Assembly: GCA_963779615.1 (NCBI GenBank)
Contig: CAVZZA010000001.1
Span: forward strand, 384,001 to 448,000
Direction: 5' to 3'
Length of the DNA: 64,000 nt
Origin: an uncultured Nitrososphaeraceae archaeon
Lineage (GTDB): Archaea; Thermoproteota; Nitrososphaeria; Nitrososphaerales; Nitrososphaeraceae
Shown here: piece after piece, positions 1-64,000 of the stretch
How the letters are laid out: each line of letters starts with the position of its first letter
Numbering within the stretch: the stretch's first letter is position 1
Program-made: the position numbers and the translations under genes
Notes under the pieces: model-generated
What the model saw: only the letters and a program-made list of their open reading frames with translations
Databases searched by the model: none
Told to the model about the DNA's origin: nothing

Positions 1-135
1 GGAATATTGTTGTACAGGTATAAAAAATTAAAAGAATCTCTACAAAGCTTTTACAAATACATAGAATTAAATCCGGAAGCAGAAGACATTGACAAGATTT
101 TAGATTTAATAAGGCAGATAAGAGATACAACATAA
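1..135 (+). CDS. 3' end of a TPR-like protein, possibly SirB1/transglutaminase-like family (partial)
   Basis: Frame 1 is open from the window edge: GILLYRYKKLKESLQSFYKYIELNPEAEDIDKILDLIRQIRDTT*, with a TPR-like 'Y-ELNP-A-D' helix. Confidence 0.5.
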   Translation, partial: GILLYRYKKLKESLQSFYKYIELNPEAEDIDKILDLIRQIRDTT

Positions 136-310
136 GGGAACAATAAACACAATTACACCATAAAAGCAATCCAAGTCAGGCAAACAATTCCCAACCATAC
201 ACACAATGTATTAAATCACCATCATCCAATCAACAAAGAGGCACGTTACAAACGCAAAAAGGCTGATGTAGTTACGAAAAATCAAATGTACAAAAAAATA
301 ACAGTATAAA

Positions 311-514
311 TCAAACATTCTTGTTTATCTTAAGGTATAATTCTTTAGCATTTTTTCTGGCTTCTTCAGTAATTTCTTCATTGAAAATAGTATTGCTTAA
401 AGAGTCCAAAACTATTTGCCATTCCCTTACACTCAACAGGATACTCTTTTTATCAGCACTGTCCATATCAAATTTTTTTATGGTCTGTAATAAAACTCTA
501 TTTACACAATCCAT
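311..514 (-). CDS. small hypothetical protein
   Basis: 67-aa ORF with a protein-like helical composition; true start may be internal (MDSADKK). Confidence 0.55.
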   Translation of the reverse strand: MDCVNRVLLQTIKKFDMDSADKKSILLSVREWQIVLDSLSNTIFNEEITEEARKNAKELYLKINKNV

Positions 515-581
515 CTATAAATAGTATCACAGTCACTTTTACTAGCAAAAAGTAATTGAGAGAAAATCCTGTATTGCAGTG

Positions 582-1121
582 TCATGTTTTTTTTGAAATG
601 ATAAAGAAGCCATGAGAAGAAATAATTAACGCTGCCAGGGACATTTTTGTAGCAAAAACCAAATTCCACGGGGTATGAGGGTTTGGGTAAGGCATGTACA
701 GGTCATCCAATTTTAACTCCCCTTGAATCAGATCCGCGGTAATTAATGCATTCCAAATAATAAAATTGTAGAAGAATTCATATATTGCAATTATAAGTAT
801 AACCAGAACAACCAACTGAAGCATGGTTTTTATGCTCTTTGGGACATTTTTTACCTTATCCCCTCCAAGTTTAGTAACACAATACCAGCCCACAACAGAT
901 GTAATCATCAGATACGTTACTAGTTTAGCAAGCCCCTTAACAGGAACTTCTGTATTGACCAAAACCTCACCAATTATTACATTCCCAGTATCCAAATACT
1001 CATTTAAACTCACGTAAATGGAATAAAATGTAATCACAGCCATTATTGTTGCGCAAATATAAAAAACAACAAGGTAAAATTGCCTAGAAAGCAGTTCATC
1101 TCTTTCGACGGTCAAAGTCAT
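582..1121 (-). CDS. hypothetical membrane protein (about 4 TM helices)
   Basis: ORF 582..1145 has four hydrophobic segments; ATG at 1121 preferred. Confidence 0.75.
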   Translation of the reverse strand: MTLTVERDELLSRQFYLVVFYICATIMAVITFYSIYVSLNEYLDTGNVIIGEVLVNTEVPVKGLAKLVTYLMITSVVGWYCVTKLGGDKVKNVPKSIKTMLQLVVLVILIIAIYEFFYNFIIWNALITADLIQGELKLDDLYMPYPNPHTPWNLVFATKMSLAALIISSHGFFIISKKT

Positions 1122-1153
1122 TACATAAATCCGTTCAAAGATCACATATATAA

Positions 1154-2230
1154 TAGATCTCTTGCATAATTGACCCTAAACAAATTTATGGTCATCATTA
1201 GATCTCTTGCATAATTACTCGCAAACAGCTTTATGACCATTAGTTCTCCATTATCCTGTTCTCTCTTTGCTTTCATACGAGAGATTATCCAAAAAACCAT
1301 TACTTTTCAAGTCATTCACCGGTCTCACAGTAGAAGAGTTTGATAATATCTACAGCAAGATAGAAAGAAAATATGAAAATCACGAGGTACAGCGCTTATC
1401 CAAAATAAAAGGTCGAAAAAGATACATTGGTGCCGGAAGATCTTTTAAACTTTACCTAGAGAATAGGTTTCTGATGCTTTTGGTCTACTACCGTCTTTGC
1501 ATAACCCACACTTTGGCCGGCTTTCTCTTTGATCTTGATCAGAGCAACATTTGCAGAGACATTCAAAAGATTGAAAGTCGCTGGGAAGGGAGTGTGCACC
1601 AACACCTCAGAAAGATGTGCAAGGTAACAAAAAGGCTGCGTACACCCCAAGAGGCTGAAAGGCATTTCCCGGGCTTTATAGCCTTCACAGACTGCACAGA
1701 ACAGCAGATACCAAGGCCTGAAAACAGGAGGAGAAGGAAGACATACTATTCTGGCAAGAGGAAAATGCATACCGTTAAGACACAGATTATGGTCAACGAC
1801 CAGGGCATAATCATTCACAAAGCAAGCCACAAGAAAGGAAGAAGGCATGGCTATGACATTCATGAGTCACTGTAACCCCCAAACAATTTGCCAGCGTGTT
1901 TGACCTTGGACACCTTGGAGGGGGAGAGGCTTTCCAGAGCAAATATCATCCCCGCCAAACAAAAAGAAACGAAACACAGGATTGCCTCAAGAGGAAAAAG
2001 ACTACAACAAAAGCCATTCTAAAAGAAGGATAGCAATAGGGCATGCTATCTGCAAGATAAAGAATTGCAGGATTCTTGCAGACATATTTAGAAGCAGACT
2101 AATAAAATACAACAGGCATCAGACATCGTGTCAGGCCTAGTAAACTATAGAACAATGGATCATCGTATCTAGAAACCTACACTACACCACACTAGACGGA
2201 CAGTTTGTTTCTAATAATGCAATAGATCTA
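1154..2230 (+). mobile_element. IS5-superfamily (ISL2/IS1381-like) insertion sequence, degenerate
   Basis: Left TIR TAGATCTCTTGCATAATT at 1154 and again at 1199; right TIR AATAATGCAATAGATCTA at 2213-2230; encloses a transposase. Confidence 0.8.
1267..2172 (+). pseudogene. DDE transposase (HTH_Tnp_4 + DDE_Tnp_4 type), frameshifted
   Basis: Motifs FKSFTGLTVEEF, LAGFLFDLDQSNICR, DCTEQQIPRP, YYSGKRKMHTVKTQ; ORF stops at 1875 while transposase-like sequence (FDLGHLG, YNKSHSKRRI) continues in other frames. Confidence 0.85.
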
Positions 2231-2295
2231 ATATTGTGTTTTAAAAGATTAGACATATCAATCTTGTCAAAAACAATAATGATTTCTTAAAAAAA

Positions 2296-3417
2296 TCACA
2301 AGCAAGTTCCAAATACCTTTAAAATTTTATGCAGATCGTTTTCGGTTACCAAAGGGTGAACAGGCAATGACAAAGCATGATGGCAAGCCCAGTCAGTATT
2401 TGGTAATGTGCCATCATTGGAAAAAGACTGGAGATTTTTGTAGTATGGTGTTTTATGTACAGGGGGATCATAATATACCGTAGCGCCAATCCCCTCGTTA
2501 ATAAGACGATCCTTAACGATTTCCCTCTGGTTTTCGTTATTAAAACCAACGGTAAACAAATACCAATTAAATTTTTTATCCATGGTTTCCGTTGGCAAAT
2601 TAACAACAGACTTTACTTGTTCAAGTTTTTTTAATCCATCGAACAAAACTTCTGCGTTATTTCTTCTCATCTGTAGCATTTTATCTAATTTTCCCATCTG
2701 GATTTTTCCAATACCGGCGCTCAATTCAGGCAATCTCAAATTTAGACCGAATAACGCAGTGTCATATCCGTGAACCATGCCATGATTTCGGATCATTTTT
2801 AATTTTTCTGCCAAATTATCATTATTGGTAACAATGGCCCCTCCTTCCCCTGTTGTAATCACCTTGCTTGCATAAAAACTAAAACAGCCAATGTCACCAA
2901 AGGCTCCCGTTTGTTTTTGGAAATAGGTAGATCCCAAAGACTGACAGGCATCTTCTATCACACATAAGGAATGTTCTCTCGCAACAGAATTAATTTCACT
3001 CATATTTGAAGGGTGACCATAAAGGTGAACCGGAATGATGGCTTTAGTGCGGTCATTAATCCTCTTTTCCACATCAGCAACATCAACAGTGTAATCCTGT
3101 CCATTAATATCAGCAAAAACCGGTTTGGCACCAGCAGCAATCACAGAATTTGCAGTGGCAACAAAAGTAAAAGAGGGCAGAATAACCTCGTCTCCTTGTT
3201 TTATATCAATAGACAACAAAGACGCATGCAGGGCAGAGGTTCCAGAATTAACAGCAACTACATGCCTTACATCAAGGTACGATTGCAAAACATTTTCAAA
3301 CTCCTGGACTCTTTTCCCCCCAACATTAGCAGGAGAAGTTAACGCATTTTCTGCAAGTATATCCAACACCTCTTGTTTTTCTTCATCACCTAGCCAAGGT
3401 TTGTTTATAGGGATCAT
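2296..3417 (-). CDS. DegT/DnrJ/EryC1/StrS family PLP-dependent aminotransferase
   Basis: NSGTSALH, PVHLYG, IEDACQS, SFYASKVITTGEGG motifs. Confidence 0.95.
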   Translation of the reverse strand: MIPINKPWLGDEEKQEVLDILAENALTSPANVGGKRVQEFENVLQSYLDVRHVVAVNSGTSALHASLLSIDIKQGDEVILPSFTFVATANSVIAAGAKPVFADINGQDYTVDVADVEKRINDRTKAIIPVHLYGHPSNMSEINSVAREHSLCVIEDACQSLGSTYFQKQTGAFGDIGCFSFYASKVITTGEGGAIVTNNDNLAEKLKMIRNHGMVHGYDTALFGLNLRLPELSAGIGKIQMGKLDKMLQMRRNNAEVLFDGLKKLEQVKSVVNLPTETMDKKFNWYLFTVGFNNENQREIVKDRLINEGIGATVYYDPPVHKTPYYKNLQSFSNDGTLPNTDWACHHALSLPVHPLVTENDLHKILKVFGTCL

Positions 3418-3901
3418 TTCTCTGATAACAAAGAAATAACAACTATAAAAATTAGTAAAATGACTATAGACTGGGCGGCGGCCCGGTTTGAGAGTAAACC
3501 TAACTTTTTACTTTATTTTCAACATGCCCTCTAAAACACAAAACATAACTATTTATGCAATACCCCCTCCCTCCCCCTTTTTAAGATATTATAAACAAAT
3601 CAGGTCGCTGTATTTGAGGCCGATATTTCGAGTTTGCAGGGTATGCTTATCTACCACATAGTTTTTCTTGGTTCTTTCATTCCCCAATCTTTAGGAACAT
3701 CCAGTTTTTGTATTTTATATTTTACCACCCACCAGCATCACCGACTTAGGCTATTTTTATGCATGGATGGAAAAATGAGTTCCATAACACACATTCAGTT
3801 AATTATTTTACATGTTTTCGCTGCAGGTCGATTACCCCCTGGAGGGCTTCCATTGAGTGAGTGTGAAAATATAATAGAGGGAAACCCCAAGTAAATTTGG
3901 T

Positions 3902-4040
3902 GCAGATGTGGCAGAGTGGTCATCCTAAGTCAAAGAACTAGGACCACAATATTGCGTCGGCCTTGAGTCAACATCAAGGTTGGTTAAAAGTAAGCCGATT
4001 CGCCGTATGGCGAGCAGGAGTTCAAATCTCCTCATCTGCG
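3902..4040 (+). tRNA. tRNA-Ser(TGA) with a D-loop intron and an anticodon-loop intron
   Basis: Acceptor stem GCAGATG/CATCTGC plus G discriminator; anticodon stem TCGGC/GCCGA with CT-TGA; long variable arm TCGCC-GTAT-GGCGA; T arm AGGAG-TTCAAAT-CTCCT; two insertions. Confidence 0.9.
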
Positions 4041-5132
4041 CTAATATTGTTTGTCTTTAAACTTATTTTCTACATTCTTTGAATGCAACTCTGTAATCTG
4101 TCTTTCTAATTTCTCAAGAACAAATTTAAAGGCTTTTAACGGATCATAATCATCAGAATGCGCATGAATGACTTGGTCTTTTGTAATTAGCCTGGTCCTA
4201 ATTGAGCATAACGTTTTATGCTTCTCAAAATAGATTACAACAGACTGTATATTGTCCAGTTTCCCTTCTATTTTTTTAATGAATCTCCCCATTTTATGGG
4301 ATATTTCGCTACGGATATTCTCGTCATCAAAATTGGCAGTATAGACTATAGAATCGGTTTTTTTTGAAATGGATATCTCCAATATGTCTTTTGAGGTAAT
4401 GATACCCACAGGTTTATTATTGGAAACTATTATCAATTCGTCATTATTTTTAAAACTATTAAGTATATTTTTAACATCAGAGCCGGTTTCAATGGTTACG
4501 GCATCCCTTACTATATCCTTTATAAGAACAGATCCCGATTTTGGTTTCCCTTTGAATCCAGGGTTTTGTGAATCTTTTTCATTTGGAATTGACAGGATTT
4601 TCAGAATGTCAAGTAAAGAGACAACGCCAACAATACCTGAATGACTGTTATTTGCAACAGGCAACCTAGAAACATTGTTTTTTCTCATCAAATTTAGCGC
4701 ATTGTCCAAATCTGAATTCTCATCTATAACCACAGGGCTGGACATTATATCATTGACTTTTAGGTTCCCCAGATCCACGTTCAATACGAGGTCCTTATCA
4801 ATAACAAGGCCTACAAATTCTTCCTTATCCACAACAGGAAGGCCGGTTTTTCCAGTGTTGATCATGTAATTAATACAAGTTTGCAAATCATCACTGGGTT
4901 TTAAAATGTGAGCGTCATTAGATATAAAATGTTTGATTTTTGATGAAGGTTGAAAATGGGCATTAATAAAATCCTTATAGTAAATTATTCCACGGTATTT
5001 GTTATTTAAATCAACAACTGGAATTTGTTTGATGGAATGGATATACATCAAATTAATAGCCTTTGAAACAAAATCGTCTAATGAAAGAGTAGGAACTTCT
5101 TTTCGCATTAAATTCACCATACTAATCATCAT
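4041..5132 (-). CDS. CBS-domain protein (two CBS pairs) with a C-terminal HPF/RaiA-like domain; putative archaeal ribosome hibernation factor
   Basis: CBS motifs (QIPVVD, GLPVVD, SRLPVAN, GIITSKD); C-terminal AHSDDYDPLKAFKFVLEKLERQI; start moved to ATG 5132 because the longer ORF overlaps the divergent gene. Confidence 0.8.
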   Translation of the reverse strand: MMISMVNLMRKEVPTLSLDDFVSKAINLMYIHSIKQIPVVDLNNKYRGIIYYKDFINAHFQPSSKIKHFISNDAHILKPSDDLQTCINYMINTGKTGLPVVDKEEFVGLVIDKDLVLNVDLGNLKVNDIMSSPVVIDENSDLDNALNLMRKNNVSRLPVANNSHSGIVGVVSLLDILKILSIPNEKDSQNPGFKGKPKSGSVLIKDIVRDAVTIETGSDVKNILNSFKNNDELIIVSNNKPVGIITSKDILEISISKKTDSIVYTANFDDENIRSEISHKMGRFIKKIEGKLDNIQSVVIYFEKHKTLCSIRTRLITKDQVIHAHSDDYDPLKAFKFVLEKLERQITELHSKNVENKFKDKQY

Positions 5133-5181
5133 AAGTAGTGTTTTGTAATAACTTAAAACCCTTTTGTAACCCCTTAACATT

Positions 5182-6286
5182 ATGAAAAAATCCACCGCAG
5201 TGATAATTGGAATTTTAATAATAGCGATAAGCATAATAACAATAAAAAATTCGCCTTCAGACACCACAATACTATTGCCAACTCCACCAAATGAAAAAAA
5301 AGACTCACCAATAAAGGTGATATCAGACAGCCTTGACTTTCCCACAGGCGCAGGCATTTTGCCTGATGGTAAGTTATTGGTAACAGAACAAAAAGGAAAC
5401 ATATTGCTTCTTGACAACAATGGAACTATACTCAACAAATACAGACTAAATGACAATTATTTTAACGAGGGCGCCGGGCTGCTAGGCCTAGCTTTGCATC
5501 CCAAATTTGATGTGAACAGCTATTTTTATATTTATTATTCGTACAAAAAACGACACAAAAGTATTCAACAAAATAGTGAGACTACAGGAAAAAAACAGCA
5601 CAATAACTGAAAACAAAACAATAATGGACAAGATTCCGGCTTTTCAGCTGCACAACGGAGGAGTATTAAAGTTTGGCCCAGACGGAAAACTGTATGCATC
5701 AGTTGGAGACAACACAATACCCGAATCATCCCAGGATCTCTCAAGCCTGAGGGGAAAAATTCTTAGGATTAACGATGACGGGACAATTCCTCAGGACAAT
5801 CCCTTCAAAAACTCCACGGTTTACTCATATGGACACAGAAATGTTGTTGGCCTGGCATGGGATTTTGATAACAGGGTACTATACGCAAGTGAGGCTGGAA
5901 GGATAGGAAACGACGAGATCAACATTATCAAACCCGGGCAAAATTACGGATGGCCTATTGAAGAATGCGGGAACCTGGAAAGATCCCAATTTGTTAAACC
6001 AGAGTTTTGCTTCACCCCTTCAATCTATCCGGCAGGAATGACAATAAGCCACTCCAAAAAGCTTGGTTATGAGGGCAAACTAATAGTCGCCACGTTAAAA
6101 GGTGAGCATTTAAGGGCAATTGACCTTTATTCAAAGGATCAAGCAACAATATTAACAGGATATGGAAAGTTAAAAGATGTGATAGAGGACAAAGATGGAT
6201 CACTGTACATAACAACCGGCAACAAAGAGTTCTTTCAGGGTTCAGGATCGGACAAGATTCTTAAAATAAACAAAAATGACTACTAA
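5182..6286 (+). pseudogene. PQQ-dependent glucose/sorbosone dehydrogenase family protein, split by one frameshift
   Basis: GLLGLALHPKF, HNGGVLKFGPDGKLY, YSYGHRN, NYGWP; one extra A in the A6 run at 5545-5550 splits the gene (could be a sequencing error). Confidence 0.85.
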
Positions 6287-7595
6287 TCCAATAGGAAAAA
6301 AATTCAGGAACATGAACCAGAAAGAGAGACTTGAACTCATCAAAAACAAAACAAAGCTGGATGACAAGGAAATTGCATTGTTCAACAATACATCAATTTT
6401 TAACTTTGATGAGATTAACAATATGGTAGAAAATGCGATTGGGGTTTTTCAGATACCCTTAGGGATAGCAAACAATTTTGTTATTAACGGTAAGGAATAT
6501 TTAATACCAATGGCAATTGAAGAGCCCTCTGTCATAGCGGCATCAAGCAATGCCGCAAAAATAGCCAAGAATGCAGGGGGTTTTAAAGCTAATGCAGACA
6601 AATCAATAATGATAGGCCAGATCCAACTGGTTTCCTTTGACAGCAGCAACAGCAACAACAAAATAGACAAAATAATAAAAACAATCGAGGAAAACAAACC
6701 CAAATTAATAAAGCTAGCAAACACTAAAAGCAAATTTGCCAGATGCATAGACATTCAGGTGAAGCAGGTTAATGATGAAAGCATCAACAACCTTGGACCA
6801 ATGATAATAATAGAAATTTATGTAGACACAAAGGATGCAATGGGGGCAAATATTGTAAACACCATGTGTGAAGTCACTGCCCCAGAAATAGAGGCATTAA
6901 CTGGCGGTCAGGTAATATTAAAAATATTATCAAACTACTCAACAAATCGTTTGGTAAGATGTAAAGGAATTTTCCCAAAAGAATCAATTGGTGGGGACAG
7001 AGTCTTAAAAAGGATTCTGTTTTCGTATGCTTTCGCTTATTCAGACACTTACAGGGCAGTAACCCACAACAAGGGGATTATGAACGGAATTGACAGCGTA
7101 GCAATAGCTACAGGGCAAGATTTCAGGGCAATCGAGGCCGGATGTCATGCGTACGCTTGCAGGGACGGCCAATACAGATCGTTAACCAAATGGTATAAAA
7201 ACCCAAATGGGGATTTGGTGGGTGAAATAGAAATACCTCTCGCAGTAGGAATAGTTGGTGGAATTACAAATACACATCCACTAGTAAAGGCATGCATAAA
7301 AATACTTGACATTTCAAGCTCACAAGAGCTAGCAATGATAATAGCTGCGGCAGGGCTGGCACAGAATTTTTCAGCAATTAGAGCACTATCTGACGAAGGG
7401 ATTCAAAAAGGGCACATGAAACTCCACTCAAAAAACATTGTAAAAATAGCAGCAGGAGAAGGAGCATCAAATGAACAGGTAGAGGAGGTTTCCAAGCAGA
7501 TGATCAAGGAGGGAAGGATATCGGTGTCAAGGGCCAAAGAAATTATGGAGAGCATCAATAAAACAAATAAACAACACGACAAGTACCATATTTGA
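6276..7595 (+). CDS. mvaA: HMG-CoA reductase, class II
   Basis: ENAIG, EEPSVIAA, DAMGAN, THNKGIMNG, GQDFRAIEAG, GIQKGHMKLH. Confidence 0.93.
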   Translation: MTTNPIGKKFRNMNQKERLELIKNKTKLDDKEIALFNNTSIFNFDEINNMVENAIGVFQIPLGIANNFVINGKEYLIPMAIEEPSVIAASSNAAKIAKNAGGFKANADKSIMIGQIQLVSFDSSNSNNKIDKIIKTIEENKPKLIKLANTKSKFARCIDIQVKQVNDESINNLGPMIIIEIYVDTKDAMGANIVNTMCEVTAPEIEALTGGQVILKILSNYSTNRLVRCKGIFPKESIGGDRVLKRILFSYAFAYSDTYRAVTHNKGIMNGIDSVAIATGQDFRAIEAGCHAYACRDGQYRSLTKWYKNPNGDLVGEIEIPLAVGIVGGITNTHPLVKACIKILDISSSQELAMIIAAAGLAQNFSAIRALSDEGIQKGHMKLHSKNIVKIAAGEGASNEQVEEVSKQMIKEGRISVSRAKEIMESINKTNKQHDKYHI

Positions 7596-7609
7596 CATAG
7601 GTAACAAAT

Positions 7610-8596
7610 ATGGGTATTGTAAAGTTTGTAGTGCCCAAAGGCAGCATAGAGGAGGCGACATTTAAAATCATAGAACAAGCTTGGCAGGGAAGTATTAGTG
7701 GAAGGGGCAGGGTATATAGAGTTAAAATATCTGACCCGGATATAGAAGTTAAAATTTTAAGGCCACAGGAAATACCCACCTATGTTCAAGAAAAGTTTTA
7801 TGATGTTGGAATAACAGGCAGGGACTGGATAAAAGAAACAGATGCCGACATCAAAATATTACTGGATTTAGAGTATGGCAAAGTCAAGCAGGTTATAGCA
7901 ATCCCAGAGTCTTTTGAATTCAACAACCTTGACGAAATGATTGCACATTTTGCAGAGAGCGGCAAGATATTGCGATTCTCAACAGAATATCTCAAGTCTG
8001 CCTCCAAATACATCAAATCAAAGCAGAGCTATAAAAAACATTATGGAGATTTGGAGCCCACAATTATTACCCCATGGTTCAGAATGGGAAACAACAAAAA
8101 TGTAGAGATATTTTTATCGTTTGGGGCTACAGAGGCCAAACCCCCAGAAGATGTAGAGGCCATATTTGACATCACAGAAACTGGTACCACACTGATTCAA
8201 AACAACTTAAAGATCATAGACCAGGTAATGGAATCTACTGCGGTGTTTATTGCAAATAAAGACTCACTAAAGGATCCCGTAAAAAGGGAGAAAATATCAG
8301 ACATGATTGTGCTATTAAGAGGGGCGGTGGAGGCAAGAAAGAAATTGCACATATTTGTAAATGTGAATAAAGAAAACCTAGATGAGCTATTAAATATCCT
8401 TCCATCTTTAAAAGGCCCGACAGTTAGCAACCTAAGCAAAGAGGGCTGGTATGGCGTTAACACAATAATAAACAAACAAGACTACATCAGACTTATCCCA
8501 AACATTAGGAAAATCGCACAGGGTTTGGTCACACTAGAACCCAGTCAAATTTTATCGTTAGACAACATCATTATGGATGACGATGATAAAGATTGA
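7610..8596 (+). CDS. hisG: ATP phosphoribosyltransferase (long form)
   Basis: PKGS, RPQEIP, DVGITGRDW, GATEA, DITETGTTL, C-terminal regulatory domain (GPTVS). Confidence 0.96.
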   Translation: MGIVKFVVPKGSIEEATFKIIEQAWQGSISGRGRVYRVKISDPDIEVKILRPQEIPTYVQEKFYDVGITGRDWIKETDADIKILLDLEYGKVKQVIAIPESFEFNNLDEMIAHFAESGKILRFSTEYLKSASKYIKSKQSYKKHYGDLEPTIITPWFRMGNNKNVEIFLSFGATEAKPPEDVEAIFDITETGTTLIQNNLKIIDQVMESTAVFIANKDSLKDPVKREKISDMIVLLRGAVEARKKLHIFVNVNKENLDELLNILPSLKGPTVSNLSKEGWYGVNTIINKQDYIRLIPNIRKIAQGLVTLEPSQILSLDNIIMDDDDKD

Positions 8597-9915
8597 TTGA
8601 CATCATTGATGTTAAGGAACCAACAAACGACGCCAACAAATTAAGGGAAAGAGCATGGAACAAGGATTTAGCAAATCCTACAAAAAACGCAATATCAATT
8701 ATCGATGAGATTAAAAAAGAAGGGGATGTGGCACTATTAAGATTTATTGAAAAATTTGATAACGTAAAAATAGATTCTTTTGCAGTTACAGAAAATGAGG
8801 TAAAAGAAGCCTACCTGAGCGTGACTTCAAGCCAGATAGACACCATAAAGTTTATGAAATCAAAGCTGGAGAAAAGCGAGCAGCACATAATGAACAACCT
8901 TAAAAACATGGAAACAGATTCTGGTGGAGACCATGATGGAGACCATGATGGAGATGTAAGGATAAACAAGAAAGTAACACCAATTTCAAGGGTAGGCTGC
9001 TATATTCCCGGCGGAAAAGCCAGGTATCCAAGCACGGTTGTAATGTGCGCGATACCAGCAAAGGTGGCCGGGGTTAAACAAATAGTAGCCATATCACCAC
9101 CCATGAAAAATGGAAAGATCGATCCGTTTACCCTGGTTGCTGCAGACATATGCGGGGTTGATGAGTTTTACAAGGTTGGCGGGGCCCATGGAATTGCGGC
9201 ATTGGCATACGGTACAAAAACCATCAAGAGGGTGGATAAAATTGTAGGTCCCGGAGGAGTATATGTTTCAGTAGCTAAATCAATAGTGTCAAAAGACACA
9301 GCAATTGACATGATAGCTGGACCAACGGAACTATTGATTTATGCAAATGAAAAAACCGATCCACAAATAATTGCACTGGATTTGATCTCCCAAGCAGAGC
9401 ACAGCGAGGATACCATATGCGGTGTGGTAACAAATTCAAATGCAATTGCAAAAAGAATAATTGAAGAAGTAGACAAAACCATCAGTTTTGGAAACATCTG
9501 CAGAAAAGAAATAGTAGAAAAGAGTTTAAACCAAAACGGCTTTATCGCCATATGCGACAACAATAAAAAGATAGTAGAGTTCATCAATGAATTTGCCCCC
9601 GAACACCTTGAAATACTAGCAAATAATGAAAGCGAAATTGTAAAAGAAATAAGCAATGCAGGTTTAATACTAATGGGGAATTACACCCCCTCATCTGTCA
9701 GCGATTATTGCCTGGGCTCAAACCACGTGCTGCCAACATACAAGTTTGCAAAGTCCCGATCATCTTTGTCTGTTTTGGACTTTGTCAAAATAGTTAACTT
9801 TGTGGAGATAGGCAATAGGCTAACGCTTGAAAAAATTACCCCAATGCTAAGAGAAATAACATTGATGGAAGGGCTATCCAACCACTATGAGGCGGCTATT
9901 GGAAGGATAAAATAA
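8593..9915 (+). CDS. hisD: histidinol dehydrogenase
   Basis: GCYIPGG, KIVGPGG, DMIAGPTE, QAEH, APEHL, GSNHVLPT. Confidence 0.96.
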   Translation: MIDIIDVKEPTNDANKLRERAWNKDLANPTKNAISIIDEIKKEGDVALLRFIEKFDNVKIDSFAVTENEVKEAYLSVTSSQIDTIKFMKSKLEKSEQHIMNNLKNMETDSGGDHDGDHDGDVRINKKVTPISRVGCYIPGGKARYPSTVVMCAIPAKVAGVKQIVAISPPMKNGKIDPFTLVAADICGVDEFYKVGGAHGIAALAYGTKTIKRVDKIVGPGGVYVSVAKSIVSKDTAIDMIAGPTELLIYANEKTDPQIIALDLISQAEHSEDTICGVVTNSNAIAKRIIEEVDKTISFGNICRKEIVEKSLNQNGFIAICDNNKKIVEFINEFAPEHLEILANNESEIVKEISNAGLILMGNYTPSSVSDYCLGSNHVLPTYKFAKSRSSLSVLDFVKIVNFVEIGNRLTLEKITPMLREITLMEGLSNHYEAAIGRIK

Positions 9916-10991
9916 TGGACTGGTTAAGTAAAGAGTTATTGCGCATTAAGGATTACAGCCCTTATAAAAGACCCGGAAGCCTACAGGATTACCACAAGCT
10001 AGACTCCAATGAAAACACCGTATTAGAAAAAAAATTCATCAGAGCGATAGCATTAAAATCACTTTCTGACAATGACCTTAGGGAATACCCACTAAAGCAT
10101 TTTGATTTGTTATTTGGCAAAATAGCAAAATACGCCAATACAGATACAAAAAATGTAGGGATAGGAAGTGGTTCAGATCAGATAATGGATCTGTTGTTGT
10201 CGACCATTTGTAAAGAGAAAAGCGCGATTACAATCAACCCTACTTTTTCCTATTTCATAGACAGGTGCAATATGCACAAAATACCCATCAAACTAATCAA
10301 CCTGTCACCCTCAAACAACTCTTTGGATTTTGATTTATTTATCAGTGAATCCAAAGACAGGGACATAATATACATAGCATCCCCAAATAACCCCACAGGC
10401 AACCAGTTTAAAATTGAGGATATAATCAATTTGATCGAAGTTTCAAAATACAAGCTGATAATCATAGATGAAGCATATGTGGAATTTGCAGGCTATTCTT
10501 TATCAAATCTTGTAAACAGATATAACAACCTGATTGTAATGAGAACCTTTTCAAAAGCATTTGGTTTAGCTGGCGCAAGAATTGGCTATATTTTAGCTGC
10601 TGAAGAGATTATAAATATTTTTAACCAATTCATACAGCTGCCATATCCATTAAGCAGTTTCTCCATGCAATTAGCAATAGAGGCGCTAGAAAATATCGCG
10701 ATAATCAAAAGGAGCATAGAAGTCATAAAGCAAGAGAGATGCAGGATGTATGATAGGCTAAACCAAATAAAAGAGATTGCAACATACAGTCCTGACGCCA
10801 ACTTCTTTTTCCTTCAAACATTCAATCACCTTGATAAAATAAAGGACCTATTGACTCATGAAAGGATACTAATCAAGTATTTTGGAAACATAGGAAATTA
10901 CAAAGGAGCATTACGAGCAACAATCGGGACCAGAGAGATAAATGACAAACTAGTATCGGCATTTGAAAACCTGAAAGAAAGGCAACAATAA
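9915..10991 (+). CDS. hisC: histidinol-phosphate aminotransferase
   Basis: LDSNEN, SPNNPTG, IDEAY, RTFSKAFGLAGARIGY; lies in the his operon. Confidence 0.93.
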   Translation: MDWLSKELLRIKDYSPYKRPGSLQDYHKLDSNENTVLEKKFIRAIALKSLSDNDLREYPLKHFDLLFGKIAKYANTDTKNVGIGSGSDQIMDLLLSTICKEKSAITINPTFSYFIDRCNMHKIPIKLINLSPSNNSLDFDLFISESKDRDIIYIASPNNPTGNQFKIEDIINLIEVSKYKLIIIDEAYVEFAGYSLSNLVNRYNNLIVMRTFSKAFGLAGARIGYILAAEEIINIFNQFIQLPYPLSSFSMQLAIEALENIAIIKRSIEVIKQERCRMYDRLNQIKEIATYSPDANFFFLQTFNHLDKIKDLLTHERILIKYFGNIGNYKGALRATIGTREINDKLVSAFENLKERQQ

Positions 10992-11116
10992 CTTTGCCTG
11001 CAAAAACGGACAAAAATTCGATTTTTACTCAAATATTTAACCACCGCTGCAACCACTACTACCTCCACAATACCAATATCCCTCTACCACTTTTGAATGA
11101 CATCAAAAACAAGACT

Positions 11117-11908
11117 CTATCCCCTATTTGAGGCAACAGCCTCACCTCCACCGCCACCATCGCCGGAGCCTAAATCATCATCGTTGGTATTAACAACCAA
11201 CCTAGTTTGCGCGTTATTTAAAAAACCACCAGATGCGCAGGTGTCCAGTATCTTTTTAATTTTTTCTGCCCGCATGTTACCTAAACCCGGCACCCGCGCA
11301 AGCTCCGCCATTGACGCGTTTAACACGTTTTTAGGTGAATGAAACTTGTCCAATAGCCTTGTGGCCAATTTTGTCCCTATCCCGGGTAATGAGGTGAGAA
11401 CATACAGCTGTTGGATGTAAAATGGATTTGACTTTTTTATTTTTTTTAAAAGAGGGCCATCATCTTTATCCTTAAAGCGATTGGACGCCAAATGCACCAA
11501 TAATTCAGCGGTATAATATATTGAAGGGGTATACAAAATCGGTATCCGGAAATCCAGTGCTATTTTCATCAAAGTATCATAAGCCACACGTACCTTGTCT
11601 ACAATTAATTTAGAGTCAGGATCTGTTTTTTCCCTGCTGTCCAGGTCCGTAATATTGCCCTCGATAAGCACAAGAGGTTTTGAATAGTGGTTAACTAGAT
11701 CTGAACACTGTACAAAAAGGCGCCCATCATAAACAGAACTTATCAAATCATAAACTGTTTTTCTCTCAATTACTGTTTCAGACGATACAATATAATCCCC
11801 AACCGCCAATTGCTCATAATCCACAAAAACCCCCATAATTTTAAGCAAATTAGGGACCTGGCTATTTTTTTCTCTTTCGTCAGCAACAATACGGACAGTC
11901 AATGACAC
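11117..11908 (-). CDS. xpf: XPF/ERCC4 structure-specific endonuclease (short nuclease + HhH2 form)
   Basis: VADERE, GDY, IERKT, C-terminal LPGIG/VPGLG HhH pair. Confidence 0.9.
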   Translation of the reverse strand: MSLTVRIVADEREKNSQVPNLLKIMGVFVDYEQLAVGDYIVSSETVIERKTVYDLISSVYDGRLFVQCSDLVNHYSKPLVLIEGNITDLDSREKTDPDSKLIVDKVRVAYDTLMKIALDFRIPILYTPSIYYTAELLVHLASNRFKDKDDGPLLKKIKKSNPFYIQQLYVLTSLPGIGTKLATRLLDKFHSPKNVLNASMAELARVPGLGNMRAEKIKKILDTCASGGFLNNAQTRLVVNTNDDDLGSGDGGGGGEAVASNRG

Positions 11909-11991
11909 AATAAAAAGAAAACATATTCTTAATTAAGATTAAGAAAAAGGGACAATGCCCAAAAAACAAACAAACAATTAGACAGCAAACA

Positions 11992-12438
11992 TTATTTTGG
12001 TTGTGATTGGCCAAACGGATTATTGGTGGATGACGGGCCAAACGGATTATTGGTGGATGAGGAGGAGGAGGAGGGCGATGACCCTGCTTGTGCCATTTGC
12101 ACCATTTGATTGATTTTGTGCTCCACTTCTTTCAGGTTTTCTTTTACTCTTGATTCTTGTTTGCCCAGCACCACGACCCTAGTATTGGATAACTCTTTTT
12201 TTTCATCCAGCTCTTTTATTAGTTCATCACGATTTGATTTTACTAATAGTGGGCCAGCAAGTTTATAGACTGTGTCATCAGATGTTGTTTTTTTTAACTC
12301 ATCCAAAGCTCTTTCTGTTTCAACTTTTTCTATCTCTACTTGCTGTTTTTGCATCATTATTGCCTGAAGATTCTGCTGCAACTGTTGTAGTCTAGCAAGT
12401 TGTTCTTTTAGCCATGGGGGAAGCTCTTGTTCACTCAT
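11992..12438 (-). CDS. pfdB: prefoldin beta subunit with a low-complexity C-terminal tail
   Basis: QLQQLQQ coiled coil, VYKLAGPLLVK; exosome superoperon context. Confidence 0.93.
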   Translation of the reverse strand: MSEQELPPWLKEQLARLQQLQQNLQAIMMQKQQVEIEKVETERALDELKKTTSDDTVYKLAGPLLVKSNRDELIKELDEKKELSNTRVVVLGKQESRVKENLKEVEHKINQMVQMAQAGSSPSSSSSSTNNPFGPSSTNNPFGQSQPK

Positions 12439-12504
12439 TGTATAAAGTATTAAATAAATACCAAGATAAAAATTGTTATGATAGCAGCACCCATCGCAAA
12501 TTAA

Positions 12505-12873
12505 TCAGCTATTGATAAAAAGGGTTGTACAAACAAGATCTATCATTCTTAAAAAAGACAAAATAGAAGCACGAAACTTGGATTGATCACTACCGGATAT
12601 GCAAAGCACAATACGATGATTCACCATGGAAACATTTACAGTAGTGCCAAAATCAGGAGAAGAATAAATATCGCCCTTTAAAGCAACGTAAATGGCATTC
12701 AATAATTTTTTAAATTTGTCTTGGTTTTCGATCGAGTCGTTTTTTAAACATAAACTAGAATCATATGGATCGTTGAAAAAAATGCAGAAATTAGCGTTGT
12801 AGCTTTCCAAGGTTAATATCGTAGGCGCCTCCCGCAACTTTATATTCACACTTATTGCATTGCCAAATTCCAA
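12505..12873 (-). CDS. pcc1: KEOPS complex subunit Pcc1-like protein (start uncertain)
   Basis: Occupies the usual position between rpl37ae and pfdB; C-terminal 'SKFRASILSFLRMI' resembles Pcc1. Confidence 0.55.
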   Translation of the reverse strand: MEFGNAISVNIKLREAPTILTLESYNANFCIFFNDPYDSSLCLKNDSIENQDKFKKLLNAIYVALKGDIYSSPDFGTTVNVSMVNHRIVLCISGSDQSKFRASILSFLRMIDLVCTTLFINS

Positions 12874-13033
12874 TCGCTATTCTCCGAAATTTTAGTGAAG
12901 TACAGCTAGGGCACCTTCTCTTTAGTTTTAATGTTCTGTAGACCTTACCATACCTTTTTCGTACCGTAGCGCCGAATTTTACACCAAGACCCTTTAATGC
13001 AGTAGACCCCTTTCTTCTTTTAGCCAGATCCAT
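12791..13033 (-). CDS. rpl37ae: 50S ribosomal protein L37ae (eL43)
   Basis: KFGATVRK, CPSC...GIWQCNKC, AGGAY. Confidence 0.95.
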   Translation of the reverse strand: MDLAKRRKGSTALKGLGVKFGATVRKRYGKVYRTLKLKRRCPSCTSLKFRRIAIGIWQCNKCEYKVAGGAYDINLGKLQR

Positions 13034-13844
13034 TCAACCCCTTTATTTTAGAGCGATTTTCCTCTCCTTTATTTCTTGCTGTTTCAACGGCCTGGATAAT
13101 TTGGTTTATTGTGAAAGGGCCGGTATAGCCTTTTTGTATTGCCACCAGGCTTCCGTCTGATTGTGTAGTAATGGTTATTCGCGCATCCATGCAAGCCTCC
13201 TCCTCCATAGTTGGATCAAGCAAAACCGAGTCACCTATTCTGACAGCTGTAACAGAAATAGGAATGGTGGTTAGTGGAGGGGGCATGACATTTCCAGTAT
13301 CGACAACCTTATCGTTTTGAACCTCAAAAACAGGGAACTTGGATGTTAAGAGGGCAGCAACCACAGCATAGGAAGTCGCATCCAACAAGTTACCATCGCT
13401 GTTAATAATGCTGCAATCAACAAAAATGGTATAAACTATTTTTCCCGGAATCAAAGCTAATTTGCTCAAGTCAAGCATTTGGGATTCCCTTATGCCCCTA
13501 TCAACCACTCTAGACAATTCTATTGCCTCCTCGTCAGGTGGCCCAGGCTCCACATGAGACGAAGCTGTGGGCAGCACCTCTGCAGACATTATCAACGCGC
13601 CTTTGTTTTCCAAGCCCTCAAACGGCTCACCCGTTTCAACTTTAACGCCAGCCAAGACTTCAGTATTACCCAATTTTACTTTTGCAGAACCGTTAGCTTT
13701 ATCTATAATACCTATTTCGATTTCTAAATCCCTATAAGATTCAAAATTGCGACCATCCAATCTTTTCCCCCTAGACAAAGCTTCTAGCATTTGTTGTTTA
13801 CGCAACTGCTCAACTATTATTGTAGAACGTTTTGATGAGCTCAT
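13020..13844 (-). CDS. rrp42: exosome complex component Rrp42
   Basis: [33 protein letters not shown]. Confidence 0.96.
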
Positions 13845-14578
13845 GCTTCTTCCCTCAACTCCGTTTCATTGCCAAAATATTTTTTCATTAGTGCCTCTTT
13901 TTGTATTTCATGCACCAATTTACAACCATGAATTGCCTTACTCAAGCATTCATTGAATTGAGTTGGGGACAATTTTCCATCGAGTTGAAGCAATGTGACT
14001 TGATCCATGTTAGGTAGATACGCAACCGGCATATCTGCATCACCCTCCTTATCTTCCAAGTCATTAATATCCAATACGATATTGTCCCCCAAACGCCCTG
14101 CTGCGCATGCAGACACCAAATCACGCATATTAATTCCTGCATCGGCCAGTGCCACAGACGCGGCGATAATACCGGCACACCTTGAGCCGCCATCTGCTTG
14201 TAAAACCTCCACAAAAACATCAATAACTGCACGAGGATAATCACTCAATATCAATGATGGCTCCAAGGACTCCCGTATCACTTTGGATATTTCCACCTCC
14301 CTTCGGGATGGAGCAGGGTTTTTTCTAGTATCGGTTGAAAAAGGCGACATGTGATATCTGCACCTTAAAACACAACGGTCTGGGAGAGCCATATGTTTTG
14401 GGTGAACCTCTCGCGGTCCATATACAGCAACAATTATTTTATTTTTTCCAAATTCAATATATGCGGAACCGTCAGCATTCTTAAGCACACCTACAGCGAT
14501 CTTGATCTGCCTTAAGTCATCTATTCCACGGTTATCGGATCGTTTTCCATTTTGATCTATTAATACTAATTCATTCAA
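13841..14578 (-). CDS. rrp41: exosome complex exonuclease Rrp41
   Basis: [36 protein letters not shown]. Confidence 0.96.
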
Positions 14579-14581
14579 TTT

Positions 14582-15811
14582 TTATGCATCCTCCTCACTT
14601 ATCAAATCGTGTTTTTTTTCCTTTTGCTCTGTATTGATCAAATTGTTAGAAAGCTGACTTTCCGATTGCCCTTCATCGATTATTGAAGCATTTGAGGGAT
14701 CTTCATTCGATGAATTTTGTTGTTGTGGCTGTTGCTCCGGCTCCGTGGTTGGCTGTTGTGGCTGTTGCTCCGGCTCCGTGGTTGGCTGTTGTGGCTGTTG
14801 CTCCGGCTCCGTGGTTGGCTGTTGTGGCTGTTGCTCCGGCTCCGTGGTTGGCTGTTGTGGCTGTTGCTCCGGCTCCGTGGTTGGCTGTTGTGGCTGTTGC
14901 TCCGGCTCCGTGGTTGGCTGTTGTGGCTGTTGCTCCGGCTCCGTGGTTGGCTGTTGTGGCTGTTGCTCCGGCTCCGTGGTTGGCTGTTGTGGCTGTTGCT
15001 CCCCAGTTGCCGAATCAACGCCGGATGGCAAACCGGAAGAGGAGTTTGATTGAAAATTGGATGCCTGAGAAGGCGTAGGATCAATACCGTCACCAGAAGA
15101 GATGTTTATGTTCTCAGATTTTTCTAATTCCACAGGATCTTGCACATTTAACAATGTTTTAACTTTTTGAGTAAGGTTATTAGTGTGAGATTCCTCCTCT
15201 ACCATTTTTATGGCCTTGACTGCCAAACTCAAACCATCAATGTCTCTTCCAGTGACAACTACAATACCATTCTGACCTATTATCACTCGGGTTAGTGTTG
15301 CTTGCTCTATAGTTTGAATCATAGAACCCCTTTTGCCAATTAGCCGTGGAACACGGGTAGGGGAAATTTTGATAAACTCCCCATAGGGGATTTTTCCTAG
15401 ATCCTTATCCTGAACTGTCAGCATCGGGTCCCTGGTTCGGTCAAAAGAGACGATTCGGGCAATAATCAAGTCACCGATACTAAGCTGCCTTCCCATGTCA
15501 TCCCTTGCGGGGGAGAAATCCCTTCCAAAAACATCCTGTGCAGGCAGGTGGGCAAAAAAGCAGGAGTTGATATCAATATCCCAAGACAAAGAGGAGCGAT
15601 CAACAACTTTTCCTATTACCAAGTCATTGACTCGGGGGATATACACACCAGACAAAGGTATGACTTTTACGCCTTCTTTGCCTGCCTCTGCAATTCCAAC
15701 TCTTGTAGAGATTAAATAATTACCATTTTTAATAACATTCATCAAAGGCCTATAGTTACCTTCCACGATTTTATCTCCAGGTATAACATACCTTTTCTTA
15801 ATCTCCTGCAT
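14582..15811 (-). CDS. rrp4: exosome RNA-binding protein Rrp4 with a long repetitive C-terminal extension
   Basis: VIPGD, YIPRVNDLVIG (S1), VPRLIGKRGSM (KH), IIGQNG. Confidence 0.95.
   Translation of the reverse strand: MQEIKKRYVIPGDKIVEGNYRPLMNVIKNGNYLISTRVGIAEAGKEGVKVIPLSGVYIPRVNDLVIGKVVDRSSLSWDIDINSCFFAHLPAQDVFGRDFSPARDDMGRQLSIGDLIIARIVSFDRTRDPMLTVQDKDLGKIPYGEFIKISPTRVPRLIGKRGSMIQTIEQATLTRVIIGQNGIVVVTGRDIDGLSLAVKAIKMVEEESHTNNLTQKVKTLLNVQDPVELEKSENINISSGDGIDPTPSQASNFQSNSSSGLPSGVDSATGEQQPQQPTTEPEQQPQQPTTEPEQQPQQPTTEPEQQPQQPTTEPEQQPQQPTTEPEQQPQQPTTEPEQQPQQPTTEPEQQPQQPTTEPEQQPQQQNSSNEDPSNASIIDEGQSESQLSNNLINTEQKEKKHDLISEEDA
14721..15002 (-). repeat. perfect 33-bp tandem repeat, 8 copies plus a partial copy (EQQPQQPTTEP), inside rrp4
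   Basis: Unit GGCTGTTGTGGCTGTTGCTCCGGCTCCGTGGTT; CTCCGTGGTT recurs every 33 nt from 14741 to 14972. Confidence 0.97.
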
Positions 15812-15921
15812 ACTAAAAAATAACTACCTCCAATAACATAAGATACGCATAATGTGATGATGATTTCATATTCTATATCTAATTATTTAGAAATTGTTCT
15901 ATAATATAATCTGTCAGTCCA

Positions 15922-16608
15922 TTACTCTTTAACCTGTGCCGAGCCTTTGGTTAATGAGCCTATACGATCAAGAAAATTCCCTTTCATGCCAGCGTTTATC
16001 TCTATTCTTGCCTTTAATGATCCGTCAGAGAGCCATTCCTCAGACTTTAGAAACCCGGACGATTTCAGAAAATTATAACTATTAGACGCAGAGGATTTTG
16101 GTATGCTAATGGTTAACTGCACCATTTCAGACGCCAAAGGAAGAATTTTTCTAAGTGCATCAACAACAGATTTTATTTGGTCTTCTGGTTTTTTAAAGGG
16201 ATCGATAACCACCCTGACATCTTGCAAGCCGTTCTCTATTCGGGGGATGGGATGGGGCAGCTTGGTTTTTGGATCTACAAAGTTTTTATTTATATACTGA
16301 ATTATCTGTTTTCTTTTCTCTTCAACCATTTTTCTCCTTTGGTCTGTGGTGAGGTTCAACTCCCCTTTAAGTAAAATTTGTTTTATAACCTCATTGGAGT
16401 TGGTGGTCTTGAAGTGTTTATTTAGTTTTTCATCACTTACCCTTGAACCCTTATTAGCATCAGAGTAGATCTCATCTGAAATCAGGATAGAGGAAAGATC
16501 ACTTCTCTTGCCTAACTTGTATTCAAGCGCAAGATCAGGTTTCACCAATATCTCAAACTTATCATTACCTACAATTAATTTAACAGTGGTACTCTTGGAA
16601 TCGCCCAT
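15922..16608 (-). CDS. sdo1: ribosome maturation protein SBDS/Sdo1
   Basis: KFEILV, DANKG, KGELNLTTDQRR, DPKTKLPHP-RIE. Confidence 0.95.
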   Translation of the reverse strand: MGDSKSTTVKLIVGNDKFEILVKPDLALEYKLGKRSDLSSILISDEIYSDANKGSRVSDEKLNKHFKTTNSNEVIKQILLKGELNLTTDQRRKMVEEKRKQIIQYINKNFVDPKTKLPHPIPRIENGLQDVRVVIDPFKKPEDQIKSVVDALRKILPLASEMVQLTISIPKSSASNSYNFLKSSGFLKSEEWLSDGSLKARIEINAGMKGNFLDRIGSLTKGSAQVKE

Positions 16609-16888
16609 AATATAGGAAATTTATTTGTGATATATTAATATACTATAATATTTTTTGGGTTCTGTAAAGTTAAGAAAAAATTATTTCCACAAAACATTTT
16701 GATCATAAGGGTCAAACAAAAATTCGATTTGAACACTAAAATTAAGTTCACTTTCCCAAAATAGTTTGTATAGCAAGATACAAAACCAAATTCATCTGAT
16801 TAAAAACATTATGCAAAATCCTTAACTTTACAGAGCAATTTCTTGATTCACTACATTTTTAATATACAATAGAATAAAATAATCTGAT

Positions 16889-17545
16889 TTGATCTCAATA
16901 GATTTAAAGGTTATTGAGAAACAGGATGAAAGAATAACCGTTAAATTTAACAATGTACCGCGCCAATATGTAAACGCATTAAGGCGGTTATCAATAAGTG
17001 AAGTACCCACTTTTGCCATTGATGATGTAGTCATTTTGGAAAATTCATCAGTTATGCACGATGAAGCCGTTGCCCACAGACTGGGGCTCATTCCATTAAG
17101 AACGGATTTAAAAAGGTTTTACCTACCCAACGAGTGCAGTTGCAAAACCACATTGGGATGCACAAATTGCAGGGTATTGCTGCAACTTGATGCAGAAGCC
17201 AAAGACAAGACCAAAACAGTTACCACGTCTGAACTAGTTTCGGAGGACGACTTTGTTAAACCGGTTAACCAAGAAATACCCATAATAACACTGGCTCCGG
17301 GTCAAAAGATAAAGTTCGAGGCATACGCAAGGTTGGGGCTTGGCAAGGATCACGCAAAATGGCAGCCAGCTACAATGTCCGTGGTAAAGTATGGTGAAGA
17401 TGAAAACGAGATTTATCTGACCATTGAAACCAACGGGGCGCTAACTGCCGAAGAGATAATAATAGCCGCGGCCGAAAAGCTTAACGCAAGCATCAAAAAT
17501 TTTGGCGAAAACATAAGCTCTGTCAAACCAATAACCAACCTCTAG
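16889..17545 (+). CDS. rpoD: DNA-directed RNA polymerase subunit D (Rpo3)
   Basis: NALRR, EVPTFAID, AHRLGLIP, GKDHAKW. Confidence 0.96.
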   Translation: MISIDLKVIEKQDERITVKFNNVPRQYVNALRRLSISEVPTFAIDDVVILENSSVMHDEAVAHRLGLIPLRTDLKRFYLPNECSCKTTLGCTNCRVLLQLDAEAKDKTKTVTTSELVSEDDFVKPVNQEIPIITLAPGQKIKFEAYARLGLGKDHAKWQPATMSVVKYGEDENEIYLTIETNGALTAEEIIIAAAEKLNASIKNFGENISSVKPITNL

Positions 17546-17593
17546 GTAAATTTATTTGGTACTGTATAACCCTTATAAGTAGAACGGCAGATA

Positions 17594-17944
17594 ATGTTTA
17601 ACGATAGTTTAATAGATAACACAATATGGATGCTCCGCAAAGCGTTCAAAAACAACAAGGCACAGATTTGGAAAGCCTTAGAGAAAGAATTTTCAAAATC
17701 CAGATCAAACAGGAGAAGGGTTAACATTGAAAAATTAAACAAAGTTACTAATAATGGGGATGTGATATTTGTCCCAGGCAAAATTTTAGGGAATGGAAAT
17801 TTAGGGCACAAGCTAACGGTTTATGCATATTCATTTTCAGAAACCGCATTAAGCAAACTTAATGCATCTGGCACAGAAGTTCTCTCATTGCAATCACTAA
17901 TTGACAGATACCCTGACGGAAAAGGTGTAAAGATAATTGGATAA
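17594..17944 (+). CDS. rpl18e: 50S ribosomal protein L18e
   Basis: VNIEKL, VPGKILG-G, FSETA; operon order. Confidence 0.95.
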   Translation: MFNDSLIDNTIWMLRKAFKNNKAQIWKALEKEFSKSRSNRRRVNIEKLNKVTNNGDVIFVPGKILGNGNLGHKLTVYAYSFSETALSKLNASGTEVLSLQSLIDRYPDGKGVKIIG

Positions 17945-18437
17945 AAAAGAACAAAAGCAGCAGCAGCAGCAAAAAGAGGAGTCAAGCCCCCAGCAAAACA
18001 AGCTCATAGTTGTTGACGGCACAAACTGCATCTCAGGAAGGCTATGCTCCAAGGTGTCAAAGCTATTGCTGCAGGGAAACAGGGTTTCGGTGGTCAACTC
18101 TGAAAAGGTCATGGTGTCTGGCAACAAATATGAGGTTATTGAGAGCTACAAAAAGCAATTGGAGGTATCATCAGCAACAAACCCAATCCACGGCCCGTTT
18201 CACCCAAGAAGGCCCGACACAATAATCACCAGGATGATCAGGGGAATGGTTCCCAAGAGAAAGCCCAGCGGAATACAGTCCTTTAAGAGGTTAAGGGTAT
18301 ACATAGGCGTTCCCGAAGAGCTAAAAAACTCAACAATGCAAACGTTCGATGACGCAAAAATCACCAGGCAGGAATCATTTTATATATCGATGGGTGATGT
18401 AGCAAAACAGATAGGATGGAAGGGAGTGCTTAATTAG
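17937..18437 (+). CDS. rpl13: 50S ribosomal protein L13 (uL13)
   Basis: VVDG-GRL, IRGMVP, RLRVYIGVP. Confidence 0.95.
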   Translation: MDKKEQKQQQQQKEESSPQQNKLIVVDGTNCISGRLCSKVSKLLLQGNRVSVVNSEKVMVSGNKYEVIESYKKQLEVSSATNPIHGPFHPRRPDTIITRMIRGMVPKRKPSGIQSFKRLRVYIGVPEELKNSTMQTFDDAKITRQESFYISMGDVAKQIGWKGVLN

Positions 18438-18881
18438 ATGAACAAGACAGATCTTTATCCGGGACAAAGGAAAACATGCAGGGCTGTTGCCACAATAGTC
18501 AAAGGCAATGGAAAAATAAGGATAAACAACATTCCAGCGGAGGTCATTCAACCAGAGCTTGCAAAGGAGCTGATTTTGACACCCGCTCACATAATTGGTG
18601 AATTGAGAGACAGGGTGGATGTCAGTGTTCACGTAAACGGTGGGGGCTTTATGGGCCAAGCATTCGCAAGTGCGGTAGCCATTTCACGAGCACTCACAGG
18701 CGAGACAAAGGGAGCCAAAGAGCCAAGGGAGCACCCATTCACAAAAAGCGTAAGGGAAGAGATAAAGAGGAAAATCATTGATTTTGACAGGCACTTGTTG
18801 GCTGGAGACCCAAGGCAAACAGAATCAAAGAAATACGGCGGTCCGGGAGCAAGAAGAAGAAAACAGAAATCATACCGTTAA
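18438..18881 (+). CDS. rps9: 30S ribosomal protein S9 (uS9)
   Basis: GGGFMGQA, KKYGGPGARRRKQKSYR. Confidence 0.97.
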   Translation: MNKTDLYPGQRKTCRAVATIVKGNGKIRINNIPAEVIQPELAKELILTPAHIIGELRDRVDVSVHVNGGGFMGQAFASAVAISRALTGETKGAKEPREHPFTKSVREEIKRKIIDFDRHLLAGDPRQTESKKYGGPGARRRKQKSYR

Positions 18882-18922
18882 ATTTTTTAAATTTATTTTT
18901 TAACAAACAAAATCAGTTTAAA

Positions 18923-19237
18923 ATGTCACACAATGGCATAGACATAGATCAATACATATTGTTGGTTATTTATCCCAGCATCGCATTTTTTTTAATAGGG
19001 TTCATCACAAAAAAAAAGAATGTCAGGAAATCAATAACATACATTATCCAATCATTAATCTGCTTCTCCTTTTCCATTGCGTATTACCTTCTTATACCCC
19101 ATGGGGGGGCGCAAGGCCTTTCACTTGTACTGGGTCTGTTTGGGGTCATGCTTTTGGTCCTGGCGAGAAAGGAAAGGGTTAACCCGGCAGAAGAGGAGGG
19201 GGAGGATCAGGAGAAGAAGGAAACCTCGCAGAAGTAG
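18923..19237 (+). CDS. small membrane protein (3 TM)
   Basis: Three hydrophobic segments and an acidic tail. Confidence 0.7.
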   Translation: MSHNGIDIDQYILLVIYPSIAFFLIGFITKKKNVRKSITYIIQSLICFSFSIAYYLLIPHGGAQGLSLVLGLFGVMLLVLARKERVNPAEEEGEDQEKKETSQK

Positions 19238-19295
19238 AACAACGGGATAAAGGCCAATAATTTTTTTAGGTTACTACCCCACACACAACTACAAC

Positions 19296-20099
19296 ATGCA
19301 GCTGACGTCCAGGTTCAAAATCGGGCAAATGAAAAGCATTGTCCAGTTTCTCAATGAGAACAACGTTGGGAGGATATCCACAATAGACATTGAGGGGTTC
19401 CCACAAATAATACCCATGAATTTTGTGTGCGCACCTGATTTTTCGGGAAACAACCCTAACAAAGGCGATGATGGTGAAGGTGATGGCGGTGACAAAACAG
19501 CAGCAGCAGCACTAGCGCATCAGCAAAATGGAGGGGGAGAAGAAGGGGAAAAAAATAAATGGGAATCGGGATTGAGAAACGACAAAGTTTTTGCCGGCAG
19601 CCACGCAATCTACATGCACTCCCACCACAGGGGTGAAAAACTGGACAACCTGAAAAGGAACCCGAAGGTTGGCTTTGAGGCCGACAGGGAGGTTTGTTTT
19701 TTGCCGTCATATTATTTTCACCCAACGGACGCATCTTTTGCAGACACGCTATACATCAGCATAGTAATCAAGGGAAAGGCGTCGATTGTAACAGACAACA
19801 GGGAAAAGGCGTTCGCAATGAACGCAATGATGCAAAAGTATCAGGGGGAGGGTGGATACACGCCATTAACCGAAGGCATGAAATCCATACAGCACCTTAC
19901 GGTGCTCAAAATAAACCCAGAAAGCATGACAGGAAAGTACAAAATCGGGCAGGAATGGACAGCCAAGTACAAGTCAAACATCGCCAGGAAGATTATCGAA
20001 AGGGAGGGAATGGCAAGGGCCAAAGAGATTCTTCAGCAAATGAAAATAAAAACACTGGCAGACGGGGGGCTGGAGATAACGGATCCGGTGGCACTGTGA
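19296..20099 (+). CDS. pyridoxamine 5'-phosphate oxidase-like flavin-binding protein (NimA/PaiB-like) with a low-complexity insert
   Basis: GRISTID-GFP-IIPMNFV, GEKLDNLKRNPKVGFE, YISIVIKG, GKYKIGQ. Confidence 0.85.
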   Translation: MQLTSRFKIGQMKSIVQFLNENNVGRISTIDIEGFPQIIPMNFVCAPDFSGNNPNKGDDGEGDGGDKTAAAALAHQQNGGGEEGEKNKWESGLRNDKVFAGSHAIYMHSHHRGEKLDNLKRNPKVGFEADREVCFLPSYYFHPTDASFADTLYISIVIKGKASIVTDNREKAFAMNAMMQKYQGEGGYTPLTEGMKSIQHLTVLKINPESMTGKYKIGQEWTAKYKSNIARKIIEREGMARAKEILQQMKIKTLADGGLEITDPVAL

Positions 20100-20208
20100 C
20101 AAAAAAACTACTGTCTACGCCCCTGCCACTTAATCACGTTATAACGCACAAATAAAAAAAGGGGTAGGCAGGCGGCAAAACACAATTTAATTTAACTGAT
20201 TTAATTAA

Positions 20209-20649
20209 TTAATCAGAGGGAATGTCCTTTTTTCCGCACATCTCAAACGCAAACGCGATGGACCCTACAACCGAACTGTCCTTTCTAAACGGGTAAAAGT
20301 TGTCGTTTTCTTTGGGCAGCAACTCCTGTTTTAGGGACAAAATGTCTTCCGGAGGCGAATCCACCCTGAGCATGTCCCTTCCCAAAACTGTGTCCCATAC
20401 CGCAATGTCCATGTCGCTTTTTATTGCGACAAAGGAAATCACCCTGTTGTTGTCTGATTTTTCAACCACAATAAAATAGTTAAAGCCGTCTTGTACTGGA
20501 AAGGGATCGGGCATCGTAAATGAGTCTACCTTGAAATATGGAGACATTCTTTTCTTTAGCTCATAGGACATAAACGACATGAGGGAAAAATCCAAAACCG
20601 ACAAATCCTTGGTGCTTACCACAATGTTTTTTGGGTTTGTTGCCAGCAT
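20209..20649 (-). CDS. hypothetical protein
   Basis: 146-aa ORF with no competing ORF. Confidence 0.75.
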   Translation of the reverse strand: MLATNPKNIVVSTKDLSVLDFSLMSFMSYELKKRMSPYFKVDSFTMPDPFPVQDGFNYFIVVEKSDNNRVISFVAIKSDMDIAVWDTVLGRDMLRVDSPPEDILSLKQELLPKENDNFYPFRKDSSVVGSIAFAFEMCGKKDIPSD

Positions 20650-20907
20650 AAGATAGTAGGTTAAACTGTAGGATATTAATTTTTTTTGTAAAATGAGGTT
20701 TTTATGCCAATGAAACTAGCCAAACCCAACCAACCAACCAACCAAACCAGAAGGCAAATCGGACATAGGCTCTTTGTGAGGAACTAGATCATTTGCAATA
20801 AAAAAGCAAAACATCCCCAAACAACCTTTCAATTAAATCATGGAAAACCAATGGGCAATAGCATAAGTTTAAAAAGATATTACAGTGAATCTAGAAATGC
20901 GTCAAAG

Positions 20908-21031
20908 GCCGGGGTACCGAAGCTAGGTAAGCGTCAAAGGCCCTAAAAGGGGTCAGCCTCGAGATCACACAAAAAAAAATAAGACAGCTGATGTCCTCTT
21001 GGACTCGTGGGTTCAAGTCCCACTCCCGGCG
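20908..21031 (+). tRNA. tRNA-Ser(CGA) with a D-arm intron and an anticodon-loop intron
   Basis: Acceptor GCCGGGG/TCCCGGC plus G; anticodon stem TCAGC/GCTGA with CT-CGA; variable arm GTCC-TCTT-GGAC; T arm GTGGG-TTCAAGT-CCCAC. Confidence 0.88.
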
Positions 21032-21182
21032 CCCTACTTGTGAATTCTTTCACTAATCTTAAATATTCAGACGAATTACGTTATAATGTCTGGATTGGTA
21101 TCTACTGAAGAAAATTGCAATTAGCTAATAGGTTTACAATTTCTAAAATAGCAATAAATATGATTTATATCCATTTTTTGTA

Positions 21183-21911
21183 ATGATAGACAAGAAATTA
21201 TCGCTTATTACCATTCATGATGTAAACCCCTCATGCGCCGAAAAATTGCAAATAATAACAGATGAACTCAACAAGTTAAATGTAAAATACAATCTAAGTA
21301 TTGTTCCGAATTACAATAAAAAGCATAATTTGAAGGATAACCCTGCTTTTTGTAATCAAATATCTACGTTACTACAATCAGATAATATAGAACTCACTTT
21401 ACATGGGCTATACCATCAAATAGATGGAAAAATGGAAGATTTTGATTCCCAATCAAAAGAGGAAGAAATAAAAGATATAAAACAAGGTTTAGATATCCTA
21501 TCTTCAGTAAAGCTGCCAACACCTTCAACATTTATACCACCAGCATGGTATTTGAGCCGCCAAGCTATAGAAGCACTAAAGGATTATGAATTTGATATAG
21601 CAGAGGCAAGGTCGGATTTAGAATTCATAAAGAGGGGCAAGAAGTATATAATTTCCCCGGTTATGAATTGGGACCAACAGGGAGACAAAGAAAAAAACAA
21701 AAAAATATTGGATCCGAATAAAAAAGAGTTTTACACTCATTTGTTTAATATTGGTGGAGAGTCATATGGACTGTTTAGGATGGCCATTCATCCTCCGTAT
21801 GATCCTGACGGTGCATTAGCAGATCAGATTGAAATGATAAAATATCTAAAAGAAAAAGAAGGCTATAATTTTGTTAACTATTCTGACTTAGTTCAAATAG
21901 AGGAATCCTGA
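21183..21911 (+). CDS. DUF2334 / polysaccharide deacetylase-like protein
   Basis: IHDVNP, LHGLYH, FIPPAW, RMAIHP. Confidence 0.85.
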   Translation: MIDKKLSLITIHDVNPSCAEKLQIITDELNKLNVKYNLSIVPNYNKKHNLKDNPAFCNQISTLLQSDNIELTLHGLYHQIDGKMEDFDSQSKEEEIKDIKQGLDILSSVKLPTPSTFIPPAWYLSRQAIEALKDYEFDIAEARSDLEFIKRGKKYIISPVMNWDQQGDKEKNKKILDPNKKEFYTHLFNIGGESYGLFRMAIHPPYDPDGALADQIEMIKYLKEKEGYNFVNYSDLVQIEES

Positions 21912-21970
21912 CTACTTAAAGCCCTGTATTGTCAAAATTAATATTCTATATCCATATATCCCCTTAGTAT

Positions 21971-22411
21971 TTGGTAACCATACGTGAAATAGAAAATGAG
22001 GATATAGATAGAGGGTTTTTGGAGGTCCTAGATAATTTACTTTCTCCGGACATTGATAATAAAACTGCTAAAAACATATTAAAAGAAATAAAATCAAATC
22101 CATTGCATAAAACATTCATTGCAAAAGATGATGTAACCGATAAAATAGTAGGAACAACAACATTGCTTGTAGAGCCTAAATTTATCAATAAAGGTATGAT
22201 AGTAGGATATATCGAAGATGTGTCGATAAATAAGGACTATGAAGGATTAGGAATTGGACGGCAAATTGTGGATCATGTAACTAATTACGCCAAAACAATA
22301 CAACAATGCAAAAAAGTAATACTATACTGTTCAGAAAAGAATAAGCCATTCTATGAAAAGTTGGGCTACAAGTCAGCTAATGATACATTTGTTATGACGT
22401 TAGAATTTTAA
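21971..22411 (+). CDS. GNAT acetyltransferase, glucosamine-6-phosphate N-acetyltransferase (Gna1)-like
   Basis: EPKFI, GYIEDVSI, GLGIG, KVILYCSEKNKPFYEKLGY. Confidence 0.85.
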   Translation: MVTIREIENEDIDRGFLEVLDNLLSPDIDNKTAKNILKEIKSNPLHKTFIAKDDVTDKIVGTTTLLVEPKFINKGMIVGYIEDVSINKDYEGLGIGRQIVDHVTNYAKTIQQCKKVILYCSEKNKPFYEKLGYKSANDTFVMTLEF

Positions 22412-22822
22412 TCTATTTTGGCATACCCTAGACAAAAGAAAATAAAACATCCTTCAATAACATAGTTATTAGAATAAATTAAGTTTTTACTTAAACTAAT
22501 AATGATCTCAAATATTGATTGGAATTGCTTAAACCTATCCAATAAGAATGCCCTATTTTTGGACTACATTCGGTTCAAGTATTATATAATAATTGAATTC
22601 CAATTTATCCCCTATTATTAAAAATTTGCAATATATGTCAACCTATTGTATGTTCTCAACCAAGTTTCAATGTTATCAATTGTTTTCAATCTGTTGTATC
22701 ACTCCCATCAACCTCCAAGCATTAATCAATTAGCCATATAATCAACTTTTTTGATTTTTTCATTTTTTAAAAAGCAATACGATTTATCTCCTCATCTAAT
22801 GACGTACTAAAATATAATAGGA

Positions 22823-23884
22823 ATGATAACGAGATATGTCCTTATGAGTATCAATAATATCAATAATTATTTATTTCAAAATCAAACTATTATCAATCTT
22901 TACGAATCAGGCATTCCGTCAGATGTTATTGCCTCTCAGCTAGATATAAACACAGTGGATGTTATGGATACACTCACAAATAGACAGAAGGACATCAAAA
23001 GAAAGGAAAAATCAGTTATGGATGCATCCTTAACACCAAAAATAGGAATGATGTATTTAGACTCAGTTTTTGATGTGGAGTCTGCGATAAAGGAAACCCA
23101 AAAAAGAATATGGAGGGAATTAAAAGTGGAGCCAAAGTTCAGCATACCTTTAGAAAGCTCCAATGGACTGCTCGAGAAATTTGTGAATACCAATGTAGAC
23201 CTTGTAATTCTATATGTTGATTTGGTAAGTTCTACAAAGCTTTCTATGAATTTGCCCTTGAAGAGATTGGCTCCAATAATACAAGCGTTTACCCAAGAAA
23301 TGTCTATTATTGTAGACGCATACGGGGGTTATGTCCTTAAATATGTAGGAGATGCGGTAATAGCTTTCTTTTTCACAGAAAAGGATAATTTGCATTTGCC
23401 CTGTATTAATGCAGTTAATTGCGGGTATTCCATGGTAAAGATCATAAATGAAGGCATAAACCCTATTTTGGAAGAATACGGCTATCCCGAATTAGGCATA
23501 AGAGTTGGCATTGATGTGGGTGAAAATGCAGTAGTTCAATATGAGTTCAAAACAAAGACATATGATATTGCTGAAGAACAGAATCTAAAGGAAAATGCAT
23601 TGAATAATGACCGTAACAAAAAATATAATACAAATACATTGCAGGAGCCGCATTTGGATGTTTTAGGATATACAATTAATATTGCGACAAAAATGACATC
23701 GTTTGCAAGTCCAAATCAAATCATTATCGGAGAAGCGGTATACGATAAATTAGATGGTAAAAAGCAAAATCGATTCAATAAATTACACATCGATAACAAA
23801 TCATGGAATTTCCTAGATACTACTACTGGAAATATTTATGGCGTATATGGTAATTCAGTGCAATTTCCAAATGTATACGAATGA
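22823..23884 (+). CDS. class III adenylate/guanylate cyclase domain protein
   Basis: LYVDLVSST, KYVGDAVIAFF, IRVGID-G, DVLGYTINIATKM. Confidence 0.92.
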   Translation: MITRYVLMSINNINNYLFQNQTIINLYESGIPSDVIASQLDINTVDVMDTLTNRQKDIKRKEKSVMDASLTPKIGMMYLDSVFDVESAIKETQKRIWRELKVEPKFSIPLESSNGLLEKFVNTNVDLVILYVDLVSSTKLSMNLPLKRLAPIIQAFTQEMSIIVDAYGGYVLKYVGDAVIAFFFTEKDNLHLPCINAVNCGYSMVKIINEGINPILEEYGYPELGIRVGIDVGENAVVQYEFKTKTYDIAEEQNLKENALNNDRNKKYNTNTLQEPHLDVLGYTINIATKMTSFASPNQIIIGEAVYDKLDGKKQNRFNKLHIDNKSWNFLDTTTGNIYGVYGNSVQFPNVYE

Positions 23885-24664
23885 TAACCATATCCATGCT
23901 ATAAAATTTACTCAATCTAATGGAATATCCGGATTCCCAAATGAATAGAAAAAGAAGTAAAGTTCCTCATAATATTTGGCATTTAATGTATTTAGGCATT
24001 TATTGAATAAATCCAAATACATTTCATAAAATATGGGCTGAAGACTATATAATTCAGATCATTAGGGCATTTATTGCAACCATTGATAAATTATTCAATT
24101 ATTTGCATAACCAGTAAATATTTTGGATTTTATAAGGTAATCGGGCAACGACAAATCTGAACAAAAGCCTTACTCACGTTAATTTTTAAATGTAATGTAG
24201 AATTATGTCAAATAACCTTCTTAGTCATGCAGATAAACTTACTAGTTTAGGTTTCCATTCATTGTTCAATCACATCCCACTCGGTCCACTTATGGTACTA
24301 ATATACGTTCACAAGAATAATGATATATCAACAATGCCTTACAACTCAATGGAATTAGATCTCTTTACTGGTTTCAAATGCCATAAGGTCCACTCAAACG
24401 AAACAGAGACATTAAGAAGATTGGTGATATTTTTTGATTTTATTGCTACCACAAGTTAATCTAAATGAAGGATGTAAAATTTTTATAAAAGACAGCCAAG
24501 AGAATGCAATTTATCCATTGTACACTACTTTTCAATTGTATATATCAAAAAGAAAGACTAGAAGGATCCAATTAGAGAATCAAGGTTAAATCCTGTATTT
24601 ATTGGATAACTGCATTAATGACTATACCAATATGATAATTGAGAACTAGGTGAATATATTTTCA

Positions 24665-24700
24665 TAAATCCTTGAATGCAAATATATGGTTCAAATCCTA
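24665..24700 (+). repeat. tRNA T-arm-like att repeat, copy A
   Basis: TAAA-TCCTTGAATGCAAATATATGG-TTCAAATCC; aligns without gaps to copy B. Confidence 0.7.
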
Positions 24701-24732
24701 TTCTCTCTTTTTATGTTAATAGGTATAATAGA

Positions 24733-24777
24733 CGAATATGCGAGTATACTATATGGATTCAAGTCCTAATCTTCGTC
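24733..24777 (+). repeat. tRNA T-arm-like att repeat, copy D
   Basis: CGAA-TATGCGAGTATACTATATGGA-TTCAAGTCC...CTTCGTC; tail shared with copy E. Confidence 0.65.
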
Positions 24778-24900
24778 CATAGTTTGATTATCTAAAAACA
24801 AGTTTGGAGCATTAGTTACCATACACATTAACAATCATTATAATCACGACAAAGATGATAGAATTAGAATGGGATGAAATGGTATTTAGATTTTCTTTTT

Positions 24901-25098
24901 CTATTTCATATCCACGCCTATAATTCCCCCGTTTCCCCAATTCTCTTTGGAAATCTCATAGATCAAGATTCTTACCTTTTCCTCTTGTGTTTGCATAATC
25001 CTAGCGGTCTCTCTTGTCAACGCCTTGATCAACTCTCTCTTCTGCTCTACAGATCTTCCTTGGCTTATAGTAATTTCAATTACAGGCATTTTTATCAT
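24901..25098 (-). CDS. 4-oxalocrotonate tautomerase family protein
   Basis: (M)PVIEI, GRSVEQKRELI, ENWG-GG; catalytic Pro1 if started at the internal ATG. Confidence 0.93.
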   Translation of the reverse strand: MIKMPVIEITISQGRSVEQKRELIKALTRETARIMQTQEEKVRILIYEISKENWGNGGIIGVDMK

Positions 25099-25128
25099 TT
25101 ATTTTAAAATTATTTATTATTATATTAT

Positions 25129-25166
25129 CCCCTGTTTTTACAACAGGGGTTCAGGCCCTGCTCCCT
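25129..25166 (+). repeat. tRNA T-arm-like att repeat, copy H (hairpin subtype)
   Basis: CCCCTGTT-TTTAC-AACAGGGG-TTCAGGCCC; homologous to copy I. Confidence 0.6.
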
Positions 25167-25224
25167 AAGAATATTTTAAATGACTAGACTAACACGATAA
25201 TTGAAAATTAAATAACATACTTCA

Positions 25225-25267
25225 TAAACCCGTGAATGCAAGTAGAAGGTTCAAATCCCATGCCTCC
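25225..25267 (+). repeat. tRNA T-arm-like att repeat, copy B
   Basis: TAAA-CCCGTGAATGCAAGTAGAAGG-TTCAAATCCCA. Confidence 0.7.
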
Positions 25268-25395
25268 ATTGTGTACCCTATATTTACATAACAGGAAAAC
25301 AAGAGAGGTTATGACAATCAAGTATGGCAATTCATGCCCACTAAACTATGAACTACTACTTTATTTAAATAATATTTTTATTTGATTTATTTCAG

Positions 25396-26421
25396 ATGCA
25401 AGTAGGAATTGACAGTTTTGCGGCTTTTCATAATGATACCAAGAAATCAGTAAGCTCATCCGAACGCTTGCAAAGATTGGTTGAACAAATTGAACGGGCC
25501 GATCAAATTGGATTGGACGTATTTGGAGTAGGCGAGCATCACCGTCAGGGATTCCTTGATTCTGCTCCAGCCGTCATCCTGGGAGCGGCGGCAGCACGAA
25601 CTAAACGCATACGCCTCACCAGTGCAGTAACGGTATTGAGTGCAGCCGATCCAGTAAGGGTGTTCCAAGAATTCGCAACTTTGGATCTCCTGTCTCAAGG
25701 TAGGGCGGAGATGGTAGTGGGTCGCGGCTCATTCATAGAGGCATTCCCATTGTTTGGCCTGAGGTTGGATGACTACGACTCCCTTTTTTCAGAGAAGATA
25801 GATTTGCTCTTAAAGGTTCGTGACAATGAGCATGTCCATTGGTCCGGCAAATATCGACCTCCTCTAACTGGACAGGGAATCTATCCAAGGCCGATGCAGG
25901 AGCCTCTGCCGATATGGATAGGCGTGGGTGGAACTCCGGAATCTTTTGTTAGGGCTGGCTTACTAGGGTTACCACTGATGGTCGCAATTATCGGCGGCGA
26001 AACTCGCAGTTTCAAACCATTAATAGATCTCTACAGAGAGGCAGGAAAAAGGGCCGGCCATTTACCACATAAGCTGAAGGTTGGGATACATTCACTTGGA
26101 TATGTAGCAGGGAGCACTCAAAAGGCGGTTGATGACTTTTTTCCAGGCTATGCACGCAGCATGAACGAAATCGGAAAGGAACGCGGCTGGCCTCCGATAA
26201 CCCGTATGGATTTTGAAGCCCAGCGGGGTCCCAACGGCGCGCTACTCATAGGCAATCCGGAAGAAGTTACAGAGAAAATCATCAGACACAGTCAAGGCCT
26301 CGGTGGTATATCTCGCATTACTTTCATGATGAACCCCGCATCGTTACCTCACGAAAAGCTCATGCAAGCTACGGAATTAATAGGTTCACGCGTAGTTCCT
26401 GTCCTACATGAACTCGGTTAA
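25396..26421 (+). CDS. LLM-class (luciferase-like) flavin-dependent oxidoreductase
   Basis: GVGEHH, RLTSAVTVLSAADPVRV, GRGSFIEAFPLFG, GVGGTPES. Confidence 0.95.
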   Translation: MQVGIDSFAAFHNDTKKSVSSSERLQRLVEQIERADQIGLDVFGVGEHHRQGFLDSAPAVILGAAAARTKRIRLTSAVTVLSAADPVRVFQEFATLDLLSQGRAEMVVGRGSFIEAFPLFGLRLDDYDSLFSEKIDLLLKVRDNEHVHWSGKYRPPLTGQGIYPRPMQEPLPIWIGVGGTPESFVRAGLLGLPLMVAIIGGETRSFKPLIDLYREAGKRAGHLPHKLKVGIHSLGYVAGSTQKAVDDFFPGYARSMNEIGKERGWPPITRMDFEAQRGPNGALLIGNPEEVTEKIIRHSQGLGGISRITFMMNPASLPHEKLMQATELIGSRVVPVLHELG

Positions 26422-26530
26422 ATCGATCGAAAGCATAGTTTTCGACGCGACAATAAAATTTCGAAGCGTACATTTAATATTTGAAACAGCCATTTAATTC
26501 GTCTTTTTATTTGTATTGGTATACATATAT

Positions 26531-26566
26531 CAAACCCGTGAATAAAAGATGGTTCAAATCCCACCC
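26531..26566 (+). repeat. tRNA T-arm-like att repeat, copy C
   Basis: CAAA-CCCGTGAATAAAAGATGG-TTCAAATCCCAC; 3 nt shorter than copy B. Confidence 0.7.
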
Positions 26567-26884
26567 TATTCCACCTGTAACTCTATTACCAGATTATTGG
26601 TTGATTGAATTCCATTCAAATGAGAAGGTTTGTATAAATCTGTTTGATGCAATCATGGAAAATTTTAATGTACGACTCCATGATTATACAGTATGGAGTC
26701 CCAACCTTCAGCATCATTAAGCTGAAAGATCTATATGCCTAAAGCTCCATGTCTTTTAAACATATGAGTTGCATTTTTAATAATCGATACCATTTTATCG
26801 CGATTCTTTTTTGGTAACCGGTGTATTGTTATTAAATTATGTTTTCTATTTGTAAGTTCTTCTTCTGGCAGAGTTAAATTTAGA

Positions 26885-27349
26885 TCACTCATTACTTCCA
26901 TTTACCTCCGTCTTAATAAAATTCTCAAGTCTTTTGACATACCAATCCCAGCCCTCATTGTGCTCATCATATTGCAACCGATCCGCATTTGTAAACCCGC
27001 TATGGGTTAAAGTTAATTTCGTTTTATCCCTCTCTAGTTGATAAAGCTTCCAGGTAACAATAGTGTCTTTACTGTAATCAGGTTTTGTTGTAAATTTCCA
27101 AGTGTAAGATAGCTCTTTATTTGGGATGATACTAATAATTGTTCCAACAACATCATGATCTTTTTTTTCTTTTGTAACTTCCTTTGAAAACCTAAAAAAT
27201 ATTTTTCCTCCAACTCGTGGTTCTACGGTTGCTATGTTGGGGAACCACTGAGCCAGCCGCTCAGGGTTAATTAGAGCTGAATACACTTTGTCCACCGATG
27301 CATTTATTACTATTTCTTTTTTGATTGTGTCATAATCTGTATCATTCAT
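26885..27349 (-). CDS. SRPBCC/AHSA1-like protein
   Basis: INASVDKVYSAL-PERLAQWF, TKLTLTHSGF, GWDWY. Confidence 0.92.
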   Translation of the reverse strand: MNDTDYDTIKKEIVINASVDKVYSALINPERLAQWFPNIATVEPRVGGKIFFRFSKEVTKEKKDHDVVGTIISIIPNKELSYTWKFTTKPDYSKDTIVTWKLYQLERDKTKLTLTHSGFTNADRLQYDEHNEGWDWYVKRLENFIKTEVNGSNE

Positions 27350-27672
27350 CCCTTTTCCTTTTCCTTTTCCTTATTACTTGTATTCTCTACAAACTCTTTA
27401 AGATTTTCGAGACTATGCCCCCACATTTTATCAAAAAAATCCTTTATTTCTATAGTTGTTTTAGGGTTAATTGAATACCTTTTTTTCTGTCCCTCTCTGG
27501 TTTCCTTTATCAGGTCTGCATCCTTTAAAATCCTTAAATTGGTAGATACAGCAGCCAACGTTGTATCAAAATGCTTGGCTATCTCTGAAGGATACATTTC
27601 GTGTTCCCTTAGTAGCAATAAAATTCGCCTTCTATTATCTTCAGCTAGCGCTTTCCAAAGCGAACCTGTCAT
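27346..27672 (-). CDS. ArsR/SmtB family transcriptional regulator
   Basis: KALAEDNRRRILLLL, VSTNLRILKDADLI; 4-bp overlap with the SRPBCC gene. Confidence 0.93.
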   Translation of the reverse strand: MTGSLWKALAEDNRRRILLLLREHEMYPSEIAKHFDTTLAAVSTNLRILKDADLIKETREGQKKRYSINPKTTIEIKDFFDKMWGHSLENLKEFVENTSNKEKEKEKG

Positions 27673-27697
27673 TATAATAATAAAATAGTTGTATAGT

Positions 27698-27715
27698 TAT
27701 TTAAATATTTAAATA
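27698..27715. promoter_or_regulatory. 18-bp perfect palindrome, candidate ArsR operator / divergent TATA region
   Basis: TATTTAAATATTTAAATA in the 65-bp gap between the divergent ArsR and DUF899 genes. Confidence 0.5.
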
Positions 27716-27737
27716 TAATCGATTCTATCTTATCCCA

Positions 27738-28496
27738 ATGTCTATAGAAGAGCAAAAAGAAAGAAATGAAAATGACGAAAGGAATGTCTTTGATAATCAT
27801 AAAATTGTTTCGCAAAGTGAATGGATGGAAGCTCGCAAAGATCTATTAACAAAAGAAAAAGAATTTACCATTCTACGTGATCAACTTAATCAAAAGATAC
27901 GAGACCTGCCATGGGTCCAAGTTGATAAAGAGTATGTATTTGATGGACCCACCGGAAAACAAACTTTGTCAGAACTTTTTGATGGCAGAAGTCAATTAAT
28001 TGTATATCATTTTATGTATGGTCCTAGTTGGGATGCAGGATGCCCATCATGTTCCTTTTGGGCAGATAACTTTAACGGAATAGGTATGCATTTGAACCAA
28101 AGAGACGTTACTATGATAGTCGTGTCCAGAGCACCCTATAACAAGATAGATGCATACAAGAAACGCATGGGTTGGAAGTTTAAGTGGGTTTCTTCTTACG
28201 ACTCTGACTTCAATTTCGACTACCATGTATCTTTCACACAGGAAGAGTTAGATAAGAAGGAAGCCTTCTACAACTATATTGCACAAGACACACAAAGTCC
28301 AGAGAAGGAGGGAGTCAGCGTATTTTTCAAAGACCATGAAGGTCGTGTGTTTCACACCTATTCAACATATGCGCGCGGCATCGACATGTTGAATGTGGCA
28401 TATAACTACCTTGACCTAGTTCCCAAGGGACGAGATGAGGCAAATAACGAATTTCGCCAATATTGGGTTCGCCGTCATGATGAATATGGCAAATAA
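27738..28496 (+). CDS. DUF899 family thioredoxin-like protein
   Basis: LFDGRSQLIVYHFM, GCPSCSF, HTYSTYARG, PKGRDE, WVRRHDEY. Confidence 0.95.
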   Translation: MSIEEQKERNENDERNVFDNHKIVSQSEWMEARKDLLTKEKEFTILRDQLNQKIRDLPWVQVDKEYVFDGPTGKQTLSELFDGRSQLIVYHFMYGPSWDAGCPSCSFWADNFNGIGMHLNQRDVTMIVVSRAPYNKIDAYKKRMGWKFKWVSSYDSDFNFDYHVSFTQEELDKKEAFYNYIAQDTQSPEKEGVSVFFKDHEGRVFHTYSTYARGIDMLNVAYNYLDLVPKGRDEANNEFRQYWVRRHDEYGK

Positions 28497-28808
28497 CCGC
28501 TATCCATCAATTCTCTCAAACGATATCTTCATTTAATTTTTACTTTTGTATAATTATAATTGACTTTCCTTTCCTAATGCGGACAACCTAATTCTAAAAG
28601 GTTTGTTCTAATGAGAAAGACATCGAGAGATTTTGATACTTTGTCAAACGAAACCACTTTTTAGTATAGGGTATAGATAAGAAATAGATTCAGAAATACA
28701 GGTCCAATATACCATAAGAAGAAAAAGAATTTCCAGGTATTATGTTGACTAAAAATCAAACCTTGTAGTCATTATTTTCTCCCTGATCATATCCTTTTTC
28801 ATCTTAGC

Positions 28809-29158
28809 AAGCATATCAACTGCTCCTTTGGCATTATTGTAAAAGTTATGATGTTTGGAAAAAGATTTGAAATTAATGTGTCAAATTTAGGTTTCAAGTA
28901 ACTGGCCCATTGGATTTTAGATAAAATTATTTTATATTATATTTACAAACCAGCAAATTTCGTGTAATTAAAAAAAGATTTTATTTAGAAGCATATCAAC
29001 TGCTCCTTTGGCATTATTGTAAAAGTTATGATGTTTGGAAAAACATTTGAAATTAATGTGTCAAATTTATGTTTCAAGTAACGGGCCCATTGAATTTTAG
29101 ATAAAACTATTTTATATTATATTTACAAACCAACAAAATTTCGTGTAATTAAAAAAAG
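28809..29158. repeat. tandem direct duplication of about 170 bp (180-bp period)
   Basis: AAGCATATCAACTGCTCC...CGTGTAATTAAAAAAAG at 28809-28977 and 28989-29158, with few substitutions. Confidence 0.95.
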
Positions 29159-29217
29159 GAGTGAAAAATTATTTTGGGATTCATCCTTATTTATTATTTA
29201 ATCCACATTACCTTTCG

Positions 29218-30107
29218 TTATACCCTGTTGGTATTTTTGTAGGTTTGGGTTTCCCCCTCTCCTATGGTACCTGCGGCGGTATGCGGACCCACTTGACTGC
29301 AGCCACCTTCAAATCCATCAGCAACGAATGTGACTCCTGAGGCAAATTCACTTAGGCCATAGTCTCCGCCCTTAATGTAACGGTGGACAATTCTCGTCAC
29401 CTAGGAATGTGTTGGGATCAGCACTGGAAGCAGGAAAAACTAAAAATGTAAAGTCCGAAGGCTGCACATTGCTCCCCGTTGGGTCGACTACCTCCTTGCA
29501 AACGTTTAAGGTTGCTATTGATTCTGGCTTGATGGTGTTGACAATGGTAATGTGGGTTTCCCCTTCTGATATGTTGCCGATGAAGGTTACCCTTGTAGAA
29601 ATACTGCAGTCACCTGATATACTTAGTAAAATTTATGCCTGCTGAGCCTGTTTCGGAAAACTCATATTGACTTGAGGCTGCCGTGACTGCATCACAATTC
29701 TCGTCACCTAGGAATGTGTTGGGATTTGCAAGTGTGCTAAGAGTGAACTTAAAGTCCGAAGGCTGCAAATTTCTCCCTGTTGGGTCGACTACCACTTTGC
29801 AAACGTTCAAGTTCGTTGTTGTTGTTGTTAGTTTAGTTTCATTGCCCGTCTCGGGGGATGAAGCAGCAGACGTTACGGTGTTGGTGCTCTGATCGTTAAA
29901 TCCATTTACCGAGTTATCGTTTCCCTGGACAAGGGGTCCCTCATTCGATTGTCGGCATTCCTCGGATGTGTTACAAAGGTTACCCTGGCTTGAATGCAAA
30001 TCAGAATATGATTGCATGACAGTGATGCTTGTTCCTGCAAATAATAATGATATTACTGCAAATATCATGAGTAAATAATTTAAATTACGCATATAACAAA
30101 ATACCAA
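29218..30107 (-). pseudogene. secreted protein with two internal beta-rich repeats, frameshifted
   Basis: Signal peptide; repeat LNVCK-VVDPTG-N-QPSDF-F...PNTFLGDENC occurs twice (about 29695-29810 and 29388-29510); frame broken near 29610 and 29390. Confidence 0.75.
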
Positions 30108-30396
30108 AATATGTCATAATATATTTGAGGTAAGTAGATTACTATGTCAATTTTTTTAGGAGTTTATCAAACTGAAAAGAATTGCATACTAAAATGATAT
30201 GGATCTAATATCAAATATTTGATATGTAGTTTAACTATGTTTTAACGATGTGATTGTTTCACCATTTTAATGTATAGTGATTAAAGGGATTATCATATTT
30301 ACAGAAACCCTCTAACAAAGCTTCAATCTGATATCCTTCACAATTATCTTGTTATCAACATAATGGTGAGATTTAGTATAATAATTTTTTTATATA

Positions 30397-30440
30397 TGAA
30401 TCGGTGAGTATAGGGTATGGCTTCAAGTCCCACTCCTGGC
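30397..30440 (+). repeat. attR-like copy of the tRNA-Ser(CGA) 3' end, copy F
   Basis: TGGCTTCAAGTCCCACTCCTGGC matches tRNA 21008-21030 at 21/23 nt; preceded by mirror arm TGAATCGGTGAGT. Confidence 0.85.
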
Positions 30441-30463
30441 CTCAAAGATGTGTTCTTCCCATA

Positions 30464-30840
30464 TTGTTAAATACCCAAAAGGCGAAAACTGCAATAGTTG
30501 AATCTTCATAACATTTCCAACACTCTTCAATATGAGACTGTACCTGAAACAAATCACACAGATTTGAAAGGAAAATAGATTCCATAACAAAAACTATACC
30601 AAAACCTTATTTTAAAAAACACCAATAAAACTTTTAGAGAATATCCCAACCAACACCAAAATAATTTATGAGTATATTATTGCAGAACAAACCGAATTAA
30701 GTATCAAGGATTCTACTAAGGTAGGCAAGACAAAGATATTAGTTTGGCTTTCAAATTTTCATGAAAATAGTCCTTTAAAGAAGTGACCAAGCAGGAATAA
30801 TTGAATATTTCAACAATTTGCGAAAATCAAATGAAGAATC
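30464..30840 (+). pseudogene. tyrosine integrase N-terminal remnant
   Basis: Fragments RKIDSITKTIPKPYF, YEYIIAEQTELSIKDSTKVGKTKILVWLSNFH, EYFNNLRK with stops; family recognised from memory; homologous to 42598-42833. Confidence 0.65.
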
Positions 30841-30895
30841 CCCTGCAATATAAAAATATTAATAAATTCTTTAGGCCTCAAACCAAAAGATACCA

Positions 30896-31228
30896 TTAAC
30901 CAGTACTATTTGTGCCTCCTGTTTCAAGTGCCTGGTACTCCTGTAGGTTTCTCAATATGTGGAAGGCTGCAAGTGTTTTTAGTGCATTGTCTTTATCCAA
31001 ACCCTGAACTTTGTGAATTACATCACTCACTGAGGTATCCTGGCTTAACAACGGAAATTGCGATTTTATTTCACTTATTTTTTGTTCTACATTGATGTTG
31101 GGTTGATTTGTCCCGGTTGCGTTCAAGGGTTGCTGGGCAGCCGCCATGCTTAGGGGGTTGGCCACAAGTATTGTGGTTGCCAACAATATTACTGATGCAA
31201 TTGCGAAATAGTCTTTTGTGTTTGACAT
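30896..31228 (-). CDS. secreted hypothetical protein
   Basis: Signal peptide, 110 aa. Confidence 0.75.
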   Translation of the reverse strand: MSNTKDYFAIASVILLATTILVANPLSMAAAQQPLNATGTNQPNINVEQKISEIKSQFPLLSQDTSVSDVIHKVQGLDKDNALKTLAAFHILRNLQEYQALETGGTNSTG

Positions 31229-31633
31229 TACCTTATTATGGTGATGTTCTGTATTAGAGTATTTTTAAATGCGCAAATAATTATAATTATGTGTGTATTT
31301 GTTGCCCAAATAATTAATACTGTCAACGAATAAAAATTTTCTTGTGAATAAAAAATATTATTCCATTTAATAAATACCAGTTTCATTTGAGAATGTTGTT
31401 AGAATGGATAAATTATGTTAAAAAACAAAATGTAATTATTTTGTTAATACCAGGGAAAAGGGTTCTATAGTAACAGGCACAAACAAATCGTATGAACTAT
31501 TAATTTATAATTTAACTTAAATTTCGGGAAATTGGTTTAAAATAACCAAACTGTTGTTGCAAACAGTTTGGGTGGATAATATGTTATTTGGATTATTTGT
31601 AACATTTACTCAATTTAAAAAAAGAGAAACAAT

Positions 31634-31864
31634 TCATGAGATTATCCTTGCTATCGCCGATTTTATTTCTCTCTCTTTGCACACGGGACATCGCATATTT
31701 TCACTGTTAAGACGTATACTACCTGTTAATTCGTAAAAAGTTATCTTCCACAAGCAAGATTTACACTTTATAAGATGTTTAAATGGCAGATTAATGCCAT
31801 TATTGTTTGAATCATTTGTTTCCAATAAGGTATTTATTTGTCTATGGACAAGACTCAATTGCAT
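31634..31864 (-). CDS. small zinc-ribbon protein
   Basis: CKSC...CPVC. Confidence 0.65.
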   Translation of the reverse strand: MQLSLVHRQINTLLETNDSNNNGINLPFKHLIKCKSCLWKITFYELTGSIRLNSENMRCPVCKEREIKSAIARIIS

Positions 31865-32501
31865 CTTATGTACTGTACTTTGACAATATAACTAATTTCT
31901 AATGGGCCATTTTGCCATGAAATGCGCCATTTATGTCTACTAGTCAAAACAGATTTGTCAAAGCCACAGATCAAAGATAAACTGCAGATCATTACTTTTG
32001 CACGTATAAAAATCCAGCATATTGTATTTATACAAAGTAGACATAGGCATCTTCTTTATGGTATGTTGTTTTGAAAATTCAAGACTCCAAAAATTGGATT
32101 AAGGGGATACTCTGAAGTTTTTATTTTTATCCATTACTAAGAACAAACATAGCTTAATTCGTTACAGGCTGCATCTGATTTATCCATTTTAATAGGGCAA
32201 TCATAATTACATAATTATATCAGTTTTTAATACTAGTAAAATGGACGGCAAGAGAACATTCAATCATTTTTTCTCTCTATTCCTACATACAGTAAAATTT
32301 CAAAAAATAAAAATGAACGTTCCTAGTTTTAAATAAATCAATTTCTGTAATTTACTCTCTATCGCAAAATCGATATAAGAAAATTAATTCACTTATTTTC
32401 ACACAAAGATCAATTTTTGCGCATTCAAAATCCTTTTTATAAAAATCAAGATAACATTGATTATGGATTATTATCAACATAAAATAAAAAAGAAACGAAT
32501 C

Positions 32502-32524
32502 ATTACGATGGTAACCATCGTAAT
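32502..32524. promoter_or_regulatory. 23-bp palindrome, operator-like
   Basis: ATTACGATGGT-A-ACCATCGTAAT, 60 bp upstream of ORF 32584. Confidence 0.5.
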
Positions 32525-32583
32525 TATCGTGTAGATGAAAGAGAATTTGGCAAGTCTAAATTGAAAGGTGTAGGGAAAAAATT

Positions 32584-32835
32584 ATGAATATTGCCGTAAC
32601 AGAACAACAAATCTTAATCGAGGCAAAGACAAGTGGCAGTTATGGGAAAAAGAGCATCTCTTACCATGTCATAGAGTCTCCTCACGGTCTGTGCCTAAAC
32701 AAGACAGAAATAATATCAGCGCAGATACAAGCATGTGAAGGACTATTAAAATATGCAATGGATGAAACCGATTTGAGCGCCATTGAAAAGGAGATTTTGG
32801 AGTTAAGATTCGCCCTAGACCTTATTAGTTTTTAA
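32584..32835 (+). CDS. hypothetical protein
   Basis: 83-aa ORF with a helical C-terminus (IEKEILELRFALDL). Confidence 0.65.
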   Translation: MNIAVTEQQILIEAKTSGSYGKKSISYHVIESPHGLCLNKTEIISAQIQACEGLLKYAMDETDLSAIEKEILELRFALDLISF

Positions 32836-33148
32836 ATATGGATTTTGAAAATGGAACCAAAATTTAAGGATCTGAAAAATCATTGTTAACACAACAAATA
32901 GCGTCCAACAAATATTAAATAATGATACTTTTGTTTGTAAAGCGTTACAAGTAAATTACATTTGATCACAATTTTAACAAGACCCAAGTCGAGTATTTAC
33001 CATTATAGAGTACAATAAAATATTCAGTTTTTGCAAACACTTTGTTAGGATAACTCTGCATACTCCATCATAATTAACCTCATTACCTGGAAAAATTGCA
33101 TACAATGTTACATTTTGTCATATTTAGTAATTTTTAATATATTTTTCA

Positions 33149-34639
33149 TTGAATAGAAGTAAAGTGGGATTTATTAATAAGATATTTAGAAAACGGAATG
33201 AAAATGACCTCTCAAAAGGGGTCAGAGGTAATGAATCGGAAGGATCATTGACAAAACAAAATGAGGCAACGTCCCCTATCGAGAAAACCCCTGCCACCAC
33301 TACTGCCGCCACCACCACCATAAATTGGTCATCCCTATATAAGAAGGAGGATTGGTGGGCTGTTTGGATTGGATTGACAATATTTGCTCTGTCCCTTCCC
33401 TCTTATTTTGGTGTATATCTTTTGGGATGGATTCCCGTAGCCAAACCTTGGGCAGACATCAATCATGCTCTTAGCACAAAAGTGTTTGATCCATGGGTTG
33501 GCCTATTGGCAAGTTTTGTCTTTCTTGCGCTCATAATGCTACCTGTAAATCGATTCAACGGAGTTAAATCTAAAGACTGGTTTAAGGGTTTTTTCGTAAT
33601 CTTCTTTTCGGCATGGATTATCTGGTTACTCTCCAACTATTCACCTATCGTAAAGGTTATCGGAAGTGCGGAGGTCGGATACGTAATAGCATTGCTAGCC
33701 GGAATTGTGATTACAAATTTGTTACGCATACCCTCATGGCTGAAGGATTCGGCAAGGGGGGAACTATTCATAAAGACCGCAATAGTAATTTTTGGGCGCC
33801 AAGATTTTACTTACGACTTTTGTAACCAGCGCCCCCACCATTTTAGCAGCAGCCTTTCTCTCCTTTCCAGTTGTATGGGTAGTTGCATTCCTCATTTCAA
33901 AAAAAATTGGCCTTGATAAGAACTTTTCAGCAACCCTCTCTTCAGGAGTAGGTATCTGTGGTGTTTCCGCATCAATAGCAACAGCTGCAGCTATTGAGGC
34001 CCCAGCAATTTATTCTACCGTTATTTCCTCCATTATTGTAATTTTCTCCGCAATAGAAATTATATTGATGCCTTTTATCGCAGCTGCTTTCTTCCCAACT
34101 AATTTTGATGCAGCAGGAGTTTGGATGGGACTGAGTGTGAAAACAGATGGAGCTGCATCAGCAAGTGCGTCTGTGGTTGATGGCCTCATTAAGGCAAATG
34201 GATCGGCATTAAATGCAGCGGTAATCACCAAAGTAATGATTGACATTTGGATTGGGGTGATATCATTTTTACTTGCAACTGTATGGACGTACAAAATTAG
34301 AAAGAAAACCAATACAAATACAAGCCCCAGGGTCCTTTGGTAAGATTTCCAAAGTTTGTGATCGGGTATATTGCCACTAGTGCTGTGCTATCGGCGATTG
34401 CACTCACACATGCTTCAGTTGCAGAGGGGGCAAAAGCAGTCGCACCAGTAATATCATTTGGAACAGAGCCGTTAAGGACTGCGTTTTTTACCTTTACGTT
34501 TTTTGCCATAGGACTTGGCACTCAATTCTCAAAATTCAAGGAGATCAATCTCAAAAAGCCAGTAATTGCATATGCGGTTTCCTTACTCATCGCCATAGTT
34601 TGGGGAGGGATAGTTTCATATCTACTATTTGTAAAATGA
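33149..34639 (+). pseudogene. YeiH / putative sulfate exporter family membrane protein, two frameshifts
   Basis: EDWWAVWIG, ELFIKTAIV|GAKI, GICGVSASIA, (W)RFPKFVIG; extra T near 33790 and a missing base near 34342. Confidence 0.88.
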
Positions 34640-35677
34640 TTTTCAAAATGTTGACAAGACACAGATAGTTGCCCTCTTTGATTACATCCTTTTTAGTCAA
34701 AAGTCAGGCAACTAAATTGGCTTGCATGAGTATTAGGACTCGATTGAATCCCTATGGACATTTATAACAAATTCTTTTTCAGATCCAAACCCAAAAACAA
34801 TATAAAAACTTTCATGGCAAATTTATCGAGAATGATATAACTTAACCCCTACTTAATACTTGATTTTATTACATCAGATCAATTTTTGATCTGAATGTGA
34901 ATATCGAAATATTAGTTCAAGGAGGCTCATGAATACCGATTTTTTTCGTACAATAAAATTAAAAATTTACTAATTACTGTTCCATTTTTTAGTACTTGTT
35001 TTTTTTTGTACCGCTTTTTTTTAATAGTAGTCCCACCATATTTTTTTGATATTTTTTTTATAGCACACACTTGGTTGTTTTTTAGGAATTCAAGTAACCC
35101 TTGGTTTTTTGTTTGTCTGTACTTTTGCACAGGTAACATAGTGTTTAATTTAAATAAAAAGGATTTTGAATGCGCAAAAATAATCACAATGGTGCAGAAT
35201 TAATATAGCATGCGAACCAAAAAAAACATACATCCTCTATACAGTAATAAAAATAAAGGGACTGAAACAATACCCAATGTTGTATGTTTTACTATTTTTT
35301 AAAATAGCATTATGGTGTTTTGCAATTTATTCTAGATCTGTTCCTTTAAGAAAATACCATTTCATTTTGATATTCAAGTAGTTTCAAATAAATACATACA
35401 AAATAATTTTGAATGGATTCAAGAAGCATTATTCAACAATTTTGGGTGCCTTCAATATGATAAACTAACTAATATTCGCAAGATACAATCAACAAATCTC
35501 CTTGTGGATAGCGCTCAATTATTCATTAATATACTTTTTGCTATATGTTCATATCACATATACATCTTGAAAATATTATACATATTCATGTAGATATATG
35601 CAAATTTCGCATATATTTTACATTTTTTTCATATTTTTTAGATAAATTTAAATAGCTTCCGGGGCACACTATACCAA

Positions 35678-36046
35678 ATGAACAATACAACTACTTCCAT
35701 GTTAAAAAACCAGCAGTACTCTGGCTGCATCGAGAGCTGCAACGAATGCATGATGGCCTGTGAGGCCTGCTGCACCGAATGCATGACCACGTCAAACACC
35801 CAGATGGCTGGGATGATGGGAAGGTGCATGATGATGTGCAGGGACTGCGCCGACATGTGCAGGATGGCATCCATGATGATGTGCAGGGGAAGCGAGTACG
35901 CAAAGCAGGTGTGCAACATGTGCGCCGACATGTGCGAGGCATGCGCAATGGAGTGCGAGAAGATGGGCGACAAGATGGAGGTGTGCAAGCAGTGCGCCGA
36001 CATGTGCAGGAAATGCGCACAGGAATGCAGAAGCATGATGAGGTAA
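35678..36046 (+). CDS. Cys/Met-rich four-helix-bundle copper storage protein (Csp3/DUF326-like)
   Basis: Repeated CxxxCxxC; CADMC, CEACAMEC, CADMCRKCAQEC; no signal peptide. Confidence 0.9.
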   Translation: MNNTTTSMLKNQQYSGCIESCNECMMACEACCTECMTTSNTQMAGMMGRCMMMCRDCADMCRMASMMMCRGSEYAKQVCNMCADMCEACAMECEKMGDKMEVCKQCADMCRKCAQECRSMMR

Positions 36047-36951
36047 CTTTTTATTTTTTTACTTTTTTCAATTACAGAAACTGGCACAGCATAGAGAACC
36101 AAATGTCTACACCCTTTTTGTTTTAAAAAATGCCGATAATTTTCCTGTTTGCCATTTGAATAGAGTTCCTTTAACTGTTCCTAAATAACCTGATTCTACA
36201 AACATGCAGAAATTGAGTGTTTTTGGAAAAATCGTCATATTATTTTATTGTCATTGACGGCTTTTAGAAATTGATATTTAAAACAAAATCACTACTAAAC
36301 AAAAATATATTTATAAAAGGATGATATATCCTGTAATAATTTTATAGATGGCGTTTAACTACCATAATATGCATACATACATTGCATATACACGCCATCT
36401 CTTGTGCAAGCCAAGTCACATACCAAAACACACCTCATGCAAATCTGGACCATGTTTATACACCTCATTGCTATGGGTCTCAGTCAAACTCCACTACACC
36501 TACGGAGGTAAGTATCATGGATACAGGGACACTTACCAAAACTGAGGCCCATAGTTCTTACTTTTGCATATTGCATAGAATTTGAATATTCAAATCCTGT
36601 TAAAATTTTTATGCTATTGTAAATACCTTTATGTAAATGCATCAACCACTAGTAACGTTTTTTTTAAATTGATTTAGAGAAATTTGCACTATGACATTGA
36701 CGCGATTATGTGGTTATTTACAACCTTTGATTATCATGTTTAAATTAAGTAATTTAATTAGTAACCCATAAAAATAGAGGGAACAACGATCAAATTAGGA
36801 GAAAAGGAAAATCTGTCTTTGCATCGTGTTTTCAGCAACAGTATAATAGTTATTTATTTTTTATTTTTGTAAGGCATGATATGACAGACCAATCGGACAC
36901 CAAAAAGAAATTTTGAGGCATTAGCGATTACTACTGCTTATATGGAGGGGG

Positions 36952-37236
36952 TTATGGGTTGGCACTGCCTTTGTATGTCGTGGATTGCGGGTCGGTCCTA
37001 CTACCATCATCATTTCCCTCATTTCTATCATAACATGATCCCTTATCGTTTAAATCGCAGTATACATTGCCACTACACCCATTTGCACCCGCTGAGCAAT
37101 CATATTCTGAACTGGAAATGTGCTGTATGTTTTTGTTAGCAAGTGCAGCAGCGCTTGATGGAACTGCAATTGTTACAACAGACAGTATTGCTAATGTCGC
37201 AATTATGACAATCATCACCAATAATTGTTGTATCAT
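36952..37236 (-). CDS. small secreted Cys-containing protein
   Basis: Signal peptide, four Cys, CYDRN motif. Confidence 0.65.
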   Translation of the reverse strand: MIQQLLVMIVIIATLAILSVVTIAVPSSAAALANKNIQHISSSEYDCSAGANGCSGNVYCDLNDKGSCYDRNEGNDDGSRTDPQSTTYKGSANP

Positions 37237-38072
37237 ATAATATTAAAGGCAAACAAATATATAAACGAATCCTTCAAATGCCAAGGATTTACTTTATATT
37301 TATTACATTAAAAAAGTTATTTTATCATATAATTATAAATTACAACACATATTTAACAAATCTCATTAATGCTTTTAACCTAAAAAAGCATGATTTTTTA
37401 CACCTATACTCAGATTAACGTGACCTGTGAATTTCTTCGAGGATTCAGAAAAACCCCGCCAATAGTCGAATCCTTCTGAACAGACACAATCAGAAATCCA
37501 GTTAGAGATTTGTTTGCGAGCGTTCTATCAGGTTAACAGGATCCCTTGAGAAGAAATTTTAGAAAGACAGGCAAATAGTCAAAGTTCGACTAAAGAAGAA
37601 TATCGATTAACAACCACATTACAGAACATGTAATTCACACCATTATCAGAATGGCTAAAAAATGCAATTTTAACACGAGATTTGCGAATGCCGTCAGACC
37701 TTTTCATTTCTCCATTATTGATTTTGAAACTAATGAAAATACATGCATATACCAGTTTGAAAAAAATCCGAAGCAACAAAACATGGACCTCTGTTCCTTT
37801 TATTCCAGATTGCCAAAAGTTGCAAATCTTATAAAAAAGTCCTTTTGAATATTTAACATAATGATTTCACAATAAATGATTATGAAAAAATGGAGGAATT
37901 GCCAAAACCATCAATATTTCCATAATGACGGCATGAGAATAAAACATTTCTCTTGAAATGCTTTCATTATTTGATGTGGAAATAAGCCAAAAAAAATTAT
38001 ATCATCTCATCTTTAGTACAGTATTCTTCTCCCTACACTATAAATATTTGAATATTATTTAATTTGAACGGG

Positions 38073-38118
38073 TGAACCTACAAGTAGCTCTAAAGGGTTC
38101 AAGTCCCCCCCCTTCGTC
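38073..38118 (+). repeat. tRNA T-arm-like att repeat, copy E
   Basis: TGAA-CCTACAAGTAGCTCTAAAGGG-TTCAAGTCCC; left arm matches the reverse complement of tRNA ACTCGTGGGTTCA at 11/13 nt. Confidence 0.75.
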
Positions 38119-38291
38119 AATAGTCTGCCAATTCATGTTAACGTTATAACTTGACAGGATCCATGTATGAAATGGCTGATTCGTTCCTACAGAGGTTCCC
38201 ATTTTTAAATGAAGCAATTAGTGGATTCTATTTATTAGTTCTACTTGTAAGAACAATTAATTTAAATAGTCTCATATGCTATTGGTGATGT

Positions 38292-39245
38292 ATGACAAAA
38301 ATTAGCATAGCTACATTCAATTGTGAAAATCTGTTCGCTCGGTTTAAATTTACAGCAGGCGTAAATCCAGAAGATGCCATAATTGATGGTTGGCTAGCAG
38401 ATAAAACTAAATTCACAATAAATGATGAAACATCTAAAAAACTTACTGCTTTAGCAATCAAAGAGGCTAAAGCCGATATAATAGCCTTACAAGAGGTTGA
38501 AAGTTTGTTGGCGCTACGTCGATTTAGAAACAACTATCTCAAGGGCAAGGGATATGATCATATCATAGTTTTAGATGGTAATGATCCTAGATTTATAGAT
38601 GTTGCAATCATGAGTAAATACCCTTTAGAGAACATTGATACTCATGTGGATGAGTGGAATAAGGAAATAAAATGGTATACGTTTTCCCGTGACTGTTTAG
38701 AATGCGACGTCATTCTACCGGAAAACAAAAGAATAAGACTATTCGTAAACCATTTCAAATCAATGTTTGAAAAAAATGATCCATGTAACGGGAGAAAGAA
38801 GTCCCACAGAAAAAGACAAATCCAAGCTGAACGAGTAAAGGATCTTGTTTTAGACGAATTTCCCAATGGAGAAGGTGAATACGTTATCCTTGGAGATCTT
38901 AATGATTATTTGGAAACTGATTCTCAAGGAGAAACAGCTATTGATGAAATAGCTAATTGGAACATGGTTGAAAACGTTGTAAAAAGACGACCATCAGAGG
39001 ACCAATGGACTCACTATTATGAAGGCAATTCTCAGTGCGGCTTTCCAAAAACATACAAACAACTAGATTATATACTGCTATCTAAAACATTAGCTGACGC
39101 AAATTTACCTTCAATTCCAAAGATTATTCGCAAGGGACTTCCCATAAACGCTGATAAGTACACTGGCCCCAGGTTCGAGGGAGTTGGAAATAAAAAACCA
39201 AAAGCATCCGATCATTGTCCTGTTGTTGTGGAAATCAACATATGA
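38292..39245 (+). CDS. endonuclease/exonuclease/phosphatase (EEP) family protein
   Basis: ATFNCENLF, ALQEVE, GNDPR-ID, FSRDCL, NHFKS, GDLND, LDYIL, SDHCPV. Confidence 0.95.
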   Translation: MTKISIATFNCENLFARFKFTAGVNPEDAIIDGWLADKTKFTINDETSKKLTALAIKEAKADIIALQEVESLLALRRFRNNYLKGKGYDHIIVLDGNDPRFIDVAIMSKYPLENIDTHVDEWNKEIKWYTFSRDCLECDVILPENKRIRLFVNHFKSMFEKNDPCNGRKKSHRKRQIQAERVKDLVLDEFPNGEGEYVILGDLNDYLETDSQGETAIDEIANWNMVENVVKRRPSEDQWTHYYEGNSQCGFPKTYKQLDYILLSKTLADANLPSIPKIIRKGLPINADKYTGPRFEGVGNKKPKASDHCPVVVEINI

Positions 39246-39420
39246 TCTTTTTAAGATATATTAATTTAAAAATCCAGCAACAGATTCTATGTCGTCATCA
39301 ATTGTTTTATTTTGTGTCTCCTAATGAACTTTTTATTGAAATAGGACAGTTAAACAAGTTTTCGCCTTTATGTTCCTGATCTATCTTGCAAATTCATCCA
39401 ATTCCTTAATGTAACTAAAC

Positions 39421-39454
39421 AAACCACCCGTTTGAAAGACAAAGGTTCAAATTC
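39421..39454 (+). repeat. tRNA T-arm-like att repeat, copy J (degenerate)
   Basis: CACCCGTTTGAAAGACAAAGG-TTCAAATTC; followed by the same downstream block as copy D. Confidence 0.55.
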
Positions 39455-39705
39455 AAACTTGGTATGATTTAATTTTTTAAAAATAACTTTGGGGCTTTGG
39501 CGACTACACACATTAACAATCAATCAATATGATTGATTACAACACGGATGTCAGCATGAGAATGGATAAAATGGGTTTTAATAATTGAAAAATCGCACTT
39601 AACAGTCTACTGGAATTTACATTTCCTTATATGGATGCCAACGATTTGTGTTTCTTATTTGTTTTATCAAATTTCAACAAGTGAAATCTTTAATATCTTT
39701 GGCTA

Positions 39706-40242
39706 ATGTACATAGTAGCAGAGAATATGGAAGCTGTTGATTGCATTGCAACCAAGCTTGACATAAGAGAATACAGTAATGAGGATGTTCCGGCGAATAT
39801 AAGGTCAAGTATTCTTGAAGCAGCCAGGCTAACGGGCACAGGCCTTAATACTCAACACTGGAGATTTGTTTTGGTTAAGGATAAAGACAACCTCAAAAGG
39901 TTGGCGGAGGATAGCACAAGTGGAAAATGGGTTGCTGGTGCTAATTTTGCAATAATAGTATTAACAAATCCAAAATATGGTTTCCACATGATTGATGCGG
40001 GGAGAGTCTTGCAGAATATGCAGTTGGCAGCCTGGGATCAAGGAATAGGTTCTGGTTTATTCACGGGTGTAAAAGAAGAAAAACTTAGGAATGACTTTGC
40101 AATTCCGATGGATCTTAATCCCGCTGTTATAGTGGGTTTTGGATATCCTGTTAGGAAACTGACGGGTAAAAGAAAGAATCGCCTACCACGTGATGATCTA
40201 GTTTTCTATGAAAAATATGGTAGAACAAATGAACAAGTGTAA
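39706..40242 (+). CDS. nitroreductase family protein
   Basis: ILEAAR, NTQHWRFVLV, IDAG-LQNMQLAAW-GIGS, GFGYP. Confidence 0.93.
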   Translation: MYIVAENMEAVDCIATKLDIREYSNEDVPANIRSSILEAARLTGTGLNTQHWRFVLVKDKDNLKRLAEDSTSGKWVAGANFAIIVLTNPKYGFHMIDAGRVLQNMQLAAWDQGIGSGLFTGVKEEKLRNDFAIPMDLNPAVIVGFGYPVRKLTGKRKNRLPRDDLVFYEKYGRTNEQV

Positions 40243-40444
40243 TTCTTTATAATCCAAAAGGATATTATACGAATCTAATAAAAAGTCCAATAATATTGTA
40301 TCATTCCACCTTAATTCCAGAGCTTCATATTGTTAATGAGTTTTTGCTGTTCTATTGAAGTAACATAAAAAAGGAATTATTCTGGCCATCAATTTTTGGG
40401 TACGGGAAATTAATAAAAAGGAGAATTTTTTTGACCTGGTATTA

Positions 40445-40806
40445 CTATCCTATAAAATCTTCGGATTCAAAGTCAACAAAGCCTATAAAGTCAACATCCT
40501 CGCATTTATTTTTCACTGCATCTAATACGTTTTGCAAATTGTCTCTTATGTCATCTTACTTCCTGCTATCTTACCTTCTTGAAGTTCGTCCTCTAGTGTG
40601 GCCTTCCCATCTGAATCAAGGTCTCCATAAGCCAAAGCTAGTGTTGCAAGAGCAATGCCAACATCGTTGCAGTCTACCTTCGCCTTGTCATTATTCTTAT
40701 GTTTGTCACCACCGGCATATACTGAACTACAAGAAACGCTACTAGCTGCAATCATCATTGCTATGAATAAGATTATAGTAAACAAATTGTGACTAATTTT
40801 AGTCAC
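40445..40806 (-). pseudogene. secreted hypothetical protein, frameshifted
   Basis: Signal-peptide ORF stops at 40546; another frame continues DDIRDNLQNVLDAVKNKCEDVDF... to TAG at 40445. Confidence 0.6.
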
Positions 40807-41161
40807 AAGTCTTCTTAAATCAAATCATATATAAGTTTTATTTGAATAAGGAGTTTGATTTCAATTATGGAAAATAAGGCATAATCAATTTCAAAACTTT
40901 CCAAATTCAAGGCTTAATTTAACCTGCAGATTGATAACCTGAATCTTGGCCAGGTTGATGACAATAACCTCTTTTTTTACGTAAAACATGATATCCCCAA
41001 TACAAATTCTTTATTTGCATAACCATGAATTTCGTTATTCCATGATTGAACTTTAATTAATTTAATAGACTATAGGCATAAAATCTAACAGTGATATATT
41101 GGTTCTGTTTTGCATACTTTATTTTTTAAATCGATATAGAATTGGAATCAACAATACTATC

Positions 41162-41206
41162 AGATTCCCTGTTTTAATAACAAAGGTTCAGGTCCCGCCT
41201 GCCCCT
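41162..41206 (+). repeat. tRNA T-arm-like att repeat, copy I (hairpin subtype)
   Basis: GAT-TCCCTGTTTTAATAACAAAGG-TTCAGGTCCC; homologous to copy H. Confidence 0.6.
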
Positions 41207-41321
41207 GGTTTGATTTTTTAAGAAGAAGTTGGACGTTTAGGGGCCTTATCAAATCAGAACCATTTTGCTGATCTGCTTTCATATAGCACACTTGCGCTAT
41301 TAGGATTTCCCCAAATTGCTT

Positions 41322-42362
41322 TCAAAATACTTTAGAGATTGTGCGGTTATCTGACTCATTTAGAATAACGCCTTTGCCATATAATGCATTCCTATTATTA
41401 GGATCTATTTTCAGGGCTTTGTCAAAATACTTTAGGGATTCAGAATGGTTGCCCGAAATATCCAGGGCAAAGCCTTTGATGACTAGCGCATTTATGTTGT
41501 TTGGATCTATTTTTAGGGCTTTGTCAGCATACACTATGGCTCCTGTATAGTTACCCAACTTGAACAGATAATCACCCTTACCATTCAATGCAAAAGTATT
41601 CATGGGGTTAACCGAAAGGGCTTTGTCAATGTACATCATGGCTCCAGTATTATTGCCCAGGTGATCCAGAGCCAAGCCCTTGCCATGTAGCGCATTTGCC
41701 ATATTAGAACTCAGTGAAAGGGCTTTGTCAAAATACTTTAGGGATTCAGAATGGTTGCCCGAAATATCCAGGGCAAAGCCTTGATTATTTAATAAAAGTG
41801 TGTTATTTGGATCCGTCTCCAGGGCTTTGTCAAAATACTTTACTGCTCCTGCGTAATCTTTCAGCCCATATAGAGACACACCTTTATCAAACAAAATATT
41901 TTTGCTTGTAGAATTTACTGTCAGGACTTTGTTAAAAAAACTTGTAGATCCTGTTTGATTGCCAAGATTATACAGTATTGCACCCATGCCTGTCAGTGCA
42001 TCCATATTATTGGGGTCCATTCTCAGGACTTTGTCATAGTATTTTATAGCTTCAGTGTGATTGCCTGAGGTATCTATGGATAAGCCTTTACCATGTAGCG
42101 CTTCCGTATTGTTGGGGTCCATTCTCAGGACTTTGTCATAGTATTTTATAGCTTCAGTGTAGTTTCCCAGATTGCCAAGTGATTGGGCTTTATCATTTAA
42201 AGCATAAATGTCGGCTAAGGATGTGTTTTGTGCTAATGCATTGGAAGGTAAAGGTAAACTGCTGCTAACGGTCATTACTGCCGGTATGAAAATACTCAAA
42301 ATCGACAGTCCTGTTACAAATATGCAAAATTTTAATAGATCAATTGCACTTATTTTCATCAA
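41322..42362 (-). CDS. secreted or membrane-anchored tetratricopeptide repeat protein
   Basis: Signal peptide and about 8 TPR units (YYDKVLRMDPNN, YFDKALKIDPNN), including near-identical DNA duplications. Confidence 0.93.
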   Translation of the reverse strand: MMKISAIDLLKFCIFVTGLSILSIFIPAVMTVSSSLPLPSNALAQNTSLADIYALNDKAQSLGNLGNYTEAIKYYDKVLRMDPNNTEALHGKGLSIDTSGNHTEAIKYYDKVLRMDPNNMDALTGMGAILYNLGNQTGSTSFFNKVLTVNSTSKNILFDKGVSLYGLKDYAGAVKYFDKALETDPNNTLLLNNQGFALDISGNHSESLKYFDKALSLSSNMANALHGKGLALDHLGNNTGAMMYIDKALSVNPMNTFALNGKGDYLFKLGNYTGAIVYADKALKIDPNNINALVIKGFALDISGNHSESLKYFDKALKIDPNNRNALYGKGVILNESDNRTISKVF

Positions 42363-42523
42363 ATAATTTTATTACCAAACCACGATATTTTAATTTGTGT
42401 CTTTAAAATTAGATTTCAATAACGAAATATTAAGAAACTATGCTTTTACTCCCTATCTATCCACTTTTACAATATGCAAAACTTGTGAGCAGGGCCAGAT
42501 TTAGCATAATGATTTTTTTTGGG

Positions 42524-42574
42524 TGAATCCGCGAGATGGGGTATAGGGTATATTAGAATCCCCACACTCCCTGC
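42524..42574 (+). repeat. att-like repeat, copy G (degenerate)
   Basis: TGAATCCGCGAG...GTATAGGGTAT...CCCACACTCCCTGC; both it and its downstream sequence are homologous to copy F. Confidence 0.65.
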
Positions 42575-42597
42575 TCTTCAAATGGGGTTTTTCCCAT

Positions 42598-42833
42598 ATG
42601 GGCATCATCAAAAAGGCAAAAACAGCAACAGTTGATTCTAAATACTAATCATGATAGTAAGATAATTCAAGTATCAACTGAAAATGATGACGAGGATTGA
42701 TAGAAAAACAGACTCGATTACAAAATCACTTCCAAGGCCTTATTTCACCAGGATTCCAAATGGGTTAGCAAAGGCCAATCCCAACAATGGTAAGGCGATT
42801 CATGATTATATTTTTGCCGGGCTGGCCGAACTT
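42598..42833 (+). pseudogene. second integrase N-terminal remnant
   Basis: MGIIKKAKTATVDS and IDRKTDSITKSLPRPYF...IHDYIFA are paralogous to the 30464-30840 remnant. Confidence 0.65.
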
Positions 42834-42859
42834 TTATTGCAAGTTCGGCCAGCCCGGCA
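42815..42859. repeat. perfect 19-bp inverted repeat with a 7-nt loop
   Basis: TGCCGGGCTGGCCGAACTT-TTATTGC-AAGTTCGGCCAGCCCGGCA. Confidence 0.95.
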
Positions 42860-42892
42860 TATCAGCAATTGCCTCAGCGTTATCGGTAACGG

Positions 42893-43846
42893 TCAATAAA
42901 GAATAGAAGGCATATAGGAGCCGGCCGGCTCATTATACATTCCAACTGTCATAAGGGTAAGCTGCTGAACCAGCCTTAGACCGTTGTCAAGGCACCATCG
43001 AAACAGATGGGTATTTCGACTTGGAATAAGGATACCTGGCCCTCCATAACTTTCAGTTGTAGAGGCAATGAGGGCCTTGAGGTCATCATCAGTAAAACCT
43101 ACAGAGTGGTTAAAGTATGTCAACCCACTGGTGTAGCCTGTAATTTTGTCCCCGTGTAGGACCACTTTGGCAATTCCCTGTTTTATACTGTCCATTAGCT
43201 CAACACTTCTGTCGTGGCCATGAATTGCTTTGCAGACTGCGTCACACGATTTCAAATCCGCTTCAGTTGCTGCCCGAACAGATCTTCCGGGAATTACTGC
43301 TTGGATAGGTTTTCCCTGCATGTTTGATATTGGCTCCCTGATTTCAAACCCTAAAATGGCATACAGAACTAGCGATCGGTTATGGTATGACGATTGGAGC
43401 AAACGTATGGACGGATAGTTTTTGTTTCTGGCTCTCTCCATCACATTGATCATTAACTGCCGACCTACACCTTTGTCCTGGAATTTTGGATCAACTGTTA
43501 TTGGTCCAACTCCTGCCACAATACTTGAGCGTTCATCCAAGAAGTTGCTTCCGATAACCTTATTGCTGTTTTCCCCAGCGTCTTCAGCAACTACAGAATA
43601 GGATCCAGGGCTAGACAGAAAAGAAGACGCCACGTGTATTCCAAAATCAACATTGGGGATTTCACTGGAAAAGCCATGCTTATCGGCGATCCCTGAAAAA
43701 GCCTCAAAAATTATTTTTCCGACCTCGTCCGCATCACCTATGACTCCAGGCCTTAGTCTTAAAGTGCGCTCGGTGTCGCTCATTAATACTCGAATTTGCC
43801 TATCCAAGGTTTTATTCTTTTTCTTTGCTTTTCCGGACCTGTTCAC
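42893..43846 (-). CDS. GNAT family N-acetyltransferase
   Basis: GSNFLDER, GVGPITVDP-FQDKGVGRQLM, SLVLYA-LGF, YMPSILY. Confidence 0.92.
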   Translation of the reverse strand: MNRSGKAKKKNKTLDRQIRVLMSDTERTLRLRPGVIGDADEVGKIIFEAFSGIADKHGFSSEIPNVDFGIHVASSFLSSPGSYSVVAEDAGENSNKVIGSNFLDERSSIVAGVGPITVDPKFQDKGVGRQLMINVMERARNKNYPSIRLLQSSYHNRSLVLYAILGFEIREPISNMQGKPIQAVIPGRSVRAATEADLKSCDAVCKAIHGHDRSVELMDSIKQGIAKVVLHGDKITGYTSGLTYFNHSVGFTDDDLKALIASTTESYGGPGILIPSRNTHLFRWCLDNGLRLVQQLTLMTVGMYNEPAGSYMPSILY

Positions 43847-44590
43847 AATATTTAATTCATTTTTATAAATCTGAAATTAATAAAATACCCTTGACTTTAT
43901 GCTGTCATTATTGAGCACCGAAATAAACAATAATTTGGACATCATACATAATATTGTGAATCTGCGCATTATCTCAAGTCTCAAGATACAAACTCAAAGT
44001 CAAGAATTAAACGTGCATAGAGACAAATTTTACCAGATGGAACCGCGGCCATGCGGTATGGCTTTCGAGTCCCGTTTTCAGATTAAAGAAAGTTTGTTTA
44101 AATGTGTTACAGGTTTATGAGACTATCCCACAACATTATCAATAATCCATAATAATGAAACAGACAGTTGTATTGCCAATAATACATGCTATATCCAGTG
44201 CCTGCTCACTAGAAGACACATTAAGCAATCGTACTAGATGAGCAAAAGGACAATCAAAACCGCAATTTCACTGGAGCCCAAACTCCAAGCATTATTTGAT
44301 TTGGGTATGGAATAACACCCATCTGTCTTGTTATCTATGGCTTTGATTTAGCACCTTCTATTATTTTGATCAATCCATTCCTAGGAAAAGGGTTTGGACA
44401 TACCTCCATCCTGATTGTTGTAATAATGCAGAATATACCTCAACAGTCATCTCCCTCCCAGATCCCCAATACATCATATGCATATCAAAAAGTTTCGAGA
44501 AATGCGCAGTTTTAGGATCTGGCACTAAATGTTCAACAATGAATACTCTTCCACCATCAGAGGATCCATTGTAAATGTTGGAAGGTATCT

Positions 44591-45633
44591 TTACGCATTA
44601 ATAGTATTGCCAAAGAAATTGGCGAGCTGTTTTATAACGAACTGTGGCTGCTCCTCTGGAATCCAGTGTCCTGAAAGCGGAACTATGATCCCGTGCACAC
44701 TTGTAGCCAGATAGGGATTGTAGAGTTTAACGTACTGCTTCCAGGAAGGTCTCCTCCCAAAGCTGGATATACATCACCAGACAGGACAAGTACAGGCATT
44801 GTAAGATTGGCTGTGGCTGCTAACTCCGTGTTGTCTTTTGCATCATGCGGGAAAGCTCTATAGTACTCAAAACCAGCACGCATGTCGCCTGGGGCAGAAT
44901 AGCGACTGACAAATTCGTCTGTGTTGGCTTGTTTAACAGCTGAGGGTCTGTACGCAAGGCATTTATAGAACCAGGAAAGGAACTCTTTTTCCTTGCCCTG
45001 TACAAGGGCTTCTGGCATGTCGGGTGTCTGATGAAAAGAAACCCACCAGCGTCCAGCACTCTCAGAGGGTGGTGCATGCATCCTGGGAAGGTAAAGTCCA
45101 TGATCACGTTTGCTGCATTGTTAGGATGGGCCGCGGCATACAAATAAGATGTCTGTGATCCTTCATTATGTCCCCCAAAGAGATTTCCTAAATCCCAATT
45201 GAGAAACTAACTGATGTATATCTTCTGCGGTAGTCTTACCGTCATAGCCCGTAAGTGGTTTTGAAGAGTCACCTAATCACCGTAAATCAGGCACTATCAC
45301 GGTACAATTTTTGGCCAAAGCTGGCATAACATGATGCCATCCATACCATGTTTGTGGCCAACCATGAAGCATGACTAGGCTCCTTTGCCACCTATCACGT
45401 AGCGCGAGGGGATACCGTTAACAGAAGCCATATGATGGGAAAAAGTCACATTGTCGATCTCAAAGGAGTTACCTTGCAAATTAGGTTGGTATTTTAGAAT
45501 GGAGGAAGTTTGGCTACCCTGTGACTGTTGTGCCATTGCAATCTGAGGCTGAATTGAACCAAGTTCAAATAGGAAAATGTAGTTAGAATAACAATAAAAT
45601 CACTGATTACTAAAAAGTATGATAAATTGACAT
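44591..45633 (-). pseudogene. alpha/beta hydrolase (epoxide hydrolase/dehalogenase-like), multiply frameshifted
   Basis: [41 protein letters not shown] fragments in different frames. Confidence 0.85.
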
Positions 45634-45796
45634 GGTCTGTTTTATGGCCCGCTCATGATTAAGTATAGACCCAATATATAAGAATACAACTAGCATAAGC
45701 AATTCCGTTTGCATTATCGTCGATAGAGATGATATTACCAATAGGATCATGTTTAGACGAATCAGTTCTCTCCTGGTGTGATCAAGTACAGCAAAC

Positions 45797-45831
45797 CATA
45801 AGTGTTATTATATTACGATATAACACTTATG
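45797..45831. promoter_or_regulatory. 12-11-12 inverted repeat, operator- or recombination-site-like
   Basis: CATAAGTGTTAT-N11-ATAACACTTATG. Confidence 0.5.
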
Positions 45832-46216
45832 TCAAGGCTATCAACACAGAATTCATTTCTAAACCTACCTGAAAGAATCCAATGCTTTCCCAATTATGCT
45901 ATCCCTAGGCCATTGTTCCCTTTTAATACCAACACTCATCATTTTTGACCTTTCCACTGGACTGTTCGTTGAAGTCTACTTTAGTCACGGCTTTTCTAAA
46001 TTAATAATGCTTTATTTAGGGAGTTAATTTATTGAGGTTTATTTTGCCTTTTCACTATGCTCTTTGAGTCACGACATGGCATATTCTCATTTATAATACC
46101 CTTCCATTAAGACAGAACTAGCATCCGATCCGCAAAAACTTTTAACGTTTTCCAGCATCAACATCACAAAATGATCAAGAACTTTATATTGGAAGGATCC
46201 CCTCATAATATTATAT

Positions 46217-46432
46217 ATGACTGGTGTAGCGAAAATAATCGAGATAGTTGGCAGTTCGGATACAAGTTGGCAAGATGCAGCACAAGTTGCATTAAATGAG
46301 GCAAAGAAGACAATACACGGTATAACTGGAGTAGAAGTAGGAGACATGACCGCAAAAGTAGATCCAAATAGTGGAAACATAACAGAGTATCACACAGCTG
46401 TTAAAATAGCATTTCGTGTAGAACATAAGTAA
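46217..46432 (+). CDS. dodecin family flavin-binding protein
   Basis: KIIEIVGSS-SWQDAA, A-KTI, EY-VKIAF. Confidence 0.92.
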   Translation: MTGVAKIIEIVGSSDTSWQDAAQVALNEAKKTIHGITGVEVGDMTAKVDPNSGNITEYHTAVKIAFRVEHK

Positions 46433-46521
46433 CCACTATAATAAAATCTCACTTTTCTTTTTTGTTTTGAATAAGTAATCTTCATTCACTTTTCTATAAC
46501 ATCTTTTCTTTTATTCTACTA

Positions 46522-46551
46522 CTACTGTATGCGTTATATGGATTCGAACCC
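46522..46551 (+). repeat. possible T-arm-like repeat, copy K (weak)
   Basis: TATATGGATTCGAACCC; resembles the copy D core but has no clear mirror arm. Confidence 0.35.
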
Positions 46552-46705
46552 TCTCTGCATTCTCAGAAAAGTAATTTTGAACAATATAAAAGGCTTTAGG
46601 CACTGCTTTTTCACATCATAATATGACGATCCATACCCGATAATTGCTAAAAATCTCTTTTTAATGAACAGTTTGTTTTTTTACAAGTGGATTGCAATGA
46701 TAATT

Positions 46706-46822
46706 ATGTATGAAAGCCAAAAGGTAAAATGTCCATCATGCGGTAAAATGTCCATATCTGAAACTAATGCTACATTATGTCCTTTATGTTCAGAGGAAGT
46801 CAGTAATATGAGTTCAGGTTAG
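46706..46822 (+). CDS. 38-aa CPxCG zinc-finger microprotein (not in the ORF track)
   Basis: MYESQKVKCPSCGKMSISETNATLCPLCSEEVSNMSSG*. Confidence 0.65.
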   Translation: MYESQKVKCPSCGKMSISETNATLCPLCSEEVSNMSSG

Positions 46823-47054
46823 TATTGTTTTAGTGTGCTAATAAGATAGTAATGGTCATAGTCATTAGTTTACAAAATTTTTTTAATATATTCAACAATT
46901 CAAGTCTTTTTTCTATATTATTTTTTGTGATTTAATTCATATCAAGGTTAACTTTTATCATCATCATGGAAGATTGGTCTCTTTTAGATATCGGTTATGA
47001 ATAGAACTTTGACATTCAATTATTTATATAAACAAAAATCTACAAAATTACAGG

Positions 47055-47350
47055 TTGTTGTCATTTTCATTTTCAGTCAGGTGCGGCTTCTGTCAATCTC
47101 AGAACGAGAACAAACAAACCATAACAAAAACTCCAGATGAACTATGGAGTTGGCACCATCTCCCCAAAGGCAAACCACCTGAAACTGTAGGCGGCCATAA
47201 ACCATACAAAAAGGTATTTTATTATATACTATCCACCCTAAGAATAGGATGCCAATGGAAGATGCCGCCTTGTGAATTGGATCTTTATTTCCAGGTTTGT
47301 CCTTGCAACAGATTTTAAAAAAAAATGGATTGGGCAAGAGACTGCATACA
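47055..47350 (+). pseudogene. IS5-family transposase N-terminal remnant (DUF4096-like)
   Basis: PDELW...LPKGKPPETVG...YILSTLRIGCQWKMPP resembles LYVLRTGCQWKMLP. Confidence 0.75.
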
Positions 47351-47364
47351 GACTCGATACCAAT

Positions 47365-47793
47365 CTACCTTAGATACTCATTTTGACTGATTTTTAACTT
47401 TCTTTCTTTGGCCAGTATTATTGCGGTTATTACAACATACGCTATTTGTGCTATTTCACATATGGCATCTACAACATCTATGTCTCCACCCCTTCCGTTA
47501 ACCGGGTTGCCTGGAAACCTTGTTATTACATAAAGCAGTATAAACGCAACGTTTCCTGCTATCCCTATATAATACCAAATCCCTCCCCATCGCTTTATCA
47601 TGGGTATCATCCAAAATACCTGGGCAATCCCCGAGCCCAAGAAAAACAGCGCAATTAGTGGAGAATTCAGCATTTTTGATGCTGCTATCAATGGCATATA
47701 GAGATGGACTATACCAGCTATTCCAGTAGCAACTGCGGCAGCAATAAAATAGTATTTAAGATTCGAAGAAGATGTTTTCATATCCCTACTCAT
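47365..47793 (-). CDS. membrane protein (4 TM)
   Basis: Hydrophobic helices, AGIVHL, WYYIGIAG. Confidence 0.8.
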   Translation of the reverse strand: MSRDMKTSSSNLKYYFIAAAVATGIAGIVHLYMPLIAASKMLNSPLIALFFLGSGIAQVFWMIPMIKRWGGIWYYIGIAGNVAFILLYVITRFPGNPVNGRGGDIDVVDAICEIAQIAYVVITAIILAKERKLKISQNEYLR

Positions 47794-47822
47794 CTTTTAT
47801 TATTTTTTTAAACATCAGTATT

Positions 47823-48428
47823 TTAAGACGATTTACCCTTGATTGGCGTATTTCCAAAGTGGTCGCTTGTTGTCTTTGGATCAACCATTACGCTAAAATC
47901 ACCATTAGAAGATAGGACTATGGTTACCGGTACGTTATCAACAGGCTTCTCTTTCATAGATATCGTCGCGGTACCATTATAGGTTGTGCCAGAGGTGCTG
48001 TTTACAGGATTTCCCACTATCTTAAAGTTAGATATGGTGTGGGTGTGTTTTGATGATCCATCTAATTTTGCCATACTAAATTGAGCATTGAAAACAGCAT
48101 TGTTTGAATTTAGGTCCGTGGAGTTCCATTTACCTTCAAGATTCCATGCTGGTTTGCCATCAGGGCCATTTTGCACGCTTGCAACAGTTCCAGTTTTATC
48201 TGCAGTAGTTGGGGTTGTGGTGGTTGTAGTAATGTTAGAAGGCGATGATGGTGATGATTGATTAACGTTTTGACCGAATGCATTATTATTAAAAGAAATT
48301 AGAGATACAGAAAGAACCATCAATATTGTTATTGGAATAGCCATTGATAGAAGGCGGTTATTCATCATTGATTTTTTCCCTAATGCCTTATTTGTACTCA
48401 TTATATTTGGAGTCATGACATTTATCAT
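47823..48428 (-). CDS. secreted hypothetical protein
   Basis: Signal peptide, Thr/Ser linker, HTHTISNF and HFGNTPI motifs. Confidence 0.8.
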   Translation of the reverse strand: MINVMTPNIMSTNKALGKKSMMNNRLLSMAIPITILMVLSVSLISFNNNAFGQNVNQSSPSSPSNITTTTTTPTTADKTGTVASVQNGPDGKPAWNLEGKWNSTDLNSNNAVFNAQFSMAKLDGSSKHTHTISNFKIVGNPVNSTSGTTYNGTATISMKEKPVDNVPVTIVLSSNGDFSVMVDPKTTSDHFGNTPIKGKSS

Positions 48429-48745
48429 TTGGTGAAAATATAGAGTTTATAATATTTAGTATTAGCGCAAGTTGGACTGCATAAATCTGACAAAAATTTC
48501 ATAAAAAGTCCGGTATGTTAGGATAGTATTCACAGAATTGACAAAGTTACTTCTTTAGGCATAACAAATTGAAACATATTTTCAGAATTAGTTGCTCTCC
48601 ATCAAGTGATGTTGAATGTTTTATCCTTTTTACCTGCAATTCAAATGCATTGTTTTTTTTTGACTGCAAAACAATGGAGCATTGCCATATCATTTGTCAC
48701 AATTTATGGCAACACCTTTACAAGGTAGAGTCTTTTTTTAAGTAA

Positions 48746-49669
48746 CTAATACACTTGAGTTAGTCTTTTGTTCACTTCTCTCTTTAACCATTCTTGGAAA
48801 AATGTTAATCTAGTTGTTATGAATATCTCTATTCTTTGCACTCCATTATACAGTTGCAATCTTGTTAGTATGCGATCTACTGTATTTACGCTAGCACAAA
48901 AAAATACCGCAAATATGACGTCATTATTATATACATTTGGCATGAACAACAGGTATTCTTCCATATCCTGGTAAATTGCGTTAACGACGTTCTGATAAAG
49001 AGATTTAGCTACATTTATTATCAGTGCAAACTCAATGTAGCCCACAAGGTGTATGGACGACATATCCCTCACTATGGTAAACTCTAAAATATGGTCTTCT
49101 TTCATTTTTTCAAACCATCTTGTCATAGTCCTAACAGATAATGAAGTCTTTTTAGCAATCTCCTTGATTTGCATTCTAGGGTTTGAAAACAGGCATTTAA
49201 TAACTTTTAAATCAGAACTCTGTATTTTTATAGAAACTGGCTTGTAGTTCACAAGTATAGTTTTCTCAATAACTGCTGGTTTAAGCACATCGCCCATTAA
49301 CCCAATCTTGTCTTCAGATCCACCTTTAATTGCAAGAACACATATGGATAACCCTCCCAGTTGCTTGGCATATACTAAAACCTCACCTAAAAGGTTCAGC
49401 TTGTTTATAACATTATCTTCCTTATTTATTTTGCCAAAATTCCGAATTGTCAATGAATATTCTTTTTCGTATCCAAATACTGCCGGGTTCACCCTAACTA
49501 TGAAGTCTTTTATTATGCCATTAGAAATCAATTTATTTACCCTGCTCTTTGCTGCATTGGGTGTTAGGCCCACAGATGAAGATATATTTCTATAGGAAAT
49601 TCTGCTATTCATAGAAAGCAAGATTATAATTTTCAAATCCAACTCATCCAGCACAGCCTTCCGTTGCAT
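48746..49669 (-). CDS. duplicated Lrp/AsnC-type winged-HTH transcriptional regulator
   Basis: LDELDLKII...SRISY...AKSRVNKL and a second DLKVI...NPRMQIKEIAK HTH. Confidence 0.88.
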   Translation of the reverse strand: MQRKAVLDELDLKIIILLSMNSRISYRNISSSVGLTPNAAKSRVNKLISNGIIKDFIVRVNPAVFGYEKEYSLTIRNFGKINKEDNVINKLNLLGEVLVYAKQLGGLSICVLAIKGGSEDKIGLMGDVLKPAVIEKTILVNYKPVSIKIQSSDLKVIKCLFSNPRMQIKEIAKKTSLSVRTMTRWFEKMKEDHILEFTIVRDMSSIHLVGYIEFALIINVAKSLYQNVVNAIYQDMEEYLLFMPNVYNNDVIFAVFFCASVNTVDRILTRLQLYNGVQRIEIFITTRLTFFQEWLKREVNKRLTQVY

Positions 49670-50002
49670 TTAGTTGCAGGTAACATGATAGACACCAATA
49701 AGAGTTTTGTTTTTTTTTAGAGTAATTACAATACAGGGAACAAACTATAAAGGCTCTTGATTTGCAAAAAATACAATTACAACCACCTACTACTTTCAAA
49801 TGATTTTGAACCGATAACTGTTACTTTTTATGAATAACAATCAAGGTAGGCCCTTTGGCACCTTCTGAAAATAGCGGCGAATAAGCAAATTTACCTGAAA
49901 GTAAGAATAAGGTGTTACTGGCGTATAACATAGTCATGGCTTTTTCAAATAATTTTTATTGTCAATCACTTAAACAGCAGTTTTCTATGTGACGGTAATG
50001 GG

Positions 50003-50272
50003 TCAGTCTGTTGCAGATTCGCAAACGTCTCTCGTATTGCTCTCTACAGACTTGCAACCGTCGATGAAACCTTTGTAGTAAGCGTCATCGCCACCTTCCT
50101 CTTCTCCACAATGGTCACGTGTTCCTTGACTAAATGGTCCGTTTTGACCGTCATCATACCCTGCAGCCCTACAACTATCTTTCCAGTAAGTTCCTGCGTA
50201 CACTGATGTTGTTGTTAATGCTGTTCCCATCAATATAGCCACAGCGACTGCTGCAATAGAGAGTTGTTTCAT
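50003..50272 (-). CDS. small secreted Cys-containing protein
   Basis: Start at MKQLSIAAV; AGYDDG, YYKGFIDGC, CESATD. Confidence 0.75.
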   Translation of the reverse strand: MKQLSIAAVAVAILMGTALTTTSVYAGTYWKDSCRAAGYDDGQNGPFSQGTRDHCGEEEGGDDAYYKGFIDGCKSVESNTRDVCESATD

Positions 50273-50723
50273 TACATTGTTGCTATGATGGGCTAACCAG
50301 ATTAATTTTATAACTGCAATAATCTTCATATGGCGGTCTTTAACCTGTCCTATCGTGAAGAGGGACAGGTACAGCCATTGCTCAGGTACCAAGAGCTTTG
50401 TTATAATGTAAGAAGTCTTCGGCACTGACATGAAATACAAAGATTTAGAGGATGCAAATAGGAATTATACTGCCGTAATTCAATTAAACAGTGCCTGAAA
50501 TTCCACATTTTGGGAATCCTTTGTAATCACTTGTTGTTCGGTCACGTCATTGTCTTTTCATGTAATTCTAAAAAAACTATTGCAATATTTAATCACTCAA
50601 GCAGGGGCCAGGAATTTGCCAGGCGATTTGAAAAGGAATTTGAAATGGCAAGAGTCATTATAATAGTCTAACATTGCATGTTGTGTCAGGATCTAACACA
50701 AATGTACCGAAATAAACTTTAAT

Positions 50724-51866
50724 ATGTTAAAAACAGATAATAATTGGATTAGTTTGCAAATTAAGGCGGGTGTTATCCCAACTATTGTCATATTTGGAAT
50801 GCTTGCCATAATCTCGTCTAATACATTCGCTAGTGGTGTCGATGGTAGCAAAGAAACAGAAAAACCAATAGCAGATTCCGCACAAAACCAACACACACCA
50901 AACACTGAGAAAAAGCTGAAAATAGCTTTTTTAACGGATGGCTTGTTTAGCGATGCAGGTTGGGGCGCATTCGGATACAATGCAGCACAGGCACTGCAGG
51001 GAAAATATTCCTATATGGTCGATCTTAAGGAAAACGTGCCTATCCCAAAGATAGAGGAGACATTAAGGGATCATGCTAAGGCAGGTTATGACGTAATAAT
51101 ATCCCATGGCTTTGAGTGGGGGGAGCCAGCGGTTAAGGTAGGTAAAGAATATCCCGGAACAAAGTTTGTAATCTTTACAGGGCTTGTCAACTCCAGCAAT
51201 GTGGCCTCTATATACCCGATGCAGCAGGAAGCAACATACGTATTGGGATCACTTGCAGCAATGATGTCAAAAACAGGCATAATTGGTTTTGTGGGTGGAG
51301 AAAGGTACCCTAACCTGCTTAACATTTTCGAAGGATACAGACAGGGTGCGCAGGACATTAATCCCGGCATAAAGGTACTCGCCACTTATTTGGATGACTG
51401 GGATAACCCCGCTAAAGGAAAAAGAGCAGCCATTTCTCAAATAGACAAGGGGGCAGACTTTTTATTGCACGTGGCTGACACCTCTGGCCACGGTGTTATT
51501 GAAGCTGCAAAAGAAAGGGGAATTTACGCCTTTGGCGCAATCTCTGACCAGAATAAATTGGCCCCTGAAACCGTACTTACATCATTTGTATTAGACGCCG
51601 AAAAGGCATTTGACCAGGTCATAAGATTGGTTCAAACAGGGAATTTCAGCGGGCAAATATTCAAGCCAGGACTAGAATTAGAAAAGGGAGCATCAGGGGA
51701 TGGCATCGTGCATATAGCCCCATTCCATAATCTTGATCACAAGGTTCCAGAAAACGTCAAGTTTAGGCTAGAACAACTAAAAGGAGACATTGTCAACGGC
51801 AAAATCAAAGTGCCTGAAAGATATCCCAATAACAATGGCAACTATATCGCCAATAACACAGGCTAA
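50724..51866 (+). CDS. BMP/PnrA (Med-like) substrate-binding protein
   Basis: GYDVIISHGFE, GIIGFVGG, WDNPAKG, GVIEAAKE, DQNKLAP; N-terminal anchor. Confidence 0.92.
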   Translation: MLKTDNNWISLQIKAGVIPTIVIFGMLAIISSNTFASGVDGSKETEKPIADSAQNQHTPNTEKKLKIAFLTDGLFSDAGWGAFGYNAAQALQGKYSYMVDLKENVPIPKIEETLRDHAKAGYDVIISHGFEWGEPAVKVGKEYPGTKFVIFTGLVNSSNVASIYPMQQEATYVLGSLAAMMSKTGIIGFVGGERYPNLLNIFEGYRQGAQDINPGIKVLATYLDDWDNPAKGKRAAISQIDKGADFLLHVADTSGHGVIEAAKERGIYAFGAISDQNKLAPETVLTSFVLDAEKAFDQVIRLVQTGNFSGQIFKPGLELEKGASGDGIVHIAPFHNLDHKVPENVKFRLEQLKGDIVNGKIKVPERYPNNNGNYIANNTG

Positions 51867-51927
51867 AACCTTTGACGCATGCCTATTTTGTTTTAATCCT
51901 TCCAAGGCATTTAAGCAGTGAAGTAAA

Positions 51928-53730
51928 TTGAGCAAGCCTACTCTTTTTGTCAGAAGAAGGAAAGAAATAATCATTGCTTCAATAATAATCATAATTGCTG
52001 TATCCTATTTTTTGTTATTCTTCCAACAAAATATTGCAGAGCAGAACATTAGAGACAGTCTTTTTGTGGCCCACAGAAACAATCAGATAGAGACAACAAA
52101 AGGCATTTCAGGGCACGTCAGTTCAGACCTTGGGCTAGTGACGTCAATCCTTCAAGGGTTATCAGATTCTGGTTATTTGCAGCAGGGAGAACTGTATGGC
52201 GACAGGGTTGGGAACCTAATTGAAGAACGGTTCAATCAAATTAAGAAGATCAGTAAAATTGACGGGCTGTTCATTGCGGATAGAAACAACATAATAACGT
52301 ACAACAAAGTATCAGAAGGGCAAAGGAGTTTTGTCAACATAGACATTTCATTCAGAGATTATGTGAGGGAAACAAAGAGTAACTTAAGCCCTGTATTTTC
52401 AAATGGTTTTAAAGGAATTGACGGCACCTATAAAATAGCATTAACCTTTCCAATAATAAACAGGGACAGCAAAGAATACATGGGAATGGTTGGGGTGGAA
52501 ATACCCTCTGTTGACTTCTTTGCACGCTATGGAAATGTGTATAACATCGATTCAAGTTTTTTGGTGGCATATGACAGAAACTCAAATTATATATCCACAC
52601 CCAGAACAAACTTTTTAGGGGAGAGCCTGTTTAGCAGCGAGGTTCAACGCTTTTTCAATTTTAATGACATTCAAAACAAATATTACCGCAATGTTTTTGA
52701 TGGTCAACTGTTTGGCAGTTATGCCATGTATGACTTTGGGACCGGGGAAAGGCTAAACACGGGATATCCTGTTTCTGTCGATGGAAAATCCAAATATTTT
52801 ATTTTCGTAATTACACCCACCGCATCGGTTTACTCTGACATCAACAAGACTTTATCTGCAGAAAGGTCAAAGTTTTTTTTGTTGATTGCTGGCATTACCG
52901 CTGCAATTCTAATTTTGATTCTGTTTTTAGTAAAACTCAACAGCATATTGAATGAACAGGTAAATAGAAGAACAAAGGATTTAGAGGAATCGAACAAACG
53001 CCTTAAAGCAGCTAATGAACAGCTCAATATCCACGACAAGATGCAAAAAGAATTCATAAACATAACAGCTCATGAATTAAGAACACCAATACAACCAATA
53101 CTTGTCTTGACAGAATATATCAGAAACAGAGCAAAGGATAAAGAGCAAATCGAACTGCTCGACATCATTATAAAAAATTCAAAGAGATTGAAGAGCCTGG
53201 CGGAGGAGATTTTGGATGTTACAAGGATAGAGAGGGGTGTCCTAAGCCTAAACAAGGAAAGATTTTGTCTCAATGAGCTTATAGTTGACACCATTAAAGA
53301 ATTGCAGAACATTATAGACAATAACAAGAAAATAAAATTTGAAATTGACATTCAGAGCAGTGATCCTGTTTTAATGTATGCAGATAAAAGCAGAATAAGA
53401 CAAGTGTTATCCAATCTAATCAGTAATTCTATAAAGTTTATCTCCAATGAAGGAACAATATCATTGAGGGTTGAAAGGAGAAAAACTGATGGTGATGGAG
53501 GCGATAGCAAAGAAATTATTGTTGTCAGCATAAAGGATACAGGTATTGGCATAGACGCAGCAATAATGCCAAAGTTATTTACAAAGTTTGCCTCAAAATC
53601 CTTCCAAGGCACAGGGTTGGGGTTGTACATATCTAAAAACATAGTCGAGTCCCATGGTGGAAAGATATGGGCCGAAAACAATAAGGACGGGAAAGGAGCA
53701 ACGTTCTCATTTAGCCTACCCGTTATTTGA
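51928..53730 (+). CDS. membrane sensor histidine kinase with an extracytoplasmic Cache-like domain
   Basis: Two TM helices, SFRDY Cache motif, HELRTP H-box, NLISNSIKF, DTGIG, GTGLGL. Confidence 0.95.
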   Translation: MSKPTLFVRRRKEIIIASIIIIIAVSYFLLFFQQNIAEQNIRDSLFVAHRNNQIETTKGISGHVSSDLGLVTSILQGLSDSGYLQQGELYGDRVGNLIEERFNQIKKISKIDGLFIADRNNIITYNKVSEGQRSFVNIDISFRDYVRETKSNLSPVFSNGFKGIDGTYKIALTFPIINRDSKEYMGMVGVEIPSVDFFARYGNVYNIDSSFLVAYDRNSNYISTPRTNFLGESLFSSEVQRFFNFNDIQNKYYRNVFDGQLFGSYAMYDFGTGERLNTGYPVSVDGKSKYFIFVITPTASVYSDINKTLSAERSKFFLLIAGITAAILILILFLVKLNSILNEQVNRRTKDLEESNKRLKAANEQLNIHDKMQKEFINITAHELRTPIQPILVLTEYIRNRAKDKEQIELLDIIIKNSKRLKSLAEEILDVTRIERGVLSLNKERFCLNELIVDTIKELQNIIDNNKKIKFEIDIQSSDPVLMYADKSRIRQVLSNLISNSIKFISNEGTISLRVERRKTDGDGGDSKEIIVVSIKDTGIGIDAAIMPKLFTKFASKSFQGTGLGLYISKNIVESHGGKIWAENNKDGKGATFSFSLPVI

Positions 53731-54060
53731 TAATCAATTAATTTTCATAAACAAGATTTAATGGTGCTTTAAAAAAGCAATTTGTTTTTTCACATAAAAT
53801 AGTTTTAGAAATCCGAGCATCTGGGCAAAAAATGTTTTAATATTTGAATATCAAGTTTATTTTTCTTATTCTTTATTGTTAATCCGAATGCAATTGTTAT
53901 TGTGAAAGAAAAAAAATGTTTTTTGGTATGCATGTGCATATTATTGTTGTTTTCTTAACTGCAAATTCATAAAGTATCCACTGATCTTAGTGGTCTGTTT
54001 TTTTTAGTCTCACTTAAGAGACTGTCCAGAGGTTAAAGAACAGGGATAAATTTTGGGAAA

Positions 54061-54681
54061 TCACTTTTTATTTGGCTCCCCCTCGGCAGTTTTTGGTTTT
54101 ATTTCATAGTATTTCTGGTCCCATTTGCCTATAATCAGAGACATTGCATTGACGAGGTCGTTAATGCAATTAAAAAAGAATTGCTTTGTCAACCCCTCTG
54201 AAAAAATTATCTTGTATATGTTAATTATTGGGTGTTTGCGAATAACAGAAATTTTCATTGGCAAAATAATTTGTTCTATTTCCAGATAGGCCAGTTCTAT
54301 TTCTCTTGCCCTTTTTTGGTTTTTTAGATGCAACTCTATATTTTTGTCAAGTTCAAATGTGGACCGGATAATAAATGCATCATCCAAATCATTTTGAAAT
54401 TCAAGGAAAAATGGCGTACTAGCCCCTGAAGAATATGGCAGAAGTGGAGACACCTCCGCCTGAAACTGGACACCTTCAATTATGTTTTCTTTTGACCTGT
54501 CAACTACTTTGTATCCCCATTTTTGTAACAAACCGATTAATTCACTGAATTTTGATTCTTTTGTGTTGATTGACTGGTTTTTATTATCAATAATACCCTG
54601 CTTGTCTTCTTTTCCTTTTTCATTATCTACTGTCGATGCAGTAATTGGTTTCGTTGTAGCAGAGTCAGCTGATGTAGACAT
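54061..54681 (-). CDS. hypothetical protein
   Basis: 206-aa ORF. Confidence 0.75.
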   Translation of the reverse strand: MSTSADSATTKPITASTVDNEKGKEDKQGIIDNKNQSINTKESKFSELIGLLQKWGYKVVDRSKENIIEGVQFQAEVSPLLPYSSGASTPFFLEFQNDLDDAFIIRSTFELDKNIELHLKNQKRAREIELAYLEIEQIILPMKISVIRKHPIINIYKIIFSEGLTKQFFFNCINDLVNAMSLIIGKWDQKYYEIKPKTAEGEPNKK

Positions 54682-54924
54682 GCTTTTTCAATTAATGTGT
54701 ATATTATTTAAATATCAATTGTGGTTTTCAGGCCCATTGCCCCTTCCATCACCAAACCCTATAACTTGATTTTCTCCATGCACATTTTTAAAACCTTTAT
54801 GATGCACATCACAAGGATGTGGTTTGGCATCATGAGGAATTGAATATTTGTTTATTGAAAAATAATGATTCTGACAATTAATTCACATGTTAAACCGATT
54901 CATGTCTTGTAATGAATACGGATT

Positions 54925-55425
54925 GAATTTTGAACAGGCGTAGTCTGGCATTGGGGGCCACTGTTATCGATGGGAATCCTACAGACTCGGCGATTTCTTT
55001 GCTTATAGGAAAGAAGGAGTGACCCGGATTGCCCATGATGGAGGATATGCATGTCATATGGTTGCCCCAATGCCAGCATGGGCTTACCCCTGAGGTGCGT
55101 TCACCCAAAGAAATCGCACCCTAATGAGTGCAGGAATTATTAGATTAATGCTCTTCGAAATAGTGGTGCCTTGGTGCAGGCGAAGTTTGACCACGGATAT
55201 ACAGTTGCCACTAAAGTGGACTTAAAGGCTATTGCTATTGCGGGATGGAAGAAACGAAGAGTCATAAAAAATTGGGCAAAGCATTAGATTGAAAGTCAAT
55301 CGCAAAACCCATCAGGAGAGCGCCTTAGCCTGTGAGGAGCCAAGGTCATCCTTTATACTGCGGCAAAGGGAAAGGCAATGACTTCAATCCCAAGTGGTCT
55401 AGGTGTCAACGGGAAGATCATGCCA
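54925..55425 (+). pseudogene. possible IS200/IS605 TnpB C-terminal remnant
   Basis: GC-richer patch; fragments LGATVIDGNP, PWC and DHGYTVATKV loosely resemble TnpB 'G-V-VNP', CxxC and DRD-NAA-NI. Confidence 0.3.
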
Positions 55426-55812
55426 TTGGCGCTCCTCATTAGCCTTGAAGAGCCTATATTATCATAGCTCACAGGACATCAGCCAATGGTGGATGGCAGT
55501 GACTCCATAAAACCGCATGGTACGCTCCTATGCCGTGCCCCTTTTTTGGTGAGGCTTGTATGCGAAATCTTCCCCCCCCTTGACCGTTATTAGAGACTTT
55601 TGACCCATGAGCGGTAAGGCGTTTAGGGTATCCTCTCCATGTAGTTGTAATAGGAGAAGAGGAGGAAGAAGGATATACAGACTATTATTAGTACACCCTA
55701 ATATGCTTTGGGTATCTTCAGACACCAACCAGCCGCCATGACGGTAGCCGATAACATAAACTTGGCCCATGGAGTCCCAAACAAATCCCTCTCCTATTAC
55801 CAAGAAAACTTT

Positions 55813-55860
55813 TGACGGTTTTTTTGACGGAGTTGACGGACAAAATGACGGATATGACGG
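55813..55860 (+). repeat. five TGACGG direct repeats, iteron- or operator-like
   Basis: TGACGG at 55813, 55825, 55834, 55846 and 55855. Confidence 0.8.
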
Positions 55861-55911
55861 GTTTTGTATTTTCTTTATAAGCGTTTTCCATTATACACAT
55901 ATGTAAAAGGG

Positions 55912-57155
55912 TTGACCAACACAAGCCAGTCAGTTAAGTCGCTAGTGATACGGGGCTACCTAAATGGCAAAACAAGGGATCAGATTGCCCTTGATGCCGG
56001 CATATCAGCTGGCAGGGCATCTAGCATAATCAAGGATTGGAAAAAGGGAATAGACATGCCCAATATTGAAGAGGTAAGGTATTTTTCAATCACGGTTAGA
56101 AATTCAGGCATGTCCATAAGCCAATGTGCGCAAGGCTCTAGGACGTTACAGTTGTTAAAGAACCTTAGCAATGGAGAGGATGGTGATGGTGATGGTGATG
56201 CCAGCAATGAAATGACCTCGTTCATAGAGTCAATCCACATACACTGCAAAAATTTAGGGATAAACCCTGCCATTGTTCTTTTGTGGATCAAAGATTTGCT
56301 TGATTGCAATCTTTATCCTAACGAAAGAGGGACTCAAGCGCATATGGGAATATTGCCAAGAAACTCAATTTCCAATCCTCTCAGAGATAAAATTGATTCA
56401 GGTTCACAAATAGAGCAAGGCTCATCACCATCTCCTGATATCAAAGCACCCTTTATCTCCCAGGTTTCCAATCTCATCGCTCAAAAGAGAAAAGAGTGTT
56501 AAACTTGAAACCTACAGAAAAAAGATAAAGGAGGAAATAGAAAAGGCAAGGTCTCAAAGGGTACAATCAGAAAAGGAACTTGCCAAGCTAATCCATGATT
56601 TTAAGGTGAATGGATACGACCCTGCTAAAATAATAAACGAATATACAAGCTCGCTATCACTCAGGCTGGAAATAAAGGAAAACGAAAACAAGATTAAGGA
56701 GCTTTGGCGACAGAGAAAATCTTTACAAAACTTGGTTTCTTTCCTAGGCTCACAGGCAAACATGCATAGGCAAACCATGAATGCGTTTAGGGAACTGGAA
56801 GCAATGGGTTTTGGACTTTCAGATCTAAAACAAATATGGTACACTATATCAGAAATAGCAAACTATAAAAAATTACAGCCAAAGAGGCAGTATCATTTTT
56901 CATAAAAGATGTGGAAGAACAATATTATAGCAAACCAATATTTGAAGACAAGGTTAAAGAAGAAAGAAATGACCTGGATCAATTAAAAAAAGAGGCATAT
57001 AAATACAGGCGAATATTACAAGGGCAACCTTTCATTGGGTCCACGCTGCAAAGTCTATTTCAAAATGGGGTTAGCGAACAAGACATCGTTTGAATCAATC
57101 AACTGGCACAGGAATGTAAAAATAATACTTTTTTTGATAATGTTCATCCTGACTA
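55912..57155 (+). pseudogene. HTH + coiled-coil hypothetical protein, fragmented
   Basis: N-terminal GKTRDQIALDAGISAGRASSII HTH; colinear ORFs at 55864, 56606 and 56911 separated by stops or frameshifts. Confidence 0.7.
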
Positions 57156-57473
57156 GGAATTAATCCTTTAGAATCATTTGGAGGGCATGTGTTTTTTGAG
57201 GGATCACAAGTCAGACCATTTGTTGAAAAATCATTGGCTGGAGTATTAGTGTCAGTGCTTGGTGTGCTTCCTGATATAGTATTGTCATCATTTGATTTGG
57301 AGTCTCCGTTACCATCACTGCTTGACCTTAAGTCAGAGTCACCGCCACCATCGGAGCCAGAATCGGATGTTGCGAAAGATGGATGCTTGTCTACAGAAAT
57401 GATTGCAATTGATGTAATAAATCACCCTATAATCCCATTTGCATATTGTGTTGTTCTCCCAATAGCTGCTTTC

Positions 57474-59003
57474 TTACTTCTCGTACAGGTAAATGGATAC
57501 TTTATCGTTTTTATCATGTTTGTTATAATCGTCTCCTCCAAACATCGCCACCCTCTTTGTGCTGTTGGAGGCATAGATCTCCTGTATTGGCTTAGCTGCC
57601 TTATGGTGTGCTAGCCTTTCAAGCATGAGTGGGTCCACCGTCAAAAGAGCTTTTCCGCTGTAGATGGGTATTATGTCATCATAATAATCGACATAATACT
57701 CATTATTTAGATGGAACACGTGCATGGGTATCCATGAATAAAACGGGTTTGAGATCATGGTTATTTTATCATTATCGTGCAGAAATTGCACAAGAAACAT
57801 GACTGCCTCAAAGTAAGGTGAATTATCGCTTGATGTCATCATCACAGCAGCAGTACTTGACAACCCAAAGATCGCAATCCCCGAAACCACAACAAATGGC
57901 AACACCTTCCGCATCTTTTTGTTTCCGGTTATGTGGAACAAGTATTCTATCAGCCTAGCTGCTGCTATGCAGGCCACGGGTAAAATTGGTATGAAATGCC
58001 ACTGCGAGACAAACCCAATAACATAGAGGAAGATCAAAAACGGAATGGTCCACAGCAAAAGAAAGAGATCCCTTTTTATCGATGCAAAAACCAGGCCCGC
58101 AATACCAAGCAATAGTAAAACTGGGTCAATTTGAAAGTTGTAGTTTAGGCTGTAAAACAATGTTTGCACCCCCCTGTGTGTCTGCCACAACACACCATCC
58201 AACCACAGATCAAGCTGACCATGGTATGCGGCATACATGGGCCAAGCTAGCGGAATCAAAATGACAGGCAAAAGCCATAATCCGATTGCCTTCAGGTTTC
58301 TATCATTAGTTTGATAGGATAGGAACCCGACCAATGGAATAAGCGTAAATGCCGGAATTTTTGTGAATATGGCCAATCCCAAAAAAACGCCGGATAGCAA
58401 AATCGATAAAATTCTTCTTCCTTTATATTCATTTTTATTTTTATTTTTAATGCTGTTTTCATGGTTTCTGGCCGATTCTTTTGCATAATATACAGCAAAC
58501 AATATCGAAGACAAAATAAGGGGCAGCTGGATAGGCTCTAACCACACCCTTCTCAATAACCAAGTTGTCATGGGCATTACTGCAAATAGAATCGATGCAA
58601 TAAATGCAACGTTTCTGTTGTAGCGTATCTCGGCTATCTTGTATATAAGAAAGGTATCCGCTACAGCAAGTATTCCCATCAATATCCTTGGTACAAGGTA
58701 AAGCATTTCAATGGAACCCACATCACCGATAGACGGACCGAGTGAATCAGGATATCCAATCACCTTAAATATGCTCGCCAAAAAGAGTTGTGCAAAGTAT
58801 GGATGGTCGTAAAGCAGTGACTCTTGGGGCCCTTGGCCAATCAACACATGCATAGCCCTGCGTAGGTATATCCCCTCATCATTGGATGGGCCATACGGAA
58901 ACCCCAGGGGATTCCAGAGGTGAGTAAATGCTGTAATTATGCCAGGCAAAACTAACAGCAGTATTGAAATGGCTCTGGGAGAGATACTCAGGCTAAAATG
59001 CAA
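57474..59003 (-). CDS. GT-C fold glycosyltransferase (ArnT/PMT, GT39/83-like)
   Basis: NDEGIY, YDHP, GLAIFTK, many TM helices. Confidence 0.88.
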   Translation of the reverse strand: MHFSLSISPRAISILLLVLPGIITAFTHLWNPLGFPYGPSNDEGIYLRRAMHVLIGQGPQESLLYDHPYFAQLFLASIFKVIGYPDSLGPSIGDVGSIEMLYLVPRILMGILAVADTFLIYKIAEIRYNRNVAFIASILFAVMPMTTWLLRRVWLEPIQLPLILSSILFAVYYAKESARNHENSIKNKNKNEYKGRRILSILLSGVFLGLAIFTKIPAFTLIPLVGFLSYQTNDRNLKAIGLWLLPVILIPLAWPMYAAYHGQLDLWLDGVLWQTHRGVQTLFYSLNYNFQIDPVLLLLGIAGLVFASIKRDLFLLLWTIPFLIFLYVIGFVSQWHFIPILPVACIAAARLIEYLFHITGNKKMRKVLPFVVVSGIAIFGLSSTAAVMMTSSDNSPYFEAVMFLVQFLHDNDKITMISNPFYSWIPMHVFHLNNEYYVDYYDDIIPIYSGKALLTVDPLMLERLAHHKAAKPIQEIYASNSTKRVAMFGGDDYNKHDKNDKVSIYLYEK

Positions 59004-59550
59004 CTAGAATTCAGAAGAGTAATATATGCTCTGTATAAATTTGTTTATTGCATACCAATTAATCCAAACGGATATGCAACGCAATTGGTAACTTATTCCC
59101 ACACAAAATCTGCCCGGTTATTTTCGGGGTATCCACATAATAGGAATACAACCGTAAAAGAAATTACCATCTAAGAACTGTCTGCAGCACGGCATTGGTC
59201 ACCCATTCAAGTGAACAACAGATACAAAGTATTTTCGAAACTAAAGACAAGCCCTTAGGGCAATTGCATTTGTTTATTGTCCTTTGAAATGATATCACAA
59301 AAAAAAATTCTTTTGATCTAGGGCATCGATTATTCATTATGTGGTTTACACAAGACAGTGAATTTTATTAGTATCTATAGAATTGCTTGATCTTAAAATG
59401 TGGTTCAAGCTTTTGAACGGCTCAAAATTAAACATGCGTTAACCAAAATTAGACCAGGTGATTCTGTCTTAAAAAAAGGTTATGCAGGATAACAGCTGAT
59501 TTTTCTGTTTTTCCTTATCCTGAAAAAAAAGATGGGGTTGGTTTATTTTA

Positions 59551-60159
59551 CTATTGTTTTGTTGAGTTTGAGCCTGTAGAATAGGTGCTTGATGCATTAA
59601 CGTTCGAATTGTTTCTGTTAGCATCCTGTACTGCTGCTGTCAACTCTTTGGAGTTTTGCTCAAATGTTTTTGCCGTGTTAACGCTAAGGTTGGACAGGTG
59701 TTTTGAGTTGTCCTTTGCCTGTTGCAACACTGATTTCATTGAGTCCAGGTTTGAGAATATCATGTTGTTTGTGAGTCTGATTGCTGACACTGTGTTGTCT
59801 GCTACATTGCTGACAAATCTGGTGTATGCCTTGGCTATGGAGTCTGGGGATGCAAAGCTTGTAACAACGCTGTTGTAGTTTTCATTGATTGGTCTCCATG
59901 CTGATTGGAGTGAGCTGATGATTTCTTTTTGAGAATCAATAAACTCCTCTGAGATCTCTCTTGCTGTTTGGAGTGATTGCTCCTGGTAGCTGTTCACAAT
60001 GTTGTTGTATTTTGGAATCTGGTTCTTTGACTCGTCTATTGATCTTTTGATGTTGTCTTTGGTCTCGTCAAGTGACCTATTGACTGACTCTTTGAAATCA
60101 TTGTTATTGGTATTATTATTATATGAGTAACTTTCTTGTGTTTCTATTTTCTTTGACAT
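59551..60159 (-). CDS. N/S/Q-rich alpha-helical hypothetical protein
   Basis: 202 aa, amphipathic helices, no Cys, no TM segment. Confidence 0.8.
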   Translation of the reverse strand: MSKKIETQESYSYNNNTNNNDFKESVNRSLDETKDNIKRSIDESKNQIPKYNNIVNSYQEQSLQTAREISEEFIDSQKEIISSLQSAWRPINENYNSVVTSFASPDSIAKAYTRFVSNVADNTVSAIRLTNNMIFSNLDSMKSVLQQAKDNSKHLSNLSVNTAKTFEQNSKELTAAVQDANRNNSNVNASSTYSTGSNSTKQ

Positions 60160-60315
60160 TACCCTATATTAAAAATCATCCTATATAAATGCTGGTATCA
60201 AACGGTTTTTAATACCATTAAGTGACACAAATTGAAAAAGGCTTGTGTATTATATACCAATCCTATAATCAATAAATTAGGGTATGCAGGTGTTTACTCT
60301 TGCCTTGGTTGTGAA

Positions 60316-61395
60316 TCAACATGTTGATTTCTCCATATATTCAGGCTTTTGCTGGGCAATAATTTTTGACAAGCCATTCATGTAGTTTTTGGCAAATGTG
60401 GTTACCGGCTGTGAGGAATACCATATACAGCCAAGCACTTTACAGTCGTGGCAGGTCCTAGCTATCTCCCATTGTGGAGCACTCCAAACTTCCTCTATGC
60501 TCTGTGTTAGCAGATTGTAAGTGTTTTGGGGACTGTTGAATTTCCAGCATGGGACCAAAACCGTACCATTGCCATTAACAAATATGCTTTTCCACACTCC
60601 GCATTCGTCAAAAAGGCCCCTACCATGCTCAATTATTTGTTCAAAATACTGCGCAGGCATCATTATTTGTGGGGAGGAGTGTTTTTTTCTATAGTCAAGT
60701 ATGCTTTCACACACTTTGACCATTGTACGTCTATCCGGAAGCAGAGAGTAATTGACGTCAGACCTGTCTTCCACAAAGGTAAAGGAAACCGCATTGGAGC
60801 CCAACTCCAGTGCCTTATCAAAATAAGACTGGTCAATGAATTCTTCAGTGTTATATTTGGTTATAACACTGTTAAAGTAGTGGGGCACCTTGTATTCGGT
60901 CAAAAGGCGCAAATTATCCATTACCCTACGATATATCAGAGGAGAAACGCCACGCACTTTGCAATATGACTCTTCAAACACAGAATCGATGCTGCAAATG
61001 ACAAATTGAACATACTTTTTTAATTCATTAAGGTCAACGTTATGGAGCAGGGAACAATTAGTAATTAGTGTGATGGGGATTTTTAAGCTGTAAATATGCC
61101 GAACAAGATCCATAAAGTCATGGCGACTAGTTGGTTCCCCGCCTTCTATGATAGACCAAATGCAATACTTTGAAACCTTATCAAAAATCAATTTCCATTG
61201 TTGTGTGGTTAAGTCATTTTTCTTTGCGAATTTGGTTTGGCTAACCTTATCAGGGTCTCCGAAAGGGCACATGGGACAGTAAAAGTTACAGTAATGCGTG
61301 AGGCTGAAAACAGCAACTAATGGGCGTTTCCTCCCCATAACTCTGTTAGCCGACCAATTCCCTAAAAGCTTGATTGTACGAAGCATCTGCTCCAT
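60316..61395 (-). CDS. radical SAM protein with a C-terminal SPASM/twitch-like domain (PTO1314-like)
   Basis: CNFYCPMC, GGEP, C-terminal C...PC...CHDC...C. Confidence 0.9.
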   Translation of the reverse strand: MEQMLRTIKLLGNWSANRVMGRKRPLVAVFSLTHYCNFYCPMCPFGDPDKVSQTKFAKKNDLTTQQWKLIFDKVSKYCIWSIIEGGEPTSRHDFMDLVRHIYSLKIPITLITNCSLLHNVDLNELKKYVQFVICSIDSVFEESYCKVRGVSPLIYRRVMDNLRLLTEYKVPHYFNSVITKYNTEEFIDQSYFDKALELGSNAVSFTFVEDRSDVNYSLLPDRRTMVKVCESILDYRKKHSSPQIMMPAQYFEQIIEHGRGLFDECGVWKSIFVNGNGTVLVPCWKFNSPQNTYNLLTQSIEEVWSAPQWEIARTCHDCKVLGCIWYSSQPVTTFAKNYMNGLSKIIAQQKPEYMEKSTC

Positions 61396-61434
61396 TCAAT
61401 TGTATGTTGAGACGGTAGTATTTATGTGGGCACA

Positions 61435-62135
61435 TTATGCCCTATCCTGCATTGCTCTTGCAAAAAGAAACACAGTTCCCCCCCCCCCACCTCCGGCATC
61501 ATCGGGCGAAAGGCCAACAAATGCTGCGAAGGTTCCAAACACTACTCTAGCCTCTTCTGATTCAAAATTTTCATTGCACCATGAACGCATTGATTGCAGG
61601 TGTTTCCTATATTTTTCGGAACTCACTATTGGCATTTTTCCTCATTTTCCTTTGCTGAACTCAAAGAGCGTGTTGAAGAGTTAATCGATGCAATTACAGA
61701 CGGTTTGTTTGAAAGATACTCACTATACAGATTGTTCCAAGTTTTGCCGTCCTGAGTTGAAAACTTGTTGATTCTGCCAATTGTTTTTTCTATGGATGGA
61801 AACATTGCCGCATATCTGCCGTTTGGGAAAACATGCGAAAAAGATATTCTAGGGTGGATGAGCTCAAATCCATAGTTACAATTTCTAGTTCATCAGGAAC
61901 TGGAGAGAAGTTGGCAAGCTGATAGCCAAAAGCATGAACGTCAGATTTGAAACCAGGGAGGGTTATTTCCCCAGTTATTGTCATGCCCCCTATAGAGCGG
62001 TATTCCTCTAAAGCCAGTACTTTAAGCCCTGCTTTTGCAAGGTAGCAGGCGCAAGTCAGGCCGTTATGCCCTGCGCCTATCACAATAGCGTCAAATTCAG
62101 ACGGGTAATTTTGAGAATCCTTATTATAACACCAT
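61435..62135 (-). pseudogene. phytoene desaturase (CrtI)-like FAD oxidoreductase, truncated and frameshifted
   Basis: FDAIVIGAGHNGLTCACYLAKAG, TLPGFKSD; later frames broken. Confidence 0.8.
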
Positions 62136-62370
62136 ATAAATAAAATAGCGAATATTTACTTTCTAATTTAGTACTGCCATAACATCATATAACCAATTAT
62201 TTTTTCTCTACGGATATAGGCCCTCATTTTGAGTGTTTATTCACCGGTGTATTCACAAATAAACCTCTTGTGCTGGCTGGTCACACAATCATGCTTGGTT
62301 TTTTTGCATGCCGTTACGGTTATTGAATATTAGTACAAAACGAATAAGGAAGAGAGGCATAGGTGTTATT

Positions 62371-62889
62371 ATGGATGAAGAACCAAACAGCCTTGGTGAA
62401 ATTTTCGACAAGCACATAGAGTTTGAGTTTGACAGGGAGGATGTTGATGCAACCATGACCACAATGACGGAAGACCCGTATGTGCACCACGTTCCCACAT
62501 TAACCGGGGGAAGAGGTTATGACGGAGTATACAACTTCTACAAAAACCACTTTATTGGAAAAATGCCAAAGGATTTGAAGATTACCAACATATCGCGCAC
62601 AATTGGAAAAGACCAGGTTGTGGACGAGCTTGTGATAAGTTTCACACATGACACAGAGATTGATTATCTGTTACCTGGAATAGCACCCACAGGCAAATAT
62701 GTTGAGATACCTCACGTGGTAGTAATGAAATTTAGGAATAACAAAATATCTCATGAGCATATATACTGGGACCAGGCATCCGTCCTAGTCCAGGTAGGGC
62801 TTCTCAAACAAGAAAAAATACCGGTAACAGGAATAGAACAAACAAAAAAATTGACAGAGTTTTACAACCCTTCTACCATAGGGGTTTAA
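62371..62889 (+). CDS. SnoaL/ester cyclase (NTF2-like) family protein
   Basis: DVDATMTTM, HVPTLTGG, FTHD-LPG-PTGK, EHIYWDQASVL. Confidence 0.92.
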   Translation: MDEEPNSLGEIFDKHIEFEFDREDVDATMTTMTEDPYVHHVPTLTGGRGYDGVYNFYKNHFIGKMPKDLKITNISRTIGKDQVVDELVISFTHDTEIDYLLPGIAPTGKYVEIPHVVVMKFRNNKISHEHIYWDQASVLVQVGLLKQEKIPVTGIEQTKKLTEFYNPSTIGV

Positions 62890-63405
62890 GTCCCTCCCCC
62901 ATTTTTAAATTCATAACAATAGCCAACGCATTATCAGGTAAGAGATTTAGCGCAGGCCTATAAACAACTCTGGAACCAATGAGGCGGTCATGTGATATGC
63001 TGCATCCCTATTTGAAATCGTTGCATGAAATACTCTCGCCGTAAACATATCCTTTAGCCAGTGGAAGCACAACTGGAACAGCTGTTCACCAACTCCCCCA
63101 CCCCCACCTCCCATCAAAGCCAACCAAACTGATTCAGGCCGATTTTGAGCGGTGCCCCAATTTTTTATGCACAAAAGCATTCTTTGCCCTTTTTTTTGGT
63201 ATTTTTTACATAATAAGTCATAATAAGTCACGTGGGAAAAATCCCTGTCGCCGTAAACAAGAAATGCAAATCATATTGGTTGATATGCTTTTGACAGCAT
63301 TTCAATGCCATTAGTGTGTCAACCCCTTTTGTATTTGTGTTTTTCAATTCTCGAAAACCTGTTTACCAAACAAAAAATTGTGTAAACCGATTAACTGGTT
63401 TCCAT

Positions 63406-63978
63406 TTAGTTGGTAAATTCCCTATAAATAAAGCAAACCGCCAAACTTCCTAATGTGTCAACCCACAAGTCTACAAACATGTCTAATGGTTCAGTCTGGA
63501 TAAACCCACTTGATCCGTATGCACTAACAGATATCCATTCGTAAACCTCCCATACAATAAATGCCATCCATGCGGCACCTATGCTGATAGGAAAATAATA
63601 TCTTCTCCTCTTTGTTATAATGAAATTAAGGACAATTGCCGTTATTCCCATTGCGGATAACCCGTGAGTAACGCTATCAATAGATGTTGTATCGTAGAGG
63701 TGAAATGTGTACTCCGACATAAAATGCGCTCCCAGTGCCTCGCCTCCAACAAAAAGTGTAAAAAACAACCATCCCCTACTTGTGTCAACCACCTTTTTTC
63801 CCAAAAGTTTGATTTCTATGCCGCTGTGCTCCTCATGATGCTGATGCCTTCTATGCTCTTTCTCGGTTCTCAACGCCAAATATAAAAATAAGAACCCTGC
63901 GCTTATGAAAACAATTGATACAAAGGGATTTGCAAGCCATTCGGGTCCATGCATGAAATACTTGGATTGTGAATACAA
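63406..63978 (-). CDS. membrane protein with a His-rich loop (may extend 5')
   Basis: About 5 TM helices, DSVTH, WEVYEW, D-VD motifs. Confidence 0.75.
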   Translation of the reverse strand: MYSQSKYFMHGPEWLANPFVSIVFISAGFLFLYLALRTEKEHRRHQHHEEHSGIEIKLLGKKVVDTSRGWLFFTLFVGGEALGAHFMSEYTFHLYDTTSIDSVTHGLSAMGITAIVLNFIITKRRRYYFPISIGAAWMAFIVWEVYEWISVSAYGSSGFIQTEPLDMFVDLWVDTLGSLAVCFIYREFTN

Positions 63979-64000
63979 GCTATTTAATTTCTTGGAAAAC

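Follow-up and report, generated by a model that had tools for sequence, protein, structure and literature searches.

In streptococci, cis-mobilizable segments that carry neither integrase nor transfer genes are flanked by att sites and lie in tandem with a related integrative element (ICE), and their cis-mobilization has been demonstrated experimentally in these bacteria. In SSV-type trapping the integrase gene is split on integration, and in the gene capture in archaeal chromosomes reported by She et al. in 2001 and 2004, trapped elements are said to leave tRNA-fragment repeats together with captured genes. The ssrA islands of Dehalococcoides are tandem and marked by displaced tRNA/tmRNA fragments; some have no integrase, and these are discussed as cis-mobilizable elements spread by accretion (PMC3146451). 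Tandem integration is also noted for archaea in two further reports (PMC6563490, PMC8371274). Against these precedents, the original prediction that no described system matches the locus presented here was too strong.

The locus lies in a window of 64 kb, the whole stretch of DNA that was analysed, from an uncultured soil archaeon of the family Nitrososphaeraceae. It is anchored by a tRNA-Ser(CGA) gene (20908-21031, + strand) that was read by eye and carries two inserts, a D-arm and an anticodon-loop intron. Neither ARAGORN nor Rfam called the gene in its native sequence; when the two inserts were dropped in silico, in a grid of 5120 variants submitted to ARAGORN, the program returned 975 tRNA calls, the commonest being Ser(cga) (n=394). 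The gene and its upstream genes are conserved genus-wide, and synteny breaks at the tRNA, the upstream genes being kept in six relatives and the downstream genes not, over 14-60 kb. The region at 44-64 kb of the window is scattered to other places in closed genomes. As in a tandem island, the intact tRNA gene stands at one end and co-oriented, displaced 3' copies follow downstream, 12 in number, all on the + strand like the tRNA and spread over 24.6-44.1 kb. We consider it probable that this array is an accretion of tRNA-integrating elements, mostly stripped of their integrases and decayed here.

The nearest analogues are the Dehalococcoides ssrA islands and cis-mobilizable elements. The ssrA islands and the present array both have numerous direct repeats of a small-RNA gene's 3' end, all pointing the same way and lying within ~100 kb downstream of the gene; in both, the tandem islands hold strain-specific accessory genes, insertion is placed in the T loop, there are islands without an integration module, and a conserved motif that does not match the RNA gene lies just left of the repeat (PMC3146451). 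In Dehalococcoides the enzyme is of the serine recombinase type (DsiB, CcrB-like), its gene lies on the other strand, and the target is tmRNA with one 20-bp core (PMC3146451); here the recombinase is a tyrosine recombinase and the target an intron-bearing archaeal tRNA, with several core classes mixed in the array. Unlike the islands as described there, the left arms here are tRNA-half-like and the intervals go down to 0.34 kb. The locus also resembles the mobile elements integrated in thaumarchaeal genomes (Krupovic et al. 2019, PMC6563490) and the tandem integrations noted in archaea (PMC8371274), with tyrosine integrases, tRNA 3' targets including intron-bearing ones, short att sites, reuse of one site to give arrays and loss of integrase genes after integration. 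Neither an array of comparable density nor tRNA-half-like arms nor arm/core reassortment was found in the available parts of these two reports, and Nitrosocosmicus is not mentioned in the main text of the former (PMC6563490).

A model (R1), searched with filters off against both strands of the whole 64 kb, gave nine matches at E<0.01, all on the + strand: the T-loop-to-3' end of tRNA-Ser(CGA) itself and the copies at 24661, 24729, 25222, 26530, 26669, 30393, 38071 and 42520. Nothing at E<0.1 was found outside 21-43 kb. The type-B copies at 25121, 39420 and 41159 came from a separate B profile. Independent A3, A1 and B profiles, trained on other genomes only, matched the window exclusively on the + strand, and 11 of the 12 copies were recovered by R1 or by these other-genome profiles, the copy at 25121 resting on a profile that contains it. 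About 9-11 intergenic copies in the tRNA orientation had been proposed originally; ten of the eleven listed were recovered, all on the + strand, one at 46522 was not supported in the R1 search (E 0.5 on + and 0.23 on -), and two unlisted copies, at 26669 and 44036, were added.

The first copies form a tandem pair, in which a class A1 copy with a Val-TAC-like core (24661-24715; R1 E 4e-9, independent A1 profile 1e-5 from 24664) is followed by a class A3 arm with a 'CTTCGTC'-type core (24729-24780; R1 1.4e-8, independent A3 profile 8e-6), an arm/core pair that is also present in relative G007. A second pair consists of a class B copy (25121-25183; B profile 6e-7 with the copy in the training set, independent B profile weak at E 0.39, from 25127), whose arm resembles the variable arm of tRNA-Ser(GCT), and a class A1 copy (25222-25270; R1 1.2e-10, independent A1 profile 1.4e-9 at 25224). 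This pair has a counterpart at the right end of an element at tRNA-Val(TAC) elsewhere in the window's genome (G000). That bona fide element has the anatomy seen in the window, with a 511-aa integrase and, 28.8 kb off, an A1 arm with an exact 23-bp tRNA-end repeat; a B-like unit lies 95 bp inside this true attR. The copy at 25121 is the positional homologue of the inner unit, and the copy at 25222 matches the attR module at 84% identity across 77 bp.

A class A1 copy at 26530-26574 (R1 9e-7, independent A1 profile 1e-3 at 26529) and a class A3 copy with its T loop deleted at 26669-26711 (R1 7e-3, independent A3 profile 6e-7) come next. The class A3 copy at 30393-30446 (R1 3.8e-11, independent A3 profile 1e-11) is the right end of primary element 1 and the left end of element 2; its core is of the tRNA-Ser(CGA) type and agrees with the tRNA at 15 consecutive bases beginning with the T loop, and the other window copies carry other cores. 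Next come a class A2 copy at 38071-38122 (nhmmer E 4.7e-7 and R1 1.7e-7, the copy being in both training sets), which resembles the class A2 copy at G000 C5:845526, a degenerate class B copy at 39420-39470 (B profile 1.8e-5, independent B profile 6e-3 at 39427) and a class B copy at 41159-41223 (B profile 8.5e-8, independent B profile 4e-4 at 41162). A class A3 copy whose T loop is interrupted by five extra bases, as the alignment shows, lies at 42520-42577 (R1 2.9e-3, independent A3 profile 4e-4), and the last copy found, also class A3, at 44036-44090 (independent A3 profile E 1.3e-3 and reading of the sequence). Many of the window sites are degenerate, with 27% G+C and the T loop deleted or interrupted.

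The motif had been described as T-arm-like. Its tRNA derivation stands, but it is longer than a T arm: some 20 conserved bases lie upstream, the whole resembles the entire 3' half of a class II tRNA, and it aligns full-length with a genuine tRNA-Ser(GCT). Left arms (classes A1, A2, A3 and B) and right cores reassort, the boundary being the first T of the T loop, and such reassortment is the hallmark of site-specific recombination. A single 20-base core was found joined to arms of five types, in five genomes. Most internal cores of the array match no tRNA of the window's genome and hence did not arise from insertion at the local tRNA-Ser, a point that was counted against accretion. The interpretation of the copies as tRNA-derived attachment-type sites from repeated site-specific integration is supported, as is the original proposal of repeated integration in an array anchored at and co-oriented with tRNA-Ser(CGA), most of its intervals being without an integrase.

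The pattern is genus-wide. All 34 genomes of the genus have the motif. Of 61 genomes taken from across the order, 6 contain it at E<=1e-4, and of these G073, of the same family, is the only one outside the genus with full-length matches. Co-oriented arrays stand at tRNA-Ser(CGA) in seven of the nine congeners with enough contig. Downstream of the tRNA, 16 hits in G007, G011, G012 and G015 are on the + strand and a single weak one, in G018, is on the - strand, and every listed hit in G032 and G034 is on +. In G000, 7 of 13 nhmmer hits at E<1e-3 fall within 18 kb of 3.17 Mb. In G007, G011, G012, G015, G032 and G034, an A3 or B arm runs directly into an exact repeat of the end of the local tRNA-Ser(CGA), beginning at the T loop; exact repeats in congeners span 21-27 bases. 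G032 also contains a duplication of 996 bp, 99.6% identical, whose left end coincides exactly with the first T of the T loop and is preceded by a different arm in each copy; its right end is not at any site.

Integrase or flank traces in the window follow only the tRNA and the copies at 30393 and 42520. Behind the tRNA lies an integrase-side flank (P') of ~90 bp with no integrase gene after it (21032-21122, +), 78.9-80.8% identical to post-tRNA-Ser DNA in G015, where the counterpart leads into an integrase remnant. The two remnants seen originally behind site copies were confirmed. At 30418-30847 (+), a remnant of an integrase N-terminal part and its flank has tblastn matches to the tRNA-Val integrase of G000 (residues 83-149) and the tRNA-Ser integrase of G012 (residues 9-152, 40%), and blastn matches to the flanks in G011 and G012. 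At 42546-42833 (+), a second N-terminal/flank remnant matches residues 8-101 of the G012 integrase (tblastn, 39%, E 6e-10), and 42696-42745 matches G012 by blastn. PF00589 had no match in the 64-kb window and was found in three places in G000, where the nearest intact gene of the array's integrase family is 113 kb away. Uninterrupted open reading frames of this family (>480 aa) occur away from the tRNA-Ser array, at least one in each of the six genomes searched. Relatives differ in the integrase gene by tRNA-Ser: G012 has it intact, G034 has a broken one, and G004, G011 and G015, like the window, have remnants only. Junctions of an A3 arm with a Ser core are followed by integrase remnants in G011, G032 and G034. 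An SSV-type, self-splitting integrase was considered and rejected: unlike in gene capture with such an enzyme, the frames at the G000 tRNA-Val (511 aa) and the G012 tRNA-Ser are whole in the integrated state.

Junctions nevertheless far outnumber integrase traces. Nine junction clusters in the window stand against two integrase stumps and one flank, and ~14 in G032 against two short stumps, a gene of the array's integrase family being absent from the 73 kb examined there; the same excess is seen in G000, G007 and G034. This was counted against accretion, since pure decay should leave more pseudogene debris.

Five of the nine intervals between sites hold one intact gene, among them the four named in the original prediction. 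These are a 4-oxalocrotonate tautomerase family gene (24901-25098, -; PF01361), a luciferase-like monooxygenase (LLM; 25396-26421, +; PF00296) with a G+C content above that of its neighbours in the G+C profile, an endonuclease/exonuclease/phosphatase (EEP) family gene (38292-39245, +; Pfam), a TPR-repeat protein gene (41322-42362, -; Pfam) and, between 42577 and 44036, a GNAT acetyltransferase as the sole intact gene (42893-43846, -; Pfam). In these intervals 30-180 bp separate the gene from the bounding sites on each side, and the bounding sites are of different classes. Other intervals contain a trio of AHSA1/SRPBCC (-), ArsR (-) and DUF899 (+) genes (26885-28496; Pfam) and a nitroreductase (39706-40242, +; Pfam). 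Seven of the named genes face + and six face -. The intervals 24780-25121, 25270-26530, 38122-39420, 39470-41159 and 41223-42520 have a cis-mobilizable anatomy, being att-flanked without integrase or transfer genes. The streptococcal cis-mobilizable elements have a like anatomy.

Several of these genes have homologues in other genomes. LLM homologues sit in the tRNA-Ser islands of G011, where the gene is inverted and only one of its sides has a site, and of G032, where it is within a 6-kb multi-gene interval. The trio recurs in the same orientation 53-55 kb into the G032 array with 84-95% amino-acid identity, at the right end of a 7.8-kb interval there and at the left end of a 3.7-kb interval in the window. 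Site-like copies are likewise found close to the EEP homologues of G039 and G002. The nitroreductase has 89-91% DNA identity to copies in G009, G016 and G036, and the G009 copy is 0.7 kb past tRNA-Ser; no sites were found within 300 bp of the nitroreductase in G016 or G038.

On the cassette-platform reading, which takes up the original prediction, small circles that lack an integrase and hold one or a few genes plus a tRNA-half-like site would be inserted singly into the tRNA or its displaced copies by an integrase encoded elsewhere in the genome and acting in trans, so that the array would work like an integron or a set of cis-mobilizable elements. We regard this as unlikely, although several observations fit it. 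The array does resemble an integron in being ordered, in having junctions of a variable left part and a constant right part, and in placing single accessory genes between sites. The five single-gene intervals tightly bounded by co-oriented sites were counted against accretion, and G+C content varies between neighbouring intervals. The junction excess and the intact integrase-family frames away from the array, at 113 kb in G000, would suit provision in trans, and the G032 duplicate opens with a core that has a dioxygenase cargo gene, and not an integrase, immediately after it. Modules common to G000 and G032 keep their orientation relative to the array and change their order, a further point against accretion, since oriented insertion of small units fits equally. 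However, no unit recurs with sites at both ends: the LLM, trio and nitroreductase homologues in other species share coding DNA only, not site-to-site units, and three junctions carry traces of ordinary integrase-bearing elements; one-gene circles are not supported as the inserted units. The off-site right end of the G032 duplication, the degeneracy of many window sites and the opposed gene directions also argue against it. Integron likeness in the strict sense fails, as there is no adjacent resident integrase, attI or attC-type fold, and the genes share neither one direction nor a promoter logic. The metagenome contigs compared, which cannot show rare circles, contained no circle junction; likewise no recombination or excision was observed for the window's genome, and this was counted against accretion.

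Two further explanations concern the motif itself. The tandem pairs (A1+A3 and B+A1) may each be one composite attachment region, with the inner unit as a putative accessory integrase-binding site, and there would therefore have been fewer integration events than copies. Close pairs recur three times in the window, two or three times elsewhere in G000 and in G007, G011 and G015, with a spacing of 65-226 bp, and further ones appear in the genus listing for G004, G005, G033, G034, G036, G037, G038 and G042. The B-like unit of the proven tRNA-Val element points the same way, as does the pairing of A1 arms with one core type in 13 of 13 cases, which A3 and B arms do not share. The arm makes a conserved inverted repeat with the first part of the T arm, 74% of cells being paired against 10-48% in slid controls, but this reflects column make-up, because shuffles give 72.8%. 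The spacers within pairs are not conserved, the binding role of the inner unit is putative, and isolated copies are left unaccounted for, so that we rate this explanation, which is compatible with accretion, as rather improbable. The tRNA resemblance and intergenic position of the motif would also fit a function in the cell, for example as a terminator, a processing signal or a small RNA of tRNA-like type, in place of a role in recombination; we consider this very improbable indeed. T-stem pairing is found in 58% of cells, no better than in slid controls, RNAalifold gave no consensus fold for the copies, and the copies have no 5' half and gave no tRNA or tRNA-like RNA with ARAGORN and Rfam. 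Their orientation tracks the tRNA and not the neighbouring genes, they are clustered in islands, and their arms and cores reassort at a fixed point.

Under the accretion reading, mobile elements whose tyrosine integrases belong to one Nitrososphaeraceae-wide family would have recombined repeatedly with tRNA-Ser(CGA), in the stretch from the T loop to the 3' end, or with downstream copies of this stretch left by earlier displacement. A hybrid junction would have resulted every time, with the left arm from the element and the right core from the partner, starting at the first T of the T loop; the element-borne arm would be a diverged class II tRNA 3' half comprising anticodon loop, anticodon stem and variable arm. 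At least three ordinary integrase-type elements can be traced in the window, at 21032-30446, 30446-42577 and 42577 onward, with older or foreign junctions carried inside them; their right ends seem as a rule to be formed by a module of two copies in tandem, 65-140 bp apart. The integrase genes would have been lost later, leaving two N-terminal stumps and one flank, and many sites would have decayed. The sites, their common direction, the reassortment boundary, the integrase traces and the pattern across the genus are observed; we infer the order of events, the loss of the integrases rather than their original absence, and the present inactivity of the array in the window's genome. The residue would be a set of accessory genes (tautomerase, monooxygenase, ArsR trio, nuclease, nitroreductase, TPR protein and acetyltransferases) between inert scars. 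The most satisfactory reading of the locus is an accumulation of mobile-element integrations, such as is known from bacteria, and not a new integron-like machine.

The array is anchored at a tRNA-Ser(CGA) gene on the forward strand (20908-21031), which carries two inserts; its identity was settled by direct reading, by deleting the inserts in silico and by conservation. The gene reads as acceptor, D arm with an insert, anticodon loop CTCGAGA with an insert, long variable arm, T arm GTGGGTTCAAGTCCCAC and acceptor. It was missed in the window by ARAGORN and by Rfam at the gathering score, and also by a genome-wide Rfam tRNA search; when the two inserts were omitted over a grid of 5120 variants, Ser(cga) was the commonest ARAGORN call (394 of 975 tRNA calls). 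Every congener examined has the tRNA and the three genes upstream of it, with DNA identities of 74-85%, and synteny with six relatives ends at the tRNA; a right border of the island was sought by comparison with relatives and closed genomes and was not found. The 12 bases leading into the tRNA 5' end (20899-20910) recur at the start of the D-arm insert (20931-20942), a repeat that the relative G009 does not have. A second class II tRNA with introns, tRNA-Ser(UGA) as read by eye, lies on the forward strand at 3902-4040 of the window, where a whole-genome Rfam search matched it at 39 bits and where neither ARAGORN nor the Rfam scan of the window detected it. The source genome, G000, is 3.17 Mb long with 36% G+C, and the window corresponds to G000:C1:384001-448000.

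Behind this tRNA the window holds 12 site copies, which group into 9 junction clusters and all point the same way as the tRNA. The positions originally predicted to carry a T-arm-like motif do share sequence, and with about 45-55 bases in common they share more than a T loop alone. The consensus runs from TGAAYCC through 13-15 variable bases to GGTTCRARTCCCA and an acceptor-like tail, and each copy can be divided into a left arm, of class A1, A2, A3 or B, and a right core whose opening base is the T loop's first T. R1, a sequence model made from 29 copies, was run without filters on both strands of the entire window and gave nine matches at E<0.01, all on the forward strand: the tRNA from T loop to 3' end, 24661, 24729, 25222, 26530, 26669, 30393, 38071 and 42520. 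Outside 21-43 kb it found no match at E<0.1 on either strand. Arm type B accounts for 25121, 39420 and 41159. The copy proposed at 46522 was not supported by R1 (E 0.5 on one strand, 0.23 on the other), and a degenerate copy behind the DUF899 gene, suspected by eye near 28665, was recovered by no profile and was dropped.

In an initial scan of the genome, 7 of 13 matches at E<1e-3 fell within 18 kb of the 3.17 Mb, with a profile that included the window copies; this circularity is removed by profiles built from copies of other genomes only (mixed, A1, A3 and B). The mixed profile, from 13 foreign copies, again placed window copies among its best matches in the whole genome. The A3 profile (n=15) recovered 30393, 26669, 24729 and 42520 together with an additional copy at 44036, which is a clear A3 site when its sequence is read directly. 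The A1 profile (n=8) recovered 25224, 24664 and 26529, and the B profile (n=11) recovered 41162 and 39427, and 25127 weakly (E 0.39). The copy at 38071, of class A2, comes from models whose training included it.

The mixed and B profiles align over their full length with tRNA-Ser(GCT) (C4:86897-86981), a real class II tRNA of the same genome, in an alignment that spans anticodon loop, variable arm, T arm and acceptor. By our own count on the alignment, the anticodon position holds TGA, CGA or AGA in 16 of 29 copies and TAA or CAA in 9. Because of this alignment and these triplets, the motif appears similar to a class II tRNA's 3' half. A reading of the copies as working tRNA-like RNAs was rejected, since they have no 5' half, no fold and a T stem that is not maintained: the stem is paired in 58% of cells, no better than in slid controls, and RNAalifold gave no consensus fold. 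The arm and the T arm begin with sequences that are inverted repeats of each other (74% paired versus 10-48% when slid), a pairing explained by the make-up of the columns, and neither of the two helices tested had covariation beyond it.

Arms and cores occur in more than one combination. The core classes comprise the tRNA-Ser(CGA) end, a tRNA-Val(TAC)-like end, TTCGAGTCCCAAACTTCGTC with its variants, and others. Both the Ser core and the CTTCGTC core are found behind A3 and B arms, and a 20-base CTTCGTC core stands behind five arm types in five genomes, and each time the T loop's first T opens the constant block. The non-Ser cores of the window are carried by no tRNA of the source genome. In the relative G032, two stretches of 996 bp, 99.6% identical, start at this same base behind two different arms, which is direct evidence that the copies serve as recombination sites whose strands are exchanged at the T loop's 5' edge or close to it. 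The duplicates also show a recent event in at least one species, that of G032. No recombinase was found beside the CTTCGTC cores of G032, where the adjoining genes are dioxygenase paralogues.

Integrated elements seem to be common in the source genome. Three PF00589 matches, in open frames of 426-515 aa without stops, each lie beside a tRNA, and no PF00589 match was found within the window. A 511-aa integrase adjoins tRNA-Val(TAC) and has a SAM-like N domain, a catalytic domain and a C-terminal zinc ribbon; 28.8 kb away, an A1 arm is fused to an exact 23-base repeat of the tRNA-Val(TAC) end, and the element so delimited is a model element for this integrase family. The 511-aa protein has at least 2470 homologues at E<=1e-10, and those that are named carry the source labels Candidatus Nitrosocosmicus or Nitrososphaeraceae; the genus name used here is taken from these labels and not from this genome itself. 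A second array, on the reverse strand at C3:1114393-1138905, repeats the tRNA-Gly(CCC) 3' end at 1124067, 1116685 and 1114393, with one further occurrence at C1 184845, and identical tRNA-Glu ends occur on C3 in pairs 19 kb and 6.4 kb apart.

In the window, tblastn located N-terminal remnants of integrases behind copy 30393 (30418-30847) and behind copy 42520 (42546-42833), and about 90 bp behind tRNA-Ser(CGA) match the integrase-side flank of the relative G015. Because of these two remnants and this flank, three putative primary elements are traceable, at 21032-30446, at 30446-42577 and from 42577 onward, with more sites nested inside. The other nine listed copies tested showed no similarity to the integrase-side flank; 26669 and 44036 lay outside that set, and tblastn with integrases found no integrase sequence behind either. 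The arrays of relatives are likewise poor in integrase: an intact gene follows the tRNA in G012, a broken one is present in G034, and stumps occur in G004, G007, G011, G015 and G032; the 73 kb of G032 that were examined held no gene of this integrase family.

Among the congeners, co-oriented copies follow tRNA-Ser(CGA) in G007 (9), G011 (3), G012 (1-2), G015 (3) and G034 (6), and in G032 the array reaches about 16 copies over 65 kb; G018 has no co-oriented copy within 60 kb behind the tRNA, and the G004 contig stops 11 kb after it. Almost every match is on the strand of the tRNA: the first set of congeners gave 16 on the plus strand versus one weak match on the minus strand, and all those listed for G032 and G034 were on the plus strand. 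At E<=0.01 all 34 genomes of the genus contained the R1 motif, a count that includes some real tRNAs; in an order-wide sample at E<=1e-4 it was present in 6 of 61, and outside the genus it was full-length only in G073, of the same family. Within the G032 array, a 12.8-kb interval (27351-40194 as oriented, L053/L054) encodes a ParB-like gene, an AID/APOBEC-like deaminase domain and large proteins without a family match; no integrase was found among the 7 of its 9 large frames that were scanned, and the interval may be a defence or plasmid-derived module.

The genes between the sites are accessory by their Pfam matches and point in both directions. They comprise DUF2334, GNAT and cyclase genes, a tautomerase, a luciferase-like monooxygenase, an AHSA1/ArsR/DUF899 trio, a frameshifted PF03601 membrane protein, a DUF326 protein, an EEP nuclease, a nitroreductase, a TPR protein and a second GNAT. 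The PF03601 (YeiH-like) gene, in three overlapping frames on the forward strand at 33149-34639, is a probable pseudogene. C4 and C5 carry five paralogues of the cysteine-rich DUF326 gene with its surroundings (35557-36812), 84-99% alike. A single intact gene is present in each of five intervals, and G+C is uneven between intervals (43% at 25-26 kb versus 29-34% before). Some of this cargo recurs in relatives: the monooxygenase in the G032 island and, inverted, in that of G011; the trio in G032, at 84-95% amino-acid identity and in the same orientation, its order relative to the monooxygenase reversed; the nitroreductase in G009, 0.7 kb behind the tRNA and at 91% DNA identity versus 79% for the conserved upstream genes; and the EEP gene in G039 and G002, with site-like copies nearby. 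One-gene circles had been proposed as the inserted units, and this received no support: no site-to-site homology was seen for the monooxygenase (G011, G032), the trio (G032), the nitroreductase (G009, G016, G038, G036) or the EEP gene (G039, G002). Homology of cargo across species is confined to coding DNA plus no more than 90-150 bp upstream, at a divergence at which intergenic DNA is no longer alignable; none of the compared genomes exceeds about 80-90% DNA identity to the source genome.

Metagenome runs X1-X4 contain 14-30% of sampled words, and collinearity across the sites is mostly preserved in their contigs. One loose contig end lies at 24719, where an A1 copy ends; a joint from 30511 to 42704 has just 20 letters on its short side; paralogous loci account for a joint from 38107 as well as for loose ends at 25227 and 25261; and breakpoints at 28440, 32743, 37869 and 39209 lie away from sites. 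Among the breaks listed there is no clear enrichment at sites. No circle junctions were seen among these contigs, which cannot show rare circular forms and so give no evidence that circles are absent. Several repeats were also noted. Next to a B copy, 815 bases (40353-41167) are replaced by 26 letters in one metagenome contig; part of this stretch (40454-40729) recurs at C5:532097-532373 as an 84% paralogue, with further copies in G005 and G016, and the stretch is probably a small inserted repeat abutting the B site. At 28804-29158 about 175 bp are duplicated in tandem, the two units being 95% alike; metagenome contigs skip about 180 bases there, and the copy number therefore differs between strains. 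A repeat of about 445 bp, 67-81% alike, occurs on all contigs (window 1802-2157, C1:489.9-490.4k and about 30 other places), with one copy directly inside the right end of the tRNA-Val element, and looks like a miniature transposable element.

The anatomy of the array fits accretion, in which elements would have integrated serially and site-specifically at one tRNA, after which integrases would have been lost and the sites would have decayed. Among described systems the nearest, judging from excerpts of PMC3146451, is that of the Dehalococcoides ssrA islands, where more than 12 co-oriented repeats lie downstream of ssrA, a conserved non-ssrA motif stands directly left of each repeat and insertion is placed in the T loop; islands without an integration module are discussed there as cis-mobilizable elements spread by accretion. 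Reuse of att sites in tandem and loss of integrases are noted for archaea in excerpts of PMC6563490 and PMC8371274. A limited search found no literature on such arrays in Nitrosocosmicus, a name absent from the main text of PMC6563490, whose supplementary tables may list such elements. Unusual here are the density of sites (12 in 19.4 kb), arms that resemble tRNA halves, different core classes side by side in one array, recurrent tandem pairs and the small share of intervals with any integrase trace.

These features keep alive another explanation, that of a standing gene-capture platform at tRNA-Ser(CGA). Integrases encoded elsewhere in the genome would draw on a shared pool of small accessory-gene modules, each with a tRNA-half-like site at its end, and would insert, copy and rearrange them at the T-loop boundary. 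We consider this explanation unlikely, since no interval recurs as a site-to-site unit and contigs cannot reveal excision products. Membership among integrons, to which the array had been likened, fails on every feature tested.

Soil ammonia-oxidising archaea differ greatly in their accessory genes, and the route by which these are acquired is poorly known. This locus is one hot spot, conserved genus-wide, with redox, detoxification and regulatory genes between recombination scars and with gene modules that recur in changed order from one species to another. One species has a near-identical duplication that breaks exactly at the T loop, which suggests that some members of the genus still have an active system, and the combination of arm, T loop and core offers a simple marker for mapping mobile DNA in these genomes. 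Should the platform explanation hold, the locus would be a working archaeal counterpart of chromosomal integrons, with tRNA halves in place of attC. If the small integrase-less intervals are mobile, they would represent an archaeal cassette system; if they are not, the locus would be a well-preserved case of island accretion and decay.

Follow-up and report, generated by a model that had tools for sequence, protein, structure and literature searches.

Integration scars behind an archaeal tRNA-Ser gene carry a terminal inverted repeat, a putative extra integrase-binding site

The tRNA-Ser gene and the array behind it

tRNA genes are the main landing sites for archaeal mobile elements. We analysed a stretch of 64,000 nucleotides from a soil archaeon (the window), in which a tRNA gene heads a same-strand array of at least eight scars at 21–39.5 kb (Table 1). 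ARAGORN and Rfam searches did not call this gene. Read by hand, it has an acceptor stem GCCGGGG/TCCCGGC plus G73, common to the tRNA-Ser(GGA) gene that ARAGORN called, a loop CTCGAGA flanked by TCAGC and GCTGA, a long variable arm, and a T-arm GTGGG-TTCAAGT-CCCAC; we infer the anticodon to be CGA. Searches with the gene gave some match in 40 of 40 other genomes, outside the genus mostly to the 3′ end alone, and the long matches, among the matches listed, were to genomes of the genus. Introns in the T-arm occur in real tRNAs of this genome.

Table 1. Features of the tRNA-Ser array, in positions of the window
Feature	Coordinates	Strand	Remarks
Intron-containing tRNA gene, read as tRNA-Ser(CGA)	20908..21031	+	Integration target (attL side); heads the array
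P′ repeat ACTTGTGAATTCTT	21036..21049	+	Left-end inverted repeat of the element family; sequence read directly
Copy 1, T-loop 24690	24664..24712	+	Val-type arm, decayed tRNA-Val-like tail; nhmmer E 7.7e-8
Copy 2, T-loop 24758	24732..24780	+	Ser-type arm, variant tail CCTAATCTTCGTCC
Copy 3, T-loop 25250	25224..25272	+	Val-type arm and tail
Monooxygenase gene	25396-26421		Single gene with copies at both sides
Val-type copy, T-loop 26553	26527..26575	+	18-nt spacing; missing from the sequence-only reading
Copy 4, T-loop 30422	30396..30444	+	Junction: element arm plus displaced tRNA-Ser tail TTCAAGTCCCACTCCTGGCC
Tyrosine integrase gene, decayed 5′ remnant	30652..30847	+	Marks the left end of the array's next element
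Copy 5, T-loop 38098	38072..38120	+	Type-B arm TGAACCTACAAGT, 11/13 to the reverse complement of the tRNA 13-mer
Decayed copy, T-loop 39446	39420..39468	+	22-nt spacing; arm resembles G011 L021_324

An earlier, sequence-only reading of this DNA had described five repeats with a fixed 21-nt geometry. The pattern RAA-N21-TTCAARTCC matched at exactly those places, always on the + strand (24666, 24734, 25226, 30398 and 38074), and dinucleotide shuffles (n = 100) had a mean of 0.09 matches and a maximum of 1, with five matches in 0/100. By itself, TTCAARTCC had 12 matches in the window against 2.1 expected, and 11 of the 12 were on the + strand. The five had also been presented as one gap-free alignment. 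Their geometry is indeed common, but they are of more than one kind and their tails differ: those at 24665 and 25225, like the additional copy at 26553, have a tRNA-Val(TAC)-type tail, 30397 has a tRNA-Ser tail (20 of 22 positions, by eye), and 24733 and 38073 have other tails. The copies at 26553 and 39446 (the latter decayed) came in addition to these five. A profile search of the whole 3.17-Mb genome, whose GC content is 36%, detected 16 copies at E ≤ 0.001, six of them inside the window.

Copy 1 is the first half of a tandem double module, and tandems of this Val-then-Ser type, spaced 60–100 nt apart, recur in relatives. Copy 3 has 14 nt identical to positions 54–67 of tRNA-Val. A short-spacing copy like that at 26553 also lies behind the orthologous monooxygenase gene in relative G021. 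Positions 30389–30850 aligned with a junction of relative G011 and the start of its integrase region (71% identity over 479 nt), and the integrase remnant matched the genome's own tRNA-Val integrase in tblastn (58% over 36 aa, E 4.7e-6). A PF00589 search of the window gave no match and no intact integrase; therefore nothing there is likely to be active. The decayed copy at 39446 probably marks where the inserted region ends on the right.

The left arm had been likened to the reverse complement of the tRNA's own 13-mer, with 11 of 13 positions matching at 38073. An exact copy of the 13-mer, ACTCGTGGGTTCA, lies at 21003, and its reverse complement recurs with two mismatches at 38073. The match is thus present, but taken alone it is weak, because three matches at ≤2 mismatches, against 0.64 expected, were attained in 3/100 shuffles. 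The sister of copy 5 at contig C5:845522 reads TGAACCCACAAGT, which matches at 12/13 by eye.

Junctions of tRNA-targeting elements

Only the T-loop and 3′ tail of the copies are tRNA-like. That is, tRNA homology starts only at the T-loop, which bears out the earlier view that the copies are not just decayed tRNA ends, and the real tRNA lacks the arm, as had been claimed (1/8 matches at the corresponding place). No copy was called by RF00005 genome-wide at E ≤ 1, by Rfam at gathering score or E ≤ 10, or by ARAGORN with or without introns. We rejected the idea that the copies are 3′ halves of split, permuted or intron-bearing tRNAs, as the upstream sequence had no matching 5′ halves or acceptor partners and there was no tRNA-model match. 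Read by hand, the arm does not fit tRNA positions 30–53 either. An element-borne tRNA-Val gene was likewise rejected as the source of the Val-type copies, in which only positions 53–75 match; the 5′ part of tRNA-Val was absent from the window and from the loci of 15 relatives.

The left arm does come with the incoming DNA, as had been thought, and its 26 nt are conserved across elements and genera. The conserved block has sharp bounds (−26..+20, counted from T54) with no conservation left of −33. Its 26-nt arm abuts the T-loop with the same 21-nt spacing in three genera. By genus, the arm was present in 7/7 sampled in g1, 5/5 in g19 and 2/3 in g22, and the RAA triplet stood at the 21-nt position in 18/20 copies fetched from two other genera. 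The arm is kept between elements whose integrases share only 50% identity. An AT-rich run stands right before most arms. As an inverted copy of the tRNA site, again as had been proposed, the arm inverts the T-stem-5′/TTC segment: Ser-loop copies matched ACTCGTGGGTTC at 9.07/12 (z 8.7), and among 34 copies the arm matched the reverse complement of the adjacent xxGGxTTC at 4.68/8 against a background of 2.04 ± 0.47.

The copy tails correspond to the 3′ ends of real tRNAs. The Ser tail at 30422 is a direct repeat of the tRNA 3′ segment on the same strand, 9.4 kb behind tRNA-Ser, and an exact 20-nt Val tail at C1:489814 lies 28.8 kb downstream of tRNA-Val(TAC), also on the same strand; in this genome (G000) a 511-aa integrase begins 68 nt behind tRNA-Val(TAC). 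Such pairs of tRNA and att direct repeat were also present in G011, G012 and G016. In eight relatives, the 20 listed copies (E ≤ 0.03, one of them a tRNA-Ser gene's own T-arm) downstream of the orthologous tRNA-Ser were all on the tRNA strand. In relatives, PF00589 ORFs, integrase genes or fragments, stood directly behind that tRNA-Ser or its junctions. The integrases match PF00589 and a SAM-like N-domain, and their sole NCBIfam match was a weak one to XerA (28.7 bits versus a cut-off of 220).

Occupied and empty sites could be compared. The flank of the G016 attR is the flank found right after tRNA-Val in G005, G023 and G019. In G009, sequence 90.8% identical to window positions 39621–39966 lies 685 nt behind tRNA-Ser, versus 18.6 kb here; this is only a partial comparison, since the homology runs for 346 nt before the G009 contig ends. 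Contigs of four sequencing runs, which do not show rare forms, contained no joint across the G016 element, and two exact-pattern scans of viral contigs for a free attP gave 0 matches.

We concluded that the repeats are att junctions of tyrosine-integrase integrative elements, whose hosts are archaea of a family resembling ammonia oxidisers. They comprise scars of attR type and, where elements stand in tandem, attP-like junctions. A tRNA gene takes part in the recombination through its 3′ part: the stretch identical to the tRNA starts no more than 3 nt from T54, which places the crossover at the T-loop. Each insertion restores the tRNA and moves the former 3′ tail further downstream. The same-strand array at 21–39.5 kb arose from repeated insertions of this kind into tRNA-Ser(CGA), and the elements have since decayed.

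Inverted repeats at the element ends

We verified four elements whose integrases are intact; in each, the arm (−26..−13) is the inverted repeat of a 14-mer at +24..+37. This partner, P′, lies 4 nt past the tRNA discriminator base at the left end of the element, beside the integrase gene. Arm and P′ matched at 12/14, 14/14, 11/14 and 13/14 in one register and at ≤6/14 off register, in elements that represent two att types only and relatives that are not independent. Val arms matched Ser P′ sites, and the converse, at 6–8 of 14. When 40 kb of G012 were searched blind for P′ in reverse complement, the attR arm came up with one mismatch, and in the fresh element of G016 the arm paired poorly with its neighbour and at 14/14 with the far-end repeat. 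The match was poor (about 9/15 by eye) in the G011 element without an integrase.

Because the inverted match to P′ stays in the same register in the four elements, the mirror arm, at −26..−13 from T54, is the terminal inverted repeat of the element's right end and not tRNA debris. A local inverted repeat between arm and right flank across all copies was rejected (mean 4.09 versus 4.05 in cross-pairs); within single junctions, ≥8/12 positions matched in only 4/55 copies. Such a low local match is expected if most right flanks are not element ends, but the inverted-repeat claim therefore rests on few pairs.

Both end repeats resemble the T-stem-5′/TTC half-site of the tRNA. The P′ of the tRNA-Ser array is a direct copy of the tRNA segment ACTCGTGGGTTC, 33 nt further downstream, and a direct self-match at offset +33 was found behind tRNA-Ser genes (7.78/12, z 4.9, 9 genomes) and behind tRNA-Val genes (6.85/12, z 3.8, 27 loci). 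This likeness could be inherited from the origin of attP, not selected.

Possible function of the repeats and relation to known systems

The earlier reading had offered two mechanisms for the arm, an additional recombinase-binding site or a hairpin that competes with the T-stem as in attC. The putative binding site is the better fit, as the arm pairs with the inverted copy at the far end; the arm is most likely an integrase docking site rather than a folding hairpin. Judged from sequence, these junctions probably belong to tRNA-targeting elements whose terminal inverted repeats serve as extra integrase-binding sites. Once the element is circular, the 20–22-bp core would lie between the two repeats, and the resulting attP of about 64 bp would be quasi-palindromic. 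The repeats may bind integrase as core-type copies or as arm sites, would bring the attP, attL and attR complexes together, and would set a fixed 12–13-bp distance to the crossover.

A fold-back of the arm onto the T-stem side, formed in single-stranded DNA or RNA and competing with the T-arm, we regard as very improbable. Some fresh Val-type copies do have a 9-bp hairpin (−8.3 kcal/mol, z −3.6) or a 6-bp one (−5.0 kcal/mol, z −2.5), and one compensatory-looking change, CCAG/CTGG, occurs in G166. Covariation across genomes, which had been suggested as a check, was absent or marginal, however: arm/T-stem-side pairing in the genus set was 69.6% versus 69.4% in column shuffles (241/500 as high), and in the other genera, where the reading finds its marginal support, the covariation score was 0.132 versus 0.093 (14/500 as high). 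Single-stranded DNA folds reached z ≤ −2 in only 2/10 copies; the other eight, fresh Ser junctions included, were not better than shuffles at that level, and the five window copies had z of −1.2 to +1.3. At a fresh tRNA-Ser junction beside an intact integrase the hairpin was not formed in the single-stranded DNA fold, and RNAalifold predicted 0 consensus pairs. The G016 arm, with its far better match to the distant repeat than to its neighbour, and the weak XerA match of integrases that lack an integron-integrase signature, also argue against an attC-like fold.

Alternatively, arm and P′ might be a relic by descent, left from the ancestral origin of attP (e.g., duplication of a T-arm segment) and with no present role, which would persist only through element youth or end exchange. 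Common ancestry of all copies, the plain decay of many of them, and an arm/T-stem complementarity that column shuffles explain are consistent with this account. We consider it unlikely, as the conserved block has a sharp edge at −26 and is randomised further left, the arm outlasts 50% integrase divergence and three genera, and ends of the same element match at 11–14 of 14 versus 6–8 of 14 between att types. Still less likely, in our view, is that the repeats bind a non-integrase factor (an excisionase-like directionality factor or a host protein) or act as a promoter or terminator signal. The AT-rich run directly before most arms would suit this reading, as would the position of P′ between tRNA end and integrase start, 68 nt apart in the genome's Val element. 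An AT-rich run is little information in a 36% GC genome, however, no candidate for such a factor emerged, and the tRNA half-site, which both repeats resemble, is one that the integrase itself must recognise in attB.

A more tentative and rather doubtful extension is a modular attP, in which inverted end repeats of constant geometry mimic the T-arm half-site and would dock extra integrase protomers, a swappable 20-nt core would retarget the element, and the Val-then-Ser tandems would be dual-target elements. Homologous arms are common to Ser, Val, Gly(CCC) and at least one more tail, and in G007 a Val module lies inside a tRNA-Ser island, yet has a perfect 20-nt tRNA-Val tail. If the extension were true, the tandems, spaced 60–100 nt apart, would be elements with two usable attachment sites for dual-target integration, which the available parts of the literature do not describe for archaeal integrases.

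The available part of the text on cryptic integrated elements of Thaumarchaeota (Krupovic et al. 2019, PMC6563490) describes tyrosine recombinases, insertion at the 3′-distal part of tRNA genes, including intron-containing ones, att repeats with a median of 17 bp, and arrays formed by re-use of one site. The present elements are alike in tRNA site, short att repeats (20–22 bp here) and arrays. For those elements, that part describes direct repeats only and no element-side arm, fixed spacing or terminal inverted repeats; ‘Nitrosocosmicus’ had 0 occurrences in the text. In the scheme of Williams (2002), as cited in the available part of PMC8371274, crossover occurs at the symmetric 7-nt tRNA loop and the identity block runs from loop to 3′ end, and the tRNA is therefore restored. 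Crossover and identity block are alike here. As given there, that scheme covers the core only; here, in contrast, the T-stem half-site recurs twice more beyond the core, each time at a fixed distance. According to the same part of this source, the attP of phage lambda is larger than attB, with a short common core and, on each of its two arms, additional sites for protein binding; its arm sites differ in sequence from the core sites, extend over about 240 bp and depend on IHF and Xis. The sequence architecture seen here has a single core-like 14-mer per side, inverted, in about 64 bp. In what was available of this 2021 review (PMC8371274), nucleotides beyond the identity block are needed and no arm sites are described; ‘arm-type’ had 0 occurrences for archaeal integrases. 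The present family offers a defined attP layout of about 64 bp (14-mer, 12 bp, 20–22-bp core, 4 bp, inverted 14-mer). Its arm profile is also a practical marker in genomes of soil ammonia oxidisers, both for island borders and for integration scars, whether old or new, and works with the integrase gone and with an intron-bearing target gene missed by tRNA finders.

We rejected a DDE transposon with target-site duplication, as the enzyme next to the site is a tyrosine recombinase and the direct repeat at the flanks is in every case the 3′ segment of the tRNA itself. Conjugative transposons with tyrosine recombinases, such as Tn916, have imperfect inverted repeats at their ends, and the third symmetry element of yeast FRT is an extra recombinase half-site copy beside the core. 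These systems have other hosts, other recombinase families and targets that are not tRNA T-loops, and the likeness is a lead only. Integron attC sites are alike in their imperfect inverted repeats beside the recombination point and in same-strand arrays with genes between; here, in contrast, there is no conserved fold and no integron integrase, and the flanking of single genes is not general. An integron-like cassette was rejected, as copies flank the monooxygenase gene on both sides in only 2/14 loci (G000 and G021). Among these 14, locus L069 has a single copy, on one side of the monooxygenase gene.

Repeat copies, tRNA tails and the target gene

A sequence-only reading had listed five repeats with 21 nt between (G/A)AA and TTC, and the pattern RAA-N21-TTCAARTCC matched at just these five places, all on the + strand (T-loops at 24690, 24758, 25250, 30422 and 38098; copies are named here by T-loop). 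Their excess over shuffled sequence held up (0.09 expected; 0/100 shuffles reached five). TTCAARTCC by itself matched 12 times in the window against 2.1 expected, 11 of the 12 on the + strand. Across the genome under study (G000), the exact pattern gave 13 matches, of which eight were true family members (five of these in the window), and a profile search gave 16 copies at E ≤ 0.001, six in the window. Two copies absent from the reading's list are given in the table.

Neither ARAGORN nor a window-wide Rfam scan reported a tRNA in the window, and both missed a 139-nt intron-containing tRNA at 3902–4040 (+) that scored 39 bits in a genome-wide RF00005 search. The gene at 20908–21031 has an acceptor stem (GCCGGGG/TCCCGGC with G73) identical to that of the ARAGORN-called tRNA-Ser(GGA) of G000, a loop CTCGAGA closed by TCAGC/GCTGA and followed by the intron, a long variable arm and the T-arm GTGGG-TTCAAGT-CCCAC. 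We read it as tRNA-Ser(CGA), with a putative anticodon. The stretch had some match in 40/40 other genomes, outside the genus mostly to the 3' end only; the long matches listed were to genomes of the genus. G000 (3.17 Mb, 36% GC, 5 contigs) has introns in many tRNA genes, and close upstream of the repeat region is an archaeal ribosomal-protein/RNA-polymerase gene cluster.

Behind the T-loops, the tails proved to be the 3' ends of genuine tRNAs. That of copy 30422 is the tRNA-Ser tail, TTCAAGTCCCACTCCTGGCC, and copies 24690, 25250 and 26553 group with a Val-type copy at C1:489857 (the window's contig). The tail of this last copy, TTCAAATCCCATTCCCTCCA, exactly reproduces the end of tRNA-Val(TAC) (C1:518632–518706, minus strand), 28.8 kb upstream of it on the same strand. 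A third tail type is that of tRNA-Gly(CCC), with three displaced tails downstream of that tRNA. Beside Val, seven further tRNA genes of G000, on contigs C3, C4 and C5, had displaced 3' tails 5–25 kb downstream; in the Met and Ala scars the left arm is of another type, AACCCCTT(T)ACC, common to both and with shorter spacing.

A second kind of tRNA-like remnant, a CCCTGTTTT..ACAGGG hairpin followed by TTCAGG, was seen at 25130–25175 and 41167–41210, the latter containing the reading's end coordinate, 41206. Both resemble the T-stem intron region of a real tRNA at C3:1025088–1025210 (minus strand), and a genome-wide regular expression for this type matched only the two window sites, that tRNA and one unrelated sequence.

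Positions of features (window coordinates unless a genome, contig or fetched locus, L, is named)
Feature	Position	Detail
tRNA gene, intron-bearing	20908-21031	read by hand from sequence
Copy absent from earlier list	26553	18-nt spacing
Copy absent from earlier list	39446	22-nt spacing, decayed
Integrase remnant	30652-30847	directly behind junction 30422; E 4.7e-6
Weaker integrase N-terminal remnant	42678-42833 (+)	38% over 52 aa; E 7e-4
Val-then-Ser tandem	24664-24780	
Val-then-Ser tandem	L022 17478/17546	
Val-then-Ser tandem	L031 11560/11654	
Val-then-Ser tandem	L030 15641/15575	
Val-then-Ser tandem	L066 2982/2901	
Val-then-Ser tandem	G000 C1:324498/324273	
Element, both ends verified, intact integrase	G000-Val	28.8 kb; arm/P' 12/14
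Element, both ends verified, intact integrase	G016-Val	8.6 kb; arm/P' 14/14
Element, both ends verified, intact integrase	G011-Ser	6.9 kb; arm/P' 11/14
Element, both ends verified, intact integrase	G012-Ser	14.8 kb; arm/P' 13/14
Further G000 tRNAs with displaced tails		Met, Ala-CGC, Glu, Gly-CCC (x3), Ser-GGA, Arg-TCT (x2)

An array of decayed insertions

G000 has only three PF00589 integrases. One starts 68 nt behind tRNA-Val(TAC), and the other two also lie just 3' of tRNA genes. Many relatives have homologues of the Val integrase, as genes or fragments, directly behind tRNA-Ser (50% identity between Val and Ser integrases). From N to C terminus, the integrases have an uncharacterized stretch of ~90 aa, a SAM-like domain, the catalytic domain and a zinc ribbon. 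A PF00589 search of the window gave no match; two remnants were found (see table), and DNA homology placed window 30389–30850 with the junction and integrase 5' region of relatives. The weaker remnant begins ~1.5 kb behind the tRNA-like remnant at 41167–41210.

From eight relatives, the 20–40 kb behind the orthologous tRNA-Ser were searched with a profile of the copies, and all 20 matches listed at E ≤ 0.03 lay on the tRNA-Ser strand, one being the gene's own T-arm. In G011 the 22-nt tail is perfectly repeated, together with an arm, 11.3 kb behind tRNA-Ser, and a 469-aa integrase ORF follows this repeat. Occupied and empty sites could be paired: to the right of the G016 attR stands the sequence that comes directly after tRNA-Val in G005, G023 and G019, and a G009 homologue (90.8%) of window 39621–39966 is separated from tRNA-Ser by 685 nt, compared with 18.6 kb in the window, a partial comparison in that the G009 contig ends at this homology. 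From the tRNA tails, the integrases and remnants behind tRNAs and the occupied/empty pairs we conclude that decayed insertions form an array from 21.0 to ~39.5 kb of the window, with the repeats as its att junctions. Such arrays and tRNA 3' targets are known for thaumarchaeal elements (PMC6563490).

Origin and role of the left arm

The sequence-only reading held that the left part of each copy (the arm, −26 to −13 from T54, the first T-loop nucleotide) is an extra inverted copy of the tRNA site brought in with the incoming DNA, and that it could be an additional recombinase-binding site or an attC-like hairpin. The real tRNA does lack the arm (1/8 matches at its position), and tRNA homology starts at T54 or at most 3 nt before it, which places the crossover at the T-loop and derives all DNA to the left, in agreement with the reading, from the element. 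The reverse complement of ACTCGTGGGTTCA proposed at 38073 is there with two mismatches, but singly it is weak, with 3/100 shuffles equal. Among 28 ungapped copies, information content defined a block from −26 to +20 (ATgAA.CC.cGA.Ta.A.G..a.GG.TTCAAaTCCCA), with spacer bases conserved beyond the mirrored ones and no conservation left of −33. A sequence-only model searched against 151 genomes had any match in 46; those that contained the arm fell in three genera belonging to a single family (g1, 7/7 sampled; g19, 5/5; g22, 2/3), and in the rest of the order the match was limited to the T-arm part. The left arm and its spacing recurred across genomes: RAA stood at the 21-nt position in 18/20 copies from two other genera, where spacer sequences differ widely (exceptions, L083 and L092; L087 seems shifted by one base).

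The hairpin would have the arm fold onto the T-stem side next to it, and the arm does match the reverse complement of the adjacent xxGGxTTC (4.68/8 against a background of 2.04 ± 0.47). Pairing in the genus set was that of shuffled alignments (69.6% of cells vs 69.4 ± 1.4; 241/500 as high), with a covariation score of 0.158 vs 0.152. For the other genera, used as an out-of-sample set, pairing was 68.8% vs 67.4% (103/500) and the covariation score 0.132 vs 0.093 (14/500), a score reachable without constraint. This complementarity is not kept up by compensatory change. RNAalifold predicted 0 pairs for the consensus of the copies. As single-stranded DNA only two of ten copies folded significantly, both Val-type (z −3.6 and −2.5), and the five window copies had z from −1.2 to +1.3. 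The hairpin did not form in two Ser junctions whose tRNA-Ser tails are intact, one of them the G011 junction next to an intact integrase. The attC-like reading is unsupported.

The arm has a better partner than the adjacent T-stem side. Behind real tRNA genes, a direct copy of the T-stem half-site lies 33 nt downstream of that half-site (Ser, 7.78/12, z 4.9, 9 genomes; Val, 6.85/12, z 3.8, 27 loci). We call it P', a 14-mer at +24 to +37, 4 nt past the tRNA end and at the element's left end, and the arm is its reverse complement. In four elements of two att types, from relatives that are not independent, arm and P' matched in one common register (off register ≤6/14; across Val and Ser types 6–8/14). 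When 40 kb of G012 were searched with the reverse complement of P', the attR arm came up with one mismatch; the single other match had three mismatches and no adjoining T-loop. Ser-loop arms favored the tRNA-Ser 12-mer over the Val 12-mer (9.07/12 vs 7.0/12), and Val-loop arms had no preference (6.25 vs 6.38); within single junctions, arm and own right flank reached ≥8/12 in just 4/55. Judged from these sequence matches at one register, the elements carry terminal inverted repeats at fixed distances within their att cores, and the predicted attP would be ~64 bp and quasi-palindromic. No circular form was seen among viral contigs (by exact pattern) or contigs of four sequencing runs, which are blind to rare forms.

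A recombinase site is the likelier role of the arm, given its 11–14/14 match to P' at the element's other end, and we infer that the arm and P' repeats, as terminal inverted repeats, would dock the integrase. A review of archaeal tyrosine recombinases (PMC8371274) notes that nucleotides outside the identity block are needed; its section 17 describes no arm sites, and 'arm-type' has 0 occurrences in the review.

Tandem modules and interior genes

Tandems of a Val-type module and, 60–225 nt after it, a Ser-type module occur in at least five genomes, always in this order, and G000 has them at two loci. In G007 the tRNA-Val tail of the Val module is still perfect over 20 nt, though the module lies inside the tRNA-Ser island. 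Such tandems may be relics of a target switch or mark an element with two attachment sites. In one soil sequencing run (X3), contig pieces of L100, the G016 locus on C91, start at 1493 and stop at 10134, near both att cores of the 8.6-kb element, which is only a hint of possible strains with and without it.

Between two Val-type copies lies a luciferase-like monooxygenase gene (25396–26421, +). It is patchy in the genus (24/34 genomes including G000, some multi-copy; one gene copy in the G011 tRNA-Ser island); among 14 loci examined, only those of G000 and G021 have repeat copies to either side of it. The stretch 33149–34639 (+) holds three ORFs that overlap or abut (255, 183 and 100 aa); they are membrane-protein-like in sequence and resemble a single gene split by frameshifts. 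At 35678–36046 (+) a 122-aa ORF is extremely Cys/Met-rich with repeated C..C motifs, and ORFs in other frames overlap it.
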